A DNA stretch of 64,000 bases. It comes from a virus (lineage: Duplodnaviria; Caudoviricetes). This document shows, piece by piece, positions 1-64,000 of this stretch. Made by a program: the position numbers and the translations under genes. The stretch lies in the IMG/VR virus record IMGVR_UViG_3300035208_002098, positions 32,001 to 96,000 of that record. One strand, written 5' to 3'. Positions within the stretch are counted from its first letter, which is position 1, and each line of letters starts with the position of its first letter. The notes under the pieces were generated by a model. The model had not been told where the DNA came from. It was given only the letters and a program-made list of their open reading frames with translations, and made no database searches.

Positions 1-48
1 ACAATTATTATGGTTTTAAGAGCTGTTCAAACACATTTAACTGACAAG

Positions 49-84
49 GTGTAAAAATACCTTAATTTGAAACCTATTTACAAC
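49..84 (-). repeat. Solitary CRISPR-repeat-like unit, copy 1 (GTTGTAAATAGGTTTCAAATTAAGGTATTTTTACAC)
   Basis: Near-identical to copies at 20253, 20509 and 21493. Resembles Bacteroidota type II-C repeats (GTTGTG...TTTCAAATTAG...). Confidence 0.6.
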
Positions 85-118
85 TCACTAGACAGCACTC
101 TTTAATTTTAAATTTTAA

Positions 119-299
119 AAACAATCATAGTAATAGGATTTTAACCTATAAAACAGTTTTCATTAGTTTTTATACTGGGACATTTACGCCAGAGACTTAA
201 CTGAAAAGTCCGCTACTATTAGTTTCACCCTAGATTCATTTCAAATCTAAATTACACAATGGGATAGTGTCTTTACATTCCACCACACTATAATTGTTT
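119..299 (-). ncRNA. tRNA-shaped RNA with about 118-nt insert and extended acceptor stem
   Basis: Minus strand: TATAGTG-TG-GTG GAATGTAAAGA CAC ... ATAGG TTAAAAT CCTAT-TACTATG, stem extended by AAACAAT/ATTGTTT. Confidence 0.55.
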
Positions 300-560
300 A
301 TATTTTAAAATGATTGATAATCTGACTTCTTATGGCTACAAGATTGTATCAGCTTATGCTGTGTGATAGTATCAATCATTTATATTTTAAAATAGATTTT
401 GAAAGATATAGGCTTAGTCTCTTCATCCTTATTCTGGCGAGATACTGTGAGAGTTGAGTATTTCTACTACATTACTAACCATCGTACTTATCTAACTCAA
501 TAGACCTTTTCTTAATCTTCTCACGAAGATATTATCTATTTTATATTTTTTATTTTATTC

Positions 561-572
561 TGTCAATGAACT
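561..572 (-). promoter_or_regulatory. boxA-like antitermination motif AGTTCATTGACA
   Basis: Identical 12-mer at 20901-20912. Both lie 5' of ncRNA runs. Resembles rrn boxA (TGCTCTTTAACA in E. coli). Confidence 0.55.
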
Positions 573-592
573 TTGTACTTTTAACTACACTG

Positions 593-622
593 CAAAGATA
601 AAATTATTTTTAACATATGCAA
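593..622 (-). promoter_or_regulatory. Bacteroidota-type sigma-A promoter (TTG-N19-TATCTTTG). Representative of about 30 copies, e.g. near 2599, 4394, 9035, 10412, 13484, 15158, 18496, 21553, 22582, 23803, 27282, 30292, 33920, 43508, 47294, 53299, 59078, 61780, 63113
   Basis: Recurrent intergenic plus-strand CAAAGATA/CAAATATA with CAA about 19 nt further on, matching the -7 TAnnTTTG and -33 TTG consensus. Confidence 0.85.
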
Positions 623-639
623 GTATTTTAGATAAAAAA

Positions 640-939
640 TTATGGGTGTTTAAAATAAATTTTTTTAACTATTCTCCCATTTTCTTCCTTTTCTTTTTCG
701 TGTGATATATCTTGTAAATATTTATCGATAGCTAATTTAGCTTTCTCTAAAGAATAAAAATTATTCCTACCAAATATATCATCATTTAAATTTTCCCAAA
801 ATAAAAAATCTACTATAAAGAAGGTCCACCCAAATATAGGAATAGCGTATATAAACCAACTTACATCCGAACCTTTTTTTTGCGTTATATAAGTTTCTTT
901 ACCATCTTTGGTAATTTTTAAGACTATCCTTGTTTTCAT
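640..939 (-). CDS. Hypothetical membrane protein, paralog of 2645-2947
   Basis: Shared motifs MKTRI, PxFGW, AKxxIDKYL and C-terminal HP. Confidence 0.6.
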   Translation of the reverse strand: MKTRIVLKITKDGKETYITQKKGSDVSWFIYAIPIFGWTFFIVDFLFWENLNDDIFGRNNFYSLEKAKLAIDKYLQDISHEKEKEENGRIVKKIYFKHP

Positions 940-1115
940 TTATTAAAATGGTTTAAGCTTTTTGTTTTACTTTAATATCAAATACTTTAATATTTTGTTT
1001 AATAGTTGAATTACCACTATTAATAACTTTCTCAATATGTTCTTTGATTTGTGATTCATTAAAGTTAACCCAATCACTAACCACTTCAATTTCTATTTTA
1101 TATACTGATGCCATA

Positions 1116-4100
1116 TTATACTTTTTTCCAACCGCTTAATAATTTAGTTAATTCTTCGTTACTATAATTACTACGAAAATTAGCCATAATAAATTGTTTG
1201 TTATTATCCAATTTCATCAATAACAAATTATCTTCTATGAAAATATTAGTTATTTGGTTAACACCAGTTAAAAACTGTATTGGGTCATCATGGGAGTTTT
1301 CAACAAAGAAATGTCCTTGCCATTCAATCATGTCACCAATATGTACATTCACATATTTGGTTACACCATTTTCTTGTTCGAATTCATCATAGATTTTATC
1401 TATTTTAGACATAACAGCTTTAGGTTTGCCGTAAGCATCTTTGTCATCACGAAACATTTGTTTAGCTTGTTCTCTATTCATAATTATTTTAATAAGACAT
1501 TAATATATTCAGTTGCTTTTTCATACCCCCAAGCGTGAATTAATTTCTCATACTTAGTAACATCTTCATTGGGGAATAACGCTTCTGCAGATTCTTTTAT
1601 AATTGAATCACACCAATCGATACAAATAACACGTTTCCTCCAACCTATTTTGATTCTACCTTTTGTAGTAGTAACAACAAACCATGGTAAATGTTTTGAA
1701 TAATAACTATCATCATAACCATTTGGTATTTGTTCTACAAAGATAACTCTATCACCAAAACAATTAATAATACCAGTTTTTTCATTAATGGCATCTATTT
1801 TACTTTGAGGGTTAATACTAATAGTTTCAGCTTGGATAGATTCTATTAATCTACGTATATGATAATTAATATTAGCTTTATCAATTTCAGTAAATTCTCT
1901 ACCAACATCTAATAAAAGTTCTAAATCTATTGATTGATTAACACCAATTGTCTTAATTGTAATTACTGATTCTTTCATATTTTACGTTTTTTATAAACTT
2001 TAATAAAATGAACACACGATATTATACCTGATATTATGAAACAAGACCCACAAAAAAACTGCATAAACATTTTATTTGTTATATATAAGTCTACTAACCA
2101 AAGAATTGCACCTAATAACCATATAAGGGCTATATTTAAATTTACATTTCTCATATTATTTTTCGCTATAAATTAATAACCATAACGGATAACCAGATGA
2201 TGCATTCACAAATGGTACAACAGCTAGAAGTTTACATTTTTTCTTAGTATATTCTTTTAGGAAAATATCAATTTGGTCCATATCCATATTACCAAACGCT
2301 CCGGTACCCCAATCTTTACCTGTTGCTTTTTTAATAGCACCTTTATAATCACCATCCCAACCAACAAGTCTATCGGTATAAAGACTATTTATGTTAGCTT
2401 TTGGAAATTGTTTCTTTATTTGTTCGAAAACTTCCATGGTTTCTTCAGTAGTTATTTTAGTACCAATAGCATAGTTACTAGAATACATTCCTCTAAAGTC
2501 AAATGGGTATTTTATTAACCCATATTTAAGTGGGTGCACCGTAAAATATCCGTAGTCATAATTTATAAACATAATTTTTATATTTTAATATTATAATACA
2601 AAGATAAAACAAATAATTGTAACTACCAAATAAATAACTATAAATTATGGATGATTAATATAATATGTTTCACTTATTTTTTTACGAGCTTCTTCTTCTT
2701 TATCTTGGTTATAGCTAACTAAGTATTTATCAATCGTTTCTTTAGCTGTTTCAAGTGTATTGAATTTATTAGTGGCTCTTGAATAATATATGGTACTCCA
2801 AACATACTTATCGTATATGTAATGAATCCAACCAAATACTGGTACAAAATATTTAAATATATCGTCAGTATCTACATTATCTCGTGATTCGATAGTATAT
2901 GTTTTTACTGAATAAGGGTTAACATCAATTTTAATTCTTGTTTTCATATATTATTGTACTTTAAGCCATTCTTTAAGACATTTCTCAAATTCTTCTTCTA
3001 ATTCATCATCAGAGAATTCATTATTTTTATAAAAGTGAAAAGATTTACGACATATCGCTTCAATTTCTTTCATTGAAATAGATTTTTTAACTTTTGGTTT
3101 TTTAGGTACTTCCACACGTTTAAGTACTATTATCTCATCTGGCGAATCAGCATCACACAAACCGCCATCTTTACGATATTGGCTAATAGTAAATGATAGT
3201 GCCATTGTTTCGGTTAAGTCATATATGTATGTTGTGATTAGATAATCACTACCCATTTTTTATTTATTATCACCGTTCCAAACCATATCGAATAACCCAT
3301 TTAAATCTTTTTCATCCAATATGTCTTCGATTTCATCTTCCATATCAACATCAGTACCATGTTGAATTAACGCATCGAGTAAATCATTTTTTATATCATC
3401 CCAACATGTAATGGTATAAAGTTCTTCATAAGTATATTTTGCCATAATATTATTTTTTACGTTTTTTCTTTTTTGGTGTTATATTGGTTGGTTTATGTCT
3501 TACTTTACGTTTATAACCATCTTCATTATAATATAATGGGTCACGTACAATTATTTCGTTTGAATTACCATCTGTTTTAATAGTCCAACCTCTTGGTAAT
3601 TCTTTACCTTCGTATCTATCTCCTTCTGTCATACTGATTCACCCCACATTTTATTAAGTTTTTTCCAAAACACACCAATCTCATATAAAAATAAATCGGT
3701 TGTTTCTTGAACAGTTAAACCACCACTATCATTTGGCGTGTCTTCAATATTCAAATAAAAACCCATAGAATATCTGATATCATCCTCATATTTCCAATCG
3801 CCATTGTCTAAATCAATTTGTATTGATTCATCCCAATCTTCTGGTAATGTATGGTGATACCCAACAATTTCAATTGTAAATGATTCTGGTCCTCTATTAC
3901 AAAAAAACTCAATTAATTTGTTATCAGGGAAAACTTCATCAATTAACACACTATCAATTTGTCTATAACCATTTAGTTTTTTATAAGTTTTTATAAATGG
4001 TTTAATTAAATCTTCTATTTCTTTAGATGGAAATGGTAAATATTCATTTACGGTTTTTTTCTTACTCATAAGGATTATTTCAAAAATTCACCTTTAAACC

Positions 4101-5857
4101 ATTTTCGTTCAACACTATTTGGGTCTTGTAAATATTCTTTTAATGAATCTGTTAGTTTATCTATTGATTCAACTGCAAATTTTTGACACCCAACTCTAAC
4201 TACATACCCAAAATCTAATGATTCGATTTCAATAAATCTAGCTTTATTTGTTCTTGATTCTGCTTCAACCATAACTTCACCACCATTAGAACACTTTGGT
4301 TCATCAGGCAATGGACGTTCTGCCATAGGTCTTTCATCTAATACTTCATTCATACTTTTACTTGTTAAATTAATTTATATTATTTTTAAAGTACAAAGAT
4401 ATATAAACTATTTTATTATTTCAAGTTATGTTTTAGTTTTATTTCTTCAGTATTAATTAAAGTCTCTTTTCTTTTCCAATTATTATTTTCATCACCAACT
4501 CTATAAGAGAGATAAGTTATGTATGTTTTCTTAACCACTTTGTATGGATTAATTAAATTATCCTTAAACCATTGGAAAACATCTTCACGTTCTTTAGGTA
4601 TATAATAGGTTTTCCAACCTTCTTGGTGAGACACTAATATTTTTTCATCAAATTCTAAATATTCTTCAAAGCATTCACTAGCCGAAAACATATATGTCAT
4701 ATGCCACCACATTGAATCTTTCCCAGATAACTTTTCAGCCAATTTCCAAATAAAGTCATTAGCATCACGAGCTCTATCTCTATGTTGTAACAAAGTTTTT
4801 TTATCATCTAATCCGTATTTTTTTAACCGATATTCATCAGCGTAATAACGAACCCTAATAATATTATAATCAGTACATTTCATAATTTATTCAGTAAAAT
4901 ATTTAACATATCTATCAAATATTGCAACACATTCAGCTTTACAAGCTTCGATATCCTCTAATTTAAAGTATCTTTGTGTAATAATTTCGTATTCAACTTC
5001 ATTACCGCATTCACCAGTATATAATCTATCACCGGTTATTCCACGTCTATCAATTCTTAGCCAATCTAATGGAACATCTTTATTTCTATAAGAATAATTA
5101 CCATGTTCACCTTCAGATAATCCAACAGATAAAAATACTTGTCCTTTAAAGTCAACAGATATTCCTCGCCAATAATTATCGGCCTCTGGTTTTTCATATA
5201 GGTATTGTTCAATAAATTCCAATTTACCTAATTGTGTTTTTTTAAATTCCATATTATTCAATATTTGTGGTTTCATTTTTATCTTCAGGGCACCCATCTT
5301 CTTTCCATTCTTTAATATCATCCAATACCCATTTCACTAAATCTTTATGTTCTTCTAGAATTTTATGATTTTTAGCTAATATTTCAATAGCTTCGGGTGT
5401 ATCACCACCATTTTTATCAACTGGTAAAGACATTTGACCACCATGTTTTATAATTAGATAAGATTCTATTGTTACCTTAACTCTTACTTCTAATGGTATC
5501 CTTTTTAATATATCGGAAATCCTATTATTGTGTTCCATTTAATTTAATTATTAATGATTTTTTCTTAGACAGTTTTAATCGTGATAAACCTTCTAGAACT
5601 CTACGTACATATGGTATATTACATTCAAATATTTCATCAATTGATAAAAACGATAGTTTCTTAAATAACTCAATCTTATTATATATGAACTCACCAGTTT
5701 CATCATATGAAGTTACAACTAAATTAAGGTCATCAACTGTTAAATTATAGCCATTAAGTTTTAATTGTTTATTATTCATAGCAATCTTTATATCACTAGA
5801 ATATAAGCCATTAAGTCTTAATAATTTATCAATTGTTAATATATCAGTCGTTTCCAT
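1116..5857 (-). other. Block of tightly packed small hypothetical phage ORFs (1116-1481, 1484-1978, 2156-2572, 2951-3256, 3260-3445, 3450-3632, 3629-4069, 4075-4353, 4416-4883, 4887-~5250, 5254-5538, 5525-5857)
   Basis: Co-oriented abutting ORFs with AT-rich leaders. No recognisable motifs. Confidence 0.6.
2645..2947 (-). CDS. Hypothetical membrane protein, paralog of 640-939
   Basis: See 640-939. Confidence 0.6.
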   Translation of the reverse strand: MKTRIKIDVNPYSVKTYTIESRDNVDTDDIFKYFVPVFGWIHYIYDKYVWSTIYYSRATNKFNTLETAKETIDKYLVSYNQDKEEEARKKISETYYINHP

Positions 5858-5881
5858 TTATTTTAATTACTTTCTTTAATA

Positions 5882-6545
5882 CCATTAAGAATGAATTCAT
5901 CGTTCAATTAAACTTATTTATCTCTATGTAAGTCTCATCTTCTTGTTTCACTCTTACTTTACTTTTTAGGGGAGTAAACTCCTTGTCATCCATAATTGGT
6001 AAGTCCACAAGCGTATATTCGGACAAACGTTGCCCTATTTTATTTTCATTATATAATCTGTTACCTTCATACTCTATATTAATACTTGCATTAACATCCC
6101 TATCAATTTCTAACCCACAATTATCACACTTATATATCCTATCTGATAACTTTAAGTTATATTTGATGTTTCCACAACAACTACATTTCTTTGATGATGG
6201 ATACCATCTACTAACTAAAACCATTTCTCTACCATACCATTTAGACTTATATTCAATTTGTTTTCTCATTTCATATAAACCTAATTCAGCGATAGCTTTA
6301 CTTAATTTATGATTTATCATCATTCCACTAACATTTAAATCTTCTAATATAATTATTTGGTTCTCTTTAACTATTTTAGTTGTTATGTTATGAAGGTAAT
6401 CTAACCTCTGATTCTTTATTTTTTCATGTTTTCTGGCTAATTTTAATTTACTTTTATATCTATTATTACTACGACTATTGATAGTCCAATAAAAATGTTT
6501 CTTTTTTTCATATTTATAATTTATTAAATTTCTTCTAATATCCAA
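5882..6545 (-). mobile_element. tnpB: 5'-truncated TnpB element (C-terminal half only) with probable omega-RNA/right end
   Basis: IILEDLNV (RuvC-II), YPSSKKCSCCG...CDNCG zinc finger and DRDVNASINI (RuvC-III) are present, but there is no GIDLG RuvC-I or N-terminal HTH. 3' region CGCTTGTGGA...GAAACAAGAA, ending ...TTAATGG. Confidence 0.8.
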
Positions 6546-9500
6546 TCAGTTAATAATGTGTCAGCCATTACTTCATTATAAGCCCACGAACACTTTGTCC
6601 AGACAAACGTATCTTTAAATTGTTTATGAATCGTACCATCTTGAGCAACCCGTAATGTAAATTTCTGATATCCTTCTTTATCAGGATATCGTTTAGCATA
6701 TTTAAATGCTGATGAAAGACCATGGGTTGCTGTCTCATAAATTTTACCTCTTTTAGATACGTTAGAACCTCTATGTCTATGTGGTTGGTAGTATAACCCT
6801 GTGGGTACATGTTTTACTTTATATGGTTTCATTTTACTTCTAATTTATCTAATATTTCTATTTGAGCGTTGACTTTATTAAATAATTTACCGAATTCTAT
6901 CGGATAAGATAGTCTGTAGCCATCATCATCAAAAGCTTGTGATGCCATAAAATCATATAAATCAATTAAATCTTCTTTAGATTTAACTTCTGATAATCTT
7001 CGTTCAACAGAAGAAATAAATAAATTACTATATTCATCTTTAGTTGATGAACCTTTGGCCATTAGTAACCATATTCCACTTGAAAACATAAAGGATAAAA
7101 ATGTAATCATGGTTGTATCACCAAGTATGTTAAAAAATAGTAATATTAATGTAATTAATAACCCACTAACGAAAATAATTAAACCAATTGTTGACATTAC
7201 ATTTGAAAATTTATTTTCTGTCCAGTCATATTTTTTATTTTCCATAATTATTTCATTCTTTTTGAAGTTTCACCATTCCAATTATCTAATCTAGCGTAAT
7301 ATGGGAACATTTTATAAAACATTGCCCACACTCGTTTTGACCTATTTTTCTTTGGGTATCTAACTTTATGACAATTTTCACCACCACTACCAACATACGT
7401 ACCTTTATTATCCCTAGTTTCTTTTTCAGGACTTTGAGAATACACTAGACCACGTTTATATTTATTAGATTCTAAATTAATAAACATGTCACGAATACTA
7501 TCATATGTTAACCCAAGTTTAATACCTATATTATAAATTTCGAATACTTTATTAATAATAATAAGCTCTTCTTCAGCACCTTTATGATTAACTAAACCCG
7601 TTAATTCTATTTTACGTAGCTTAATATAATTAATATCTGTATGCCTTAAATAGCCACTATATCTAGGTTTATATAAATACTTATTCAGTAATTTCTTATA
7701 CTCTCTTAATTCTTTAGATTCTACCATAATATTCTAATATTGTTTATATTCACTTAAATCAAAACATTTTAAATTACCATCTTTATCCCACCCAACTTCG
7801 TGTCTACATCTACCAGCAAATAGTATCTGTTTCATACTCATTTTTCTTTCATCCCATTTAATTGGATTACAGAATTCTTGTTCGATAACATTACCATTAA
7901 GTTCTAAAGATGTTTTAGCTAATTTAGTACGATTTTCTTCTGATGATTTTCTCCACACCTCAAATTCCTCAAGGTTGTAATCTTTGTGGTCTTTTTCAAT
8001 TAAGAATTTAATGACTTTAGTTTTATCAGCATTAACAAACACATGGCGAGTTAACCCTGAATCCCAATATGCAAAAGCTTCACCATTATATAAAACAATA
8101 TCACTTGTTACATCTCGTTTTTTTTGTTCTAGTATTTGTTCTATTTTCATCTTTAAATTTTTTAATAACCTCTAATAATTTTTTATCTTCTTTTTCTCCA
8201 TAGAAATAAGATTCACTATAGTTTAATCTAGTAAGTATTTCTTCTAGTTTATCACCAAAATAATCGGCTTTAGTTTTTTCATACTTGTATGCTGCCTTAT
8301 CAGCTTTAATAGTAGCGTTTAAGATATCAATTTCACTTTGATGTTTAGTTTTATTTCGTTTGAAGTACCATCTAGCATTATTATGACTAGTATTTAACAT
8401 AGCTAGTTTAATATTTTCTATAAAGGTTATTAACGTAAAATCTTTAAAATAATTTTGTTTATCTCGTTCAAAAAAATATGTAGCATGGTCTTTAGATATA
8501 TCCATGTCATTTAAAAACTTAGTTATTAAACCAGTTACTTCTGAATCATCAGTACCTTGTTCATATACAAATACATCAACTACTTTAATAAATAATTCTG
8601 GGTCTGTATTTTCAAAATAGTCTTGGACTAGTTTTTGAATTTGTTGTATATCACTCATAATACTTAATTTATTATATAATGTTCTATATCTAACGTTTCA
8701 TAATATTCAGCTTTTAGTGCTGAGATTTTTCTATCTAGTTCATCAGTATATTCTATGGTATGTTCTTTAAACCATTTAGAAGAAATTAAAGCATTGAAAT
8801 CGAAGTTATATAATAAACAATCAATTGCATCTTCGGCTTCACTAGTTTTAATAAAATTACCAATACCACCAACCCAAATACATTCTTTACCAGCCACAAT
8901 GCATTTGCCAGTGTCTAATAATTTTCTTGCAATACCTTCCCATCCGGCATATTCATCATTTTTGAAAAAATGTAATAACAAGTATTCTTTTTGATAATGA
9001 GTTAATTTCATATTATTATATTTTAATTATAATACAAAGATATAACAAAGTTTTTACAATTCCAAATATTTTATGGTAAATCTTCTATTCTAGATTCAAT
9101 TAATTTAAATTTCCTAACACCACATACTATAACGTCACAATTAAAATCAGTTGATATATTAATACAAGAATTTGAATTATGGCCAATTAGATATATATTC
9201 ATTGAGCTACCAGTATATTGGTAAGTATCCGTTATAGTCTCTACATCACCATTAGTATATGTCACATTTAGTGTATAATGATATAAATGTTTTTGTTTTT
9301 TTGTCGAACAAGATAGTAAAATAATTAGTATGGTTATTAAATATATTATTTTTTTCATTTATTGTAGGAATATATAATTTAACTTTGATTTATATAAATC
9401 ACCATCTATTTTAAAGAAAAAATCTGATGTGTATATACCAATATAATTCCCAAAATCTTTAATTTGACTAACATTATTAGGCAAATAGATTGTGTTTTCA

Positions 9501-10958
9501 TTTTTATATGTTTGTACAAATAAACATTCCATACCAAGTAATGATTGACCTTTAACATTTTCAATTTGTGAAAGAACTCTTTCTGGTAATTCTTTAAGTG
9601 ATGATTCAATTTTTTCGAATTCATCTTTACTAATAGCTGTTATTGTCATATTATTTATTTTTTTTAAGATAATCGTTAACTATGTTTTTAGGTGTTGGGT
9701 CCAAATGGTCACCAGCTAAAGCCACTAATAAATGACCATATTTATCAGTGCATTCTTTATAGATATAATCAAGGAATAACAACAAATCATCTTCTCTTTT
9801 ATGTTTAATAAAGCGGTCTCTAGCAATAACAAATAATAATGCTTCAATTCTACCCGGTGTTATAATATGACATTTATCCAATAATGATAAAGGTAAAATA
9901 CTCATATCTTTAGTTTTTACAAACTCTCTTATTTGGTCATCAGTTAAAAACTCTAAGTCTTCCCGTTTTAATTTTGCCATAATTATAAAATTTCAACTGA
10001 TTGTAAACATGAGAAACCTATGGTAAATGGTCTACCATCATTATCTCTATCGTCAGATATAAAATTAAAACTAGTATCATTATAACCTAATTTACGTTGA
10101 AGATGGCCTCTATAATAATATAATATATTATTATTAGGGCCAACTTGTACTGAGACTCTAAGGTTGCTTTCTTCATTGCAAGTTCTTAATAACTCAAGAG
10201 CATCTTTACGAAATTGTTTTTCTTCATCAAGTAAACAATTAATTTCATTGTTTAATACTTCTTTTTCTGACGAATATTCACTTCTTATTCTATATGATAT
10301 TTCGTTTTCAATTTTTTTTAAAGATTCAAAGTTTTCACTTCTTTTAATGCGATTATCTTTATTTAAGATTACTTTTTTTTCCATAATACTATTTTTTAGG
10401 TTAATACTATGCAAATATATAACATTAATTTGAATTAACCAAATATTTTAACTATTAATTTGCTGTATGGGTATTTTGTTCTCGTTCTTCAGGTGAAGCA
10501 TTTTCCCATTCTTCTGTAGTAAATAATTTACCTGTTTTACCAATAACCATTTCATGCATTGCTAATACACTCTCAACATCATTTGGAGTTAAATTCATAG
10601 CCAATTGATTTGGATTAGGGTCGTGTACTATATTTAAATCTTTATCAACAATAACAGCATGAGAAACACCATCAAATGTTTGGCTAGGTACTGATGCATA
10701 AAAATATCCGTCAACACCACCATCAAAGTGTGTTACTTTAATTAAGAAATCTGTAGATTTACGTTCTTTATAAATGGAACACATACGATATCCTTTATCA
10801 TGGAGGAATCCATACATAGTTGTATGCCAATTTCCATCTTCTACAAACTCAATAAAATTTGGTACGTCATTTAATTCTAAATCAAGTAAACTAGCAATAG
10901 CTGCTTGCATACAATTACCTTTTTCACTATCAATAATTGTTTGATATACTTTTTTCAT
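6524..10958 (-). other. Block of small hypothetical ORFs (6524-6832, 6829-7245 membrane, 7248-7727, 8101-8658, 8664-9011, 9071-9358 lipoprotein-like, 9359-9649, 9651-9980, 9983-~10384, 10455-10958)
   Basis: Abutting co-oriented ORFs. 9071 has signal peptide with LLSC lipobox. Confidence 0.6.
7734..8150 (-). CDS. Hypothetical protein, possibly minimal kinase-like fold
   Basis: DSGLTRHVF...KVIKF...NLEEFEVW...VGW...KCFD loosely resembles protein-kinase-like motifs. Confidence 0.3.
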   Translation of the reverse strand: MKIEQILEQKKRDVTSDIVLYNGEAFAYWDSGLTRHVFVNADKTKVIKFLIEKDHKDYNLEEFEVWRKSSEENRTKLAKTSLELNGNVIEQEFCNPIKWDERKMSMKQILFAGRCRHEVGWDKDGNLKCFDLSEYKQY

Positions 10959-10959
10959 A

Positions 10960-11415
10960 TTATAATTTAAGATTTGTTGCGGTGTTATATAATATTAAAG
11001 CTAATTGGCCTGACATATGAAACTTTGTTTTACAAATATCAATACTATCATATATATTACCACCTTTAGTTCTTTCGGCTGCAGAAACCCAATCAAAAAA
11101 TGCTTCAACTAAATCACCTAAGTCAAACCCATTAATACCATTATCATGAAATTCTGGGTGATGTGAATTAGTTTTATAATGATGCTCTAATATTTCTTCT
11201 AAATCTCCCATATTAGATTTATATTCTTCACTCCCATATACTAAATCCTTTAATTTTGGTGTCATATGGTCAAGAACTGATTTCTCAGGTTCCTCTAGTT
11301 TTGAATTATCATGGTTCTCAGCACGTAATTGTAATTGTACTATAAAAGCATTCATAAGTTCTTTGACTCGTTCTTTGTGCTTTAATGTATCTTCTGTTGA
11401 ATCGTATATCCCCAT
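10960..11415 (-). CDS. DUF5662-like HD-type metal-binding protein
   Basis: HDNSK, HHY..NSHHPE, DLVE.FFDW motifs. Confidence 0.6.
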   Translation of the reverse strand: MGIYDSTEDTLKHKERVKELMNAFIVQLQLRAENHDNSKLEEPEKSVLDHMTPKLKDLVYGSEEYKSNMGDLEEILEHHYKTNSHHPEFHDNGINGFDLGDLVEAFFDWVSAAERTKGGNIYDSIDICKTKFHMSGQLALILYNTATNLKL

Positions 11416-11416
11416 A

Positions 11417-11944
11417 TTACATTAAGGTATTAAATTTAATCTCAAAATCATTATAATCATCACAAAAAATTATGAAATCATAATAAACCCCAAGTTCATT
11501 GAAAATGTCTAATAATACTTTTTTCCATAAACTACCAAGCACAAACATTTTAATATCTGTTGATTTACTTAGAGTAACTATATTAATTACTAACATAATT
11601 TCTGCTAATGTTCCAACACTACCCTTTTGTACAACAAATAATTCAGTGTCTTCAGTTAATGTTTCTAGTCTAGAACAAATAGTTTTATTTCTAAATCTAT
11701 ATTTTAAATAATCATTACCAATACTAGTTTTATGTACATCATCACATAAACAACCAATGGTTTCACCACCGGCTTCTTGTGCTCCTTTTGATACAGCTTC
11801 CATTAACCCAAAGTATCCACCAGAACTTACAGTATATCCCTTCTCAGCTAAAAATTTACCTATTAGAATCGTTTCCGCATATTCTTGTGTGGTTCTGTCA
11901 TTTTGTCCACCACCAAAAAATGTAACATCTTTTATTTCATTCAT
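11417..11944 (-). CDS. LOG/lysine-decarboxylase-like nucleotide-binding protein
   Basis: VTFFGGG, SGGYFGLMEAVSKGA, GSVGTLAE. Likely start MNEIK. Confidence 0.8.
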   Translation of the reverse strand: MNEIKDVTFFGGGQNDRTTQEYAETILIGKFLAEKGYTVSSGGYFGLMEAVSKGAQEAGGETIGCLCDDVHKTSIGNDYLKYRFRNKTICSRLETLTEDTELFVVQKGSVGTLAEIMLVINIVTLSKSTDIKMFVLGSLWKKVLLDIFNELGVYYDFIIFCDDYNDFEIKFNTLM

Positions 11945-11948
11945 AATT

Positions 11949-12164
11949 TTATTGTTTATAATTTTTAGGTATATAATTGTAATATGTAAGAACACCTATT
12001 AACCAATAAATGTTTAAATCTGTACTATAGATTGTACTGCCTTCTTCATTTTTAACTTCGTAATGGTTATTTAAAATCATTACAGAGCACAATTCATTAA
12101 TGTAGCAATTATCACCACATTCTTTTAAGCCATTTTTTATTAAAAAGTTTTTTACTATATCCAT
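11949..12164 (-). CDS. Hypothetical protein
   Basis: ORF abutting the downstream gene. Confidence 0.5.
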   Translation of the reverse strand: MDIVKNFLIKNGLKECGDNCYINELCSVMILNNHYEVKNEEGSTIYSTDLNIYWLIGVLTYYNYIPKNYKQ

Positions 12165-12246
12165 TTTAAAAAGTATTTTCTATTTTTTTATAATTCCATA
12201 AACATAATCTACACATATCCACTTGATAATTAAATTTTTATGTTCT

Positions 12247-13479
12247 TCAACTAGTGGTGTACTTTTTGTGCCTATCAATGTCGCTTTCCATGTGAACTAT
12301 ATCTATCTCTTTAGGTATAGATACTTCGGAAGTCAATACTCCTACTAACGTAGGCAGCTCGTTCCGATTTTTAAGTCTAAGTTCCTTAGACAAGTTTATT
12401 AATGCGAATGATTTGATATTGTTGCTTGCTAACAAGTCTCTATTGTGTGTTGTATGACAAGATTGACAAGTCCAAATTCTATCACTAAGTTTTAATTCTT
12501 TGTTTACCACACCACAAGTGCACATTCTACTACTTGGTTCAAATTGACCTATACGTAATTGATTACAACCATACCACTCAGATTTATAATCAAGCATTTC
12601 ATTGAATTTGCCAATAGCAATATCTGATAATGCTTGAGCAAGTTTATGATTCTTAATCATATTACTTGGTTTTAGTGTTTCAAGGCAAATAGTATCATAA
12701 TTTGTAGTTAAGTAATGACTTATTTTGTGCAAGAAATCCTCACGTTTATTAGCAACTTGTTCATGTAACAAAGCTATTCTTTCTTTTGTTCTTTTACCTT
12801 TAAATCTTGAATATTTACTTTGAGTGTATTTTAATTTACTCATAGCTTTTTTAAGATATTTAGGGTTTTCAATTTCTATCCCATTAGATAATACAGCAAA
12901 TGTTTTAATTCCTAAATCAATTCCAATAGCTTGGTTTTCACTAATTGGTTTCTTGGTAGGTATTTCTTCATTAACTTCTACTAATATAGAAATATAATAC
13001 TTCCCAGTAGGTGTTTTACTGATTGTAGATGTTTTTATAATTCCGTCAAAAACTCTATGTAATTTTACTCTTATCCCTTTTTTGAATTTAGGTATGTGTA
13101 TTTCTTCGTTACACAAGTCAATTTTTGTATGTTGTGGTATACTGAAAGATTGTGAATTATTGTGCTTTGATTTGAAGTTAGGGAATCCTTTTTTATCTCT
13201 AAAGAATTTAGTAAATGCGTTGTCTAAATTTTCTAAAGCTGATTGTAATGTTTGTGAATTAACTTCTTTCAACCAACAAGTGGCTTCATTATTTTTAAGA
13301 ATAGGTAAATTCTTTTGAATATCAAATCGACTAATAGTTTTCTTATCTAACTGATATGATTTAACTTTAAGGTCTAACCCATAATTGTAAATATAACGGC
13401 TACAACCAATGTGCATAGCAATTAGCTGCTTTTGTTCTTTGGTTGGATATAGACGATATTTATAAGCTTTATAAATCAT
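12247..13479 (-). CDS. tnpB: RNA-guided nuclease TnpB (IS200/IS605 OrfB), catalytic triad intact
   Basis: KAYKYRLYP HTH, GIDLGIK (D), ICLETL (E), CTCG...CQSC, RDLLASNNI (D). Start inferred at MIYKAY. Confidence 0.95.
   Translation of the reverse strand: MIYKAYKYRLYPTKEQKQLIAMHIGCSRYIYNYGLDLKVKSYQLDKKTISRFDIQKNLPILKNNEATCWLKEVNSQTLQSALENLDNAFTKFFRDKKGFPNFKSKHNNSQSFSIPQHTKIDLCNEEIHIPKFKKGIRVKLHRVFDGIIKTSTISKTPTGKYYISILVEVNEEIPTKKPISENQAIGIDLGIKTFAVLSNGIEIENPKYLKKAMSKLKYTQSKYSRFKGKRTKERIALLHEQVANKREDFLHKISHYLTTNYDTICLETLKPSNMIKNHKLAQALSDIAIGKFNEMLDYKSEWYGCNQLRIGQFEPSSRMCTCGVVNKELKLSDRIWTCQSCHTTHNRDLLASNNIKSFALINLSKELRLKNRNELPTLVGVLTSEVSIPKEIDIVHMESDIDRHKKYTTS
12292..12400 (-). ncRNA. Probable TnpB omega-RNA scaffold / right end, ending GTTCAC at 12292
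   Basis: Hairpins CCTAC-GTTA-GTAGG and TATCTAT..ATAGATA followed by TTCAC, typical of IS605-family right ends. Confidence 0.55.
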
Positions 13480-14041
13480 AATGCAAATATACAAATAATT
13501 TTTGTATAAACCAAGTTTTTTTAGTTAATAATTGTTTTATTCTTACATCATGATTAAAACAAAAACGATAACCATTTACCTCATTAAGTTCTATTAATTT
13601 AATATCAGCTACCTCATCTTTTTCAGAATTATTAGTGTTAAATTCATTAATCATTTGAAATAAAGTTTCTTTCGAAGTTATTATATCAAACTGATAATAT
13701 AATGTAACATTTTGTTTATTAGTTATTTTTTCAGTAATAACAAATTTTGGTTGTTCATTATATTTAAAATCATATTTATCAATGTCTAACCCAGTTTCTT
13801 CATATATTTCCCTTTTAGCTGCATTAGCACCAGATTCATCCCAATCTAAATACCCACAAGGTAAATTCCAATACCCTTGAAAATCTGGTGTACCGGTTCC
13901 ACGTTTATTAATCAATACATATGACTTATTTTTAACTTTCACATTAACTAAAGCAACAACAGCAACACTTCTTGATATCCAATATTCTATACCATCTGAT
14001 ATGATACATTTATTTGGTGTGTTATTAAATTTCTTTCCCAT
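13469..14041 (-). CDS. NUDIX hydrolase
   Basis: GYLDWDESGANAAKREIYEETGL Nudix box. Confidence 0.9.
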   Translation of the reverse strand: MGKKFNNTPNKCIISDGIEYWISRSVAVVALVNVKVKNKSYVLINKRGTGTPDFQGYWNLPCGYLDWDESGANAAKREIYEETGLDIDKYDFKYNEQPKFVITEKITNKQNVTLYYQFDIITSKETLFQMINEFNTNNSEKDEVADIKLIELNEVNGYRFCFNHDVRIKQLLTKKTWFIQKLFVYLHYDL

Positions 14042-14409
14042 TATTGATTTAATTTAACTAATAATTCATTATATTCATCTTCAGTACCAACAAAATGAAT
14101 GTAAAACTCATTTGTTTTATCGGTATGGTCTGAAATGTCATGTTCTATCCAACCTTGCTGTTTCATTAATAGCGTTAATGCTCTCACACTTTCTAACCTT
14201 AATTTATCGTTTGTGTAATATTCAATCATTAATTGGGCGTTATCAATACCATATTGTATATAATCATCGTTTTTAAATATCGGTGAATTTTTAGTGGTTG
14301 ATTCATGTAATTTACCTAATTGGTAAGAAAAGAAATCACGTAATTCAGATTTTTCTAATCCAATATGTACTTCATTATCTTTCATATTATTCAGTTTTAT
14401 TTGTTTCAA
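14041..14409 (-). CDS. Hypothetical protein
   Basis: Overlapping operon ORF. Confidence 0.5.
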   Translation of the reverse strand: MKQIKLNNMKDNEVHIGLEKSELRDFFSYQLGKLHESTTKNSPIFKNDDYIQYGIDNAQLMIEYYTNDKLRLESVRALTLLMKQQGWIEHDISDHTDKTNEFYIHFVGTEDEYNELLVKLNQ

Positions 14410-14992
14410 AAATTATTGATGTATTACACGTGATTACTTGGCTTTTAATATCTTTTTCAGTACAAATAACATACGATGCGTATTTTATTAAATCATTGTG
14501 TGATGATTGATGTGAACTAATTGCATCGAATCGTGCTTGATTATCACCATCACGTTTCATAACTCTATTATACCTAATTAATAAATCATTCTTTTCATCA
14601 TATGATGCTATAACTGATATTACTTTATCAAATCGTTTATCTAAACCAACCTCTAACCCTTGTGCACATTCAACTATAATATACGGACTTGTTTGTTGAG
14701 AATACCAATAGTTTAATTCACCAAAAATTAATTTACCCATGAAATGTTGTATGGTATCCCTCTTATATTTATTTTTGAAGAATATATCTAAATATTTATG
14801 GTTTAATTTATAATTATCGGTAAAACAATCATGTCCAAGTACATCACGATACATATTTTGAACTGATTCATTAGTTAGTAATAAATTTCTATTAACGGTA
14901 TCAAAGTTAAATATAGGTATACCAAGCTCTTCAAATATTTTTGAAACTGTTGTTTTACCAGCACCAATACCACCAACTAATAATACTTTCAT
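14387..14992 (-). CDS. coaE: Dephospho-CoA kinase
   Basis: GGIGAGKTTVS P-loop, LGIPIFNFD, IIVE, RVMKRDG, ISSHQ. Confidence 0.85.
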   Translation of the reverse strand: MKVLLVGGIGAGKTTVSKIFEELGIPIFNFDTVNRNLLLTNESVQNMYRDVLGHDCFTDNYKLNHKYLDIFFKNKYKRDTIQHFMGKLIFGELNYWYSQQTSPYIIVECAQGLEVGLDKRFDKVISVIASYDEKNDLLIRYNRVMKRDGDNQARFDAISSHQSSHNDLIKYASYVICTEKDIKSQVITCNTSIIFETNKTE

Positions 14993-15207
14993 TTATTGTA
15001 AACTTTTCATGTTTTCTCGTTCAACACCTCTACGAAATTGTTTGTCTTTTTCACAAGTGAATTTTTCGTAAACTTTTATTACGGCACCATCTAATGTTAC
15101 CACTGCTTTGTTTTCTTCGAATTTAGTTTTATACTTTTTCATATTAAATATTTTTTACAAAGTTACTTTATTTATTTCTATTTTTCAAGGTATTAATAAA
15201 ATATAAT

Positions 15208-18200
15208 TTAATTTACTATTAAAATCCCATTTTCAACTGTAAATTGATTATATATTAATATAACATTATTAAACTCTATCATAGCAAAATCATTCACATA
15301 ACTTTCTTCACTAATATCATATCGTGTTACGATTATTTTTAAAGGATTTACAGCTCTTTCATCATCTGATATAAGTTGAATACATTTATATTTATATTGG
15401 CGTTCTAACGCTTTATTTTTAAATAAATAATTTATTGCGTTTATAACACTTTGTATTCTAATATCATTACATCTAACGTTAATACATTCATCATTAAATT
15501 TATTTAAGTTATAAATACTAGACATTATATTTATAGGAACCAAAAAATATCCGGGTATATCAATTTCTTCGTACTGTCGTTCACGTAAATTACCTTGTGG
15601 CATCATAACAAATTGGTTACGATTATTCAGTTCATTAAAATGTTTATTAACGATAGCTTGATAATGGGGATAAGAAATAGTAACAGTAAAAATTGGTATA
15701 TATTCCACAAAGCAATTTATTATAACCCATTACCTTTAACTAACTTAAAGATAACACCACATTTATTACATGAGCGTGAATCACTAGTTTTATAACTATG
15801 ATATCCGGGTCCTAAAACACCATTATTTTCATAAGTACTATTATCAGATATATTTTTAGATTTACAAACCGGACATTTAATAACTAATTTTGGTTCTTCT
15901 TTTTTAATACGATTATCAATTTTTAAATTATCTGGGTTAGAAAAATATTCATTAATAGTCGTTGCTGCCGATACTGGGTCATAATCTTTTGTATAAAAGC
16001 TTTTTTCTATTAATTCTAGTGGAATAAGTTTATCTAAAGCACTTGGTATTTTACCAATAAATGGTTTACCAATAGTACGTTCAATCGGTTCTATTTTTTT
16101 CTTTGACATAATTAATATCGATAATTGTTATTATTAAAATTATTTGTGTCCATATCTGCATCAAACTCATTAGTAACAGCCCAATAGAATATACCTACAC
16201 AAGCTAAGAATACTAATATATAGACTATTACAGCATTCCCACGCATTTTAAATATTCGTGATACTGCATCAATTACTGTATACCCATCACGCATTACTTT
16301 AGAACAAATTAATACGTTACCATTACCTTTTTTCGGATATTGTTTTGGTGATTCATTTGTTATGTTTGGCATCCAAAGAATTAAATCCATGTTCATTTCA
16401 TGTGGTAAACTATCTAATGTACCACCATTAATCACTTCAGTTATTTCTAATTGATTTGCTATTTTAGTAACTACTGACGAACTCTTTGGTTCATCACCAA
16501 AATTACCACCTACAATTAAAGTTTGTATATTTTTATTTATTACCATTGTATTGAGAATGAGATTAAACCATGTATTTTTTTGAATGAAAAGAATTTCTCT
16601 TTTGGTTTACTAAATTGTTTATGATAGTTAATTAGACGTAACCACATTTGGAAATCTTCTTTTTCTTTAACCGTTAATTTACTATTTAATGTTTCAAAGA
16701 TATCTCTAGTTATTTTAGAATCATTTGAAACCGTAATTAATTGTGATGCGTTAAATTGTTCCATTATCATATTTTTTAAATAATTCTTTTAATTTAATAT
16801 TGGTATTTGACTGACATCTATCAAACATGTCATCAATAGAACTACTAATTTCTCGTTTAAATTCAATTATTTGTCCATAATACACAGTGTATGTAAAAGA
16901 TAATGACAATTTAAATGAATATTCATCATAGATTAAACCACCGCTTACTTCGCTAAAATAAAATATAATACCATTGGATTGTAATCTAATAAGATATTCC
17001 TTTATTCCGTGTAATAAATACTGTGTGTATTTATTTGGGTCCAAAATTCTATTTATAAAATTAATATTAACTTCATCAATAATCTTATCAATACCAGTAT
17101 CAACTTTATTATATTCATCTAAGTTTGAATTACTTATGTAACACCTACCTTGATTACTTATTTTAATTGCTAAATCAATCATGTTTTATTTATGTTTTAA
17201 TAATTCTGGGTTTTGATGAATATTACCAACCACAATAACATATGATTTAAGTGGAACTAATTTATATTCTCTTATTTGTTTACCATGATTATATTTAGAA
17301 CCATTTCTAGTACAAAAACAACCATTATAGAATATAACCTCACAATTAATTGTAGTACCGTTATTACCATCTTTACAAGCAACTATATCACCATCATAAA
17401 TTTTAGTACCTTTACGGTCATCAACACCAGTATACTGACCTAATGTTTGATAAAGTATATCAGTAAATTGGTTAAATTGGTCACCACAAGGGTCTGACAT
17501 TGTTGGGTTTGTTTGTATAAACTCTACAATTTGATGACAACATTTAGCTGCGTTATAATGTGGGTAACCATAATGCCACGCACCATCATTTAAACCCCGA
17601 TAGTCAATTTCTCTTTTCATTATTTCCAAGAATATTTAATTTTAAAATCCCAATCACCGATAAAACGTTTTCTAAATACTTGTTTAGCTTTTTGTATTAC
17701 ATCTTCTGGTGTGTCAAATCTATATGTTGGTTCATCAACATCATAATCTTCAAATCTTTTAGCATGTAATGTTTTATCTGATTGTGTAATCATTCTATTA
17801 AGTTCAATAGTCCAATTTACCCAACCAATTGGAAAATCACCATCCGCAAATGTATTCCATGTTTTACCATCAGTACCTTCAAATTCTACATCAGCACCCT
17901 CAAAGGTAAGTTTACCATAATAATGGATTGCATCACCAGATATACCACGATATGAAGTTATGTTAAGAGTAACTTTTCTTTTTGTGTTTTTACGTACACT
18001 TTCTAAACTAGCTGTGTATACTCTTTCACCTTTAGTAAATTGGTCACCATGTTTTACTGAATGGTAATCAATTGTATCAGGAGCATTTTCTTTTGAATCG
18101 TCACCAAATATAACTCTTTTCTTAAAATAGATAATAATCTCATCATCACCATCTAATATTTCAACATTATCAAAATCTTTCTCTTCCTCAACTTCTTTGA

Positions 18201-19314
18201 TAACTTCAACTGATTTTTGATTTTCATCATATAATAATTCACCGGTTATTTTATTAACCCAATAATAATTAAAATAATCGTCTTCATCTGGTTCATCGTG
18301 TTCTTTAACGATATATTCAGTGCCATCTTCATCCCAAACAGTTACTACAATAGCGTTTTGATTTCTATTTTTAATAGCATCGATTAAATCAATACCAGTA
18401 ATAACACTTTCAACGCCTCTGTGATGTAAGTACATTGCGTATCGACATTTATATGATTTATTAGACATAATATATTATTTTAAATTAAACATATGCAAAG
18501 ATAAATAAAATAAATGATAATACCAAATATATTATGATTTATTTTTTAATTTACGTTTTTGGCCATGATATTCAATACCTTTAAAACTATTTTTATCAAA
18601 ACCATGTGATTCAATTTTAATTAAATCAGTGATTTCTTCTTTTTTTAATTTTATTTCTTCATCGGTTAGGAAAGAATATTGTTTTTCATATCGAGCCCAT
18701 TTTTTATATCGTCTGTCATTTAATTGTTTACGGTGTCTATCTTCTCGTTTAAGACGATGATATTCTTTATCGTTAACATCATCAAAATGTTTCCAAAAAC
18801 CACTTACAACTATTCTAGCCCAACGTCTAGGATTATCACGCCAAGTTAAATTGTTTTTAATTTCACCAGTTTCATTATGATGATAACCTTCAGCATAATC
18901 ATATGATTCGAATGTTACACCATTACTAGTATCTTTTTTACGTTTACGATATCTTTTTTTATATTCAGGATTTATTTGGATGTTACCTTTATCATCAACA
19001 ATGTACTCGCTTGGATAGCTAGAATATCCCCAGCTTTGGTGTTGGTTAAAGTTATCTAGAAATTCATATTGTTCATAAACTTTAACTTGATTACAATAAT
19101 AACTAAAGGCTTTATCAAATGATTTACCTAAGAATTTTTTAATAACTCTTTCTGCTTTAACCCAAGGGTAATCACTTTTTTCACTTCTATAATGTGGATG
19201 GTCAAAACGTGGTAAATCCCACATATCACCATATTTTCTAGTAATATAAGCTTTTCTACCTTCTTTGAATGGAAGAGTTTCTAATATTTCAATATGTTGT
19301 TCCATGTAATACAT
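15208..19314 (-). other. Block of hypothetical ORFs (15208-15708, 15720-16109 zinc-ribbon, 16112-16546, 16540-16770, 16751-17182, 17620-18468, 18532-19314)
   Basis: Co-oriented ORFs. 15720 has CPVC..CNKC. Confidence 0.6.
17186..17629 (-). CDS. YopX-family phage protein
   Basis: REIDYRG, TLGQYTGVDDRKGTKIYDGDIV, VVGNIHQNPELL. Confidence 0.85.
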   Translation of the reverse strand: MEIMKREIDYRGLNDGAWHYGYPHYNAAKCCHQIVEFIQTNPTMSDPCGDQFNQFTDILYQTLGQYTGVDDRKGTKIYDGDIVACKDGNNGTTINCEVIFYNGCFCTRNGSKYNHGKQIREYKLVPLKSYVIVVGNIHQNPELLKHK

Positions 19315-19328
19315 TATTATAAATAGAT

Positions 19329-19353
19329 AAAAAAAATGGTAGCTTACCTACCA
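19329..19353 (-). terminator. Intrinsic terminator closing the ncRNA cluster
   Basis: TGGTAG-GTAAG-CTACCA followed by T7 on the minus strand. Confidence 0.6.
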
Positions 19354-19438
19354 GCACGAGTCTGAAACGCTCCGAGTGTCTACCCAGCCACACCGGTCTC
19401 CAACCAGTTGTCTATCAGGTACTTAATTGTGGCAATCG

Positions 19439-19570
19439 TGGGGGAACAGGCATCGAACCTGTATTTACACTTTGGACTGTCGTGCAATTATTACGCATTT
19501 CGTGGCACCATTCTGTCCTAGACTCGGCTTATCCATACGTTATAGTGTCTACCAATTCCACCATCTCCCC
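19439..19570 (-). ncRNA. tRNA-shaped RNA with about 82-nt insert
   Basis: GGGGAGA-TG-GTG GAATTGGTAGA CAC...ACAGG TTCGATG CCTGT-TCCCCC. Confidence 0.6.
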
Positions 19571-19675
19571 AAATGTAGTCTTTTCCTACAGTCAACGTTA
19601 ACCTATTGCAGTCTAAACGTATGTGAGTTCCTCCGATTTGAAAGGTGTCGCTTAACTCATTCGTGCATATCCTTG

Positions 19676-19803
19676 TAGGATGAATAGGATTCGAACCTAT
19701 AATGTGTTGCCCGTAAGACGCTTGGTTGCGGAGCAGTGCTATTTCACAACGCTTACTCTATTACTCTCTCAGGACTCGTGTATACCAATTCCACCACCAC
19801 CCT
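19676..19803 (-). ncRNA. tRNA-shaped RNA with about 77-nt insert
   Basis: AGGGTGG/TCATCCT acceptor, GTG GAATTGGTATA CAC D-arm, ATAGG TTCGAAT CCTAT T-arm. Confidence 0.65.
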
Positions 19804-20026
19804 ATTTTGCTTTACATTGAGATTACATATAAAGTCTAGTTATTATCGGTTTTCTTTCTTTCAATAAACCTGCCACACTTCTGTTGTTTAAAAAAGTCAA
19901 ACTACTTGGAGCCTCTGTTACCTAGCTTTTATTCCCAACGAAACTGGCGTTTAAGGATGTCCAGTTCAATACCCTACCCATTGTTATAAGTCTTGGGTTA
20001 AAGACCACTTGTACCTCTTACAATTG

Positions 20027-20097
20027 TGCTGCGAATAGGACTCGAACCTACATCCTGAAGTATTTCCCTCCCTGTTCTACCATTAAACTACCGCATC
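20027..20097 (-). tRNA. Degenerate tRNA (non-canonical anticodon loop GGAAATA)
   Basis: Normal-length cloverleaf with GTTT AATGGTA GAAC and GTAGG TTCGAGT CCTAT, but lacks U33 and has stem mismatches. Confidence 0.5.
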
Positions 20098-20252
20098 ATT
20101 GTTGACTCGACTTTAGCCCAGTCTTTTATATAAGCATATAGGTTATATATCTTATATGGCTACCTAGAATTATGTCTAGCTCACATCTAGGGGACTCAAC
20201 CTTTACACTTGAATCAGAGGTGGTTGGTACTATTCATTATGTGTTAGAGACA

Positions 20253-20294
20253 GTTGTTTTAAAAATATATCTTAATTTGAAATCTATTTACAAC
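20253..20294 (-). repeat. Solitary CRISPR-repeat-like unit, copy 2
   Basis: Plus strand GTTGTTTTAAAAATATATCTTAATTTGAAATCTATTTACAAC (42 nt, GTTG/CAAC ends). Confidence 0.6.
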
Positions 20295-20508
20295 CCATTC
20301 CACCACATCACCATTTAATCTTTAAAAATACTACATCTGGTTAAGTGTTCGCCTCCACTGTTCACCAATTATTGAGTGCCTTACTGTAAAAGTAGGTGAC
20401 CCATTTTACACCCCCGATATCGGTAAACGACCTCCTAATCAGGTTAATATAGTATAAAGTTTTAAAAAGAATCATTATGTTTAGGTTTTTGTTACTATTA
20501 ATTAGAGT

Positions 20509-20550
20509 GTTGTTTTCAAAATATACCTTAATTTCAAACCTATTTACAAC
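20509..20550 (-). repeat. Solitary CRISPR-repeat-like unit, copy 3
   Basis: Plus strand GTTGTTTTCAAAATATACCTTAATTTCAAACCTATTTACAAC (42 nt). Confidence 0.6.
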
Positions 20551-20900
20551 GATACTCCCCTTTCGGCATGTAACTCGCTCAACCATGCATAAGATTCTCT
20601 ATATTTTAAAAACCATTAGTCTTGTGATGAATAAACTTCAATGTGCGGTGGGTAGCAAACTCGGCTTCTTTTCAGATAACTTATACTGTTTATATTGTCA
20701 CTAACATGAATCACAACTTCATATATAATAAGTAGTTCTTGCATACTATTTGGTTGGTATGTAGGCTGAAAGCCAGCTTTAGCAACGCTCTTATTATTGT
20801 TAGCTCCAATCTAATGGTTAATATTTAAAAGGGGTTACTCAATGGAACACTATATATTTGTCATAGCTCTTATCACTGTATTAACTTCACCCCAATTTTA

Positions 20901-20912
20901 TGTCAATGAACT
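20901..20912 (-). promoter_or_regulatory. boxA-like motif AGTTCATTGACA, second copy
   Basis: Identical to 561-572. Confidence 0.55.
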
Positions 20913-20917
20913 AATTG

Positions 20918-21050
20918 TGCCCGTAGGAGGACTCGAACCTCCATGGTTTTGTTTTATATCATCACGTTAATGACTTTATTATAAACCGTATCCCACGTTC
21001 AAGGCTTGCAATCCCATCCTGTGTAGCTTTACCAATTTGCTTATACGGGC
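20918..21050 (-). ncRNA. tRNA-shaped RNA with about 82-nt insert
   Basis: Perfect GCCCGTA/TACGGGC acceptor, AGC AAATTGGTAAA GCT D-arm, GGAGG TTCGAGT CCTCC T-arm. Confidence 0.7.
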
Positions 21051-21061
21051 ATTTATTTTGA

Positions 21062-21167
21062 TGGTCTATTAGGATTCGAACCTAAGTAAATGCTACCATC
21101 AGAGCTTATCCCTACTCTCACATTTACTTTCTACTCTCCATTCCCAGTTGATAGTTCGTGCACAGAC
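21062..21167 (-). ncRNA. T-arm-containing structured RNA ending in ACCA
   Basis: TTAGG TTCGAAT CCTAA TAGACCA at the 3' end, GTCTG 5' end, internal AAGTAAATG/CATTTACTT stem. Confidence 0.45.
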
Positions 21168-21195
21168 AAATCAACCTTCTGTAGATATACACCCA

Positions 21196-21441
21196 TTATT
21201 TAATAGGTAGTTTATTTAAATATTCTATTAAACCACCAACGTTTTTAATTGCTTCAGCATCTTCATCAGAAATATTTACTTTAAGCTCCTTTTCTATACG
21301 CATTACTAATTCTATACCATCAATACTATCGAAACCTAAATCATTATAGAAATCGGCATTATCAACAATATCTTCTAATTCAAGGCCACTATAATCAAGT
21401 ATAATACCCCTAACTTTTTTTCCTAATTCTTCTTTATTCAT
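21196..21441 (-). CDS. acpP: Acyl carrier protein
   Basis: Acidic 81 aa, DLGFDSIDGIELVMRIEKEL...ISDEDAEAI with the phosphopantetheine Ser. Confidence 0.9.
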   Translation of the reverse strand: MNKEELGKKVRGIILDYSGLELEDIVDNADFYNDLGFDSIDGIELVMRIEKELKVNISDEDAEAIKNVGGLIEYLNKLPIK

Positions 21442-21492
21442 ATTAAATTTACATTCTTCAATTAACTCATCACATATTTTTGTCGCTTTAAA

Positions 21493-21530
21493 TTTTCAAA
21501 ATATACCTTAATTTGAAATCTCTTTACAAC
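21493..21530 (-). repeat. Solitary CRISPR-repeat-like unit, copy 4
   Basis: Plus strand TTTTCAAAATATACCTTAATTTGAAATCTCTTTACAAC, 22 nt from the promoter box at 21553-21560. Confidence 0.6.
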
Positions 21531-21600
21531 TGCATTATGTTTGATTATAATGCAAAGATAATATAAAAAATTAACATATTCAAGTAAAACGGTAAATATT

Positions 21601-22558
21601 TTATCCGTGAATTAAAGTTTTTTTAGGCTCCGATTTAACTACTTTATTGTTATTATAAGAATTACCTTTAAATAACATACTACATAAGAAATTAAGTTCC
21701 CATGCTTGGAATAATGTTATTGTTTTAAGACCGAATAATGTTGGCATTAACCAATCCCATAATAACATAACCGGAATAGATGATAATGCAGCTACTAATA
21801 CTATAAGTATAATACCACCTAAAAACCCAGTTATACCGAGTATAATGTTTTCTTTCATTTGTTTTAATTTATTTTAAAATTTTAATTGCTTTTCTAATAT
21901 TTTTAATTGTAATTGTTCTTTCTTTATTCCACTTGATAAACTTATCTTCTACCCATTGTTCGGTACCGCTTCTTTTATACCTAGTGTAAAATTTTTTACG
22001 GTCATCTAATAATTTATTTAAATGTTCCTCTAATATTTGTATAGCTGTCATATTACGTTATTTATATAATCTATCTCTATTATATTTGACAATATCATTT
22101 ATTGGTAAATAATTTTCTTTAATTAATTCTAAAGAATTTGGTTCGTCAATATATTGATTTACAATTTCAGCGAATTTAATATTTGATTCAGTAATTTCAT
22201 CATATGTACCATCAATACATTCTAATATAGCTTCTTCATATTCACTAATAAACATATCAGTATGAAAACCATTTAACCCATATTTTTCAACAAATTGATG
22301 TGCGTAGCACCAAATACAGATACATATTTTTTCACGTAATAAATATACCAAATTTGAATCTACTATAAATCTATCAAAACCATATAATCCATCACCACAA
22401 CCATGACCTAACATAATAATTCTATCATGTTCTTTGATTAGTTTCTTCAAACCAGAATTTGATGGATTCCAGTCAATGACTTCCCAACCCTTGTTAGCAT
22501 ATATAGCTTTTAAGAAATCGGTTGATGTATCTTTTGGATGTATAACTAATGTTTTCAT
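21601..22558 (-). other. Hypothetical ORFs (21601-21858 membrane, 21869-22051, 22058-22558)
   Basis: Co-oriented ORFs. 22058 has MLGHG...CIWC, a possible His/Cys dyad. Confidence 0.55.
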
Positions 22559-22745
22559 TATATATAATTTAATTACTTATGCAAATATAATACTATTATT
22601 TAATATATCCAAATATTTTATTAAATATTTTTAAAAAGGTAAATATTCTTTTTTAGGTATTGGTTCTAATTTAGTTCTTAATTCACTAGAAGTTATAAAT
22701 AATTTACCAATCCAGAAACCATAGCTACCACCATTATCGGCAACC

Positions 22746-23066
22746 TTAAAGAAGCCTCAGGGACCTGAACCAATTTAAGATTCGATTTTTTTCTCCTAAT
22801 GGATATGACCATTTGCCTGTGATTAGAAAGCAAAAAGGTATTCCAATAAGCATTAAAATCATCAATGAAATTGCAAATGGTAGCGTAAATCTCATCCACG
22901 TTTTAACAGGCGTTTTTTCATCGGTATAAAAATCAACACCTAATTCAATCCACCTATCACACATATCTTCACTTGATACTTTATTTAGTTCAGGGAAAAT
23001 TTCTCTGAATTTTGGGATGTAATTCGCATCGTTGTGAGACCAAGTTCTTTTTAATTTTCTGTACAT
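22746..23066 (-). CDS. Cassette-borne hypothetical membrane protein
   Basis: Bounded by attC-like site 23105-23205 and remnant 22733-22745. Confidence 0.6.
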   Translation of the reverse strand: MYRKLKRTWSHNDANYIPKFREIFPELNKVSSEDMCDRWIELGVDFYTDEKTPVKTWMRFTLPFAISLMILMLIGIPFCFLITGKWSYPLGEKNRILNWFRSLRLL

Positions 23067-23104
23067 TTTATTTAGTTTTTAAGTTTAAAATTCGATTGAT
23101 AAAA

Positions 23105-23205
23105 GGCAGCCGATAACACGTAATATAAAAAATTGGCTATCAGCGTTTGTGGTAACTTGAAAGCGACTACAAAGCCAACTTTTCATATTACCATCGTTAC
23201 CACCA
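23105..23205 (-). repeat. attC-like recombination site B
   Basis: TGGTGGTAAC...GTAATATGAAAAGTTGGC / GCCAATTTTTTATATTAC...GTTATCGGCTGCC, a long imperfect palindrome with TAAC/GTTA cores right after a stop codon. Confidence 0.7.
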
Positions 23206-23206
23206 A

Positions 23207-23434
23207 TTAAGAATTATCGCCACCATCTCCACCATCACATATTATTGATGTTGGATATAATTCATTTTCATACCAATTACCATTTATCCTTATATGCAAT
23301 CTACCATTTGCGAATAATTCAACTCTACCTGAATCCATTCTTTCTATACGCTCAATTGCACGTATGTATTTTTCTTCATTTTCTGTTAATTCAAATTCTC
23401 TACCTTTCGTGTCTTTTACTGTTCTACAATTCAT
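23207..23434 (-). CDS. Cassette-borne hypothetical protein
   Basis: Lies between two attC-like sites. Start MNCRTV. Confidence 0.65.
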   Translation of the reverse strand: MNCRTVKDTKGREFELTENEEKYIRAIERIERMDSGRVELFANGRLHIRINGNWYENELYPTSIICDGGDGGDNS

Positions 23435-23449
23435 AATTTTAAAAATAAC

Positions 23450-23544
23450 TGGTGGTAACAAATGCTAAAAAACATAGCCATAAAGCTCCTACCTATTATG
23501 AAACGTAATTAATTGGCTACGTTTCTTAGCCTGTTACCGTTAGG
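23450..23544 (-). repeat. attC-like recombination site A
   Basis: CCTAACGGTAAC-AG-GCTAAGAAACGTAGCCA...TGGCTATGTTTTTTAGC...GTTACCACCA. Confidence 0.7.
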
Positions 23545-23545
23545 T

Positions 23546-23779
23546 TTAATTTACAGTCAGACCTATGTCAAATTCTTTTATCTCCTTATCCAACCATTCT
23601 TTAACCATATTATAAAATTCTTCTTGCTCTGGAATACTTTCAACATTTCCAATATTACGTGTGTTAATGTTCATTCCACGAAGTTTTCTTGTTTCTAAAT
23701 AAAGATAATATTCTGAATAATTTTTTAATTGTTTCGTTTTTCATACTAGCTTTGTTAATATCTAAAAATGATTTCCCAT
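23546..23779 (-). pseudogene. Disrupted small ORF upstream of attC A
   Basis: ATG after the promoter at 23803, then TAG and TGA within 13 codons, then about 64 open codons. Compensating A-tract indels would restore MGKSFLDINKASMKTKQL. Confidence 0.35.
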
Positions 23780-23956
23780 AATAATTAATTAAAGTATTGG
23801 AACAAAGATACTACTATTTTTTGACATATGCAATTTTTTAGATATTTATTATTGAAAAAAATATATTTTATTGTTATGGATGATTATCATTCGAAATATT
23901 AGACCTAAATAGAGTTAAATACATCAACTCTATGACTTAATTAATGGAGGAAATGT

Positions 23957-24883
23957 ATGAAAACATTTTTAAAAAATAGTGTTGGTTTAAGCACTATAAA
24001 CAAATGGGAACCAAATTGTTGGGTAAATGTAGAATCACCTACAGAATCTGATAAAAAATATCTATTAAATGAATTAGAAATACCTGAAGATTTTTATAGT
24101 GATATAGAAGATATTGATGAAAAACCACGTATTGAAATTGAAGATGGGTGGACTCTTATCATTATTAGAATACCAATTAAAAATGCTGATGAAAAAACTT
24201 CATACTCAACAGTACCATTCGGTATTATATTTAAAGATGATGTTTTTATATCTGTGTGTGTTAATAAAACAGAAATGGTATCTGATTTGATTACACACCT
24301 TAAAAAGAAAAAAACATTTATTGAAGACCGTTACGAATTTGGGTTTAAATTATTATTATCTGCTAGTGTATGGTATCTTAAATATCTTAAATTAATAAAC
24401 CAAGATATTAAATCAGCTGAAGAAAAATTAGAAAAATCAATTGCAAATAAAGATTTACAAGGGTTATTACAAATTCAAAAATGTTTAGTATATTTTACAA
24501 CCGCATTAAAAGGTAATGACTTATTAGTGCATAGGCTTAAAAATTCTAAACTACGTAGAGACTTTGTTGATATTGAATTAATTGAAGATGTTGATATTGA
24601 ACTTAGACAAGCTTTAGAGACTACAAATATCTACACTAACATTTTAACCGGTATGATAAATACATACGGGTCAGTTATTTCAAATAACCTTAACGTTATA
24701 ATGAAACAATTAACATCAGTATCAATTATATTAATGATACCAACATTAGTTGCTAGTTTATTTGGAATGAATGTTCCTAATGGCCTTGAACAAAACCAAC
24801 TAGGGTTTGTTATAGCTATTACTATTTCATTTATATTATCTGGATTAGGGGCTCTTATATTTTTTAAGAGGAAATGGTTTTAA
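23957..24883 (+). CDS. corA: CorA-family Mg2+/Co2+ transporter
   Basis: CWVNVESP, IDEKPRIE, ISNNLNVIMKQLT, FGMNV signature, two C-terminal TM helices. Confidence 0.92.
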   Translation: MKTFLKNSVGLSTINKWEPNCWVNVESPTESDKKYLLNELEIPEDFYSDIEDIDEKPRIEIEDGWTLIIIRIPIKNADEKTSYSTVPFGIIFKDDVFISVCVNKTEMVSDLITHLKKKKTFIEDRYEFGFKLLLSASVWYLKYLKLINQDIKSAEEKLEKSIANKDLQGLLQIQKCLVYFTTALKGNDLLVHRLKNSKLRRDFVDIELIEDVDIELRQALETTNIYTNILTGMINTYGSVISNNLNVIMKQLTSVSIILMIPTLVASLFGMNVPNGLEQNQLGFVIAITISFILSGLGALIFFKRKWF

Positions 24884-24894
24884 TTAAATAATTA

Positions 24895-25085
24895 ATTTCA
24901 CTGTACCAGTATCGTCATATCTCAAGGTCGGCTCTGCTATTACACCCATAGATGTGCTTCTTTGCCTATGACGTATCCTGATATACTGTACGCATACAGT
25001 ATAGGTAGTTTTTGTCACGGTACTACCAACCACTTCACCCGAATTTACGGGTCTGTGTAGTCTCACTTATTTCAGAGGATAATAT
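24895..25085 (-). ncRNA. Unassigned structured element between convergent genes
   Basis: GC-enriched, with hairpins ACCCG/CGGGT, GGTAGT/ACTACC, TATACTGTA/TACAGTATA and CGTCATA/TATGACG. Confidence 0.45.
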
Positions 25086-25088
25086 ACC

Positions 25089-25505
25089 TCACCTACCGTT
25101 ATCTTTTATTAAATCATTACATTCTTCAATCCATTTAGATTGGTCCAATGAAAAATTAAATAACCAAACACAACCGACATTTTTAGTGTTGTCTTTGATA
25201 TGTTTTATCTGTTCGAAATTATCATCAAGATGAAATATAAAATCATCGTGTTGTGAGAAATATTCACCTTTATCTACTAAACCAGTAAATACTATATGCT
25301 CTCTGCTAATACCTATATTATCGGCAATACAATATAATTCATCATTATTATATTCATGACCATATAATGGGTCTTTACTAGGATTTTCAAAACGTAGTGT
25401 AACAATCCATACTTCAAATCCTTTGTCAACTAATTCTTTAGCATATGCTTGTACTGATGGTCTACTTAATGTGGCATCAAAATCAAATGATACTTTTTTA
25501 TTCAT
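25089..25505 (-). CDS. HAD-superfamily hydrolase
   Basis: SFDFDATL, IVT, K, HLDD motifs. Confidence 0.75.
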   Translation of the reverse strand: MNKKVSFDFDATLSRPSVQAYAKELVDKGFEVWIVTLRFENPSKDPLYGHEYNNDELYCIADNIGISREHIVFTGLVDKGEYFSQHDDFIFHLDDNFEQIKHIKDNTKNVGCVWLFNFSLDQSKWIEECNDLIKDNGR

Positions 25506-25687
25506 ATTTATTTTATCTTTTTTAAATAATCAGCGTAATGCCGTAGCTTTCTTACAATCAACTGTTTTATCAGATTGAGATATGTGATGGTCACATTTAC
25601 CACAACCCTTACTTCCTATCATATTTTCTGTAAATGGACACTGCAACATGCATACATCACCACAAACAATATATTCTAATCTCATAA

Positions 25688-27551
25688 TTACTTATCAATT
25701 TTAGATAATATATCGATACAACGTTTAACATTTTGAATCTCTTTTTGAATAAATTCACTACAAATATCAACATCAGGTGATTCAAGCATAGCACATAGGT
25801 TTTTCATTGGTGATAACTTATTTCTTATATCAGCACCAAGATTTTCTTTCGTTTCTTGAACCATTCTACTAGCAAAATCACTTAAAGCATATATAGCCTC
25901 TGGTTTTGTAGCAACTATATGGTCACCACCCTTTTGTTTATTTTTTAAATATTGTTCAGCTTGTGTATCAAAATCTTTCATATTATTCTTCGGGTAAAGT
26001 ATTTATAACACCACAAGGACACGTCATAGTTGTAACACCACCACCGAATGAACCACCAAAGGTATATTGGCCGGTATCTCTACAATTAGAACATTTATAT
26101 TTAGGTAATTCTATTTGTGTTTTCACAATAAATGGGCACCATTCAGGTATAGGGATTTTCTTTTCCTCATGCCATTCAACATAGCTTTGGATTTCTTTTT
26201 CACCACCATTTGCTAAACAAAACCAATCATAGTTAGGTGCTTCAAAAGAATCTGGACTAACATATTTCCCACGTCTTTCTTCAAAATGTGGGCATTTTTT
26301 ACAACTTTTGATATCTAATGTTATTTTTACCATATTATTATATTTTATTTATTACAATTACTGTACCTTGGCCATTCATTATATTAAAAAAATAATCATG
26401 AATTAAATGTAATTCAGCAGTGAATTGATTTCCAACGGTTTCATACTCTTCTTCTGTTGCTTCACGACCATATTTTTTAGCGTATTCAAAAAAGAAGAAA
26501 TATAAATCTTCATTAGGAAATCTGCCTTTACCGTATTCACGTTCACTATATTCTTTAGAATCATACTTACTAATAACCCTTTCAAGTATTCTAGTAAATT
26601 TCTCACATGTATCATATTTCATATGAAATCTATCTATTTGAGATTGCTCCATAGCTTCTTGTTTCGCTATATTGTCAAAATAATCGTGAACAGATTTTTT
26701 ACCTTCTTCTGATTCAAGAGATTCCCTTAATTTTAAAAACCAATCACTTTCCATACATTTATCTATTACGATATTTCAATTTCATTGCCTGTTCGAGGAT
26801 GCACACGGATATAATCTGAATGTTCCGGTTCCTCACCATGAGTTATTTTGTTGATATTTAAACGACCATCAACACTTTCACTTAATCGATAACTATCTTT
26901 ACCAATATAAACAATTAAAGTCTTAACTTCTTGTTTTTGAGTTTCTCTTGCTGTTCTAAATTCCATTTTATTATGTATTAATATAAATTTTCTGATATAA
27001 GTTCTGAATCTTCACCATTATCTGATGCCTTTAACCCAAATTTAATTTGGTTATTAGCTAAGGCTATCTTCCAAGCCTCTTTCCTATCCACAAATCGATT
27101 TAAAGATGTCATAAAGCCTTGTTTTTCTCTACCGGGTGTAAGTGTTTCATCAATACCCAATAACCCTTCTAAAAGTCTATTACAATCCCCATGACGATAA
27201 CCACAAACTATATGACCATTATAGTCAGCTGCAGCACATAATATAAATTCGTTTTTATCCATTGTATATAATTTTATTCAGCAAATATACAACATTATTT
27301 TTACATATGCAAATATTTTAATCAAATCTTTTACTATCTTCAATTGAATCTCCACAAGTCCTACAACAATTATAATCTATTTGTGTAAATTGATTATAAA
27401 CTAGGTGACAATTATCACAATATAATTCATCACATCGTTCACATCTATATAATTCATCACTTTTATTACCACAAACTGAACATCTATCAAAAAATGTTAA
27501 ATCTTCATATGGTTCATAAGTAATTTTATTTAAATTATTGAAGAACGACAT
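25688..27551 (-). other. Hypothetical ORFs (25688-25981, 25983-26333, 26338-26754, 26766-26966, 26978-27262, 27318-27551), two of them Cys-rich
   Basis: Co-oriented ORFs. Confidence 0.6.
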
Positions 27552-27563
27552 TATACATAATTA

Positions 27564-27953
27564 TTAACGTTTATGTTTAACATCACCACTCATAGTTGAA
27601 ACAGAGCCACCGATATTACCACAATCAACATCACCACTCATTGTTTTAACATCACCAGTAACATAACCATGTATCTCAACATCACCACTCATAGTTTTAA
27701 CTTTAGTTGCATTACCTGATACAGTTACCTTATCACAAGCATCAACGTTTAAGTTATCAACATTACCTTCAACTGAAATTGTTATGTTTTTTGATTCTGG
27801 GGTAACATCTTTACCATCAATAATTACTTTACCATTTGTAATGGTAATACTATTACCAACATAACTGTTATTATTTATTCTAATTGTACCCATACTTATA
27901 TTAGTTTTAATTGAATTACCCCAAAAATTTTTAAAAAAATTATTTAGACCCAT
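27564..27953 (-). CDS. Beta-strand repeat protein (DUF4097/adhesin-like)
   Basis: Three V(K/S)TMSGDV repeats. Confidence 0.65.
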   Translation of the reverse strand: MGLNNFFKNFWGNSIKTNISMGTIRINNNSYVGNSITITNGKVIIDGKDVTPESKNITISVEGNVDNLNVDACDKVTVSGNATKVKTMSGDVEIHGYVTGDVKTMSGDVDCGNIGGSVSTMSGDVKHKR

Positions 27954-27954
27954 A

Positions 27955-28995
27955 TTAATATTTAAATGATTGTCCTTCAGTTATTTTTATAAGTGTTTCA
28001 TATATAGCATTTACTGTCGCTGTAATATCATCTTTATGAACGGTTTCAACTGTTGTATGCATATAAGCTAACGGTAGTGAGAATAGTACTGATGGACAAC
28101 CTTGTGGGTAAGCATAGCTATCAGTGTTTGTTCCGGTACCACCAGAACTTGCCATCATTCTAAATTTGATTTCTTTTTCTTTAAGTGTTTCTTTTACAAA
28201 ACGTAAAAGTTTATTATTAACAGCTGGTGCTACACTCAATACTGTACCTTCACCACCTTTGAATTGTTTCGTTTTATATGCCGGTGAAGAATCTTCGTGA
28301 CACACATCTATAATAAATGCTACATTTGGTTTCATATTATTTGAAATCATCGCAGCACCCTTTAGACCAATTTCTTCTTGTACTGTATTAGCAACAATTA
28401 ATTTAAATGGTAAATTAAAATTATTATCTTTAAGTTTTTTCAAGACTTGGATATTAATATACCCACCAATTTTATCATCTAATGCTCTACCAGCAATGAA
28501 ATTTTTTCCAAGTTCCATGTAGCCATCAACATACGTTACTACCGTACCAACTTCAATGCCCATTTCTTCAACTTCTTTATCAGTCCTCGCACCTATATCA
28601 ATGAATAGGTCTTTAAGTTCAACCTTCTCAGGTCTTTCTTTAACATGTATTGCTGGGTGACCAAACACACCAACCACTTTACCATTATTACCCCAAAGAT
28701 TAACTCTTGATGATGGTGCCGTTTGATGGTCTGTACCACCATTACGAACAACTCGTAAGTACCCAGTTTTTTCAATGCTTGATACTAACCAAGATATTTC
28801 ATCAGCGTGAGCATCTAATAAAACACTATATTCTGATGTAATATTACCAGCAAGAGCGTATGCCGTGCCGTAATTATCTGAATCAACATGTGATGCGTAT
28901 TTCGCAGCTTCTTTCATCCATACTTTTTGACCACCTAATTCCATTTCAAATCCAACTGGTGATGGGGTGTTAAGATATTCTTCTAAAAATGTCAT
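27955..28995 (-). CDS. M42-family aminopeptidase
   Basis: PSPVGFE, DAHADEI, ALDDKIG, VQEEIG, IDV, YMHTTVE. Confidence 0.92.
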   Translation of the reverse strand: MTFLEEYLNTPSPVGFEMELGGQKVWMKEAAKYASHVDSDNYGTAYALAGNITSEYSVLLDAHADEISWLVSSIEKTGYLRVVRNGGTDHQTAPSSRVNLWGNNGKVVGVFGHPAIHVKERPEKVELKDLFIDIGARTDKEVEEMGIEVGTVVTYVDGYMELGKNFIAGRALDDKIGGYINIQVLKKLKDNNFNLPFKLIVANTVQEEIGLKGAAMISNNMKPNVAFIIDVCHEDSSPAYKTKQFKGGEGTVLSVAPAVNNKLLRFVKETLKEKEIKFRMMASSGGTGTNTDSYAYPQGCPSVLFSLPLAYMHTTVETVHKDDITATVNAIYETLIKITEGQSFKY

Positions 28996-28997
28996 AT

Positions 28998-30294
28998 TTA
29001 TTGTTTAATAAAGGTTACTAAATCTTCTAATTTGTCTACATTATCACGGCTAATGATAAATTCTTCAAAACAACCGTATCTACATTTATACCCAAAAATA
29101 TATTTTATGGCATATATTAATCGTTTAAAAAAACTCAATTTTGATAAATGTATTTGTACATAAGCCTCTCGGCCTATAACTTCATCAATATCTTTGATGA
29201 TTATTATTTGATGCTCTGTTGAAGAACAATCACATAAAACTACTTCAGGTTCAAATGGTAATTTCATATTTATAAATTACTTTTCCAATTATTACCATAT
29301 TTTCCAACTAACCAACCGTAATATACTGCAGCGAATATAGCTTCTTCTACTTCACTAGCAAAAATACCCGGTTTTTTATCGTTATCAGCTTCAGCAATAT
29401 CGATTAAAAATTCTGAATTTTTAATCGCTGACTCATACATAATTTTAACTTTTGCATTCATATTATTGTATTTCAGTTTGTATAACGTAATTAAATATAT
29501 CTCGTAATTTAATCATAGAAGGGGATAAATCGTCTCTTCTATCATAAGCAATATATATCGTTTTTTCTCTAGGTTTAACCCTATGACCCTCTTCCCTAAC
29601 TTTGGCATGTAGTCTATATCGATATTTTTTAAAAATAACTGCGTTATTTTTTGTCATAACATTACCTAAATTGTGTGTAAAATAATATAACATATTAAAA
29701 AAGTTTAAATTTACGTTTTTTCTTTACTTGTTCTGAATACCAAACTTTAGTTTGCTTAGTATCCTTATGTCTAAATTTTTCACCATAGTCAGCTATTATC
29801 CATAATTTAAGTACTGTGATGGATTCTTCCTCAGTTTTAAAATATTTAATAGCACAATCATTATAATCAGTTAATCTATAAAATGGTAATCCTCGATGTT
29901 TAACAGCCCATAATTCCATTTCTGTTGGATTTGAACTTAGCTCATCAATTCTAACTATACTATAACGTTTTCTAACCTTCTTTAATAATTTAGCCTTCAT
30001 TTATTTAGATTCAATAAATGTTACGGTTCCTTCCATCATACCAAAAGTACTTGATTCCTGAAATGTATATCTTTTTGGTTTAAAGTTAGAATCACCTTGT
30101 TCTGTAAGGTACCACAAATCTGAATTTTTCCATGTTGCATTTACTAACTTTTGATTTGGTTGTAAATTAATAGTCATGTTACCACCAAATGATTTTGCAC
30201 GAGTTTGTTCCGTACACGATGTAAACCAAATAACTGCGAATACTGATACTGCTAATAAAATTCTTTTCATTTTTTTAATTTTTAATTTTAACAA
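28998..30294 (-). other. Hypothetical ORFs (28998-29267, 29270-29461, 29463-29693, 29695-30000) and a lipoprotein (30001-~30270)
   Basis: Abutting ORFs. FTSC lipobox in the last. Confidence 0.6.
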
Positions 30295-30330
30295 AGATAT
30301 AATTTAATTTTAATATAAACAAGTATTTGT

Positions 30331-31203
30331 TTATTTTTTTTCTGTAATATATTCATCCATTAGAAATGCCCCACATGAAGACCCAATATCTAGTCCCGGA
30401 GGGGTGTATATTTCATATTCAACACAAGATACATCAAATTTCTTCATAAAATATTCAACACTAGTTGATGCTTTATAGTTATTACTATCCTTTTCGTTAT
30501 AGTGTAAAAATTTAACATTAAAATTCGTGCACTCAAATAATACACCCAGAAGATATGCGTTTATTTGTTTATCATTAATATCCTTAATAAGAGCGTAATG
30601 TATTTCTACATCATTACCGGTATATGAATAAAAGAATTTAAGAGCTTCAATTGATGGGTCAATATTTAAAACTGCTGGCATCCATTCTCTTCTAGTTATA
30701 TCATCAGTATAATGAAGTGAAAAATGAAGTTTAACTTCCAAATTACGTTCTTTAACTAAGAAAACAAAGTTAAAAAAATCTCTAATATTTTTTTCCGGTA
30801 TACACGTAGCAACACCAAATTTAACAACACCATCTGTTGTATCTCTAATAAAACGCATTGATTCAATAACATTTTCAACATTAGCCATTGGTTCACCAAC
30901 ACCCATATATGATATTAATAACGGTATATTATTATCTTTTAAATTCAAATTACTATATATGAATTTAATCCCGTCTGATATTTCAAGTGCCGATAAATTT
31001 CGTACCTTTATTTTACCAATAAAATCTGTTGTATGGCAAAATTTGCAACCTAAGTTACACATTGTTTGACACGGCACACAAATAATATCTTTACCATCAT
31101 TTTTATTTATGTATGTGAATTCAACTACACGATTATCGTCTGTTAAAAAAACGTATTTTATCGCATTATCCGTTTGTGATTCTACTTTTTTACTTAATTC
31201 CAT
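30331..31203 (-). CDS. RlmN/Cfr-like radical-SAM RNA methyltransferase
   Basis: CVPCQTMCNLGCKFC, MGVGEP, SLH, DIGSSCG (both mechanistic Cys positions present). Confidence 0.8.
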   Translation of the reverse strand: MELSKKVESQTDNAIKYVFLTDDNRVVEFTYINKNDGKDIICVPCQTMCNLGCKFCHTTDFIGKIKVRNLSALEISDGIKFIYSNLNLKDNNIPLLISYMGVGEPMANVENVIESMRFIRDTTDGVVKFGVATCIPEKNIRDFFNFVFLVKERNLEVKLHFSLHYTDDITRREWMPAVLNIDPSIEALKFFYSYTGNDVEIHYALIKDINDKQINAYLLGVLFECTNFNVKFLHYNEKDSNNYKASTSVEYFMKKFDVSCVEYEIYTPPGLDIGSSCGAFLMDEYITEKK

Positions 31204-31204
31204 A

Positions 31205-31762
31205 TTATTTTTCTTTACTTAGTTCAAATAATTTATTTTGTAATATTTTTTTACCTCTATGATATTGAGATTTTGATGTAGATACTGTGATACCTAAAAT
31301 TTCAGCTATTTCTTTATGTTTATAACCTTCGATAGCATATAAATTAAATATTGTTTTAGTACCTTGTGGTAATACTTTTAATGTACTTAATAGTTCCTCT
31401 AAAGTAAAATCAGACTCTTTAATATCAATATCTTTAATCGTTGATTCATTAATTTCAGTAATATCTTCTTGATTATAATGTTTTAGCTGGAGATTATAAT
31501 TTGTTATTGCTGTATTAACAATAATTCTTTTAACCCATCCATCAAAAGAATTACCTTTATTGAATTGTCTTAAATTTGAAAATATTTTAATAAACCCATC
31601 TTGAAGTATATCATTAGCTTCATCAGAATCTTTGGCATATCTAAGACAAATAGAATATAATTTACTACTATATAAATCATATATCTTCTTCTGCGATATT
31701 CTATCATTATTAATAGAGCCAGATATTAAATCATTTAATTCAACCATATTATTTATTCTCAA
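31205..31762 (-). CDS. ECF-type sigma-70 factor
   Basis: ICLRYA..EANDILQDGFIKIF, GWVKRI, FNLYAIEGYKHKEIAEILGI..STSKSQYHR. Confidence 0.92.
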   Translation of the reverse strand: MRINNMVELNDLISGSINNDRISQKKIYDLYSSKLYSICLRYAKDSDEANDILQDGFIKIFSNLRQFNKGNSFDGWVKRIIVNTAITNYNLQLKHYNQEDITEINESTIKDIDIKESDFTLEELLSTLKVLPQGTKTIFNLYAIEGYKHKEIAEILGITVSTSKSQYHRGKKILQNKLFELSKEK

Positions 31763-33389
31763 TTATAGTATAATTTTCTGATATATTATCATCTAGTTTT
31801 TTAATACAATCCAATAGCAAATATAGATATTCGAAACTAGAATAATCTAATTCACTTACATTTTCTAGTTGAAACTCAAGAGCTTCTACTACAATACCAT
31901 TACCAGTATCAATGGCAGTAATTAATTTGGTATTACGAAAATGTTGAGCCCAAATATCTGATTTACTTGATTTAAGAGTATACTTAGTTTGTTTAGTCTC
32001 ATTAATTTCTTTTACTATTAGTGTATACGCATGAACACCGGCTGTATCTCTTATATGATATTTACGTTTCATTTGATTCAATATTTAAAATTTTATAAAT
32101 TTCTTTAGTTACTTCTTGATATGTATTATATTTTTTAATTAATAAACCCTCAAATAAGGTATACCAAGGTGAAACATTTTCACCAGTTGGATTATCACCA
32201 TTCATTTCTGGTATTACCTCAAAATATGGGCTATCGTATAGTTTAACTATATTGATGGCCTTTTCTTCCATGTTATCCTCACAAATAAAAATACCCCACA
32301 TTAAATCAGCATAACAATTGGGGTATGGTTGATGGTTTGGCACAAATTTAATTGTTTTAACTAAATTTATTTCTTTAACTTTGAACATTGCGTGTTCACC
32401 AGATAAATCACCAAAAGCTTTTTTACTTCTCTCACACTTTAAAACTTCATATAAAACCTTCGTATCATCAGTCAATAAATGGTCCCCATTCATTATATCA
32501 AAAATATATGGGTTATCATCTATATGGCCGGTAATAAGTATACCGTCAGATGTCGTATGGATAGTGTAATTTTTTATACGGTAGGTTTGCTTCATAATGA
32601 ATTTATATCATCAATAATCGAATTTATTTGTTCAAAACTAATAACATCACCAGTAATTAATGTGTATTTTAAAGATATTTCAATCGTATCAAGCCCATCA
32701 ATATAACTATTATAAATTAGTTTATTGATATGAGTTTCAATCATAAATGCTGGTACAATAATTTCATTTCTTTTCATTTAACAAAGATAAATAAAATATC
32801 TGACAAATGCAACTAAATACTATCTAAATATTTACAAATAGCATTATAAATTACATCAATTTGAGATTCATTCTCACCACTTTTATAAAATAAATTTCGA
32901 ACTTCATTGTCTTTATAGTACCATATCTCACATATAAACCCAAACCGAGTCATATTTAAGCTAAAACCAGATATTTCTTTACTGGAAATAAAATTTAACA
33001 CTTCCATGCACCAAATTAAGTTTTTGTGGAACTCTAATTCCCGGCAAGTTAATTGCCCGTTAAATAATTCTCTAAATGGATTTTCTTTATCATGGAATAC
33101 CCAACGATATGAATTTATCGTTTTACATGGTTCAATTACAGCACCAACAAATTTGGCTATCCTTTCATTATATTTTTTCTTATCTATTTTCATTTTCACA
33201 TATTTTTGTTATTAAAAAATCACGGTACTTTTTATTGTTAGTACCTAAGTAATACCAAAGTTTTTGTCCGTTATCTAATAATTCACAATTAAGACGGCAC
33301 AAAACTTTAATTTTTTTCTTAAGTTTTCTAGGTATTTTAGAATTACTAGGGAAAAATGGTGATATTATTTTTGGTGCTATAAAACTCAT
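31749..33389 (-). other. Hypothetical ORFs (31749-32081, 32062-32595, 32592-32777, 32813-33199, 33180-33389)
   Basis: Overlapping co-oriented ORFs. Confidence 0.55.
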
Positions 33390-33896
33390 TTAATTAAACA
33401 TTTTAGTTAACATAGTTTCGAATTCTTCTAATGTATTTGGTAACATATTATATGTTTGTCTAGCATTATCACGATACCTAGATTTATAGATTGGTTGGTG
33501 TAGACGTTGGTCATAATTACTTACTTCATTATTTAAATAGTAATATAATTGTTTAGCGTATCTATCAGCTATTATTTCCTCATTTATAACATATTCGAAG
33601 AATACTTCAAAATCACCTTTCGAAAGTTTAACCAATTCCTCATCTATATTATATTTACGATTACGTTTGTTATGAGCTATTTCATGTAATATAATAAAAT
33701 AAAATTGTTTAGATGTTACATTTGATGTAATTCTTGAATCAATATATATTTTATTATTAAATGCCATACCAGCAGCTCTAAACGGGAAATTTTTTACTTG
33801 GATATTATATTCACTCATAATCTTTTCCAAACCAGCCCAATTTAAATTGTTTGGTACTTCATTATAATAATTAATGATATCTTTAATTGTTCCCAT
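33390..33896 (-). CDS. HExxH metallopeptidase-like (ImmA/IrrE-like)
   Basis: FIILHEIAH...EEIIADRYA. Confidence 0.65.
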   Translation of the reverse strand: MGTIKDIINYYNEVPNNLNWAGLEKIMSEYNIQVKNFPFRAAGMAFNNKIYIDSRITSNVTSKQFYFIILHEIAHNKRNRKYNIDEELVKLSKGDFEVFFEYVINEEIIADRYAKQLYYYLNNEVSNYDQRLHQPIYKSRYRDNARQTYNMLPNTLEEFETMLTKMFN

Positions 33897-33997
33897 ATTA
33901 AATAATTTTAATTAGAATACAAAGATACATAATAAAAGTGAGATAACCAAACTTTTAGACAAAAAAAAATGTAATATTTTCATATCACATTTAAATT

Positions 33998-34324
33998 TTA
34001 TTCTTCAGCTCTTTTACCTAGGTTTTTCCTAATAACTGATGAAGTATCCATCATTATTTGAGCTATTTTAATTAATTCTTCTTCATTGAATTCATATTTG
34101 GTGCCTTGATATTCTTCTCGATTTAATTTCTTTCTGAACAATGACCTTTGTGATGCATCATCTTTTTTACCTTTACCCCAAAGCTTATCAATAATTTCTG
34201 AATGATTAAATATATTATCACCTAATAATCTTTGAATTCTATCATATTGTGCCTTTACTTTTGATGAACTTTGTTCTTCATCCCCAGCAGCTTCTCTTAA
34301 TAATTTTCTAGTATCTGTTTTCAT
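33998..34324 (-). CDS. Hypothetical, possible virion-internal protein
   Basis: N-terminal RKLLREA; ATATTTAT motif at 34340-34347. Confidence 0.5.
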   Translation of the reverse strand: MKTDTRKLLREAAGDEEQSSSKVKAQYDRIQRLLGDNIFNHSEIIDKLWGKGKKDDASQRSLFRKKLNREEYQGTKYEFNEEELIKIAQIMMDTSSVIRKNLGKRAEE

Positions 34325-34366
34325 AGTATTCGTTTTACTATAAATATTACGTTTTTATTTAAAATA

Positions 34367-34753
34367 CTAGAAATTATACTTGGTTTCATCAGTTTCTTTA
34401 GAATATAATGGCAAGCTTAGGTAGTCCCAATATTTAACCACAGATTGGCTCATATTATTATATATAATCTTTTCTCGTTGCCACTCCATTAATATCATAT
34501 GAATCATATGATTATTTAATCCGTACACGGTAGATATCAACATATGTATATCTTCAGCTTTAACATATTTTTCATTAGTTAAAGTAAGATTATTATCTTT
34601 ATTAGGAAAGGTATAGAACCTACCATCCTTTATAACTGTACAAACATGTCTATCTAACAATTTACACACATTATAATATAGTTTCGGTTCTATACCTAAA
34701 CAATTAAGTTCAGCTAAACGTTTATCAATTAATATTTTAGTCTTAGCGTCCAA
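34367..34753 (-). CDS. Hypothetical protein
   Basis: Overlaps the end of the sigma gene. Confidence 0.5.
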   Translation of the reverse strand: MDAKTKILIDKRLAELNCLGIEPKLYYNVCKLLDRHVCTVIKDGRFYTFPNKDNNLTLTNEKYVKAEDIHMLISTVYGLNNHMIHMILMEWQREKIIYNNMSQSVVKYWDYLSLPLYSKETDETKYNF

Positions 34754-35618
34754 TTGTTAATATATCGTTAAAATCCATAGTACTTTTACCCATGATTTTT
34801 TTCAATTTCACAAGAGATTTATCACGAATTAGTCTAACACCTTCACGGCTAATATCAAGCATTTCACCGATTTCTTGTAGGGTCATTGCTTTATTCTCAC
34901 TAAAACCGTATGATAGTTCAATAATTCGTCTTGCTCTATCATCAAGTTTAGCTAATAATTCAGTTATAATAAATTCTTTATCATCAATTAATAAAATACT
35001 ATCTGATAAAAAATTATCTTTAGATGGTATCACATCTAATAGTGAACAACCATCTTCATCAATTGGTTTATCCAATGAATTTATCGAATTTAATTCAAGT
35101 TGAATTAATTCATTAACATCACCTATTTCAATATCCATGAATTCGGCTATCTCCATATTAGTTGGCTGACGATTATATTGTTGTTCTAAACTATTAATAA
35201 CACCCTTAACTTTATTAAGTTGTGCTATTTTATTACCCGGAAGTCTAATAGTTCTAGAGTTTTGATTTTTATATTCATTAATTTTTTGACGAATCCACCA
35301 TACGGCATATGAAATTAATTTAAGGCCTCTAGTAGGTTCATATTTACCAATGGCAATTATTAAACCAATATTACCTTCATTAACTAAATCTTCTATAGTT
35401 GAAGATTTATCAACTGATTGTTTTGCAACTGATACAACAAAACGTAAATTAGATTCAACTAAGATTCTGAACGCATCCTTATCACCGTTTTTAGCCTTTA
35501 TAGCATATTCAAACTCTTCATTCTCATTAAGCAACGGGATTCTACTTATTTCAACTAGATACTGTTTGAATGTCATTGACCCCGAAGTCAATCTTTGTTC
35601 TTTGAAAAATGGTTTCAT
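34743..35618 (-). CDS. RpoD/SigA-family sigma factor (short Bacteroidota type)
   Basis: YLVEISRIPLL, SNLRFVVSVAKQ, DLVNEGNIGL, ISYAVWWIRQ, RTIRLP, TLQEIG...SREGVR. Confidence 0.93.
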   Translation of the reverse strand: MKPFFKEQRLTSGSMTFKQYLVEISRIPLLNENEEFEYAIKAKNGDKDAFRILVESNLRFVVSVAKQSVDKSSTIEDLVNEGNIGLIIAIGKYEPTRGLKLISYAVWWIRQKINEYKNQNSRTIRLPGNKIAQLNKVKGVINSLEQQYNRQPTNMEIAEFMDIEIGDVNELIQLELNSINSLDKPIDEDGCSLLDVIPSKDNFLSDSILLIDDKEFIITELLAKLDDRARRIIELSYGFSENKAMTLQEIGEMLDISREGVRLIRDKSLVKLKKIMGKSTMDFNDILTIGR

Positions 35619-35665
35619 ATATTAATTTTAAAAGTTACACAATTATTTTGCGAAAGTAGTCTATT

Positions 35666-37242
35666 TTATTTAGTTATCCAAATTAATTCATAGGTTTTTT
35701 TAAGTTTTTTATTTTCGTTATACCACATATTTACAATCTCATTTATTTTATTATAATCAATACCAAAATATGTTGAAATTTCTCTAATTATATAAGGTAA
35801 ATAAACTACTGAAAGGTTATCAATAGAAATTATATTATAAACATCATTTTTAAATTCAAATGTGTAATGTTTATCTAAATATTTATATATTAAATCTTTC
35901 ATTATTAATAAAAATCGTAATTTGTTTTTAAATATTCCTCTTGTTTACCTTCAAACCAATTATTAACGATTTTTTTACCCTCATCATAATTAGCTATCAC
36001 ACCAATTAATTTTTCTAAGGTAATCTTATCACCATATTTATCTATTACTACCCAATCAAACCTAGTCATTTCAACACGGCATTTATTTAAATACGATATT
36101 AAATCAAGTACAATTAACTGTTTATTACACGTGTACCAATATTCACATAGTAATCGTATTTTACTTATACCTACACCAAAAATATTTTTAATATGTTCTA
36201 TGAATTCTTCTAAAGTGAAACATATTCTTTCATCTAATTTATCAGATATCCGTATCCCATTTTTAATGGATAAGTAATAATGCTTATTTAAGTATTTGTT
36301 AATAATTTTTTTCAAAGTAATATTAAATTATCTACAAAGATATTAAATTAATTTTACTATTTCAAGTTAAAATTATAAATAATATACTTGTAATAACAAC
36401 ACCAATAAGTAAGTCCCTAATAGATATTCGTTTATATTTAGTTTCTTCAATTGAATTTAATATACAAGCTCCGAAAATCCTTTTACTGGCAGACCCAATG
36501 AACTCTTTAGTTATTGGACCATGTGCCGAGATACATTGACGTAAACCATTATTTATTCTCTCAACCTCAAATCTTCTAACTCTTTTAAGTTTTTCTAATG
36601 TTTTGGTATCAAGTTTTTCTTGTGATTTAAATATTTCAACTAAATTTTCAACATTTGGTTTAGGTTTATTTAATTCTTCAGTTATTTTTCTAACTAATTT
36701 TTCTTCTTTTGATTTTTTCATAAAACTATTTACTAATAAATATTTGAGTATTTCTTTTATTATACCCGAATATCATTATACTAGAAATACTTTGGGTTTG
36801 GTCTCCACTTAACTATATTATCGTTAGATAATACTATATCAGTACCATAAATGGTATAAATATTATTATCACCATCTGATGCTCTCCAAGCGTCAACTTT
36901 TTTACCATCTTTTAATTTAATTGATACAACCGAATAATAATCAGGTAATTCTTTTTCAATGTTAACCCAAGACATAGGAATTATTTTAACGATATCCTCA
37001 TCACTATCCATTCTATTATGCCTAAATACATGACCATCATTTGTTCGTGTACCACGACCTTTACGTTTATTTAGATATGCTACTTCATGGTCATAATATA
37101 ATATATTAGAATCTAATGGTTTAACGTACTTTAACTTAACACCTTGTTTTGATATTAATATATCACCCTTTTTACATGTATTTAAATCGACTTCTTTAAT
37201 TTCAAAATAAATATTAGTTGTTGTCATACCAGTTGAGCTCAT
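35666..37242 (-). other. Hypothetical ORFs (35666-35902 and 35905-~36315 related; 36362-36721; 36781-37242)
   Basis: KYLxKHY...I.xxFG. motif shared by the first two. Confidence 0.55.
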
Positions 37243-37247
37243 ATAAT

Positions 37248-37721
37248 TTAAATTAATGGATTTCTAAAATTATTTTTGTTTATTATTTCTTCAATTGCAT
37301 CCAAGCAAGCCACTTGACTATGATGTAATACACTTCTAGCACTTACCAAATCAATCCAACGAAACCCATCCATTTCCGGGAACCCACCACAATGTGGTAA
37401 TACATTACTATTACATTTAAGTTCAAAACTTGTAAAGTCAATATGGTTTTCACATTCAAATACAACATACGGTGTTAAACGTTTTGCTTTATTTTTAAAA
37501 GTTTGCTTTGTTAACTTATAAAAATTAATTGGTTCATATCGTAAATCTACGTTAACTTCTTCCCAAGTTTCTCTTATGGCACCAGTTAAACTATCTTCAT
37601 CAGAATCAACTTTACCTTTTGGTATAGACCAAAAATTTTTATGATGTCGTGTTGGATGTGCAACTAATAATTCATTTTGATTATTAATCAAAAAAATACC
37701 ACTTGTTTTAATTATTCCCAT
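37248..37721 (-). CDS. NUDIX hydrolase
   Basis: WSIPKGKVDSDEDSLTGAIRETWEEVNV, FPEMD. Confidence 0.88.
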   Translation of the reverse strand: MGIIKTSGIFLINNQNELLVAHPTRHHKNFWSIPKGKVDSDEDSLTGAIRETWEEVNVDLRYEPINFYKLTKQTFKNKAKRLTPYVVFECENHIDFTSFELKCNSNVLPHCGGFPEMDGFRWIDLVSARSVLHHSQVACLDAIEEIINKNNFRNPLI

Positions 37722-38118
37722 ATTCGTTTTCTTCTAATATTTCTAGAACTTCATTAGGTTCTAATAATTTATATTTTATTTTTATGTTTTCTTTACCAGT
37801 ACCACCCAAACTATTATACGCTGAGTCTGATAGCATGAAATGATATTTTGGTGTATCCATATGTTTTCCTGTTGAATCGACCTTATATGGGCCCCTATCG
37901 TTTATTTTAACTATTACACACGAATCATTATTGGGGTTAATTATTTTAACATACGTGTTAAACTCCATATATGGTGAAGCTGCAGTTAATTGATATCCAT
38001 TATATGTTTCACCACTACATGTTACTTTATCTTCAAAATTAGAATTATAACATGATGCTTTAGGTGCTATTGAATGTGAATTCAATATTATATGTACTAA
38101 TGCTATTAATTTAAACAT
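37708..38118 (-). CDS. RlpA-like double-psi beta-barrel protein
   Basis: ASCY...TCSGETY...LTAASP...VIVKINDRGPY. Confidence 0.8.
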   Translation of the reverse strand: MFKLIALVHIILNSHSIAPKASCYNSNFEDKVTCSGETYNGYQLTAASPYMEFNTYVKIINPNNDSCVIVKINDRGPYKVDSTGKHMDTPKYHFMLSDSAYNSLGGTGKENIKIKYKLLEPNEVLEILEENEYGNN

Positions 38119-38122
38119 AATT

Positions 38123-38785
38123 TTAAGATTTATAAGTTAATTCAACACCACATTCAGAAAGTAATTCATAGGATAATTTAAAACTATCACCCCATCTTTT
38201 ATCTTCAAAATCTGGTTTAGTACAAACAACTCGCTTTATACCAGACTGTATAATTGCTCTAGCACAATCTACACATGGAAACCATTTAAGATACATAGTA
38301 CAGCCTTTTACATGAGAACCATTTCTCGCAGCTGTATAAATACTATTTCTCTCAGCATGTTCAAAATATGCGTATTTTTGAGGTCTTTCATGGCGTGAAT
38401 CAATATTATCATTAAAACCAACCGGCATACCATTATACCCCAATGAAACTACTCGTTTATCTTCATCAACAATAACAGCACCTACTTTAGTGCTACGGTC
38501 TTTAGACCAATTACCAATATATTCAGCCAAATCGATAAATCTTTGGTCCCAATCTGTTTTGGTGGTTGTTTCAATTTCATTAAATTCTTCGAAATGAACT
38601 GTATTAAATTCATATCCGGGTAATTCTTCTAATTCAACCGTTGATGACCAGTTATGTACATTAATTTTTTTAACGATGTATGTAACACCAACTATTAAAT
38701 GCGTATCAGCATATTTTTTATCGTAATCAGTACCATTTTTACCGGTATAAATTATTTTAGTACCTTTTTCTGCGTATATATTCAT
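38123..38785 (-). CDS. dCMP deaminase with N-terminal extension
   Basis: SKDRSTKVGAVI, GYNG, HAERN, PCVDC. Confidence 0.92.
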   Translation of the reverse strand: MNIYAEKGTKIIYTGKNGTDYDKKYADTHLIVGVTYIVKKINVHNWSSTVELEELPGYEFNTVHFEEFNEIETTTKTDWDQRFIDLAEYIGNWSKDRSTKVGAVIVDEDKRVVSLGYNGMPVGFNDNIDSRHERPQKYAYFEHAERNSIYTAARNGSHVKGCTMYLKWFPCVDCARAIIQSGIKRVVCTKPDFEDKRWGDSFKLSYELLSECGVELTYKS

Positions 38786-39103
38786 ATTATTATTGTTTTA
38801 TATAATTTCCGTTTTTATCAAAAAATGTTGGGTATTGTTTTTTGAAAGCATCGTTTGCTTCCTCTTCCGTTTTAAAACATAACCAATTCATCATATCACA
38901 ATTACAACAACCATTTGGTGATTCTTCATTTGGGAATGGTGTGTCACAAGCTACACATGGTACTACTAAACAAAAGTTAGATGATTTAAATTTACCCATA
39001 ATTATTTATTTTTTACAAAGATACAACAAATATTTAACATATGCAAAAAAAAAGCACCCTATTTTTAGAGTGCTTAGAAAAAAAACAATAAAATGAACAA
39101 ATA

Positions 39104-40804
39104 TTAAACTAAAGTTAATCTACCTTCTAATATAATACCGTTATCTTTAGGAACGATTTCAAAATCTACTGCAGCTTTGGTGTTACCAAAATTAGTATGA
39201 ATCCATTTAGAACTACCATATAACGAACTTACTTTTTTATAACGGAATCGTTTAGCATATCCTATACATGTTTGGTGTAAATCACCTGAAATAACATGTG
39301 TGTATTCAGAATTTATATTATTGTTGTGTAAATACTCATTAATATATACTTCAGTTTTATCATTTAAAGTTAATGGAAATCCATATGCTTTATCTTCTTT
39401 ATCTTTACCATGTGTTAAAATGAATGTATGAACACCATATTTAAAATATTCTATAAATTTATTGAATACTCTAGCATTCATTCCCGGATATCTCTGGTTT
39501 AAATATGTTTCAATTGTTTTATTTGCGGCCCAACCAAAATCACCATCATGATTTGAATCACCAACACAAATATAATCTATCGAGTTAGCAACATCTATAT
39601 TATGTAATGTTTCAAAAAAACTAAGCATACCTTTAACAAATATTTCGAATTGTTCTTTATTTGTCATATTTTGAGGTAATTTATGACCACCACGAGTTGT
39701 TTGTGCATTATAACCATCTAAAGAATCACCTAGATTACAAATGATTACTTTATCAAATCTACCAAATATTTCGTATTGTCTAGTTATTTCATCACAAGTT
39801 GCTCTAAGGCGTTTATTAAATTCTTCAGAATTATATGTGTTTTCATAAATTGACTCATCTAATGTTTGTGCACCAACATGCATATCAGATAAATAAACTA
39901 TTAGAGCATTATCAGATTTAGTTTCCTTTTTAGTAATTTCAAAAGGGATGATATCATTAAGAATTAATTGATTACCCATGGTTTCCCACCCATGAATTAA
40001 TTTTTTAAGTCTAAGGATTTCTTTTTGAGCATCAGAAAGATTTTTTGCCGTAACTTTTCCACTTTCTTGGTCAAGTTTTTTTAATACGTCATGCTCTTTA
40101 TTAGTATAAATTATTTTTGCTATTTCATCAGTAGAACTTTCTTCAATTGTATGCGGTGCTACTGGGTGTGATGTTTTTGTTATATTGAACGCTCTTAATA
40201 TACGAATGAAATCATCATAATCTATCGTTGGGAACATCCTAGAAACTGCTCGTCTTGTTAATCCAGCACCATAAAGATTAGAATATGAACGATAAATTGT
40301 TTCCATTTCTTCTCTAGATAATGAACCAATTAAGTCTGGTTTATTTCTAATTTTTATTCGGTATGAATATTCACTAATTTTATTCATAACAGTTTTACCA
40401 TCACTTAAAGTAAATTCTTCACCATTACGAACCATTTCACCTTTAAATAAATCATCATATGAATCATCAGTATATGCATCGTAATCAACTAAGAAACTGC
40501 TTTTATCTAAACGGTTTTCTTTTATTAATTCAGGTTTATCAAGTGATTTATGTTCATTACTTAAAGTTTGTTTTAAGCTTAAATATTTATCATAAATTGT
40601 TAAAAACGTTTGTATTAAAATTATATCATCCTGATTATCTGATGATGGTACTTCAGATTCCTTATATTCCCAAACCATATTAGCTATGAAATTTCTAACT
40701 CTACCTTTCTGAACACATAATTTATTAAGTGATGTTTTAGTATCAATGGCTTCATTGATTAAGCTTATTGCAGCCTCAATTAATTTTTTCTTGGTTTCTG
40801 TCAT
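39104..40804 (-). CDS. Calcineurin-like metallophosphoesterase with long N-terminal region
   Basis: SDMHVG, LGDSLDG, SNHD, THG, GDLH. Confidence 0.8.
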   Translation of the reverse strand: MTETKKKLIEAAISLINEAIDTKTSLNKLCVQKGRVRNFIANMVWEYKESEVPSSDNQDDIILIQTFLTIYDKYLSLKQTLSNEHKSLDKPELIKENRLDKSSFLVDYDAYTDDSYDDLFKGEMVRNGEEFTLSDGKTVMNKISEYSYRIKIRNKPDLIGSLSREEMETIYRSYSNLYGAGLTRRAVSRMFPTIDYDDFIRILRAFNITKTSHPVAPHTIEESSTDEIAKIIYTNKEHDVLKKLDQESGKVTAKNLSDAQKEILRLKKLIHGWETMGNQLILNDIIPFEITKKETKSDNALIVYLSDMHVGAQTLDESIYENTYNSEEFNKRLRATCDEITRQYEIFGRFDKVIICNLGDSLDGYNAQTTRGGHKLPQNMTNKEQFEIFVKGMLSFFETLHNIDVANSIDYICVGDSNHDGDFGWAANKTIETYLNQRYPGMNARVFNKFIEYFKYGVHTFILTHGKDKEDKAYGFPLTLNDKTEVYINEYLHNNNINSEYTHVISGDLHQTCIGYAKRFRYKKVSSLYGSSKWIHTNFGNTKAAVDFEIVPKDNGIILEGRLTLV

Positions 40805-40898
40805 ACGATTTTAATTTATTTAATTTTTTATTTCTTCAAAAGTATACAAATAAAATGCAGATGTCAAGTATTTTAATAAAAATTTCATAATATGTGAG

Positions 40899-40906
40899 AT
40901 ATTTAT
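40899..40906 (+). promoter_or_regulatory. Putative late-promoter motif ATATTTAT (also minus strand 34340, 36736, 53242, 61166, 63694; plus strand 23842)
   Basis: Usually 15-26 nt upstream of starts lacking the TAnnTTTG promoter (further for corA). Low complexity, so moderate confidence. Confidence 0.45.
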
Positions 40907-40929
40907 AGAAAACTAATATAAAGTATAGA

Positions 40930-41631
40930 ATGAAGTCATTTATAAAATCTAAATTAAGAGTATTATTAGAATCAGATATTAAAACTGTTTCTAACCCAAT
41001 GTCGGGCAATGAAAAACATAGTGCAACTTATAATGATTTAAGGGTGATTACAGCTAAAGTATCGTCTGTACAAAAACAATTTGGTAGTGATAAATATTTC
41101 CAAGATGCCAGAGAAGGTGATGGCGTTTATTTAATCATTATTAGTAAAAATGGTCGAGTAACTGTTAAAACACCTAACAGACAAATAAGTGACCGTGAAA
41201 TTGGTGGTGTTACAACAACTAGAGTATTTGATAATATTGAAGTTCCTATTAAAGCTTATTCTGGTAATGATGAACTATTACAAAAAGGTAGAGGTCAAGT
41301 AACCGGACAACCTAAAACTGAGAGTGGTGCGTCAGATGCACGAATTAAAGCTTATGTAATTTTTGGTGATATGATTATAGATAGAGTTAAACAAAATGTA
41401 GAAGGTGCTTACGATAAGTATACCGGTGATGATAATACATTTCAAGGTAATAATGAAAAACAAATCAATCGTAAAGAATTTATTAATCAACGTGAAAAAG
41501 AAAGGGAATTTAGACAAAAAACTAAAGCACCACTTAGTTTACCTGATGATGAAGAAAATGCAATACTACAACGTCAGGCTCAACTACAAGCAAAATATGA
41601 AAAAATGAAGGCACAAAAAAGGGGTTATTAG
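40930..41631 (+). CDS. Hypothetical, possible virion-internal protein
   Basis: Counter-oriented. N-terminal MKSFIKSKLRVLLE. Confidence 0.6.
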   Translation: MKSFIKSKLRVLLESDIKTVSNPMSGNEKHSATYNDLRVITAKVSSVQKQFGSDKYFQDAREGDGVYLIIISKNGRVTVKTPNRQISDREIGGVTTTRVFDNIEVPIKAYSGNDELLQKGRGQVTGQPKTESGASDARIKAYVIFGDMIIDRVKQNVEGAYDKYTGDDNTFQGNNEKQINRKEFINQREKEREFRQKTKAPLSLPDDEENAILQRQAQLQAKYEKMKAQKRGY

Positions 41632-41643
41632 ACCCCTTTTTTT
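41615..41643. terminator. Bidirectional terminator
   Basis: AAAAAAGGGGT-TATTAG-ACCCCTTTTTT between convergent genes. Confidence 0.75.
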
Positions 41644-42448
41644 ATACTATTGTTGAATTACAATCATTAAAAACTACATCAACCTTATTTTTAATCTTAT
41701 TAAAAATTGGTAAACTAATTACCGATATAATATTCCGTTCAATCGTTAAGTTAGGATTTTTACGAGCAGCATGTTTTTCTGGTAATGAATCTAATTCTTC
41801 TTTAGTAAATTCCTTAGATGTTTTAACACGTTTTACATATGTACCACGTTTAAATTTAACGGGTAAATCATTCCAATTAACATTTTTTTCAAGCATCATT
41901 TTATCTTGAAGTTCATTACCATTTAATTTTTGAAGTGAATTATGTGAAAATAAACTTTGTGCAAGCATAGAAATACTGTTCTTAGTTGCATCATTTTCAC
42001 GCCATAATAATTGTGCTGCAGCATCACTTAAAGTTGGTACCTGATAAATACGACAATCAAAATTAGCTAATTTATCGTATTCTGGTAAATATATTTTTCT
42101 ATTCTCATTAAAAAATGTAACACATTTACCTGTCAATTTAGATAAAATTTTTTGTTTTTTACCGTCTTGATAAATAGAACTTTCTTTATCACCAGAATAT
42201 AAAATAAGTGTTATTTCATCACTTTGTGTATACCCCATAACTGCATTAGTTTCCTTAACTAACATTTTGGTGGTTTCAACCATTAAATCCGTTAATCGTT
42301 CATCAAATGGTTTAACCAATCCTTTGGTCCAAGTTGAAAAATTGTTACCATCTAATCGGATGATAACAGGCAACGTTGGTATCATAACATCCGGTGAGAA
42401 ATTCTTTTCTAACCATTTACTCCATTCGGCCAATGTCTTAAAATTCAT
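41642..42448 (-). CDS. tRNA(His) guanylyltransferase / Thg1-like protein
   Basis: IRLDGNNFS..T..L.KPFD, GYTQSDEITL, FDCR, WRENDATKNSI. Confidence 0.92.
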   Translation of the reverse strand: MNFKTLAEWSKWLEKNFSPDVMIPTLPVIIRLDGNNFSTWTKGLVKPFDERLTDLMVETTKMLVKETNAVMGYTQSDEITLILYSGDKESSIYQDGKKQKILSKLTGKCVTFFNENRKIYLPEYDKLANFDCRIYQVPTLSDAAAQLLWRENDATKNSISMLAQSLFSHNSLQKLNGNELQDKMMLEKNVNWNDLPVKFKRGTYVKRVKTSKEFTKEELDSLPEKHAARKNPNLTIERNIISVISLPIFNKIKNKVDVVFNDCNSTIV

Positions 42449-42449
42449 T

Positions 42450-43475
42450 TTATTTAGCTTTTAATAATTCTACACTTTTATTATTATTTATACCAATAAT
42501 AGCTCTTGAAATCTGGTCAGCTATACTGATAACCTTAACTATTGATTTAGTCTCAACCTCAATAATTTGTTGTTTTGTTGGATTCATCATTACCTTTTCC
42601 GGTATTTGTATACTATCAGATATAACTAATTCTTCTAATACAGATTCACTTATTCTTTCATAAGCCGGTCCAGATAACAATCCATGTGATGCAATTGCTC
42701 TAACCGATGCTGCACCACCATCTTTTAAATGTTGAGCTGCTTTACATAATGTTCCGGCTGTATCAACCATATCATCTATGATAACAACATGTTTACCATT
42801 AACATCACCAATTAAAACCATTTCATCAACTATATTAGCTTCTTTTCTAGTTTTATCGATAGTAACATAATATATCGGTTGTCCATATTTATTTGTGATA
42901 CGGTCTTTAAGATGTTTAACTCGTTTAACACCACCAGCATCAGGTGAACATAGAATTACATTATTGTCGTATTTCTTCATCAACTTAGATACATAATCAG
43001 CAAATAAATATTGACCTTCCATATGTGTTACTGGGATATCAAAAAACCCTTGAACTTGGTCGGCATGTAAGTCAAATAATATTACCGATGTTGCACCACG
43101 ATGTTCTAACATCTCAGCTATAATTTTAGCACCAATTGGTCCACGAATATCTTTTTTGTCTTGTCTTCCGTATGGGAAATACGGTACGATTGGTATAATT
43201 TCTTTAGCAGATGCTCGTTTAGCTGCATCAATTGCTAAATTAAGTGTCATAACTAAATCACTATTAGTTGGTGAACATAATAGATATACCCTTTTACCTC
43301 TAATACTATCAGCATATAATGTATTAATCTCACCATCTGAAAATGACTTGATACTAATCTCACCAATAGCTAACGTTTCATCGGATGTTGTATTTCTATT
43401 AAAATACTTAATTATATCGTTAACTAGTTTAGTCCTACCGTCTAAGGTAAAAATTACTGATTTCATACTTTCCAT
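42450..43475 (-). CDS. prs: Ribose-phosphate pyrophosphokinase (Prs family)
   Basis: FSDGEI, PYFPYGRQDK, DLHADQVQGFFDIPV, SPDAGGVKR, IDDMVDTAGTL, HGLLS. Confidence 0.9.
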   Translation of the reverse strand: MESMKSVIFTLDGRTKLVNDIIKYFNRNTTSDETLAIGEISIKSFSDGEINTLYADSIRGKRVYLLCSPTNSDLVMTLNLAIDAAKRASAKEIIPIVPYFPYGRQDKKDIRGPIGAKIIAEMLEHRGATSVILFDLHADQVQGFFDIPVTHMEGQYLFADYVSKLMKKYDNNVILCSPDAGGVKRVKHLKDRITNKYGQPIYYVTIDKTRKEANIVDEMVLIGDVNGKHVVIIDDMVDTAGTLCKAAQHLKDGGAASVRAIASHGLLSGPAYERISESVLEELVISDSIQIPEKVMMNPTKQQIIEVETKSIVKVISIADQISRAIIGINNNKSVELLKAK

Positions 43476-43543
43476 ATTAATTTAAGTTATTAGTTATTAT
43501 TTTGATGCAAATATATAACTTTATTTTGATACTACCAAATAAA

Positions 43544-44230
43544 TTAGGATAATTTTCTAACCCAATTTCTTTCATATGTTCGTTTAACGAAATTACCGGG
43601 TTCAAAACTACCAGTAAATAATACAATATCTAAAGCTGTTACAAGTTCCTGTAATAATGTATCCCATTCAGCTATTTGTTCATCTGAATAACCATCATCC
43701 CATTCAGAATCATGTTTAACTTCTTTAGTTTTACCATTAAGGATTAAATCTATATCTTCATATAAATCAGTATTACCAAAAAGTCTCTTTTCTTCAATTG
43801 ATGGTATACCGTTATTATTAACAATATAAATTTGTCTAATTAATTTAATATGGTCTTCAGTTAATTTGAATGTTTCTATTGACATAGTATTATATATTAT
43901 CTTTTATGTGATTGAGACGGTCTTCAACGCCTTTTATTATTTCTTCTTTAATTTTACTAGATTTCAAATCTCTAATAATTTCCTCAGTAACTTTAGCAAT
44001 TTTATTATTAACATGAATTCTAATACTATCAATCTCTTTATCAATTAATTCTTCTAATCTTTGACGTTCTTTGATAAAACCAAATTCAACAAATGGTCCT
44101 ATTTCACTTAATAGGAAATCCATCACTACTTTTTGAGCTTTTTCTGGTGTTACTGATTCACCATCTTCACTATATTTTACATCTTTGTGTGGTATAAATT
44201 TACCATCGTTTGGTTGCATTGCCATTTTTT
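43544..44230 (-). other. Two hypothetical ORFs (43544-43885; 43890-~44230)
   Basis: Co-oriented ORFs. Confidence 0.5.
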
Positions 44231-44259
44231 TCATATTAATTTCTGTTGATAAATCAACA

Positions 44260-45172
44260 TTATTTTTGTTTTTTGATTGCTTCGAAGACCATACCCCAAC
44301 TATCGTTGTACTCAGTCTCTTTTTTAATAATTTCATAAATTTCATCCCATTCTATATTATATTTATACGATTTAATATTCCAACCAATACAGTTAATAGT
44401 TTTAATTTTATAATAATTATTTACCAACCTAATGTTATCACTGGTGATAATACCTTTATTAAGTGAACTTCTAAATTTACTAAAAGATAAATTATTCAAT
44501 ACAATAAACTCAATTAATTTAGTTTTACCTGTAAAACAATATAATTCATTGTTAGGTGATATTAATATATATTTATACAATCTATATTGTTTTTTTACGC
44601 TATTTATTTTTTTTTAAAAATAATCTTTGTTCTGAGGACATTTTATGTCCTTTATTCTTTAAACTAATTTTATGTTTAGTCTCATCAGAACGAATCATTT
44701 TTTTACTCAATAATATATTACTTATTTTACTACAAACATCCTTTGGTATTGGATTTACTTTATAATATTCTTTCATAATATTTGATTGTTTATTTCTAAA
44801 TTCATCTGTTATATACCTACCAGAATTATTATCACCACCATTAGTCAAATTAGTTAATGGGCCTGTATTAAAATTAATTCTACCAATTAAAGTTATTATT
44901 TCTTTTTCTAGTATTAACGCATCATCTTCAATTAAATCATATTTTAATTTATTAATTATAGGTGTTAAACCTTCATTTAATATTTTTTTTATAGTTTTTG
45001 TTTTAATTAATTTAACATTTTTAAGATTATATTCTTTAATATGGTCATCCAATCTATTACCTTTACCTTTACCAACATAAAATGGTTCATAATCAAATTT
45101 ATAATCACCATAAATATATTCACCGGGTTTTCTAGGGTCTAAATAAACATATACATAATATATATTTAACAT
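44260..45172 (-). pseudogene. GIY-YIG-like/NUMOD3 homing endonuclease split by a frameshift at an A9 tract (44607-44615)
   Basis: YYVYVYLDPRK..PFYVGKGKGNR, LTNLTNGGD, SDETKHKIS. Removing one A joins it to ORF 44260-44580. Confidence 0.7.
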
Positions 45173-45591
45173 TTTTTTAAATAATTTAAAATATCCAACC
45201 AATCAACGTATGGGTCAAACGATGCTTTATCTTCGAAAAGAATGTTGAAATAAAATTTTTCTTCATAATAACCATGTTTAGTATCACCTGTTTTAACTTC
45301 TGGATTAGAATTTACGTAGTCGAATTCGATACCATGAAATCTAAATAATTGTCTGTATTGGTCTATCTCATCTGGATGTGAACACGTGTATAATATTAAT
45401 ACGATATCATCCCTTTGATTTAATTCGTATAGTACCTCAGTTGAGTGTTTATAAAATTCAGTACATATCCCATCAATTTCATAGTCTGGTTTTAATATCG
45501 TTCCATGAATATCAACAGCGACATATATTTTGTCCCAACCACGTTCTTTTTTAGCTTTAAATGCTTGTTCAATTGCTCTAACTATCGACAT
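45166..45591 (-). CDS. HAD-like hydrolase
   Basis: AVDIHGTI, LYT, K.FYFNILFEDKA. Confidence 0.65.
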   Translation of the reverse strand: MSIVRAIEQAFKAKKERGWDKIYVAVDIHGTILKPDYEIDGICTEFYKHSTEVLYELNQRDDIVLILYTCSHPDEIDQYRQLFRFHGIEFDYVNSNPEVKTGDTKHGYYEEKFYFNILFEDKASFDPYVDWLDILNYLKKC

Positions 45592-45621
45592 ATATTTCTT
45601 TTAATTTTATTGCAAATATAT

Positions 45622-45657
45622 CAAAAAAAAAGGATAAACGCAACATTTATCCTTTTT
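45622..45657. terminator. Terminator-like hairpin
   Basis: AAAAGGATAAA-CGCAACA-TTTATCCTTTT. Confidence 0.55.
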
Positions 45658-45675
45658 ATTTTATTTATTTATATA

Positions 45676-47259
45676 TTAATATTTAGAGTAAGTATAGTTT
45701 TCAACTTCCTCTTCAGAAATTATTACCTTTTCACGAATTTCTTCATACGTATATTCTTTTAAAATAATACCATTTTCAAATACTGGAATCAATTCATCAA
45801 TTGCTTCTTGAAAACCGGCATCTTTTGAGGTTAATGTTATGTAACCACTTTCGGTTTTAACTAGTTTCATTCGACCAGATTTTGATTTTTTGAAACTTTT
45901 TTGCATTTCACCGTTAGCATCTATTTCAGTTGGTGATTTAGCAACATCTCTCTCAACACCATTAACAATTACAAAGGCTGCTTTAAAAGCGAAGTTAAGT
46001 GTATCACGGTTAATATCAGCTTGTAATAATTTACCACCCATACCAAAACACATGTTTTCAATTGATATTTTTTCTTCACGTAACATATCACAAACAGCTT
46101 GGATTGAATTTATATTTACACCATCACCTTGTATTACTCTAACCTGACTTGGTAATACTTTATAACCTTTAGCGTTAACTGTATATCCAAAATTTTCGAA
46201 TAATGATTTAAATATAGCTTTTAACGTTTCAATAACGTGACCTGAATCAGGTCTTATAACTAACGTACCTTCTCTAGCTAAAATTTTAGCTTTAAGGTCT
46301 TTACCCCAGTATTGATTAACAGCTCTAAGGATATTGTAACTATCAGATACACATGCAATAGTACCAGTAGGATATTTATCCACAACTCGTTCAAACATTT
46401 CTAATTCACCAGCCTCACCACGTAATGTCATGATACTATGTTCTGTTGCTGGGATTGATTTAATAAACACACCTTTTGTGTTGTATAAATCTTGTATTAA
46501 TGATTGTGCCGCTAAGTTATCTGAACCCAAGAAATTAATTGCGTGGGCAGAACCACCATTACGAGCAGATTGTACTGATGATACACCACGTAATCCAAAA
46601 TCGTTTAACGCATATTCAGTAACTATTTTAACAACATCATATGGTAAATTAGATGTATCTTTATATGCTTTAAGGATAATTTTTTTAACTTCTCTTGATA
46701 GGGTAGCAACGGTAATAGGAAACCAAACCTGAAGCATTACTGTTTCTAAGAAATTAACTAACCAAGTACATTCCGGGTCAGTTGACTCAATAGACATAAG
46801 AATATTTTTTGTTGTTACAACCGTACCTTCTGGTACTGCCATAATTCTAATTGGTAATTTACCGCCATGTTTTTCAACAATATAATCAAATTTACTTCTA
46901 TCAAAAACATCGTTACGTCCAAATACTCCTTCAGGACTATTAAGAACTGCTTCAGCTTCATCAACTTCTTCTTTAAGGATAGCAACACCTTCAATAAATT
47001 CTTTAAGGAAAATTTGTAAACCATAGAAACATGTAGTAACAAATACACCACCACGACTTTCAAGATAAGAATAAAACCCGGTAGTATTATCTTCATAAAA
47101 CTTATGATGCGAATATTTGTAAGCATCACCAAGTAATACTAAATTGTTAGGTTTATCTAATACTTTATTAATTAAGTATTGTACATCTGTTAGCCCAGCA
47201 AAATCTTTATTTTTTATCGCTTCAGCTAATCTTCGTTTAATTGTTCTCTGTAAACTCAT
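45676..47259 (-). CDS. nadV: Nicotinamide phosphoribosyltransferase (Nampt/NadV family)
   Basis: DAYKYSH, YLESRGG, AVPEGT, DFGLRGVSS, SIPATEHS, VSDSY, IRPDSG, IQGDG, FGMGG.LLQ. Confidence 0.93.
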   Translation of the reverse strand: MSLQRTIKRRLAEAIKNKDFAGLTDVQYLINKVLDKPNNLVLLGDAYKYSHHKFYEDNTTGFYSYLESRGGVFVTTCFYGLQIFLKEFIEGVAILKEEVDEAEAVLNSPEGVFGRNDVFDRSKFDYIVEKHGGKLPIRIMAVPEGTVVTTKNILMSIESTDPECTWLVNFLETVMLQVWFPITVATLSREVKKIILKAYKDTSNLPYDVVKIVTEYALNDFGLRGVSSVQSARNGGSAHAINFLGSDNLAAQSLIQDLYNTKGVFIKSIPATEHSIMTLRGEAGELEMFERVVDKYPTGTIACVSDSYNILRAVNQYWGKDLKAKILAREGTLVIRPDSGHVIETLKAIFKSLFENFGYTVNAKGYKVLPSQVRVIQGDGVNINSIQAVCDMLREEKISIENMCFGMGGKLLQADINRDTLNFAFKAAFVIVNGVERDVAKSPTEIDANGEMQKSFKKSKSGRMKLVKTESGYITLTSKDAGFQEAIDELIPVFENGIILKEYTYEEIREKVIISEEEVENYTYSKY

Positions 47260-47312
47260 TTTATTTTATTTAAGTTAATAATTTAATTGATTGCAAATAT
47301 ATGAAATTTTTT

Positions 47313-48269
47313 CTAGTAATGCAAGTTAATAAATAACACATTTGGGTCATCGTCATATTTAGCACAACAAAATGCTGGATGATATTGTTCTAAACTTTCT
47401 TTTACGATAACACCATTTTCATCTTTAAATGTATTCTCACCTTCTTTTAGGTAAACACCCCATTGATGTTTTTCATAATAAACATCTTCGATTCTTTGGA
47501 TAACTACTTTAGAATCATTAGGTAAATTATGTTTATACAAAAACTCTTTCAAATCACCAACGGTTAAATAATATGAATAGTCATTTGTTAATTCGTCTTT
47601 TGTAATTTCTTTTATATTTTCTTCTAATATTTTACCTATATTTTCTGGTTTACCACAAACAACACATAATCTAGGATGTGGTTGATTCATAGCTTTACTA
47701 TAACGACAAATATGGTTTTCCTGTGTTATTGTTTGACAAAATAATGGTTCTGTATAGTCAAATAGTTCATCCAATTCGTCCCACATTGGTTTAAATTCTG
47801 TGATTACATTTAACGCTTTTTTAAATCTTGGGTATCGCAATTTATATTTTTTGTACATACCACTACCCTTACTTTTAGAATATGTTCCATTAGCCAATCT
47901 ATCACATAATTTACCAAAAATAGCTAATCTACCTTCTTCAACAATACCATCATAATATTTTTGATTTTCTCGTTCATCCGGTGTTTTACCCTTTTCGTTA
48001 TGTAATGCATAGGAAATATTAGCCACTATTTCACCACAAGTTTCTTTAACATCATTATATGTTTCTCTAGCGTCACTGATAATATCGTGGCACCATAAAC
48101 CACCTTCAGCGAATGGTTTTTCATATTCTGTTAATAAATAAGAATATTTGTGGAAGAAAGATATACCCATTTCTAAATGGAATGAATAAGGTTTACCATC
48201 ATAACTTTGATTCACAAATGCATGTCTTTCACAAGCATAATTTTTACATATTGTAACTAATTTTTCCAT
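47313..48269 (-). CDS. RelA/SpoT-type HD hydrolase domain fused to an unknown C-terminal domain
   Basis: H..Q.Y..KPYSFHL, HDIISD, KLCDRLAN. Confidence 0.7.
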   Translation of the reverse strand: MEKLVTICKNYACERHAFVNQSYDGKPYSFHLEMGISFFHKYSYLLTEYEKPFAEGGLWCHDIISDARETYNDVKETCGEIVANISYALHNEKGKTPDERENQKYYDGIVEEGRLAIFGKLCDRLANGTYSKSKGSGMYKKYKLRYPRFKKALNVITEFKPMWDELDELFDYTEPLFCQTITQENHICRYSKAMNQPHPRLCVVCGKPENIGKILEENIKEITKDELTNDYSYYLTVGDLKEFLYKHNLPNDSKVVIQRIEDVYYEKHQWGVYLKEGENTFKDENGVIVKESLEQYHPAFCCAKYDDDPNVLFINLHY

Positions 48270-48273
48270 TTTA

Positions 48274-51200
48274 TTATTTTTTAAATCCTTCTAACTCTTG
48301 ATGTAATACAACTAATTTTCTAAGACCACCACCATATAAGTTTTTCATATTCATTCTATATTGGCCCCTTACGAATAAAAACATAATGCATTCCATAATA
48401 AAATGTGGTGTGGCAAAAATATAGTGAAATATAGATATTATAGTAGATAATATAACACCACCTAATATTTTTGAAAATAAGGTATTAAAATTCTTAAACC
48501 CAATTTTCATTCTTGTCCAATGTATTTTTTCTTTAAGAATATACACTTGAATTAAATTTTTATTGTTATTTTTCATTTTCTTCTTTTTTAACCTTATCTC
48601 TATATTCATTAACATGTCTATAAAATTCAGTATATTGGACCTTATTAAGATATAAAATATCTTTTGTTTCTATTTTAGGTATACTCATATCAGTAACCCA
48701 CTTATTACCGTCAGTTATATATCTAGTTTTTTCAATGCCATACCAACTATTAGTATCTATTTGAACAATTGAAACATCATCCCAGATATATTTTTCTTCT
48801 TGAAACTCGGTATCATAATTCGTATGGTATGTAATTACACCAGTTTTATAATCCATATAAAAATAATCCGGTGTTGAATCACGAGTTATTACTGTATCAG
48901 CTTTGGTTGCACCAACCTTTTCACCTTTTTTTGTAACTGTTATAAATCTAACAGTAGTATCTTTATCAAAAAAATAATATGTAATTGGTAATAATTTAGA
49001 TTTCTCAGTGTAAATTCGTTCTGTTGGTAAATAATTCGTGAATACACTTGAAACTATTAATGTACCACCAAAAGTAAAACAAAGAACTGTTATAGCTACA
49101 GTAGCCAATTTTTCATTGAACTGTTTTCCGTATAAGCATTTTGAAATTATAACTCCAATTAATGCTGAAATAAAATATGTATACATAAATTCTATTTTTA
49201 AAGTTAATAATTAAACAAGAAATATTGGTATACTGATTAATAATCCTATTATCAATATAGCAACACTACCAGCTGCAAATCCTTCATTTCCTTCTTGTAT
49301 TACCCATTCTCTATCGTATTTTTTTGTATCAGCGTTATAAGTTTCTTTTTTAAGTAAACGTTTATCTTTAGCATAATTTCTATGAACAAAATAACTAATA
49401 AATATTACTAATATAATCCATATAAAACCAAATGCTATTTGAATTATGTCTTCACCAATAACTTTATATATAACTAAAAACATAGTTATTTTACCCAATT
49501 TAGTTTCAGAAAAATCTGAAGCAGTTTTAGTTATTGCCGTTAATGCACCATCAAATGCATAACCAACTTCTTTACCTAGACCAACCCACTTGCCAATATT
49601 TTCAACTTGTGTGTCTGTTTCAGTTATAGTTTTAACTGATTTGATTTGATTCTGAACATCAATAGGTAATTTATTTAATTCCTCTTGACTTAAACTTGTT
49701 TGAGAATACGTTACTAATGAAAGTAATACGATAAACAAAAATGACACTAATTTTTTCATAAAATAATTTTTAAGATTAATAATTTAATTACACTGCAAAT
49801 ATAAAACAAAAAAGTGAGACTACCAAATATAATCTCACTTTTTTTTAATTTATTTTAATATTATTATTTTTTCCATGTAATACCCGGACAATAATCTTTT
49901 TTCGAAGCTGAAAAGTAATCACCAAATATACCAGTGAAATTCTTCATACCTTCCCAAAACCATAGACCAAACGATTTGAATACTTTAAGGCATAAAAATC
50001 TCCAGATGAAATGATTAAATATGAAATTTAATGGGATTAGAACTAACCAATATAATGGAGTGTATACAACATAATATAATGGTTTAACAATACCTAAATA
50101 TAATACTTGTATGTACCACACTGAACCACCATGTTTATATTTTGCCACAACATCTTCAATATGACCAGCAATTATTTGAAACAATTTATATAATAAGAAA
50201 ACTATTACAGTACCAATAACAATAGCTAAAATAACCTGTAAAATAATTTTCCATATCGACATTATAAATATACCACCAGCTATTAACCCTAATGTTAAAT
50301 AATTAACTATGAAGTATGTTACAAATAAGAATAATAATGTAATTAAAACACCAGTCACTTTTTTAGCTACTTTAATCATAGTAGTAAAATCTAACGATGA
50401 TAATTTTTCTAATGAAGATGTGATTGAATCCCAAGCATCACTAAGAAATCCTAATTTATTGTTAATTTTTCTAATTAACTCATCACGTTTTTCTTCTTTT
50501 AATTCAGCTTTACGTTGACGTTCATATCTAAGTTGTTCACGTTCATCTCTAACTTTTTTTAATTCAATTAAAATCTGTTCTCTATCAGACATATTATCCC
50601 AATCAAGATTTAAATTTTCTTTAGCCCAATCAGTTAATAGTTTTTCGCCACTAACATTTACCTTTTTAAATTTTTTAGGTATTCGTCCATATGAACCATA
50701 ATTATAAATCTCATACGCAGTATATGCATCTAGACTAATTACCCACTTCTCTAAACTTTTTAAAGTTTTTTGATAAATGTATTTGTCTACAAAATTACCA
50801 ATCGCATAGATTAATTTAAACAATAGTTTAAACGGACCAACAATAGGTACCATAATTACACATACGAACATTAGAATCCAAAAATACCGGCAGAAGTTGA
50901 AGGTATTACTTGGTTTTGGTGAGTTATCACCTAAGAACCATAACATTAATTTATAATGCCAAGAGTTCTCACTTAATTCAATCAATTTGATTTCATTTTC
51001 CATTTTTAACTTTTTTTAATTTATACTTATTTTACGTTATTTTTATTTTTATATTACCAATCAATTTTTATTGCATATTCACCAGCTTCGATAAGACCTT
51101 TTTTATGTAAGTCATTAGCTACCGCTTGTACATTCGGGTAAAAATTTCTTTCCCAGAATAAACCAATATGACTTTTATCTTCACACCATGACTTTCTATC

Positions 51201-51503
51201 ACTTGTATCATAATAATAATTACAAGTTTTAAGTTCGGCATCAGATGGGTTTAAAGGTGCTTTAGGGTCTCTATTTAACCATACATCAAATTTAACACCC
51301 ATATTTCGTTCATCATTTATGATTTCAGGTATTTTATCATTCATATATTCATCAGAGTATTCTTCTGGTATGGTTATGTATATAAGGCCTCTACCTCTAC
51401 AACCATCTTGTTGTTGAATATGATATAGTCTACCATAAGTGTTTGAGACCAATTCATCCCAATCACAATCTTCAATCTTTTGTATGTTTTTAGTTTTAAT
51501 CAT
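48274..51503 (-). other. Hypothetical, mostly membrane or secreted ORFs (48274-~48576, 48566-49186, 49211-49759, 49864-51003, 51054-51503)
   Basis: Hydrophobic segments. Signal peptide in 49211. Confidence 0.6.
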
Positions 51504-51507
51504 AACT

Positions 51508-52443
51508 CTATAATTTAATACTATTTAAAAAATTTTCCATTAATTCAACATGTTCTTCCATAATAATATTATGTAATTCCAATTTATCACTAGCTTTTTT
51601 AAGGTCATTAATTAAAACCCATGAAAGTTCACAAATATCATCTGTTGGTATTGGTGAACCAAAAATAAATGTCCCTACAAATAATGTTGACATAATACCA
51701 TCTTTAGCCCTACGATATCTCCAATCATCAATCTTTTGACTGCAGACATATCTTAAATCACCTATTTCACAACCACCAGTTTCCTCACTAAATTCTCGTT
51801 TAGCAGCTCGTTCTTTACTATTATCACTTGGGTCAACAAACCCACCAATGAATCTCAATTTGTTTTCATTAGGTTTTTTGGCTAATAGAACTTTACCTTC
51901 ATTATTTACACATGCAACATCCACAGTATTATAAGCTGTTGGGTATCTGTCAGCCTTACCATATATAACACCAGCTCTAAAATCAGAAGAACCTAATATT
52001 TCTCTAGTAACTTCTTTTCTAACTTCAGTACCACTATAAAATGTATCTGTTATTAATTCAACTGTTTGGTGTTTACCGTGATAATGAGGTATAAACGAAT
52101 CCCTACTACCATATAATAAAGCTTTACCACCATTAAATGTCATATCGATTTGCTCATCGATATTTTTAGACCATTTATTGTCATCACGATTATCTTTAAC
52201 AGGTAATATAATTACGTTAGGATAATCATTTTGTAGCATAGCCTTACGAGTAGCAAAATCTAAAGGGTCTGTTTCTGGCCGATGTATTGGTGGTATACCT
52301 AAGAATAAAATCACTTTTTTATGATTTTTACACACATCTTCAACTAATTCTCTTTGTGATGGGTGTAATTTATGCACTTGGAAGCGAGCTATGATACATC
52401 CAATGCTATAATCATTTGGGTTAACAACTCTTTTTATCTCCAT
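51508..52443 (-). CDS. Bifunctional NMN adenylyltransferase / Nudix (NadM-Nudix type)
   Basis: ARFQVHKLH, DPLDFATRK.ML, LYGSRDSF, SGTEVR, GGFVDPSD...AAKREFSEETG. Confidence 0.88.
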   Translation of the reverse strand: MEIKRVVNPNDYSIGCIIARFQVHKLHPSQRELVEDVCKNHKKVILFLGIPPIHRPETDPLDFATRKAMLQNDYPNVIILPVKDNRDDNKWSKNIDEQIDMTFNGGKALLYGSRDSFIPHYHGKHQTVELITDTFYSGTEVRKEVTREILGSSDFRAGVIYGKADRYPTAYNTVDVACVNNEGKVLLAKKPNENKLRFIGGFVDPSDNSKERAAKREFSEETGGCEIGDLRYVCSQKIDDWRYRRAKDGIMSTLFVGTFIFGSPIPTDDICELSWVLINDLKKASDKLELHNIIMEEHVELMENFLNSIKL

Positions 52444-52447
52444 AATG

Positions 52448-53227
52448 TTATTTTTTTATTATCCATTTATAATTTTTATATTCACTTTTTTTCATTTTAA
52501 CAAGATGATAATGTAATTCTTTATAATAAAAACCATTCTCATTTTCTGCTTTAGCTATACTTGGGTATGTACTTATTAAATTACCTTCTAAATCATATTG
52601 TTCTATCTCAATAGAAATAGCACTTTGTAAGTTTTTACTCTTTAATGTATCACTTATTTGCTTTTTCATGTTATCAGTAATTATATAACCACCATTATTT
52701 AATCTACTATTCTTAACCTTTTCAATTCTATTAATTTTTACATTAAATTCAATATCACCCCAATAATTTTTTAATGACTCACCTCTTTTTTTTCTAGTTT
52801 CGTCACTTTGTATTAACCCAATATGACCTAACCTATTTGCCTCAACATGTTCGTCACTTAATTTTCTACCAGTTAATGATTCCGATATTTTCTTCTTAGT
52901 TTCATCACTTCGTTTCATACCAATATGAGAATTCAACCCAGCAATCAAAACCATATTTAATTCTGGTTTTTCATAATCTAACCATTTTTGTTCTGTTTCA
53001 ATTAATATATTAATATCTTCAACATACTCTAATATTTTAAATTCAAAACTATCACCACCATATTTATTCCAACTATTCTGTAGTTTTATTGAATGATGTT
53101 TATTATTATTCAATAATCCAGTATGTGTTCTTTTTCTTCTTATAAAATCAGTAGTACTACCGATATATTTTTTACCGTTTTGTTTATTAGTAATACAATA
53201 GATTACTTGTTCTTTTTTATATTTCAT
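52448..53227 (-). CDS. GIY-YIG homing endonuclease with NUMOD3/NUMOD1 motifs
   Basis: VIYCITN..NGKKYIGS, LQNSWNKYG, SDETKKKIS, IEQYDLEG. Confidence 0.9.
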   Translation of the reverse strand: MKYKKEQVIYCITNKQNGKKYIGSTTDFIRRKRTHTGLLNNNKHHSIKLQNSWNKYGGDSFEFKILEYVEDINILIETEQKWLDYEKPELNMVLIAGLNSHIGMKRSDETKKKISESLTGRKLSDEHVEANRLGHIGLIQSDETRKKRGESLKNYWGDIEFNVKINRIEKVKNSRLNNGGYIITDNMKKQISDTLKSKNLQSAISIEIEQYDLEGNLISTYPSIAKAENENGFYYKELHYHLVKMKKSEYKNYKWIIKK

Positions 53228-53331
53228 ATTAGTATTTTAATATAAATATAAAGCTAGCAATCAAAAACCCTACTTCATAATATTTTTATTTGAGAATACA
53301 AAGATATGGTAATTTTTTGATATATGCAAAT

Positions 53332-53880
53332 TTATTTTGATTTATTTTTAGATAAAAGTTCTCTAACCATATTATTAGCCATTTCTTCGGTTATATTTTC
53401 AGTTATAACATCAACTTTAACCCATTTACCACTTTCATTTTTCTCGTGGAAAGTCCAGTCATCTTTAGGTATATTAATAAAATCTTCGGTATAATTCCAA
53501 TCAGTACCTTCATTACAATTTATTTCAATTGTATTTTTTGTAGCATATTCTCTAATTTTACTAGTTTCAATCATAGCAAACTCAGAACATTCTAAATTCC
53601 ATATAATATACCAATCTGATTGATTGTTTGCTTTTCTAATAGGTATGTGAATTGTTTTGAAGTTATTTTTAATAGCTGAAAAAGGTCTTCTCATTTCTGT
53701 TTCGAAACTTACAACCGTACCATCTTTAATAAATTGTAAATCCCATTTTTTATAACTCTCTTCATCAATATCACCAACTAATAAATAACCTTTAGCTTCC
53801 ATCATTTCTTTTAGAGCTAGTTTAGATGGTTTATCCATACCATCATAAGCTTCCTTATTAAATGGTCGTACTTTTGTCAT
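53332..53880 (-). CDS. Hypothetical, possible PD-(D/E)XK fold
   Basis: WDLQF...FETEMR. Confidence 0.4.
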   Translation of the reverse strand: MTKVRPFNKEAYDGMDKPSKLALKEMMEAKGYLLVGDIDEESYKKWDLQFIKDGTVVSFETEMRRPFSAIKNNFKTIHIPIRKANNQSDWYIIWNLECSEFAMIETSKIREYATKNTIEINCNEGTDWNYTEDFINIPKDDWTFHEKNESGKWVKVDVITENITEEMANNMVRELLSKNKSK

Positions 53881-54311
53881 ATTAAATATTTTTGTTGTAA
53901 TTCAACTGGTAATGATTTTATTCCAGAACTACTATAATGAAGATATTCTACATCACAAAATAATGAAACAATCCTAATATCCGGTTTTATATCTTTTAAA
54001 AAACTATAAAGGTTTTGTTCGTATGCTAAATCAGTTGCATTACGTAAACCTCTGACTAATACTACACTACCATATTCTTTTTCTAATAATGTTATAAAAT
54101 CGGTCAATAATGTCCTATAAGGCATTACAATATTATTAGGTAACTTTAGTCTTAATTCATTAGCGATAATAATATTTTGGCCTTTACAATCCTTTTGACT
54201 ATTTACACCAACACCAACAATAACTTCATCAAAAATATCCATTGCTTTACCTAGAATATCGTAATGTCCTTTATGAAATGGGTTAAAAGACCCAGCGTAT
54301 AATCCTACCAT
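53877..54311 (-). CDS. coaD: Phosphopantetheine adenylyltransferase
   Basis: YAGSFNPFHKGHYDI, LVRGLRNATDL.YE, SSSGIK. Confidence 0.9.
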   Translation of the reverse strand: MVGLYAGSFNPFHKGHYDILGKAMDIFDEVIVGVGVNSQKDCKGQNIIIANELRLKLPNNIVMPYRTLLTDFITLLEKEYGSVVLVRGLRNATDLAYEQNLYSFLKDIKPDIRIVSLFCDVEYLHYSSSGIKSLPVELQQKYLI

Positions 54312-54319
54312 AATATTAA

Positions 54320-55573
54320 TTAATCTCTATTAAAACCAAGTCTTTTCTTTTCTTGAGCCAATTGGCTACCATAAAATCCACGATACGATTCTTTAATTAG
54401 TAATAATGTATCACTTAATGTCCAATCTTTTATGGATTCACTCATAGAATTTAAATTATGTGATAAATTAGCTATAAATGCACCAGTTACATTTATTTTA
54501 TTACCCAGTTCATCATTACCTCTTAAAGAATCATACACTTCTTTTATTTGCCATTTAGTCTCTAAATGTAAATTACAGACATCTTCTATTTGAGTACTAT
54601 CTAGATAACCAAAATCTAATATCATATTAAATCTACCCGGTCTTTCTGCAGCACTATCAACCATATCTTTAGAATTAGTACTGGCTAAAACACTAATTTT
54701 ATTTTTTTTAATACCATCAAAAAATTGAAGGAACGAATTTAATGCTGACATATTGCCATTACCACCGTTACCAGTTCTATTGGCTAAATAAATATCAACA
54801 TCATCAATTACAATAACACCGGGGTCAAATATCGCACACGATTCTAATATTTGTAATAAATCATTACTATTATAAAAATTAGGTATTACAAATGTTGCAT
54901 TACCTAATAATGAAAACATTATTTTACGAATACTTTCAGTCTTACCAGAACCGGGTTTTCCATTAAAAAGGAAACGACATGTATTATTATTCATAACTGA
55001 TGTTATAAAATGGTCAACAAATCTTTTTTGTGTCGCATTTAATATAATATTTTTATTAAAATCTGATGTATTTAAAATTTCAATACCCTCAAATCTACTT
55101 TCATATAAAGTTATTTTTAATACTTTACCTTTATATTCAGAATTATTATAAGCTAATCTTTTAAACTCATTGAAAATTGAGTCATATTGTTTTTCATTTA
55201 AACCATTTTTTGTTGTGATACCTAAAACATTACATAGTTTACCATAACCATTCAAATATTGTCTTGTTTGAATTATAGTCATATCATCTATTTTATCCCA
55301 AGAAACGCTAAACCACCATGGGTATATGTCTTTTCTTCCACCACCAAACGATATTCTTCCAGTATTTGCTTCTGATATACCATAAGTATGTACTTTAATA
55401 CCTAAATCATTATCATTTAAACATTTAAATAAAAAATTATTTATTATAGCAAATTCAATTATAGATATGTCACGTTCAGCTAATTTATCTGTTTCATAGT
55501 CTATACTTTCTACACTACCAACTAATTCTACTTTAATTGGTTCTTCTTCAGAACATTCATCTAATGTATGCAT
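54320..55573 (-). CDS. AAA+ ATPase
   Basis: GKPGSGKT, IVIDDVD, STN, DSAAERPGRF. Confidence 0.88.
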   Translation of the reverse strand: MHTLDECSEEEPIKVELVGSVESIDYETDKLAERDISIIEFAIINNFLFKCLNDNDLGIKVHTYGISEANTGRISFGGGRKDIYPWWFSVSWDKIDDMTIIQTRQYLNGYGKLCNVLGITTKNGLNEKQYDSIFNEFKRLAYNNSEYKGKVLKITLYESRFEGIEILNTSDFNKNIILNATQKRFVDHFITSVMNNNTCRFLFNGKPGSGKTESIRKIMFSLLGNATFVIPNFYNSNDLLQILESCAIFDPGVIVIDDVDIYLANRTGNGGNGNMSALNSFLQFFDGIKKNKISVLASTNSKDMVDSAAERPGRFNMILDFGYLDSTQIEDVCNLHLETKWQIKEVYDSLRGNDELGNKINVTGAFIANLSHNLNSMSESIKDWTLSDTLLLIKESYRGFYGSQLAQEKKRLGFNRD

Positions 55574-56205
55574 TATATTTTATTTTTTTCAATTAATTCT
55601 AATTTTTGTTTCAATTCTTGTAATCCACCAAAATCACCTAATGTTGTTTTCGATGTAGATAATTTAGGAACTTTCTTTATGATTGGCATATCAATCGTTC
55701 TAGGCTTATTAAAGGCTTCTTTATTTTTGGGTGGTGTACTAACCACTTTTTTATTAAACATGTCTGTATTGGCTTGTTTAATAGCCCAATTAATATGTTT
55801 ATCACCTTTAAGAACTTTATCAACTAGCCATTCATAAAATATTTGATATACTGGCATAGCTATGAATGTATCAGTATCATTACTAGTAATTCCCATACGT
55901 TTATCACCAAACGCTTTTACTAACGGATGCTCAATTTGTTTTCCATCAGTGTTGAAACCACTTTTAATGTGTTCCATCATATTTTCAAAATAGTCATTAC
56001 TACGTGAAACCTCAAAAACTTCTTGAACTGATAATAAATGAATATCACTTATAGCACATTTAAATCTTCCTTTTGGTTTATCAAAAACTTTCTCAGCCTT
56101 TCCTACTGGAAAATAGGCTTTAATTAAATGTGTTAAAAATTTTCTTGATTTTTCACCACGATGCATTTCGTCTAATCGTTTATACACATCTTCTTTTGTA
56201 ATCAT
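55573..56205 (-). CDS. Hypothetical protein
   Basis: Translationally coupled ORF. Confidence 0.6.
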   Translation of the reverse strand: MITKEDVYKRLDEMHRGEKSRKFLTHLIKAYFPVGKAEKVFDKPKGRFKCAISDIHLLSVQEVFEVSRSNDYFENMMEHIKSGFNTDGKQIEHPLVKAFGDKRMGITSNDTDTFIAMPVYQIFYEWLVDKVLKGDKHINWAIKQANTDMFNKKVVSTPPKNKEAFNKPRTIDMPIIKKVPKLSTSKTTLGDFGGLQELKQKLELIEKNKI

Positions 56206-56585
56206 TATATGAATATGTTAAAAGTTAATATTATTGTTGTTATATGTAATAGTTGGTCTAAACCTAAAACTCTAAAAAAACCACTATAATTCTTTTTAGC
56301 GTAAAATTTAGAAGATAATTGACTTGTGAAAAAATCAATAATAGTATGTATTACACCGTTTATAACTGAATATTTAATTACTAAAATTATTGGTAATATT
56401 TGCATAAACATCACAAGCGATAACGCAATTAACAAACCAAACGATAATGTATATTCGCTACCATGTATTAATAGATATTTAATGTTTTTACTTTTATTAT
56501 CGGCTATTTCACGACTTTGAAGTAAATAATCAGCTATATAATGTATAATAGCTAATATAACAAAATAATTTAATCCTACTGCCAT
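56205..56585 (-). CDS. DUF3307-family membrane protein
   Basis: HYIADYLLQ, H..ID, LDQLLH. Confidence 0.85.
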   Translation of the reverse strand: MAVGLNYFVILAIIHYIADYLLQSREIADNKSKNIKYLLIHGSEYTLSFGLLIALSLVMFMQILPIILVIKYSVINGVIHTIIDFFTSQLSSKFYAKKNYSGFFRVLGLDQLLHITTIILTFNIFI

Positions 56586-56989
56586 TACGATAAAAATGTT
56601 TTAATTACTTCACTGGCCATTTTACCATCATATTCACCAGCATAATTTTCTGATAAGTATGACATAACTTTACCCATATCTTTCATAGTTGAATATGAAT
56701 TATCTTCAACAATCCTTTCAACAATACTAGTTAATTGTGTTAAACTCAATACTTTTGGTAAATAACACTCCAAGTAAACATTTTCATCAATTGTATTACA
56801 TTCAACATTCGATGAAATTAATTTCTTAATTATTGATATGGCCTCACCATCAGTTACCGGTGATGTTCTACCAACTTCTTTAGATTTTTTATCCATTTCA
56901 CCAATTAATGTAGATAAAACATTTTTTTGTGCTGTATTACCACTCTTTCTAGCTGACAACATATCGCCAGTAATTTTTTCTAATAACAT
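56585..56989 (-). CDS. GatB/YqeY-domain protein
   Basis: YLPKVLS, MKDMGKVM...GEYDGK. Confidence 0.85.
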   Translation of the reverse strand: MLLEKITGDMLSARKSGNTAQKNVLSTLIGEMDKKSKEVGRTSPVTDGEAISIIKKLISSNVECNTIDENVYLECYLPKVLSLTQLTSIVERIVEDNSYSTMKDMGKVMSYLSENYAGEYDGKMASEVIKTFLS

Positions 56990-57055
56990 ATTTTTTAATT
57001 TATAGTTAATTTTTACCAAAAATACTAATAATAAATGACTATTTCAATTATATTA

Positions 57056-57607
57056 TCAATTATTTTCTAGCATAGACATAACTTGTTCAACAATTATTGG
57101 TACCGTACTTTCTTTACCTTCTAAAACAGTATATTGTATATTATGTTTTCGTAATAAATCAGTTATTTCTTTATCTTTAGCCTTAGCACCAGCTTCATCT
57201 TGCATCCTACCATCTGAAACATAATGTCTTACTCGTTTTATCAAATAATTTACATTAGTGACATCATTTCGATTGAATTCATCAACAACAAATTGTTCGA
57301 ATGATGGTGATATAACATCGAAATCAGCATATATAACACCCATTAAAAATGGACTATCTGTAATAACGACATCAACCTTATTCTTTAAATGAAACATTCT
57401 ATTATGCTGTTCACCTAAAATATGTACCTGATTAGTTAATAAATTAGTTGTTTCCGACCATACTAAATCCTTCGCATATTCCGTAACTAACTCACAATTA
57501 ACAAACTTCCTTTTTAATTCATAGAACACACCAGCTGCAGATGTACTTTTACCAGCTCCGGGTCCACCCCATAGATTAACAAATATAGTTTTTTTATTTT
57601 CTTTCAT
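57056..57607 (-). CDS. P-loop kinase (AAA_28/NadR-like)
   Basis: GGPGAGKST, EYAKDLVW, ITDSP, GRMQ. Confidence 0.75.
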   Translation of the reverse strand: MKENKKTIFVNLWGGPGAGKSTSAAGVFYELKRKFVNCELVTEYAKDLVWSETTNLLTNQVHILGEQHNRMFHLKNKVDVVITDSPFLMGVIYADFDVISPSFEQFVVDEFNRNDVTNVNYLIKRVRHYVSDGRMQDEAGAKAKDKEITDLLRKHNIQYTVLEGKESTVPIIVEQVMSMLENN

Positions 57608-57903
57608 ACCCTTGTTTTTTTAATTTTACCAGTTTGTTTCTTTATCCATTCAACATACTTAGCTATTTGTGGGTGTGATAATAATAATTCTTTTGTATTA
57701 TAATATCTCCCCATATCTTTCTCAGTAATATATTTATGTATTGTTGAATGACAATCATCCTTACATATTAATATCTTACGATTCTTCATATCTTCTTTGG
57801 TAAAGTTCTTTATAAACCATTTATTATTATGATTTATTTTAGGAATTAAATGATGTTCGTTTAATTCATTTTCCCTACCACATAATTCACAATTACCTAA
57901 CAT
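57604..57903 (-). CDS. HNH-family protein
   Basis: CELCGR, EHHLIPK, C..DCH..IH. Confidence 0.75.
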   Translation of the reverse strand: MLGNCELCGRENELNEHHLIPKINHNNKWFIKNFTKEDMKNRKILICKDDCHSTIHKYITEKDMGRYYNTKELLLSHPQIAKYVEWIKKQTGKIKKTRV

Positions 57904-57904
57904 G

Positions 57905-58228
57905 TTATTTTTTATTTATAATAGGTTCAATAATAAACCCAAGTTTATTATATCTGGGAATACCCCTAGTAACAAATTCATTATTAATGAAATTAGCTTT
58001 ATTATTAGCAACTACCACTCTTTCATCATTAGAATTAATGTAATCATATTGAATACCTTCTTCATCGTCACGATAATCCCACACACCACCAATATATTCG
58101 GTACCATCACTATCTTGCACTACTTCAAGTGCTAACCCAAGAGGATGTAGGAATTGTCTATTTAGTTCTTGAAGGTAACCATTCTCTCTAAATTCCTTAA
58201 TATCAATTTTTTTAATTTCATTTTCCAT
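57905..58228 (-). CDS. Conserved phage hypothetical protein
   Basis: GYLQELNRQFLHPLGLAL. Confidence 0.6.
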   Translation of the reverse strand: MENEIKKIDIKEFRENGYLQELNRQFLHPLGLALEVVQDSDGTEYIGGVWDYRDDEEGIQYDYINSNDERVVVANNKANFINNEFVTRGIPRYNKLGFIIEPIINKK

Positions 58229-58229
58229 A

Positions 58230-58691
58230 TTATATCATGTATTTAATTGATTTTATTAAATCTTCAATGTTATCAACTTGTTTAATGTAATAACGTTGTG
58301 CTACAATATCTACATTACCTTGTCTCCAAAAACCATCAGGACAACAAATAATCATTTTATGGTCTTTAGCAAATAAACCTAATTCCAATAATGATATTGG
58401 TGACATTGTACCCGGTTGTAAATATAATACAATTAAATCAGCTGTTTCTAAACCTTCCAATTCCCATTGAACTTGCCATCTAAATTGGTTATTACTTATA
58501 TCTTGCTTCCAAGATGAATCCCAATCATTTCTACGTGGATTTAAAAATGTTATATTATCTTCATCATTAAATGAATTTATAATTTGTGTCTGCCAATCAA
58601 TAGCGACACCCATTTCAATTGAACCAGCTAAAAAAACGCTTTTATTACCTTTAGGTATTACTATCTCACTTGGTGGTTTAATTACATTCAT
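58230..58691 (-). CDS. Nucleoside 2-deoxyribosyltransferase-like protein
   Basis: VFLAGSIEMG..DWQ, NPRR.DWD, QVQWE, SPISLLELGL. Confidence 0.85.
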   Translation of the reverse strand: MNVIKPPSEIVIPKGNKSVFLAGSIEMGVAIDWQTQIINSFNDEDNITFLNPRRNDWDSSWKQDISNNQFRWQVQWELEGLETADLIVLYLQPGTMSPISLLELGLFAKDHKMIICCPDGFWRQGNVDIVAQRYYIKQVDNIEDLIKSIKYMI

Positions 58692-59058
58692 TGTTTATAG
58701 TATTTAATTTTTCTTTTAATTTTAAGAATCTTTGAGCACAATCAATTTTTTTATTCTTTAATCTATATGCTCGTCTTATTTTTAGTCTTGTAAATGGCAT
58801 AAATAAACCATTGATAGTATCTATATGATTACCATCAATCATAACATCAACACCGTACCAAAATGTAATACTAAACGAATCTTCACACTTAAATTTAAAG
58901 CTAACTCCACTAATGTCATTAGATGTAAATTCAGTCCAATAATCATCATAATCATAACAAATTTTGGCTGTCCATGTTAGTTTATTTGTTTCTAATAAAT
59001 CATAAAACAATAACTTATATTCTCGAAGTATCTTCTTTTTTAATATTATAGCATTCAC
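58678..59058 (-). CDS. Hypothetical protein
   Basis: Follows the promoter at about 59078. Confidence 0.5.
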   Translation of the reverse strand: MNAIILKKKILREYKLLFYDLLETNKLTWTAKICYDYDDYWTEFTSNDISGVSFKFKCEDSFSITFWYGVDVMIDGNHIDTINGLFMPFTRLKIRRAYRLKNKKIDCAQRFLKLKEKLNTINNECN

Positions 59059-59117
59059 ATTATCAATTTTAGATTACAAAGATATGTAAATTTTTTAATA
59101 TATGCAAGTAAATAAAT

Positions 59118-59149
59118 AAAAAAAGCCCACCAGCGATAGTGGGCTTTTT
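59118..59149 (-). terminator. Intrinsic terminator ending the amber-gated operon
   Basis: AAAAAGCCCAC-TATCGCTG-GTGGGCTTTTTTT. Confidence 0.8.
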
Positions 59150-59156
59150 ATTAATA

Positions 59157-59627
59157 TTAAGCTTTTGGCTTAATGTCCTTAAGAATCTCACCAATTTCAA
59201 CCTTAACTTTCGTTTCAGTTTCTTTTGTATAATTCACTTGAACGTAACTTATAACTTCAGACATCTTACTCTTCATCAATTTAAAGTTTGGTATAGATAT
59301 TTTAGTTCTTTCATATCCCGGAAACATATATGATTTCCATTCATGTACAGCTACTTTAGCAGCTGAAGTATACATACCCTTATCAACTAAATGTTTTACC
59401 ATTTGACTTAATTTAGTTAAATCATATATACTCACATTACATTTTTCACCATTAAATGTTAATTTAATTGCATGTGGTACACCACCAATTTTAACTGTTA
59501 ATACTTTATAAAAATAGTCAGTGTCTTTATTAATAAATAGATGTTGACTTGTTTTTTCGAAATATTTCATTATTTCTTGTCCAATTACTTGTGACTTGTT
59601 TTCTGTTGTTTTTACTATTGTTTCCAT
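59157..59627 (-). CDS. Hypothetical protein downstream of the MK*IYRPP leader
   Basis: Likely start METIVK after an A-rich leader. Confidence 0.7.
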   Translation of the reverse strand: METIVKTTENKSQVIGQEIMKYFEKTSQHLFINKDTDYFYKVLTVKIGGVPHAIKLTFNGEKCNVSIYDLTKLSQMVKHLVDKGMYTSAAKVAVHEWKSYMFPGYERTKISIPNFKLMKSKMSEVISYVQVNYTKETETKVKVEIGEILKDIKPKA

Positions 59628-59744
59628 AATTTTTTTATATTTTAAGTTTTTTATTATTAATTGTGCTTTATATAGCACTTTTTATTGTTTTTATTATTTA
59701 TTTTTTACCATTTAATAGTGTAATTTATTACACATTCTAATGTT

Positions 59745-59771
59745 TTATGGTGGACGATATATCTATTTCAT
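59745..59771 (-). CDS. Amber-containing mini-ORF / leader peptide M-K-(UAG)-I-Y-R-P-P
   Basis: ATG AAA TAG ATA TAT CGT CCA CCA TAA, 10 nt after the Pth2 stop. Confidence 0.55.
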
Positions 59772-59781
59772 ATTGGTAAAA

Positions 59782-60135
59782 TTAAAATAATTGTGATTCT
59801 TCTCTTAAAGCTAATGGTAAATTAGATAATAACTTCCTAGATGCTTCCGATGGTTCGAATGAAACAGCTGTAATTTCATTATCAATATCAGGTTCTCTGA
59901 AGATTGAAATGTTAATATTTCTTAAATTTGCTTTGAAAATCAAATCCTCTAAGTGAGATAAATCTCGTGCAGATAAATGTACTAAGTACTTGGATTTGTC
60001 ATGCCATTCTTTGGCGATTTCTGGATGTTCATGTTGGAATTGGATGCCAGCATGAGATAATTGTGGTGATTGATAGTTATATGGTAATGAACCATTAACA
60101 ACCACGTACAGCTTTTTAATCTATGTTTCTTTCAT
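59782..60135 (-). CDS. Pth2-like peptidyl-tRNA hydrolase with in-frame amber codon at position 5 (MKET*IKKLYVVV...)
   Basis: KLYVVV..L...Q..QLSHA, EW...YLV.L, FREPDIDNEITA, LL..LPL. TAG at 60121-60123 is in frame with ATG 60135. Confidence 0.78.
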
Positions 60136-61140
60136 AATGTTTAATTTATTAATTATATTATCTTTATATGTTATTCTTATTAATTTAATACCGTTATCAT
60201 TACAGTAATCAGTCTTTATTTTATCTTTTTTAACCCTATCTTTTAAACCTTCTTCACCACCCCATTCATTAACTACCTCAAAATGTTGTCTACCATCATA
60301 TTCAATACATGTATTTAAATCCGGTAAATAAAAATCAAATGGTAGTACTCTTAAATCAACGCAATTTTCAAATATTTTATATTTTATGAAGTTAATATCA
60401 TTAGATATTAAAAATTTTTTTATTTGTTTTTCACCCTTTGATTCATTACATATTTGGCAGCCAGAACCTCTAAGATGGTAATCAGGTTTCTGTTCAAATT
60501 CACCATGTATTGGACAAATTATCTTAACAGGTATTCTCTTATTTATATAATTAACCAATGAATAATCATATTTATAACCATGGACTAATTCAGCTTTATC
60601 TATAAATGTTTTATTATTATGTTTACACCCACTACAATAAGGGCACCCCGAACCATTTATATGATGAGATGGACTTTGTTCAAATTCACCATGGATTGGA
60701 CATATAATAATAACTTTTTTATGAGTTGTTTGATAGTAAACTTTAGAATAGTCGTATTTAAATTTATGAATATTTTGACTATCAACTATAAATTTAAATA
60801 ATGACTTACGTAAAATATCATTTCTTATTATATTACCACATTTTGGGCAATTACAACCTTTTAAATGATTATTAGGTATCTGTTCAAATTCACCATGAAT
60901 AGGACAAATTATTTTTACCTTAGTACACCAATCGATGTAAGATACTTTAGAATAATCGTATTTGTTATTATGAATTAAATTAGCTTTTTCAATAAAATCG
61001 CACATATTAGAAAATTTATTTATATTAAATAAATATCTAGAATTTTTATAAAACACTGTTTGTACAGCTTCATATTGTTGACCTAAATCTTTTCGGTCTA
61101 CAACGTACAATTTTGATTCTTTTGTAATCTAGTGTTTCAT
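60121..61140 (-). CDS. Free-standing endonuclease (3x DUF723-like zinc repeats plus Vsr/PD-(D/E)XK domain) with Pth2-like N-terminus and amber codon at position 4
   Basis: MKH*ITKESKLYVVDRKDLGQQYEAVQ; 3x KYDYS..Y...KIICPIHGEFEQ.P..H..G..C..C; PFDFYLP....IEYDGRQHF. Confidence 0.8.
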
Positions 61141-61270
61141 AACTTTTCTTTTTTAGTTTATATTAATAAATATGTTACAATTTTAAAAAATAATCCTCAA
61201 CTGCGTTTAACCTCTACAGCATAGTTTTGTATAACGTGGTATTATTTCAAATACCTTGTGAATTATTTCG

Positions 61271-61343
61271 TGTCCCTAATCGGGTTCGAACCGATGCACA
61301 CAGGCTTTTAGAGGGCCCGGCTCTGCCACTGAGCTATAAGGAC
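61271..61343 (-). tRNA. Amber suppressor tRNA (anticodon CUA)
   Basis: GTCCTTA TA GCTC AGTGGCA GAGC C GGGCC CTCTAAA AGCCT GTGTGC ATCGG TTCGAAC CCGAT TAGGGAC A; anticodon at 61309-61311. Confidence 0.85.
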
Positions 61344-61346
61344 ATA

Positions 61347-61764
61347 TTTGGGATAGTGGTTAGCAAGCCACATCTAGAACAATATTCAGTATCTGTTAAT
61401 CACGTGATTTGAACGCTATGCTAGTATCACACTAACCAAATTAACCCAAAATATTGGTGATTACCGCTATAGGCTCTCCCCTGACAACTTGTTTTCCCTA
61501 GTAAGGAATTCTTTAGGTTACTAGCCGGGGGTTCGAATCCTTCCTATTGTTCTAAAATGGTAAGATAACAACCATAGGCTTAATTTGGGAAACACTACAC
61601 TAGCTTTTACCTTTTATTAAGTTGCATCCACCAACCACCCCATCTAGAACTTAGGTCTTGGTCTATCGTATATGTAATTAAATTATGTCACCGATTAATC
61701 ACTTCGGCTAGGTTTTGTATTGACTTGCGGTCCGTCAGACCATTTACTGACACCTTGATTACAT
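61347..61764 (-). ncRNA. Stem-closed non-coding units upstream of the suppressor tRNA (61347-61450, 61454-61634, 61671-61764)
   Basis: Complementary ends tttggg/cccaaa, ttggtg/caccaa, tatgtaat/attacata; repeated CATCTAGAAC at 61371 and 61641. Confidence 0.45.
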
Positions 61765-61828
61765 AATCTAATTACTCTACAAAGATAATTATAATTTTTG
61801 AAAAAAACAAGTGTTTTATCAATTATTT

Positions 61829-62092
61829 TTAAAAAATATTTTCATCTTCTAAATTAATTTCAATTTCATTATGTTTCCAACCTAATTCTAAGTCTCTACA
61901 ATTGGTTAAAGCACTGGTATAATCTTTATAATTCTTCCAATCACCACCACAATTATAAACCACTCTAACAGAATCTAAAGAATGTTCCGGTATTTCTTTA
62001 ATAATACCATTTTCAAACTTATTTTGTATCTTTAAATGCTCTGGTTGGTAACATACCTTATCACCTATATTTACTGTCGCTATATTAATCAT
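61829..62092 (-). CDS. Hypothetical protein
   Basis: Co-oriented ORF. Confidence 0.55.
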   Translation of the reverse strand: MINIATVNIGDKVCYQPEHLKIQNKFENGIIKEIPEHSLDSVRVVYNCGGDWKNYKDYTSALTNCRDLELGWKHNEIEINLEDENIF

Positions 62093-62096
62093 TTTA

Positions 62097-62846
62097 TTAT
62101 TTTAAAAGATTATCTAAATATTCCTTTGAATTTATCCACATCATGGTTTCAACATCATATACTTCTTCTACATTTTCAATAAATGTTTTTGAATGAGTTG
62201 AAATAATAATTGGTTTACCTGTTTCTTTTAATTTATTTAAATATTTCAATTGATTTCTTAAAGATAATCCTTGTTCTGGTTCATCTAAAAATAACATATC
62301 AAAATCTAAACTTAAAACACCTAATAAAACACCTTCTCTTGTTTCACCATGACTTTCAGCGGCCCACATAAAAATATTATTTACCTCTTGTGCACTATGT
62401 GTAAAACCTTTTTCTGGATTAGGTGTAGTTACTTTAGGGTTGGATTTTTCCATATCAACATTAAAAACCTTTAACCCCTTTAAATTTTCTTTATTAACTT
62501 TAATAAATTGCTTGATTAGAGTTGATTTACCACAACCATTATCACCAACCAATAAGTTTATACCATTTTTTAAAACAAACTCTGTATTCGCTTTATATAA
62601 GGTTTTATATTCACGTGTAATATAATCAAAACTTTCTTTTTTAGTTAACTTTGCTCTTTGAAAAGATTTTAAACCTAATTCTTTAGACTTTTCACTTATT
62701 TTTTTATTCAAACTTCTTTCATCTAACTTTTCATATTTCTTTTCAGTAAACGTATTTTTTCTAATTGGTGAATAATCCCAAGTAGTTTCAATAACATAAT
62801 CTTCTTCGAATTTAATATTTAAGTTTTTCATATTATTTTTTAACAA
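62097..62846 (-). CDS. ABC/SMC-like AAA ATPase
   Basis: GDNGCGKST, SHGE, LFLDEPEQGLS, ISTHS. Confidence 0.85.
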   Translation of the reverse strand: MLKNNMKNLNIKFEEDYVIETTWDYSPIRKNTFTEKKYEKLDERSLNKKISEKSKELGLKSFQRAKLTKKESFDYITREYKTLYKANTEFVLKNGINLLVGDNGCGKSTLIKQFIKVNKENLKGLKVFNVDMEKSNPKVTTPNPEKGFTHSAQEVNNIFMWAAESHGETREGVLLGVLSLDFDMLFLDEPEQGLSLRNQLKYLNKLKETGKPIIISTHSKTFIENVEEVYDVETMMWINSKEYLDNLLK

Positions 62847-63087
62847 TATATTTATATTTTACTTCTGTAATTTGTTCCACTTCATCCATACTAAGGATTA
62901 TACTATTATCACTACCCCAAGGATTTTCATAAAGTATACGATAATGTTTATTTAATATATTATTAAAATATATACATTGTACTAAATCACAACCCGGTCT
63001 GGATTGTATAACATCTGTTGTTATTAATTTAAAGTCAAATTGTTTACCTTCGAATACTTCAATTGCAAATTCATTAGTTAATTCCAT
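62833..63087 (-). CDS. Hypothetical protein
   Basis: Follows the promoter at about 63113. Confidence 0.5.
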   Translation of the reverse strand: MELTNEFAIEVFEGKQFDFKLITTDVIQSRPGCDLVQCIYFNNILNKHYRILYENPWGSDNSIILSMDEVEQITEVKYKYIVKK

Positions 63088-63184
63088 AATATATTATTTA
63101 TTAATACTTCTGCAAATATATAACAAATAAATGAGACTACCAAATAATTTTAGGATTTTTTTAATATATTGGAAATAAATTTTG

Positions 63185-63255
63185 AGCTACTAACAAGAAT
63201 TGAACTTGCATCTCACCCATACCAAGGGCGAATTCTACCGTTAAACTATAATAGC
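63185..63255 (-). tRNA. tRNA-Thr (GGU)
   Basis: GCTATTA/TAGTAGC, CGCCC TTGGTAT GGGTG, GCAAG TTCAATT CTTGT. Confidence 0.8.
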
Positions 63256-63256
63256 A

Positions 63257-63673
63257 TTATTTGAGAACATTTTTTACAACACCTGTAATTTGAAACCTTT
63301 CAATTTCTACCCAATTAGTTATATCATTACTCATTACTGGTTTACCACCATCATTTACATTAACTGCGACTGTTATGTGTGGTATTTTATTGTTTGAATG
63401 ATAACCTTCAACTCTAACAGCTAAAGCTTTATTACTTACCCCTCTGTGAGTTACGGTTAATGTAACATTTTTAAATTCATCATCATTGATATTTAAATCT
63501 GCCAAACTTTTACCGAATTGTATTGTCATGTGATGAGCAAATGGTTTCCAACCTTCTGGAACACCAATTTTACTTAATAATATATTATGACTTTCTTCAT
63601 CTAAAACAACAGCACAATATAAGATATTGTTATCATACGATTCCCTTAACTTCTGTTTTATTAGATTTTTCAT
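63257..63673 (-). CDS. 2H phosphoesterase
   Basis: Two HxT motifs: HHMTI and PHITV. Confidence 0.8.
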   Translation of the reverse strand: MKNLIKQKLRESYDNNILYCAVVLDEESHNILLSKIGVPEGWKPFAHHMTIQFGKSLADLNINDDEFKNVTLTVTHRGVSNKALAVRVEGYHSNNKIPHITVAVNVNDGGKPVMSNDITNWVEIERFQITGVVKNVLK

Positions 63674-63736
63674 AGTATAAACTTTATTTTAATATAAATA
63701 TATCTAAAAATAAAAACATATTGGAAATAAATTTTG

Positions 63737-63808
63737 AGCAATAGAAGAATTTTGAAATCTCGACCTTGACATTGGCAATGTCACGCTCTGCCTCTGAGCT
63801 ACTACTGC
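63737..63808 (-). tRNA. tRNA-Gly (GCC)
   Basis: GCAGTAG/CTATTGC-T, GCTC/GAGC, TGACA TTGCCAA TGTCA. Confidence 0.85.
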
Positions 63809-63809
63809 A

Positions 63810-63847
63810 TGGAGCCGGCACTGCGATTTAACAGTGAATCACCCGGC
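63810..63847 (-). ncRNA. 38-nt tRNA minihelix-like element ending UCCA
   Basis: GCCGG-GTGATT-CACTG TTAAATCG CAGTG-CCGGC-TCCA. Confidence 0.45.
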
Positions 63848-63852
63848 ATTTG

Positions 63853-63999
63853 TGGGCTAGAGGGGATTTAAACCCGTTAGTTAATCACATACTTTTTATA
63901 GCTAATTATTATATGTAATTCTAACCTAATTAACCTTAGTCATTATAGACAGCCACCTTTATAACGATGACCCGAATTCATCACATTCGTAGCTAACCC
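63853..63999 (-). ncRNA. tRNA-shaped RNA with long insert
   Basis: GGGTTAG/CTAGCCC acceptor and ACGGG TTTAAAT CCCCT T-arm-like hairpin, with about 115 nt between. Confidence 0.5.
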
Positions 64000-64000
64000 T

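Follow-up and report, generated by a model that had tools for sequence, protein, structure and literature searches.

The window analysed here is a stretch of 64,000 nucleotides belonging to a 248-kb record (G000) of a giant phage with a genomic G+C content of 28%, and it contains four dispersed copies of a repeat element, all on the minus strand, referred to here as s1 to s4. The pattern GTTGTAAAKAGRTTTSAAATTAAGRTAT matches the window exactly four times (57–84, 20267–20294, 20523–20550 and 21503–21530), compared with 0 of 100 dinucleotide-preserving shuffles, and the four copies have a 28-nt core in common; s2 (20253–20294), s3 (20509–20550) and s4 (21493–21530) share 38–42 nt and carry a derived 6-nt insertion. 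Alignment and self-BLAST both place the end of the likeness at the edge of the element, and no ORF of at least 80 aa on the minus strand of the window overlaps any of the four copies. A fifth solitary copy, s0, lies outside the window at positions 1975–2001 of G000, about 30 kb away, and each solitary copy differs from the core consensus at 0–2 positions. The minus strand holds all five solitary copies, all 53 tRNAs, nearly all ORFs and all nine repeats of a CRISPR array described below. These observations bear out the first-pass annotation in so far as it described four dispersed solitary CRISPR-repeat units lying in the transcribed orientation, within non-coding RNA and between unrelated flanks. 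The same phage was found in three other assemblies, 99.96–100% identical over the region compared, and the four copies are therefore not an assembly artefact.

The copy s1 (49–84, minus strand) consists of the core at 57–84 and a 3' extension, TTTTACAC, at 49–56, and lies inside a non-coding RNA operon, with an AU-rich linker and then a 17-nt unique stretch, AGAGTGCTGTCTAGTGA, on its 5' side and a tRNA-like unit, located outside the window, on its 3' side. The operon is headed by a Bacteroidota-type promoter (593–622, minus strand; TTG-N20-TATCTTTG) which closely resembles the promoter of the array leader, and just downstream of it there is a boxA-like 11-mer, GTTCATTGACA (561–571, minus strand), the same 11-mer as is found after the promoter of the CRISPR array.

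The other three copies in the window belong to a single operon. The first of them, s4 (21493–21530, minus strand, core 21503–21530), is located in the 5' leader of an acyl carrier protein-like gene (21196–21441, minus strand; 81 aa with a PP-binding domain), which stands between s4 and a block of non-coding RNA and tRNA. A Bacteroidota-type promoter (21553–21583, minus strand) precedes it, the −7 box ending 22 nt upstream of the repeat; the −7 box has a usual placing relative to the transcription start in Bacteroides promoters, from which the s4 transcript would start about 17–18 nt before the repeat. Next to an insert-bearing tRNA-like gene, and just after it, comes the second boxA-like 11-mer of the window (20901–20911, minus strand), followed by s3 (minus strand), a 42-nt form with GTTGT...ACAAC ends that has a small hairpin and then 16 nt, CCGAAAGGGGAGTATC, on its 5' side. 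In s2, also a minus-strand 42-nt form, the repeat is preceded by an AU linker and then 18 nt similar to the 5' end of tRNA-Leu (GGTGATGTGGTGGAATGG). About 170 nt downstream of s2, its transcription unit holds a tRNA gene (20027–20097, minus strand), insert-bearing tRNA-like matches were found at 19676–19803 and 20918–21050, and a hairpin with a T-run resembling an intrinsic terminator (19337–19353, minus strand) closes the 1.9-kb, ORF-poor non-coding RNA/tRNA block that holds s2 and s3. The gaps separating s4, s3 and s2 amount to about 940 nt and 214 nt, and hold a gene and non-coding RNA. We considered whether s2 might be a repeat inserted into a tRNA and rejected this, as removal of the repeat restores no detectable tRNA. 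Local RNA folding of the four units gave weak hairpins enclosing the repeat with no significant z-score, which counts against the guide reading set out below.

At the level of the genome, sites of the form TTG-N19-21-TAnnTTTG number 87 on the minus strand against 23 on the plus strand, and such promoters stand 22 nt upstream of s4, at the head of the s1 operon and at the head of the array. Only two of the 87 promoter-like sites, the s4 promoter and that of the array leader, read TATCTTTGCAnTATAAT. There are five copies of the boxA-like GTTCATTGACA in the genome, all on the minus strand: one in the leader of the array, one in each of the two operons with repeats and two in the leaders of tRNA blocks. 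Promoters of this type point to a Bacteroidota bacterium as the probable host of the phage.

Promoter-like features within the element raise the question of whether it acts at the DNA level to initiate transcription of the non-coding RNA, tRNA or acyl carrier protein gene that follows it, as in type II-C arrays with a promoter in each repeat. Bacteroidota II-C repeats do hold a perfect TTG-N19-TATCTTTG, s1–s4 contain TTG-N21-TA..TTT, in which 7 of the 8 positions of the −7 box agree, each copy has an RNA unit or gene downstream, and a scan for sigma-70-type promoters flags s2, s3 and s4 (TTGTAA-N18-TATATT, 9/12), although matches at the 9/12 level are common in the AT-rich DNA of this phage (18 found against 10.9 expected). 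However, the 87 exact minus-strand matches include none of the five copies, and conservation is lowest in the −7-like segment and highest in the 21-nt "spacer". In addition, s0 runs straight into a terminator and s4 already has a consensus promoter upstream. We therefore consider a promoter role very unlikely.

A partner for the element is present in the phage itself. A CRISPR–IscB cassette is located at 27628–25279 of G000 on the minus strand, about 4.4–6.7 kb before the start of the window, and comprises a promoter, the boxA-like motif, an array of nine 36-nt repeats and eight 29–30-nt spacers, a HEARO/omegaRNA with an anti-repeat, and a gene for a 472-aa IscB with the Pfam domains RRXRR and HNH. 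The omegaRNA matches the HEARO family RF02033 (57 bits, E 3.7e-10), its 5' stem being replaced by the anti-repeat, ATACCTTAATTTGAAA. The consensus of the solitary copies is identical to the array repeat at 26 of 28 positions, with individual copies identical to the array repeat family at 26–28 of 28, and the 248 kb contain no further sequences with six or fewer mismatches to the repeat besides the known copies. The array repeat is without the 6-nt insertion of s2–s4. The solitary copies lie 4.5–26 kb from the array, outside any regular repeat-spacer arrangement beside the effector gene. The earlier remark that there are no cas genes and no regular spacing thus holds inside the window only, the same record having a regular array and iscB outside it. 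No second IscB or omegaRNA was found in G000 or in the 29 kb past its left end reached by an ENA contig walk, and no cas9 in the part of the record examined.

Binding to the anti-repeat of the phage omegaRNA, as predicted in silico with RNAcofold, reached −14.3 kcal/mol for the array repeat, −15.0 for s3 and −10.7 to −10.8 for s0, s1 and s4 (−10.8 for both s1 and s4), compared with about −5 ± 2 kcal/mol for shuffled sequence; four of the five solitary copies are thus predicted to pair with the phage's own omegaRNA far better than shuffles do. The same geometry, a P1 stem and hairpin 1, is predicted for these four copies and the array repeat, and the conserved 28 nt correspond exactly to the part of the array repeat predicted to form the duplex (a 7-bp P1 stem and the arm of hairpin 1). 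The change C16G in s3 produces a G-U pair with the anti-repeat, and s3 is the best-pairing of all copies. Two results count against the copies acting as guides, namely that s2 (−4.6 kcal/mol) binds no better than shuffles and that the T20 present in all five copies mispairs with the anti-repeat, a position at which array repeat and anti-repeat have co-varied. The copies are stray members of the repeat family of the phage's own IscB system, and thus probably feed or tune this system and do not mimic host Cas9 repeats.

The latter possibility had been put forward in the first-pass annotation, in which the copies were seen as possible crRNA mimics that titrate or redirect the type II-C tracrRNA and Cas9 of Bacteroidota hosts. 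The repeat family named there is real: a 47-nt Bacteroidota repeat beginning with GTTGTGATTTGCTTTCAAATTAGTATCTTTG, with a period of 76–77, occurs in dozens of arrays (37 in the first 80 loci alone), and the solitary copies resemble it in their GTTGT start, TTTCAAATTA core, TAT.TTTGAA segment and ACAAC end, with 18 of the first 22 nt identical. The 42-nt solitary form is even closer to the II-C repeat in its 3' part than the phage array repeat is, and the probable Bacteroidota host would also suit such mimicry. There are also differences, as the solitary copies are 36–42 nt long and not 47, differ at 4 of the first 22 positions, contain indels, have an imperfect −7 box (7/8 at best) and are accompanied by neither a II-C array nor cas9. 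Pairing with the anti-repeat of a II-C tracrRNA, modelled on one candidate from Bacteroides faecis, was weak, at −6.0 to −10.5 kcal/mol, the cognate repeat reaching −25.2 and shuffles −3 to −5. Furthermore, none of the spacers in 120 fetched loci, most of them Bacteroidota arrays, has a match in the phage, and the phage itself offers a far closer partner. Because the copies match and pair with the phage's own IscB system and pair only weakly with the II-C tracrRNA, titration of host tracrRNA or Cas9 is the least supported of the RNA-level readings, and we regard it as extremely unlikely. Nor did the accompanying suggestion that sequence variants cover different hosts gain support, the variants instead matching the array repeat of a related phage's IscB.

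This related system (L014), the closest known relative with an IscB protein 74% identical to that of the phage, has an array repeat with A10 and T20, and it is this form, not that of the phage's own array, that all five solitary copies carry. With the L014 anti-repeat, s1 and s4 reach −11.0 kcal/mol, which equals the cognate L014 repeat, followed by s0 (−10.1) and s2 (−8.7), all better than the own array repeat (−7.1). The copies could accordingly be Racr-like decoys or sponges with no useful guide, which, produced in bulk from tRNA/non-coding RNA operons, would occupy omegaRNA and IscB and thereby either disarm the IscB of a related phage infecting the same cell or place a temporal restraint on the phage's own. 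Their location in operons that are likely to be highly expressed would favour this, as would s0, in which the repeat is followed directly by a terminator in the layout of a Racr (PMC10651486). On the other hand, published Racrs mimic host repeats, while here the match is to a phage-borne system, and decoys of this kind would also load the phage's own IscB, given the predicted pairing of its anti-repeat with four of the five copies, s3 indeed pairing best with it and poorly with that of L014. The A10/T20 form may simply be ancestral, since A10 is retained in part of the repeats of the phage's own array, and L014 is a single known relative on a 1.9-kb contig. A decoy would also not be expected to have a unique stretch of uniform length in front of the repeat. 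A decoy function is therefore possible but appears rather unlikely.

This uniform stretch is among the grounds for our preferred, if tentative, reading, according to which the solitary copies may be orphan crRNA-type units supplying fixed guides to the phage's own IscB. In each of the five copies, 15–18 nt of unique sequence separate the repeat from the feature before it, be this an AU linker, a terminator, a hairpin or the predicted transcription start, and a characterised CRISPR-associated IscB, DelIscB, works with a 16-nt guide (PMC12660989). The reading also draws on the identity of the repeat family, on the strand shared by all transcription, on the placing of the copies in non-coding RNA behind promoters of the array-leader class and on the coincidence of the conserved block with the duplex-forming 28 nt. 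The copies would be transcribed within tRNA/non-coding RNA operons or a 5' leader, the repeat part would pair with the tracr-like omegaRNA and, after processing, the 15–18 nt on the 5' side would become a fixed guide for IscB, making the units hard-wired guide-RNA genes outside the array and a natural counterpart of engineered tRNA–gRNA arrays.

The s0 flank is not random, being the exact antisense of an 11-nt motif, GTCAAATTAAT, which follows 21 promoters of an early-gene cluster, but as a DNA guide it is mismatched at the four repeat-proximal (seed) positions of these promoter targets, which counts against the guide reading. Elsewhere in the phage, a repeat-anchored seed of at least 10 nt was found for neither s1 nor s3, s2 and s4 having short matches only, which in the case of s4 include two 12-nt matches, both in phage coding DNA. 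The 5' flanks had no targets among the fetched loci, the s1 flank had no match in 401 Bacteroidota genomes and the s2 flank had no match with fewer than two mismatches in three Bacteroidales genomes. Matches of the s3 flank in the 401 Bacteroidota genomes correspond to a conserved "PKGEYR" coding motif in genes of the FGE-sulfatase type and were judged to be due to chance. The search with the 5' flanks, which the first-pass annotation had envisaged, thus yielded no target for any copy in the phage or the fetched loci, nor for s1–s3 in the Bacteroidota genomes searched with them, which also counts against the guide reading. A more specific version of the guide reading is that these are hard-wired IscB guide genes in tRNA/non-coding RNA operons and an mRNA leader, with RNA processing and a promoter-defined 5' end giving guides of about 16 nt, and that at least one of them (s0) serves as a timing switch by being directed at early promoters of the phage itself; this we offer as a speculative and somewhat doubtful proposal.

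The lack of targets would also suit an explanation in which the copies are relics or by-products, the operons having arisen through duplication and recombination of the leader-repeat module of the array, the repeats having no present role or at most one as cis sites for omegaRNA pairing and RNase III cutting of polycistronic RNA. The promoter and short leader of s4 resemble those of the array (TACTTG-N20-TATCTTTGCAnTATAAT, then ...ACATAATG), and s4, s3 and s2, all oriented alike, lie behind a single array-type promoter, much as in an array in which cargo has taken the place of the spacers; as these three copies share the derived 6-nt insertion, they descend from one another. A search with an iscB alignment retrieved 47 viral loci, of which only one, the more distant giant-phage locus L181 on a 675-kb record, has an array together with iscB and omegaRNA, and no solitary copies were found in it at three or fewer mismatches. 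It is, however, difficult to reconcile with neutral decay that the five copies keep exactly the 28 nt that would pair with the omegaRNA while all their surroundings differ, when leftovers of this size would be expected to blur in a genome of such low G+C content, or that s3, through its single change, pairs better with the anti-repeat of the phage. The relic explanation consequently seems unlikely, if less so than a promoter role.

Attempts to find relatives of the loci yielded little beyond this. Exact and degenerate patterns of the repeat and a pattern of the omegaRNA core gave nothing real in IMG/VR and the JGI metagenomes, the few matches being due to chance and in coding DNA, and iscB used alone as a query detected no relatives in IMG/VR. 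The acyl carrier protein gene had no relatives besides those in the same phage, contigs related through a neighbouring 282-aa protein have neither the operon nor the repeat, the ORF at 18532–19314 retrieved no relatives and GenBank phages showed no match to the non-coding RNA region. In Francisella (L138), a 22-nt match within coding DNA was dismissed as an artefact of the pattern used. The more distant relatives are without the element, and the only other copies of the locus are 99.96–100% identical over the region compared.

Solitary viral CRISPR repeats are at present interpreted as weapons directed at the Cas proteins of the host, while in this phage the cognate repeat, the tracr-like RNA and the nuclease are the virus's own. 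If the units are functional, one outcome would be an IscB that obtains its guides from fixed genes dispersed among RNA operons, with a bearing on the origin of arrays and tracrRNA from one-piece omegaRNAs, and the other would be related phages jamming each other's IscB systems with RNA decoys. Either would mean a wider role for RNA-guided nucleases in phage–phage and phage–host conflict, and could suggest ways of achieving compact IscB guide expression. Should the orphan guide reading be true, the phage would present a natural tRNA–gRNA array and the first virus to program its own Cas9 ancestor with fixed, non-acquired guides; if the copies are relics, they would constitute a record of a CRISPR leader-repeat module recycled into tRNA/non-coding RNA operons.

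Among known systems, CRISPR-associated IscB with a split guide RNA has been described (Altae-Tran et al. 2021, via PMC12660989), and in the part of PMC12660989 drawn on here these systems rely solely on the adjacent array for their guides, with no mention of single repeats dispersed elsewhere in the genome. The phage cassette is like them in consisting of an array, a non-coding RNA with an anti-repeat and a compact IscB. Racrs are viral solitary repeat units which imitate the repeat of the host and disable its Cas complexes (Camara-Wilpert et al. 2023, PMC10651486), with tests described, in the portion of that paper used here, for types I-C, I-E, I-F and V-A only. The phage units share with them the form of single viral repeats away from cas genes with nearby promoters, within the distance of about 250 bp applied to Racrs in the case of s4 and in promoter-headed operons in the case of the others, and s0 has the repeat-plus-terminator form. 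Unlike Racrs, they are embedded in tRNA/non-coding RNA operons and an mRNA leader instead of being separate small genes, and it is the phage itself, or a sister phage, that has the array, tracr-like RNA and nuclease to match.

Francisella scaRNA and the long tracrRNA of S. pyogenes are crRNA-like regulatory RNAs. Others of this kind are host CreR/CreA and viral Cracr, the survey of the latter covering types V-A, I-F, I-E, I-C and I-B and not type II or IscB (bioRxiv 10.1101/2024.10.29.618823). The phage units would resemble these RNAs, in which a single or degenerate repeat with a short guide directs a Cas effector that does not cleave; the flank of s0 is complementary to a motif at 21 phage promoters. 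The guides of those RNAs, however, match promoters in the PAM-proximal seed, whereas that of s0 is offset by four mismatched repeat-proximal bases and s1–s4 have no detectable target. Viral CRISPR mini-arrays, which serve virus–virus competition and have normal spacer lengths and host Cas proteins (summarised in PMC11656645), are likewise virus-borne, with few spacers and no adjacent cas genes, and s4, s3 and s2 similarly follow one leader-type promoter. Here, in contrast, the intervals are made up of gene and non-coding RNA, about 940 and 214 nt in length, and the effector is phage-encoded. Finally, in the engineered polycistronic tRNA–gRNA arrays attributed to Xie et al. 2015, tRNA processing reportedly releases the guides; s1 and s2, lying between tRNA-like units with AU-rich linkers, resemble this arrangement by what may be termed a purely functional analogy.

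The four dispersed repeat copies reported in the first-pass annotation correspond to a 28-nt pattern with exactly four matches in the window, all on the - strand (s1 at 57-84, s2 at 20267-20294, s3 at 20523-20550 and s4 at 21503-21530), and with no match in dinucleotide-preserving shuffles of the window. Their flanks are unrelated, as had been claimed, similarity being confined to the element both in alignments that include the flanks and in self-BLAST of both regions, and the copies are indeed non-coding, since no - strand ORF of at least 80 aa overlaps any of them. The window has a G+C content of about 28% and nearly all of its genes lie on the - strand, so the copies are in the transcribed orientation, again as proposed. 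The 28 nt form the core common to s1-s4, while the three copies near 20-21.5 kb (s2-s4) share 38-42 nt, including a 6-nt insertion before the ACAAC end, an end which is present in two of these three and therefore gives the unit GTTGT...ACAAC ends. The window corresponds to bases 32001-96000 of a 248-kb virus record (G000). A relaxed search of that whole record, allowing up to 6 mismatches, revealed, besides s1-s4 and the repeats of a CRISPR array, only one more solitary copy, the fifth (s0, G000 1975-2001), which has lost 1 nt. The solitary copies constitute a sub-family of their own, all five carrying A10 and T20, in contrast to G10 and A20 in the main array repeat.

The statement that cas genes and regular spacing are lacking holds inside the window but not in the record, where an array and an iscB gene are found about 4.5 kb before the window start (G000 27628-25279), on the same strand as the copies (-). 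This cassette is headed by a Bacteroidota-type promoter and comprises a boxA-like motif, an array of nine 36-nt repeats (GTTGTAAATGGGTTTCAAAATAAGGTATTAAACAAC, the last degenerate) with eight spacers of 29-30 nt, a match to Rfam HEARO, the omegaRNA of IscB (57 bits, E 3.7e-10), from which the 5' stem is missing, and a 472-aa iscB ORF with the PLMP motif and RRXRR and HNH domains. In place of the HEARO 5' stem there is ATACCTTATTTTTAAAAT, then a small hairpin, then GATTACAAT, and these two segments are complementary to the 3' half and 5' end of the array repeat, which identifies the cassette as a CRISPR-associated IscB with a predicted crRNA/tracr-like split guide. Such systems were described in 2021, DelIscB being an example (PMC12660989). 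Searches of G000 and of the 29 kb beyond its left end turned up no further IscB or omegaRNA. ENA ERZ27247350 contig k141_18716 (228,409 bp) overlaps that end and continues for about 209 kb, so the phage genome is considerably larger than the 248-kb record. The window also encodes a 415-aa TnpB-type protein (12247-13494, -; HTH_OrfB_IS605, OrfB_IS605 and Cas12f1-like TNB domains), which gives the phage two kinds of RNA-guided nuclease gene.

The conserved block of the five solitary copies coincides exactly with the 28 nt for which RNAcofold predicts pairing with the omegaRNA, in a geometry of a 7-bp P1 stem and an arm of about 16 bp. Predicted binding energies to the phage's own anti-repeat were -14.3 kcal/mol for the array repeat, -15.0 for s3 (whose single change C16G gives a G-U pair), -10.7 to -10.8 for s0, s1 and s4, and -4.6 for s2, against about -5 +/- 2 for shuffles. 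The closest IscB relative among those retrieved (74% identical), on a 1.9-kb Logan contig, is accompanied by an array repeat of the solitary form (...AATAGATTTCAAATTAAGG...) and by an anti-repeat co-varied at position 20; with this anti-repeat s1 and s4 equal its cognate repeat (-11.0) and the phage's own array repeat performs poorly (-7.1). The solitary copies very probably belong, as repeat units, to the IscB-CRISPR family of the phage itself and are predicted to be able to pair with its omegaRNA.

It had been suggested instead that the copies may titrate or redirect host tracrRNA/Cas9. A loose-motif scan of one genome per species found dozens of Bacteroidota arrays with period 76-77 and a 47-nt repeat (GTTGTGATTTGCTTTCAAATTAGTATCTTTG...ACAAC), in Bacteroides, Phocaeicola, Prevotellaceae, Chitinophagaceae, Belliella and others, so the Bacteroidota Cas9-type repeat cited in the annotation was correct, and the phage repeat, judged from its sequence, belongs to the same broad family as these II-C repeats. 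The resemblance is loose, however (18 identities in the first 22 nt, plus indels), and a convincing tracrRNA candidate, located about 6.4 kb from the II-C array of Bacteroides faecis and made up of an anti-repeat (ACTAATTTGAAGCAAATC) followed by a structured tail and a terminator, is predicted to bind the solitary copies at only -6.0 to -10.5 kcal/mol, compared with -25.2 for its cognate repeat and -3 to -5 for shuffles, a comparison that concerns one candidate from a species that may not be the host. No spacer against this phage was present in 120 fetched loci. The weak pairing and the lack of a matching spacer make decoys for host Cas9 a most improbable explanation.

The - strand has 87 sites matching TTG-N19-21-TAnnTTTG, which we take to be the Bacteroidota promoter consensus, against 23 on the + strand. 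The 87 include a site whose end lies 22 nt before s4 and those at the head of the s1 ncRNA operon and of the array, and only the s4 and array promoters among them read TATCTTTGCAnTATAAT. A boxA-like 11-mer, GTTCATTGACA, has five copies, all of them on the - strand: one follows the s1-operon promoter (window 561-571), one is inside the s4-s3-s2 operon (window 20901-20911), one follows the array promoter (G000 27572-27582) and two follow the promoters of tRNA blocks (G000 101987-101997 and 110956-110966), which suggests a common antitermination or regulatory class of long untranslated operons. From the shared promoter type and 11-mer, the solitary copies would therefore lie in long untranslated units of the regulatory class of the array. 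Locally, s4 is in the leader of an acyl-carrier-protein gene, s3 and s2 are in a 1.9-kb block that has few ORFs, contains tRNA and tRNA-like genes and is closed by a terminator, s1 lies between tRNA-like units and s0 between two intrinsic terminators. The s4 promoter and leader resemble a cut-down array leader, behind which s4, s3 and s2 are placed like an array with spacers swapped for cargo, and no such copies occur in more distant relatives; all of this would suit relics or processing sites, which we nevertheless consider unlikely. That the copies themselves act as promoters is very unlikely: a sigma-70-type scan flags s2-s4 at 9/12, and Bacteroidota II-C repeats contain a perfect TTG-N19-TATCTTTG, making a weakened repeat-internal version conceivable, but such scores are common in DNA this AT-rich, the exact consensus is present in none of the copies, the -7-like segment is the least conserved and the preceding 21 nt the most, and a terminator directly follows s0.

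The - strand carries all of the phage's roughly 53 tRNA genes, including one with anticodon CUA, of the amber suppressor type (window 61270-61343, -). Two window matches of about 130 nt (19676-19803 and 20918-21050, -) have inserts of about 45-60 nt; one of these, like another match at G000 51438-51571, is called by ARAGORN as an intron-bearing tRNA. NAD-salvage-type genes (window 42450-43475, 45676-47259 and 51508-52443, -) comprise a ribose-phosphate pyrophosphokinase, a nicotinamide/nicotinate phosphoribosyltransferase and a NUDIX protein.

As to function, the reading that we tentatively rank first, though at less than even odds, is that the solitary copies are fixed-guide orphan crRNAs. 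In five of five copies the 5' stretch from the repeat to an AU-rich linker, terminator T-run, hairpin or predicted transcription start measures 15-18 nt, a regularity spotted post hoc; PMC12660989 gives the DelIscB guide as 16 nt. A uniform stretch is expected of fixed crRNAs but not demanded by decoys or sponges, whether for the IscB of related phages or for self-regulation, a role that the likely high expression of the units and the match of the A10/T20 form to a sister phage's system would fit and that we consider somewhat unlikely. With regard to fixed guides, the -7 box is followed by GTCAAATTAAT in 21 promoters, 7 of them in G000 1-8300 and 14 in the adjoining 13 kb, recovered from an ENA contig of this phage; these promoters belong to a small-gene cluster, lie on the transcribed strand and form a class of TATCTTT(G/A), 4 nt, then GTCAAATTAAT. 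The only antisense copies of GTCAAATTAAT are two 15-mers at s0, flanking the hairpin upstream of it, one of them abutting the repeat, so the s0 5' flank is clearly non-random. As a DNA guide it is doubtful, because its mismatches to the promoters fall at four repeat-proximal bases, unlike Cas9-type seeds. No targets of the s1-s4 flanks were found in the phage or the fetched loci, nor, for s1 and s3, in 401 Bacteroidota genomes, where s3 matches were rejected as a coding motif of FGE-sulfatase-type genes.

On the mRNA strand, window 48485-48470 reads ATACCTTATTTTCAAA, which, one mismatch aside, is complementary to the 3' half of the array repeat, and about 80 nt downstream (48390-48379) TGCATTATGTTT complements the 12 nt immediately preceding s4 on its 5' side. 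Both are inside an ORF (48274-48615, -) with no Pfam match, and their order fits antiparallel pairing with s4 RNA (chance about 0.003, a rough post-hoc estimate).

The same phage region is found in three other assemblies; outside this record, every copy of the locus shows 99.96-100% identity across the stretch that was compared, with no intermediate relatives found. A viral or proviral IMG/VR record of 675,678 bp (L181) carries at 2486-4950 an iscB (529 aa), an array of eight repeats (GTTGTGTATTGCTTTCAATTGATTGGGTAACTCAGT) with 30-nt spacers and omegaRNA-like sequence; its iscB-array-omegaRNA order differs from that of this phage, and it has no solitary copies at up to 3 mismatches. Viral solitary repeats and viral crRNA-like RNAs are already known from the accessible parts of PMC10651486, PMC11656645 and bioRxiv 10.1101/2024.10.29.618823; what those parts, together with that of PMC12660989, leave undescribed is copies cognate to a virus-encoded IscB and placed inside tRNA/ncRNA operons.

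Follow-up and report, generated by a model that had tools for sequence, protein, structure and literature searches.

A suppressor tRNA(CUA) ahead of early-UAG frames in a standard-code giant phage: a candidate tRNA-gated translation operon

A giant phage that otherwise uses the normal genetic code carries its own UAG-reading tRNA in front of genes that start with an early UAG stop, and the same design, with stop and anticodon changing together, recurs in over 100 phages. These genes are therefore probably made only when the tRNA overrides the stop, although tRNA expression, charging and readthrough were not observed here. The original prediction, made from the sequence alone, described a tRNA(CUA) next to three frames with early in-frame TAG codons, and this observation is confirmed and is not attributable to chance. 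Its interpretation, in which UAG readthrough sets the synthesis of a Pth2-like peptidyl-tRNA hydrolase as a sensor of termination or a foothold towards full TAG recoding, is only partly supported.

Organization of the apparent operon

The window analysed, a 64,000-nt stretch (positions 32,001 to 96,000 of IMG/VR record IMGVR_UViG_3300035208_002098), lies in a 248-kb phage record of 27.7% GC with about 50 tRNAs and a tmRNA. Among these is a tRNA-Gly with an ACC anticodon, unusual in bacteria (G000:C1, 96004-96076, minus strand; G000:C1 denotes genome coordinates). TAG serves as an ordinary stop, terminating 31 of 282 long ORFs, and reading TAG as sense raises the coding density only from 0.79 to 0.82. 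Genome-wide recoding of the code-15 type was consequently rejected, despite the presence of a CUA tRNA. A repeated TTG-N19-22-TAnnTTTG motif, found 115 times in the genome against 38 times in the reversed control, matches the Bacteroidota promoter consensus, and the host is thus probably of that phylum. One such motif, a putative promoter of the form TTG-N20-TATCTTTG (61780-61810, minus strand), which is also found upstream in the related loci L017 and L018, and a terminator-like hairpin with a 13-bp stem and T run (59120-59149, minus strand) bracket an apparent operon, for which no transcript data were available. All features of this operon lie on the minus strand.

The first element is a non-coding stretch of about 430 nt (61344-61772) of unknown function. 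No Rfam family, folding signal (z -0.37) or exact match in viral contigs was found for it, and its 97-98% identity to the close relative L018 is no higher than that of the coding genes (95-97%), which renders its conservation uninformative. It holds a 59-bp segment (61523-61581) that is inverted relative to L018 between short AGCC/GGCT repeats, the L018 orientation placing a tRNA T-arm-like hairpin on the transcribed strand. A small ABC/SMC-like ATPase gene (62097-62846) and a 2H-phosphodiesterase-like gene with a weak tRNA-ligase CPD hit (63257-63673) lie upstream of the operon, both on the minus strand, while the close relative L017 carries Tpt1-like 2'-phosphotransferase and Sir2 genes downstream of it (L017:9578-10842).

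The tRNA (61271-61343) possesses the loop CU-CUA-AA, a G1-C72 pair, A73 and a short variable arm. ARAGORN, which had been proposed in advance as a check on this element, recovered it, and the Rfam tRNA model scored it at 50.7 bits. ARAGORN labels any CUA tRNA 'Pyl', whereas the best Rfam match is the generic tRNA model with a normal cloverleaf; as the genome was not searched for PylRS, these data leave a pyrrolysine system neither supported nor excluded.

The three frames begin ATG-AAA-CAC-TAG-ATT (61140), ATG-AAA-GAA-ACA-TAG-ATT (60135) and ATG-AAA-TAG-ATA (59771). In a start-site model trained on this genome, their ATG codons score 4.9, 8.2 and 4.0, similar to true starts (mean 4.8) and unlike internal ATGs (mean -5.8), while the ATT/TTG/CTG/GTG codons after the stops score between -3.2 and 1.6. 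A genome-wide scan for a start, an early TAG, a purine-T and a long or PP-ending frame returned these three frames together with five hits that read like antisense or off-frame chance ORFs, as judged by eye without further testing. The TAG-ATW context shared by the three frames is not unique, since one ordinary gene elsewhere in the genome (genome position 209174) ends TAG-ATA. Furthermore, in a correction to the original prediction, the three frames are not three equivalent genes, and frames 1 and 2 are in fact the same reading frame: the TAG at 60123-60121 is both the stop of the 339-codon frame 1 and the gate of frame 2.

Frame 1 (60121-61140) consists of the original first 28 codons of the Pth2-like gene, with TAG at codon 4 (61131-61129), joined to a homing endonuclease (phrog_559, E 1.5e-77). 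Its 5' part matches the start of the uninterrupted gene in L018, and comparison with L018, which lacks the nuclease, places a 999-bp in-frame insertion at 60057-61055 that brought the endonuclease body and a replacement 5' end with its own amber gate. The same architecture is present in five other loci (L020, L025, L026, L052 and L053), involving two nuclease families inserted around the conserved Y-Q-A-V-Q motif, and in all six cases the replacement 5' end is gated and differs at this motif. That the gate is re-supplied each time argues that it is under selection. A scan of viral contigs for the endonuclease returned nothing, the other insertions being found among the loci already collected; this genome has a second copy of the same endonuclease family near 204500-205600. 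Double readthrough could yield a 452-aa fusion. With regard to a self-splicing intron, the insertion gave no Rfam hit and is entirely open frame, but splicing was not tested directly and the matter is not settled by these observations. Homing endonucleases of the free-standing kind also fuse to the 5' end of the host gene and supply a diverged replacement; here, however, the captured start carries a stop-codon gate, and the nuclease's stop doubles as the new gate.

Frame 2 (59782-60135; TAG at codon 5, 60123-60121; 117 aa with readthrough) is the core of the arrangement and encodes a protein with a predicted Pth2 fold. It matches PF01981 at the cut-off (23 bits), and its structural model (pLDDT 95) gives a Foldseek E value of 5e-8 and superimposes on 3erj with Z 16.1 and an rmsd of 1.8 over 107 residues, the archaeal/eukaryotic Pth2 structures 3erj, 1q7s, 2zv3 and 1wn2 giving Z values of 15-16 and rmsd values under 2. 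The catalytic residues of Pth2 are Lys (GK..AQ), Asp (DAG) and Thr. Among 136 relatives, GK occurs in none and DAG in two, while Q-x-x-H, which is shared with Pth2, and E-P-D (132 of 136) are near-invariant; alignment to 2zv3 shows the Lys replaced and the Thr region deleted. The replacement start of this phage also lacks the R-x-D motif, the Arg of which is kept by 135 of 136 relatives, and this copy may thus be impaired. It works like a Pth2-fold tRNA-handling protein at best, and we do not class it as a peptidyl-tRNA hydrolase; hydrolysis of peptidyl- or N-acyl-aminoacyl-tRNA was not assayed.

Frame 3 (59745-59771) is an eight-codon amber-gated leader, M-K-TAG-I-Y-R-P-P-TAA, probably for the following gene (59157-59627), which encodes 156 aa of unknown function. 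This protein gave no usable match in Pfam, the PDB (best Z under 5) or the Atlas, which does not show that its fold is new. Short ORFs of the form M-x-TAG-...-R-x-P-P/T-stop occur in 70 of 136 loci, with RAPP, RGPT, RYPP and KPP variants, and in none on the reverse-strand control; L018 has QPP for RPP. They are mostly positioned 50-130 nt ahead of a 100-170-aa gene from one of about five families, that of this phage following the leader in 23 loci. Across 63 loci, the 3' end of the leader pairs with its own downstream start region at -10.3 kcal/mol, against -5.4 for non-cognate pairs and -6.6 for the best of 10,000 permutations. Relatedness and base composition inflate such a test, and in this genome the pairing is weak (-6.0, rank 14 of 63), so that a stem linking the leader to the start is left undecided despite the strong pairing across the family. 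Where the Pth2-like gene is itself ungated (L009, probably Prevotella phage Lak-B5), it lies just behind a leader-controlled gene and may still be controlled indirectly.

Conservation of the early stop and its coupling to the tRNA

Relatives of frame 2 were collected from viral and metagenome contigs and reduced to 136 below 90% identity; bacterial copies were not examined. Of these, 124 have a start followed by an early in-frame stop (120 TAG, 3 TAA and 1 TGA), which falls at codon 2-5 in 117. The stop lies 0-12 codons before the first strand, and so in a variable, dispensable tail where the inserted residue should not matter. The base after the gate is a purine in 123 of 124 cases, against 74 of 148 ordinary TAG stops in the same loci, a context that favours suppression. 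These loci also employ TAG as a normal stop (150 of 1167 ORFs).

Of 68 TAG-gated loci with at least 3.5 kb of flank on each side, 62 hold a CUA tRNA, and two further genomes have it elsewhere. The strongest evidence for coupling is that the stop and the anticodon switch together: locus L100 has TGA and a UCA tRNA 135 nt upstream, locus L090 has TAA and a UUA tRNA, and the genome of locus L004 has TAA and a UUA tRNA 15 kb away. In the fourth case, Lak-B5 (L186:5341-6297), a lineage reported as TAG-recoded, a UUA tRNA is followed by a TAA-gated RGP leader, a 127-aa gene and an overlapping Pth2-like gene. The TAA rows do not cluster in a quick, weakly resolved tree. Among cultured phages, Catera, Myrna, GAP32, fHe-Yen9-04, Kaldavass, Arash, ME3, RsoM2USA and pT24 are gated, and all nine carry a CUA tRNA, while a pattern search found none in the ungated Mx1, A4, K64-1/RaK2 and S-CBWM1 lineages. 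These counts are small and not independent, the sample having been chosen by similarity to the query and being phylogenetically clustered, and seven of the 12 ungated or unclear loci still have a suppressor tRNA.

The tRNAs share the anticodon loop and a short variable arm but no acceptor-stem or discriminator identity, as expected if any residue will do, and no single charged amino acid could be assigned. In 24 loci (e.g. L007, L056, L068 and L083) there are two CUA tRNAs, often one with pyrimidine-1 and G73 and one with G1-C72 and A73, suggesting two charging identities. Gln at the gate position in database proteins is not evidence of a sense codon, since the two examples examined were TAG read as Q by a gene caller wrongly assuming code 15.

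It was also considered whether translation simply restarts at ATT, GTG or TTG after the stop, or the genes are pseudogenes, with the tRNA an unrelated neighbour. The codon after the stop is ATT in 72 of 124 cases, public annotations start these genes downstream, and some cases (Catera, XacN1 and locus L067) have GTG or ATG directly after the stop. However, many of the next codons are not starts, only 13 of 100 loci have a GTG, TTG or ATG between the stop and the first strand, and these have weak contexts. Together with the co-switching of anticodons, the re-supply of the gate after insertions and a coding sequence that is intact across 40-80% identity, this makes the absence of readthrough very unlikely, and downstream restart was rejected as the general rule. 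Sense codons at the gate in homologues, initiation at a downstream GTG/TTG and a lack of association with CUA tRNAs had been set out beforehand as findings that would overturn the prediction, and none of these sequence-level criteria was fulfilled; tRNA-dependent readthrough, the absence of which was the remaining criterion, was not tested here.

A further possibility is that the short peptides themselves are the point, with minigenes generating peptidyl-tRNA drop-off, as lambda bar does, to tax or probe host Pth, and the readthrough product relieving it. The position of the stops at codons 2-5, the predicted Pth2 fold and the Pro-Pro/Thr-stop ends of the leaders would fit this view. The codon before the stop, however, varies widely (27 different codons), implying that no single tRNA is targeted, and with hydrolase activity unproven this explanation appears improbable.

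A proposed translational switch and its alternatives

The explanation that we favour, with moderate confidence, is a lock-and-key translational switch. In this view, ribosomes start at the real ATG and meet UAG within 3-5 codons. If a release factor wins, only a peptide of 2-4 residues is made; if the co-transcribed suppressor tRNA wins, the ribosome goes on to make the Pth2-fold protein, or reaches the R-P-P-stop end of the leader, where it probably pauses and changes access to the start of the 156-aa gene. Output would therefore track the ratio of charged tRNA(CUA) to UAG-terminating release factor, and the homing endonuclease, having parasitised the gated start, would itself be amber-gated. 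The sequence analysis demonstrates the conservation of the stop, its linkage to the tRNA, the co-switching, the quality of the start sites and the leader-to-start pairing across relatives, whereas the requirement for tRNA-dependent readthrough is inferred, with high confidence. That the purpose is to switch on a tRNA-recycling or ribosome-rescue function when UAG termination is poor is a weaker, tentative inference. A strong suppressor should also read through about 11% of this phage's genes and host UAG stops, which weighs against the model, as do the absence of the Pth2 catalytic motifs family-wide and the weak leader pairing in this phage. No complex prediction was run.

The sensing step rests on logic and on a release-factor gene that many gated genomes lack. 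The same genome has an RF1-type gene (P-x-T motif, GGQ) split by a prfB-like +1 frameshift site with an amber codon, CTT-TAG-C (G000:C1 about 160155-159538, minus strand, outside the window; L223; also L016:5746-6446), in which in-frame readthrough would stop one codon later. This gene would respond to the same condition, and its relatives show CTT-TAG, CTT-TGA or an in-frame TGA. It was nonetheless left out of the system as a separable module, since six of ten genomes searched lacked it and its shift-site stop does not track the gate (the L090 genome has a TAA gate but a CTT-TGA site). Drift towards full recoding is not supported, the gate being stable in code-11 phages and moving to TAA in Lak-B5.

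Two further alternatives accept readthrough but differ as to its purpose. The first is a fixed valve or timer, in which the stop lowers the expression of a harmful product or delays it until the phage tRNA has been made and charged. This fits all the conservation data equally well, and suppressor-timed expression has been proposed by Borges et al. for recoded phages (bioRxiv 10.1101/2021.08.26.457843). A weak start site would achieve this more cheaply, yet the gated ATGs have strong contexts, and the added RxP[PT] leader with an apparent sequestering stem looks conditional; we consider this reading unlikely, though the least unlikely of the alternatives. The second is negative feedback, in which the Pth2-fold protein, or the leader-controlled protein, deacylates, binds or neutralises the charged suppressor, thereby capping readthrough at a harmless level by the logic of prfB autoregulation. 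The adjacency and co-switching of tRNA and gene, and an active-site region that is remodelled but invariant in its own way, which suggests a changed substrate, are consistent with feedback, and it would explain why a suppressor is tolerated in code-11 genomes. It does not say why the tRNA exists at all, the tRNA bodies are too diverse to offer an obvious specific handle and there are no activity data, such that this reading is also doubtful.

Relation to described systems

Literature searches, which did not cover subscription papers, found no description of this arrangement. Every elementary step has a precedent. In stop-codon-recoded phages (TAG read as Gln, code 15; bioRxiv 10.1101/2021.08.26.457843), a phage tRNA likewise reads a stop codon, genes with in-frame stops depend on it and a regulatory use has been proposed. 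In the present genome, TAG remains a stop, only three codons are gated, all near starts, and no fixed amino-acid identity is evident. In prfB (RF2) autoregulation at CUU-UGA-C (PMC5009743), an early stop makes synthesis of a translation factor depend on competition with termination, whereas here the frame continues and a dedicated tRNA supplies the bypass; that review states that in-frame stop regulation of bacterial release-factor genes is unknown, and does not cover this gene.

The leader resembles the RxPP/RAPP arrest leaders ApdA and ApdP in that a short upstream ORF ends in R-x-P-P-like residues just ahead of a regulated gene, and a minimal RxPP motif can arrest translation (PMC10951233). 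It differs in that it is only 6-15 codons long, has a stop immediately after the motif, often ends G-P-T and is reachable only through an internal stop; ribosome stalling on it was not measured. Phage PTH2 has been noted previously in jumbo phages without mention of the stop (PMC7824862).

Reports on the standard-code phages XacN1 (PMC5852040) and Summit (PMC9022506) describe suppressor tRNAs with no known target. The present data offer concrete candidate targets and render the question testable in laboratory phages, such as mycobacteriophages Catera and Myrna on M. smegmatis, and they suggest a natural regulatory use of amber suppression, so far mainly an engineering tool. It is possible, if less likely than not, that this represents a widespread, undescribed circuit in which a dedicated suppressor tRNA is a built-in probe of termination, its competition with release factor at early stops switching on a remodelled Pth2-fold enzyme and, through a stop-gated RxPP arrest leader, a second unknown protein. 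Such a circuit would explain the orphan suppressor tRNAs of standard-code jumbo phages. Summit was not examined here, but in XacN1 the Pth2-like domain of ORF364 (L309:935-1803) is fused behind a domain of roughly 180 aa, and M-K-TAG lies in frame just upstream of the annotated start. As an ATG follows, this case is ambiguous, and ORF364 is a candidate target only. The data also reveal a systematic annotation error, with the gene truncated or missed in GenBank entries for fHe-Yen9-04, RsoM2USA and Arash. In Salmonella phage Arash, the gated gene is annotated as a fragment, and a tRNA annotated as Phe (L311:3801-3875) has a CUA anticodon according to ARAGORN.

Follow-up and report, generated by a model that had tools for sequence, protein, structure and literature searches.

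A 9-codon mini-ORF beside the peptidyl-tRNA hydrolase (Pth2) gene of a giant phage is probably a read-through-gated regulatory leader, in which an Arg-Pro-Pro end of the type associated with ribosome stalling is reached only if an internal UAG stop is read through. About 45 related phage loci keep this design, probably as a sensor of the phage's own stop-reading tRNA. The element was found in a 64,000-nt window (positions 32,001 to 96,000 of IMGVR_UViG_3300035208_002098), part of a single 248-kb contig of 27.7% G+C with nearly all genes on the minus strand. On that strand the window reads ATG (59771-59769) AAA TAG (59765-59763) ATA TAT CGT (59756-59754) CCA (59753-59751) CCA (59750-59748) TAA (59747-59745). 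The frame lies 10 nt after the stop of the Pth2-like gene (59784-59782) and 117 nt before the ATG (59627) of a 156-aa ORF (59157-59627, minus strand), the presumed regulated gene, and the unit ends at an intrinsic terminator (59149-59120, minus strand). A tRNA with anticodon CUA, the presumed input of the gate, is found at 61270-61343 on the same strand. The initial annotation had proposed an amber-controlled, arrest-like leader peptide of the R-x-P-P/Pro-Pro-stop class, and this central reading is supported at the family level. One correction is needed, however: the two hairpins it named, GTGTAAT/ATTACAC (59733-59718) and GTGCT/AGCAC (59678-59663), are present and predicted in the fold, but they lie downstream of the mini-ORF on the coding strand and neither is a terminator there, with no U-tract following the second.

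The mini-ORF is the third early TAG in a row behind the tRNA(CUA). The Pth2-like gene (59782-60135, minus strand) carries its own gate, ATG AAA GAA ACA TAG (60135-60121) running in frame into IKKLYVVV; its Pfam PTH2 match starts two residues after the TAG, and a profile of this protein and three relatives hits archaeal Pth2 structures (1rzw, E 7.6e-8). A further start, ATG AAA CAC TAG (61140-61129), is followed by a Pth2 N-terminal fragment (KLYVVDRKDLGQQYEAVQT) fused to a Vsr-like homing endonuclease ORF (60121-61140, minus strand). This ORF ends exactly on the Pth2 gate codon, so one frame with two TAGs runs 61140-59782; in two related loci, L043 and L111, an upstream ORF also ends in frame on the gate. 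The genome uses the standard code: reading TAG as sense adds no more ORF coverage than the TGA control, and in a crude gene set 30 of 291 ORFs end in TAG. The TAGs considered here are thus local gates and not a code change.

To examine conservation, we searched IMG/VR with the Pth2 protein, which found 10 loci, and metagenome contigs with a four-sequence alignment, which found 80. In 65 of 69 distinct loci an in-frame TAG (TAA in 4) sits just upstream of the Pth2 domain, after ATG plus 0-11 codons (2-8 codons after the ATG in the window and the 65 TAG loci), whereas the Pth2 genes themselves end in TAA 48, TGA 17 and TAG 3; the gene appears to need amber suppression. An exact search of IMG/VR for the Pth2 leader 18-mer found, apart from the known relatives, only out-of-frame chance matches in an unrelated conserved gene. 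We then scanned the same loci for a loose motif (ATG, up to 7 codons, TAG, up to 6 codons, Arg, 0-1 codon, Pro, up to 2 codons, stop). One such frame per locus was found on the Pth2 strand in 46 of 69 loci, against 2 loci on the opposite strand, 1 with a TAA gate, 0 with a TGA gate and 0-3 in each of 20 shuffles. In the 248-kb genome the TAG-gated motif matches at four places, and this is the only one ending Arg-Pro-Pro-stop. The pattern is M, 1-5 codons, TAG, 1-5 codons, Arg-x-Pro, then Pro, Thr or stop, giving full peptides of 8-14 residues. Examples are MKFT(TAG)IEIRGPT, MM(TAG)IIRGPT, MKET(TAG)IYIRPP, MKDT(TAG)IHPRPP, MTH(TAG)IRSP, MK(TAG)VRRIRAP and MKKT(TAG)IKYRGP, the window having MK(TAG)IYRPP.

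Several features indicate that the peptide itself is under selection. Arg, although invariant by construction of the motif, is coded by AGA 31, CGT 6, CGA 4, CGG 2 and CGC 1; Pro uses all four codons and Gly three. ATG, TAG, Arg-x-Pro and the stop are always in one frame, and the part behind the TAG must be translated although it has no start codon of its own. The final stop is TAA or TGA, except in three members ending in TAG that have a full RxPP, where arrest would precede the stop. One relative, L004 (with L011 and L075; a 675-kb viral contig), uses TAA as the gate in both the Pth2 leader and the mini-ORF and ends the mini-ORF with TAG (MKDT-TAA-IFTRGSPSP-TAG), which suggests an ochre suppressor; no tRNA was found within the 12.7 kb examined. 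The base after the gate is a purine in all 69 Pth2 gates and in 43 of 44 leaders; by contrast, 16 of 30 genuine TAG stops of this genome are followed by a pyrimidine. A following purine is expected to favour amber suppression in E. coli. Other explanations were not borne out. The 16-mer around CGTCCACC has no other copy beyond chance in the window; ARAGORN finds no tRNA remnant there, the CCACCA being explained by the Pro-Pro codons; and although the leaders resemble each other up to the TAG, the Arg-x-Pro tail is unrelated to the Pth2 N-terminus, arguing against a duplicated Pth2 5' end.

The spectrum of residues in the phage leaders is the one predicted by experiments on arrest peptides. In R-x-P, x is P 14, G 13, A 6, S 6, H 2, Y 2 and D 1, the next position is stop 29, Pro 8 and Thr 7, and the residue before Arg is Ile in 21. 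In ApdA and ApdP the Arg of RAPP cannot be replaced, Ala-to-Gly is fully permissive or enhances arrest, Pro, Ser and Asp are partly permissive, and RGPP gives the strongest arrest (PMC12992588). In the A site Pro is best, followed by Cys, Thr, Asn and Ser (PMC7897499). The Arg side chain inserts into a pocket at the peptidyl-transferase centre, and a minimal RxPP is reported as sufficient for arrest (PMC10951233). As in the RAPP-like peptides (ApdA, ApdP, ApcA, SecM and the RQH family; PMC7897499, PMC10987492, PMC10951233, PMC12992588), an invariant Arg lies two residues before a P-site Pro at the C-terminal end of a small ORF upstream of a gene whose expression it would control. Yet the likeness to SecM, ApdA and ApdP is one of mechanism and not of family membership. 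In 29 of 44 members, including this one, the A site holds a stop codon, whereas ApdA and ApdP strictly need Pro there; the nascent chain is only 8 residues in the window, with no signal or membrane segment and no force-based release; an internal stop codon must be read through; and the neighbours are Pth2, tRNA(CUA) and unknown small proteins rather than Sec or YidC genes. Arrest would then occur at termination, as in TnaC, which ends Arg-Pro-stop with peptidyl-tRNA(Pro) in the P site (refs 111-113 in PMC6412442). This also fits the known poor termination after C-terminal Pro (Hayes et al. 2002, cited in PMC6412442). TnaC, on the other hand, senses free tryptophan through conserved upstream residues and acts through Rho, while 8 residues leave no room for a sensing region and the spacer has about 8 C in 117 nt.

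What might such a stall control? Each leader is followed after 45-180 nt by a gene of 100-170 aa that begins MET[IT] (ATG GAA AC(A/T)). These genes fall into three families with no detectable relation to each other (profile-profile probabilities below 1%); the cassette, and not the gene, is therefore the conserved unit, and the 5' end of the coding sequence seems to belong to it. The 25 nt at the leader's end (last two codons, stop and 16 nt) are complementary to -16..+9 of that gene's start, and 27 of 35 loci beat shuffles at p<0.05. RNAalifold on 15 cassettes gave no consensus structure, because the helix register shifts between loci, and we used cognate against non-cognate duplex energies instead. 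Cognate duplexes average -11.6 kcal/mol and non-cognate -6.4, the cognate partner ranks first in 15 and in the top three in 25 of 34 loci, and none of 20,000 partner permutations does as well; a control segment upstream of the leader gives -1.9. In loci with a Shine-Dalgarno sequence the Pro-Pro codons CCUCCU pair with GGAGG. With a ribosome footprint imposed, the modelled unpaired probability of the start region is 0.37 free, 0.37 with a ribosome at the gate and 0.69 with a ribosome stalled on the last sense codon (Wilcoxon p about 3e-9). This would be the logic of the SecM-secA and MifM-yidC type of unmasking (summarised in PMC10987492), with stop-codon read-through rather than secretion or insertion activity as the input, and with a helix partner that begins in the last codons and the stop of the leader itself. 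In the window this pairing is weak. Only CCAUAA (59750-59745, last Pro codon plus stop) is predicted to pair with UUAUGG (59629-59624) of the downstream start, against 9-16 bp equivalents in relatives. The helix is in the MFE and centroid of a 170-nt fold (z -2.3), but its probability is 0.89, 0.52 or 0.02, falling as flanks are added, and the modelled start region does not open on stalling (0.73 to 0.73). The closest relative, L048, has a 9-bp version at the same place. The first spacer hairpin begins about where the leading edge of a ribosome stalled on the last Pro codon would lie, as inferred from a footprint of about 15 nt 3' of the P site. Short palindromes recur in the spacers across loci (L052, L064, L095, L106, L118 and L050; the window at 59718-59733; L083 and L088), GGACA-N3-4-TGTCC in one group and GTGTAAT/ATTACAC in another that includes the window, and could be structural hairpins or protein-binding sites.

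A tRNA(CUA) lies in the same locus in most contigs long enough to show it. It sits directly after the regulated gene in loci of the second and third downstream families (B and C), and upstream of Pth2 in those of the first (A, motif KTS[QK]HLF), such as the window. The CUA tRNAs of the relatives are diverse; that of the window is at most 70% identical to any other tRNA of the phage, and its anticodon stem has a C-A mismatch. The phage carries 48 tRNA genes and a tmRNA on the minus strand (93270-162870 of the contig, window 61270 onward and beyond); two relatives, L005 and L010, also pair Pth2 with a tmRNA, and in another, L096, a tRNA with anticodon UUA (835-908) sits next to TAG-gated Pth2 and leader. 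Cultured Bixzunavirus mycobacteriophages also have Pth2 next to a tRNA(CUA), with ATG TAG GTG at the Pth2 start, as in Mycobacterium phage Alice (NC_028986.1 91690-92412), where an annotated suppressor tRNA(cta) lies 250 nt downstream and the intervening GC-rich stretch has no annotation; there the GTG, with its well-spaced GAAGG, may be the real start. As for the regulated gene, the 156-aa protein (beginning METIVK) has no Pfam or PHROG match, and a viral-contig search with it alone found no relative. Its AF2 model (pLDDT 78, pTM 0.73) has no PDB match by Foldseek at E<=0.001 or by VIA-align (best Z 4.3). Family B is a small helical protein, also without a match.

Taken together, we suggest, with a probability of roughly 0.7 and by comparison rather than by experiment, the following scheme. 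Ribosomes start at ATG 59771; if UAG (codon 3) is read by release factor, they leave after two codons and nothing follows. If the phage tRNA(CUA), encoded 1.5 kb upstream on the same strand, reads UAG, they would continue through Ile-Tyr-Arg-Pro-Pro and stall with peptidyl-tRNA(Pro) in the P site and UAA in the A site, using the Arg-x-Pro mechanism of RAPP-type arrest peptides together with the poor termination seen after C-terminal Pro-Pro. The stalled ribosome would cover the last codons and about 12-15 nt beyond, the stretch that in relatives base-pairs with the start region of the next gene, so that stalling would free that start and switch on translation. The element would thus convert working amber suppression into expression of the downstream small protein, Pth2 receiving the same signal directly through its own in-frame UAG. 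Read-through by this tRNA, stalling and the direction of regulation (ON) are inferred, and in the window, with a masking helix of only 6 bp, the output may be weak.

Other readings are less likely. The initial annotation also raised the possibility that the unsuppressed 2-codon minigene (ATG AAA TAG) yields a Pth substrate, or that the element reports on Pth activity. The position of the leader, 10 nt after Pth2 in the window and 7-20 nt after it in about 20 relatives, the co-occurrence of the two, and the probable tendency of very short nascent chains to drop off and of minigenes such as lambda bar to be toxic when Pth is limiting are in line with this view. Yet these ideas are not needed to explain the data, and a minigene role does not account for the conserved Arg-x-Pro tail behind the TAG, which has no counterpart in bar minigenes, the fixed frame or the co-varying pairing with the downstream start; moreover, in many loci the leader lies 200-1800 nt from Pth2, or upstream of it, but always directly before a MET-gene. 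Equally unlikely is a tna-like, transcriptional version, in which the stalled ribosome blocks Rho loading or a terminator. TnaC provides a precedent, and in B- and C-type loci the tRNA(CUA) follows the regulated gene and would be transcribed with it. However, no promoter-like or terminator-like site is found on the minus strand of the window's spacer (59628-59744), which also sets the element apart from trpL- and hisL-type attenuators, the C-poor spacer makes a poor rut site, and the co-varying partner of the leader end is the start region itself.

Least likely is an RNA-only element with an incidental reading frame. Although CCUCCU pairs with GGAGG in some loci and CCAUAA is the pairing segment in the window, Arg switches between AGA and CGN while remaining Arg, ATG, TAG and the terminal stop keep one frame in 44 members, and the opposite-strand and other-gate controls are near zero. 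It is also possible, though unlikely, that the family is functional while the window's copy is a decaying relic: it has the weakest helix of its group (6 bp, p about 0.05), no modelled opening of the start region, the shortest peptide and a long spacer. Nonetheless, its ATG, TAG-purine context, Tyr-Arg-Pro-Pro and TAA are intact and typical of the family, and the 6-bp helix still includes the start codon.

Full-text searches found no description of a natural stop-gated arrest leader or of amber-gated phage Pth2. Iyer et al. note Pth2 in jumbo phages without this feature (PMC7824862). Borges et al. (10.1101/2021.08.26.457843) describe recoding and code-change modules, in which a phage suppressor tRNA times gene expression through in-frame stops, but no leader sensor; the present genome keeps the standard code, and its few gated TAGs sit at codon 3-5 of three adjacent starts. 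Synthetic switches with a TAG in the leader are known for unnatural amino acids (PMC6412442), but these are engineered in the trp and tna leaders and act on transcription, whereas the phage element is natural, uses its own arrest motif and appears to act on translation. It is slightly more likely than not that standard-code phages keep an otherwise "orphan" amber suppressor tRNA as the signal of a small translational circuit, one UAG directly gating Pth2 and a second gating an arrest leader, translated just behind Pth2, that unmasks a further gene. This arrangement could give a steep, timed switch that responds only when read-through is really working, a natural read-through sensor and a plausible stepping stone towards full stop-codon recoding. 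The element would give a concrete job to suppressor tRNAs found in phages that do not recode their genes, would add stop-codon read-through to the short list of signals sensed by arrest peptides, and would extend RxP-type arrest to 8-14-residue peptides and to the termination step. It offers a compact natural part for genetic-code-expansion circuits, and flags three unknown small protein families, and the phage Pth2, as likely players in a phage-controlled change of host translation.
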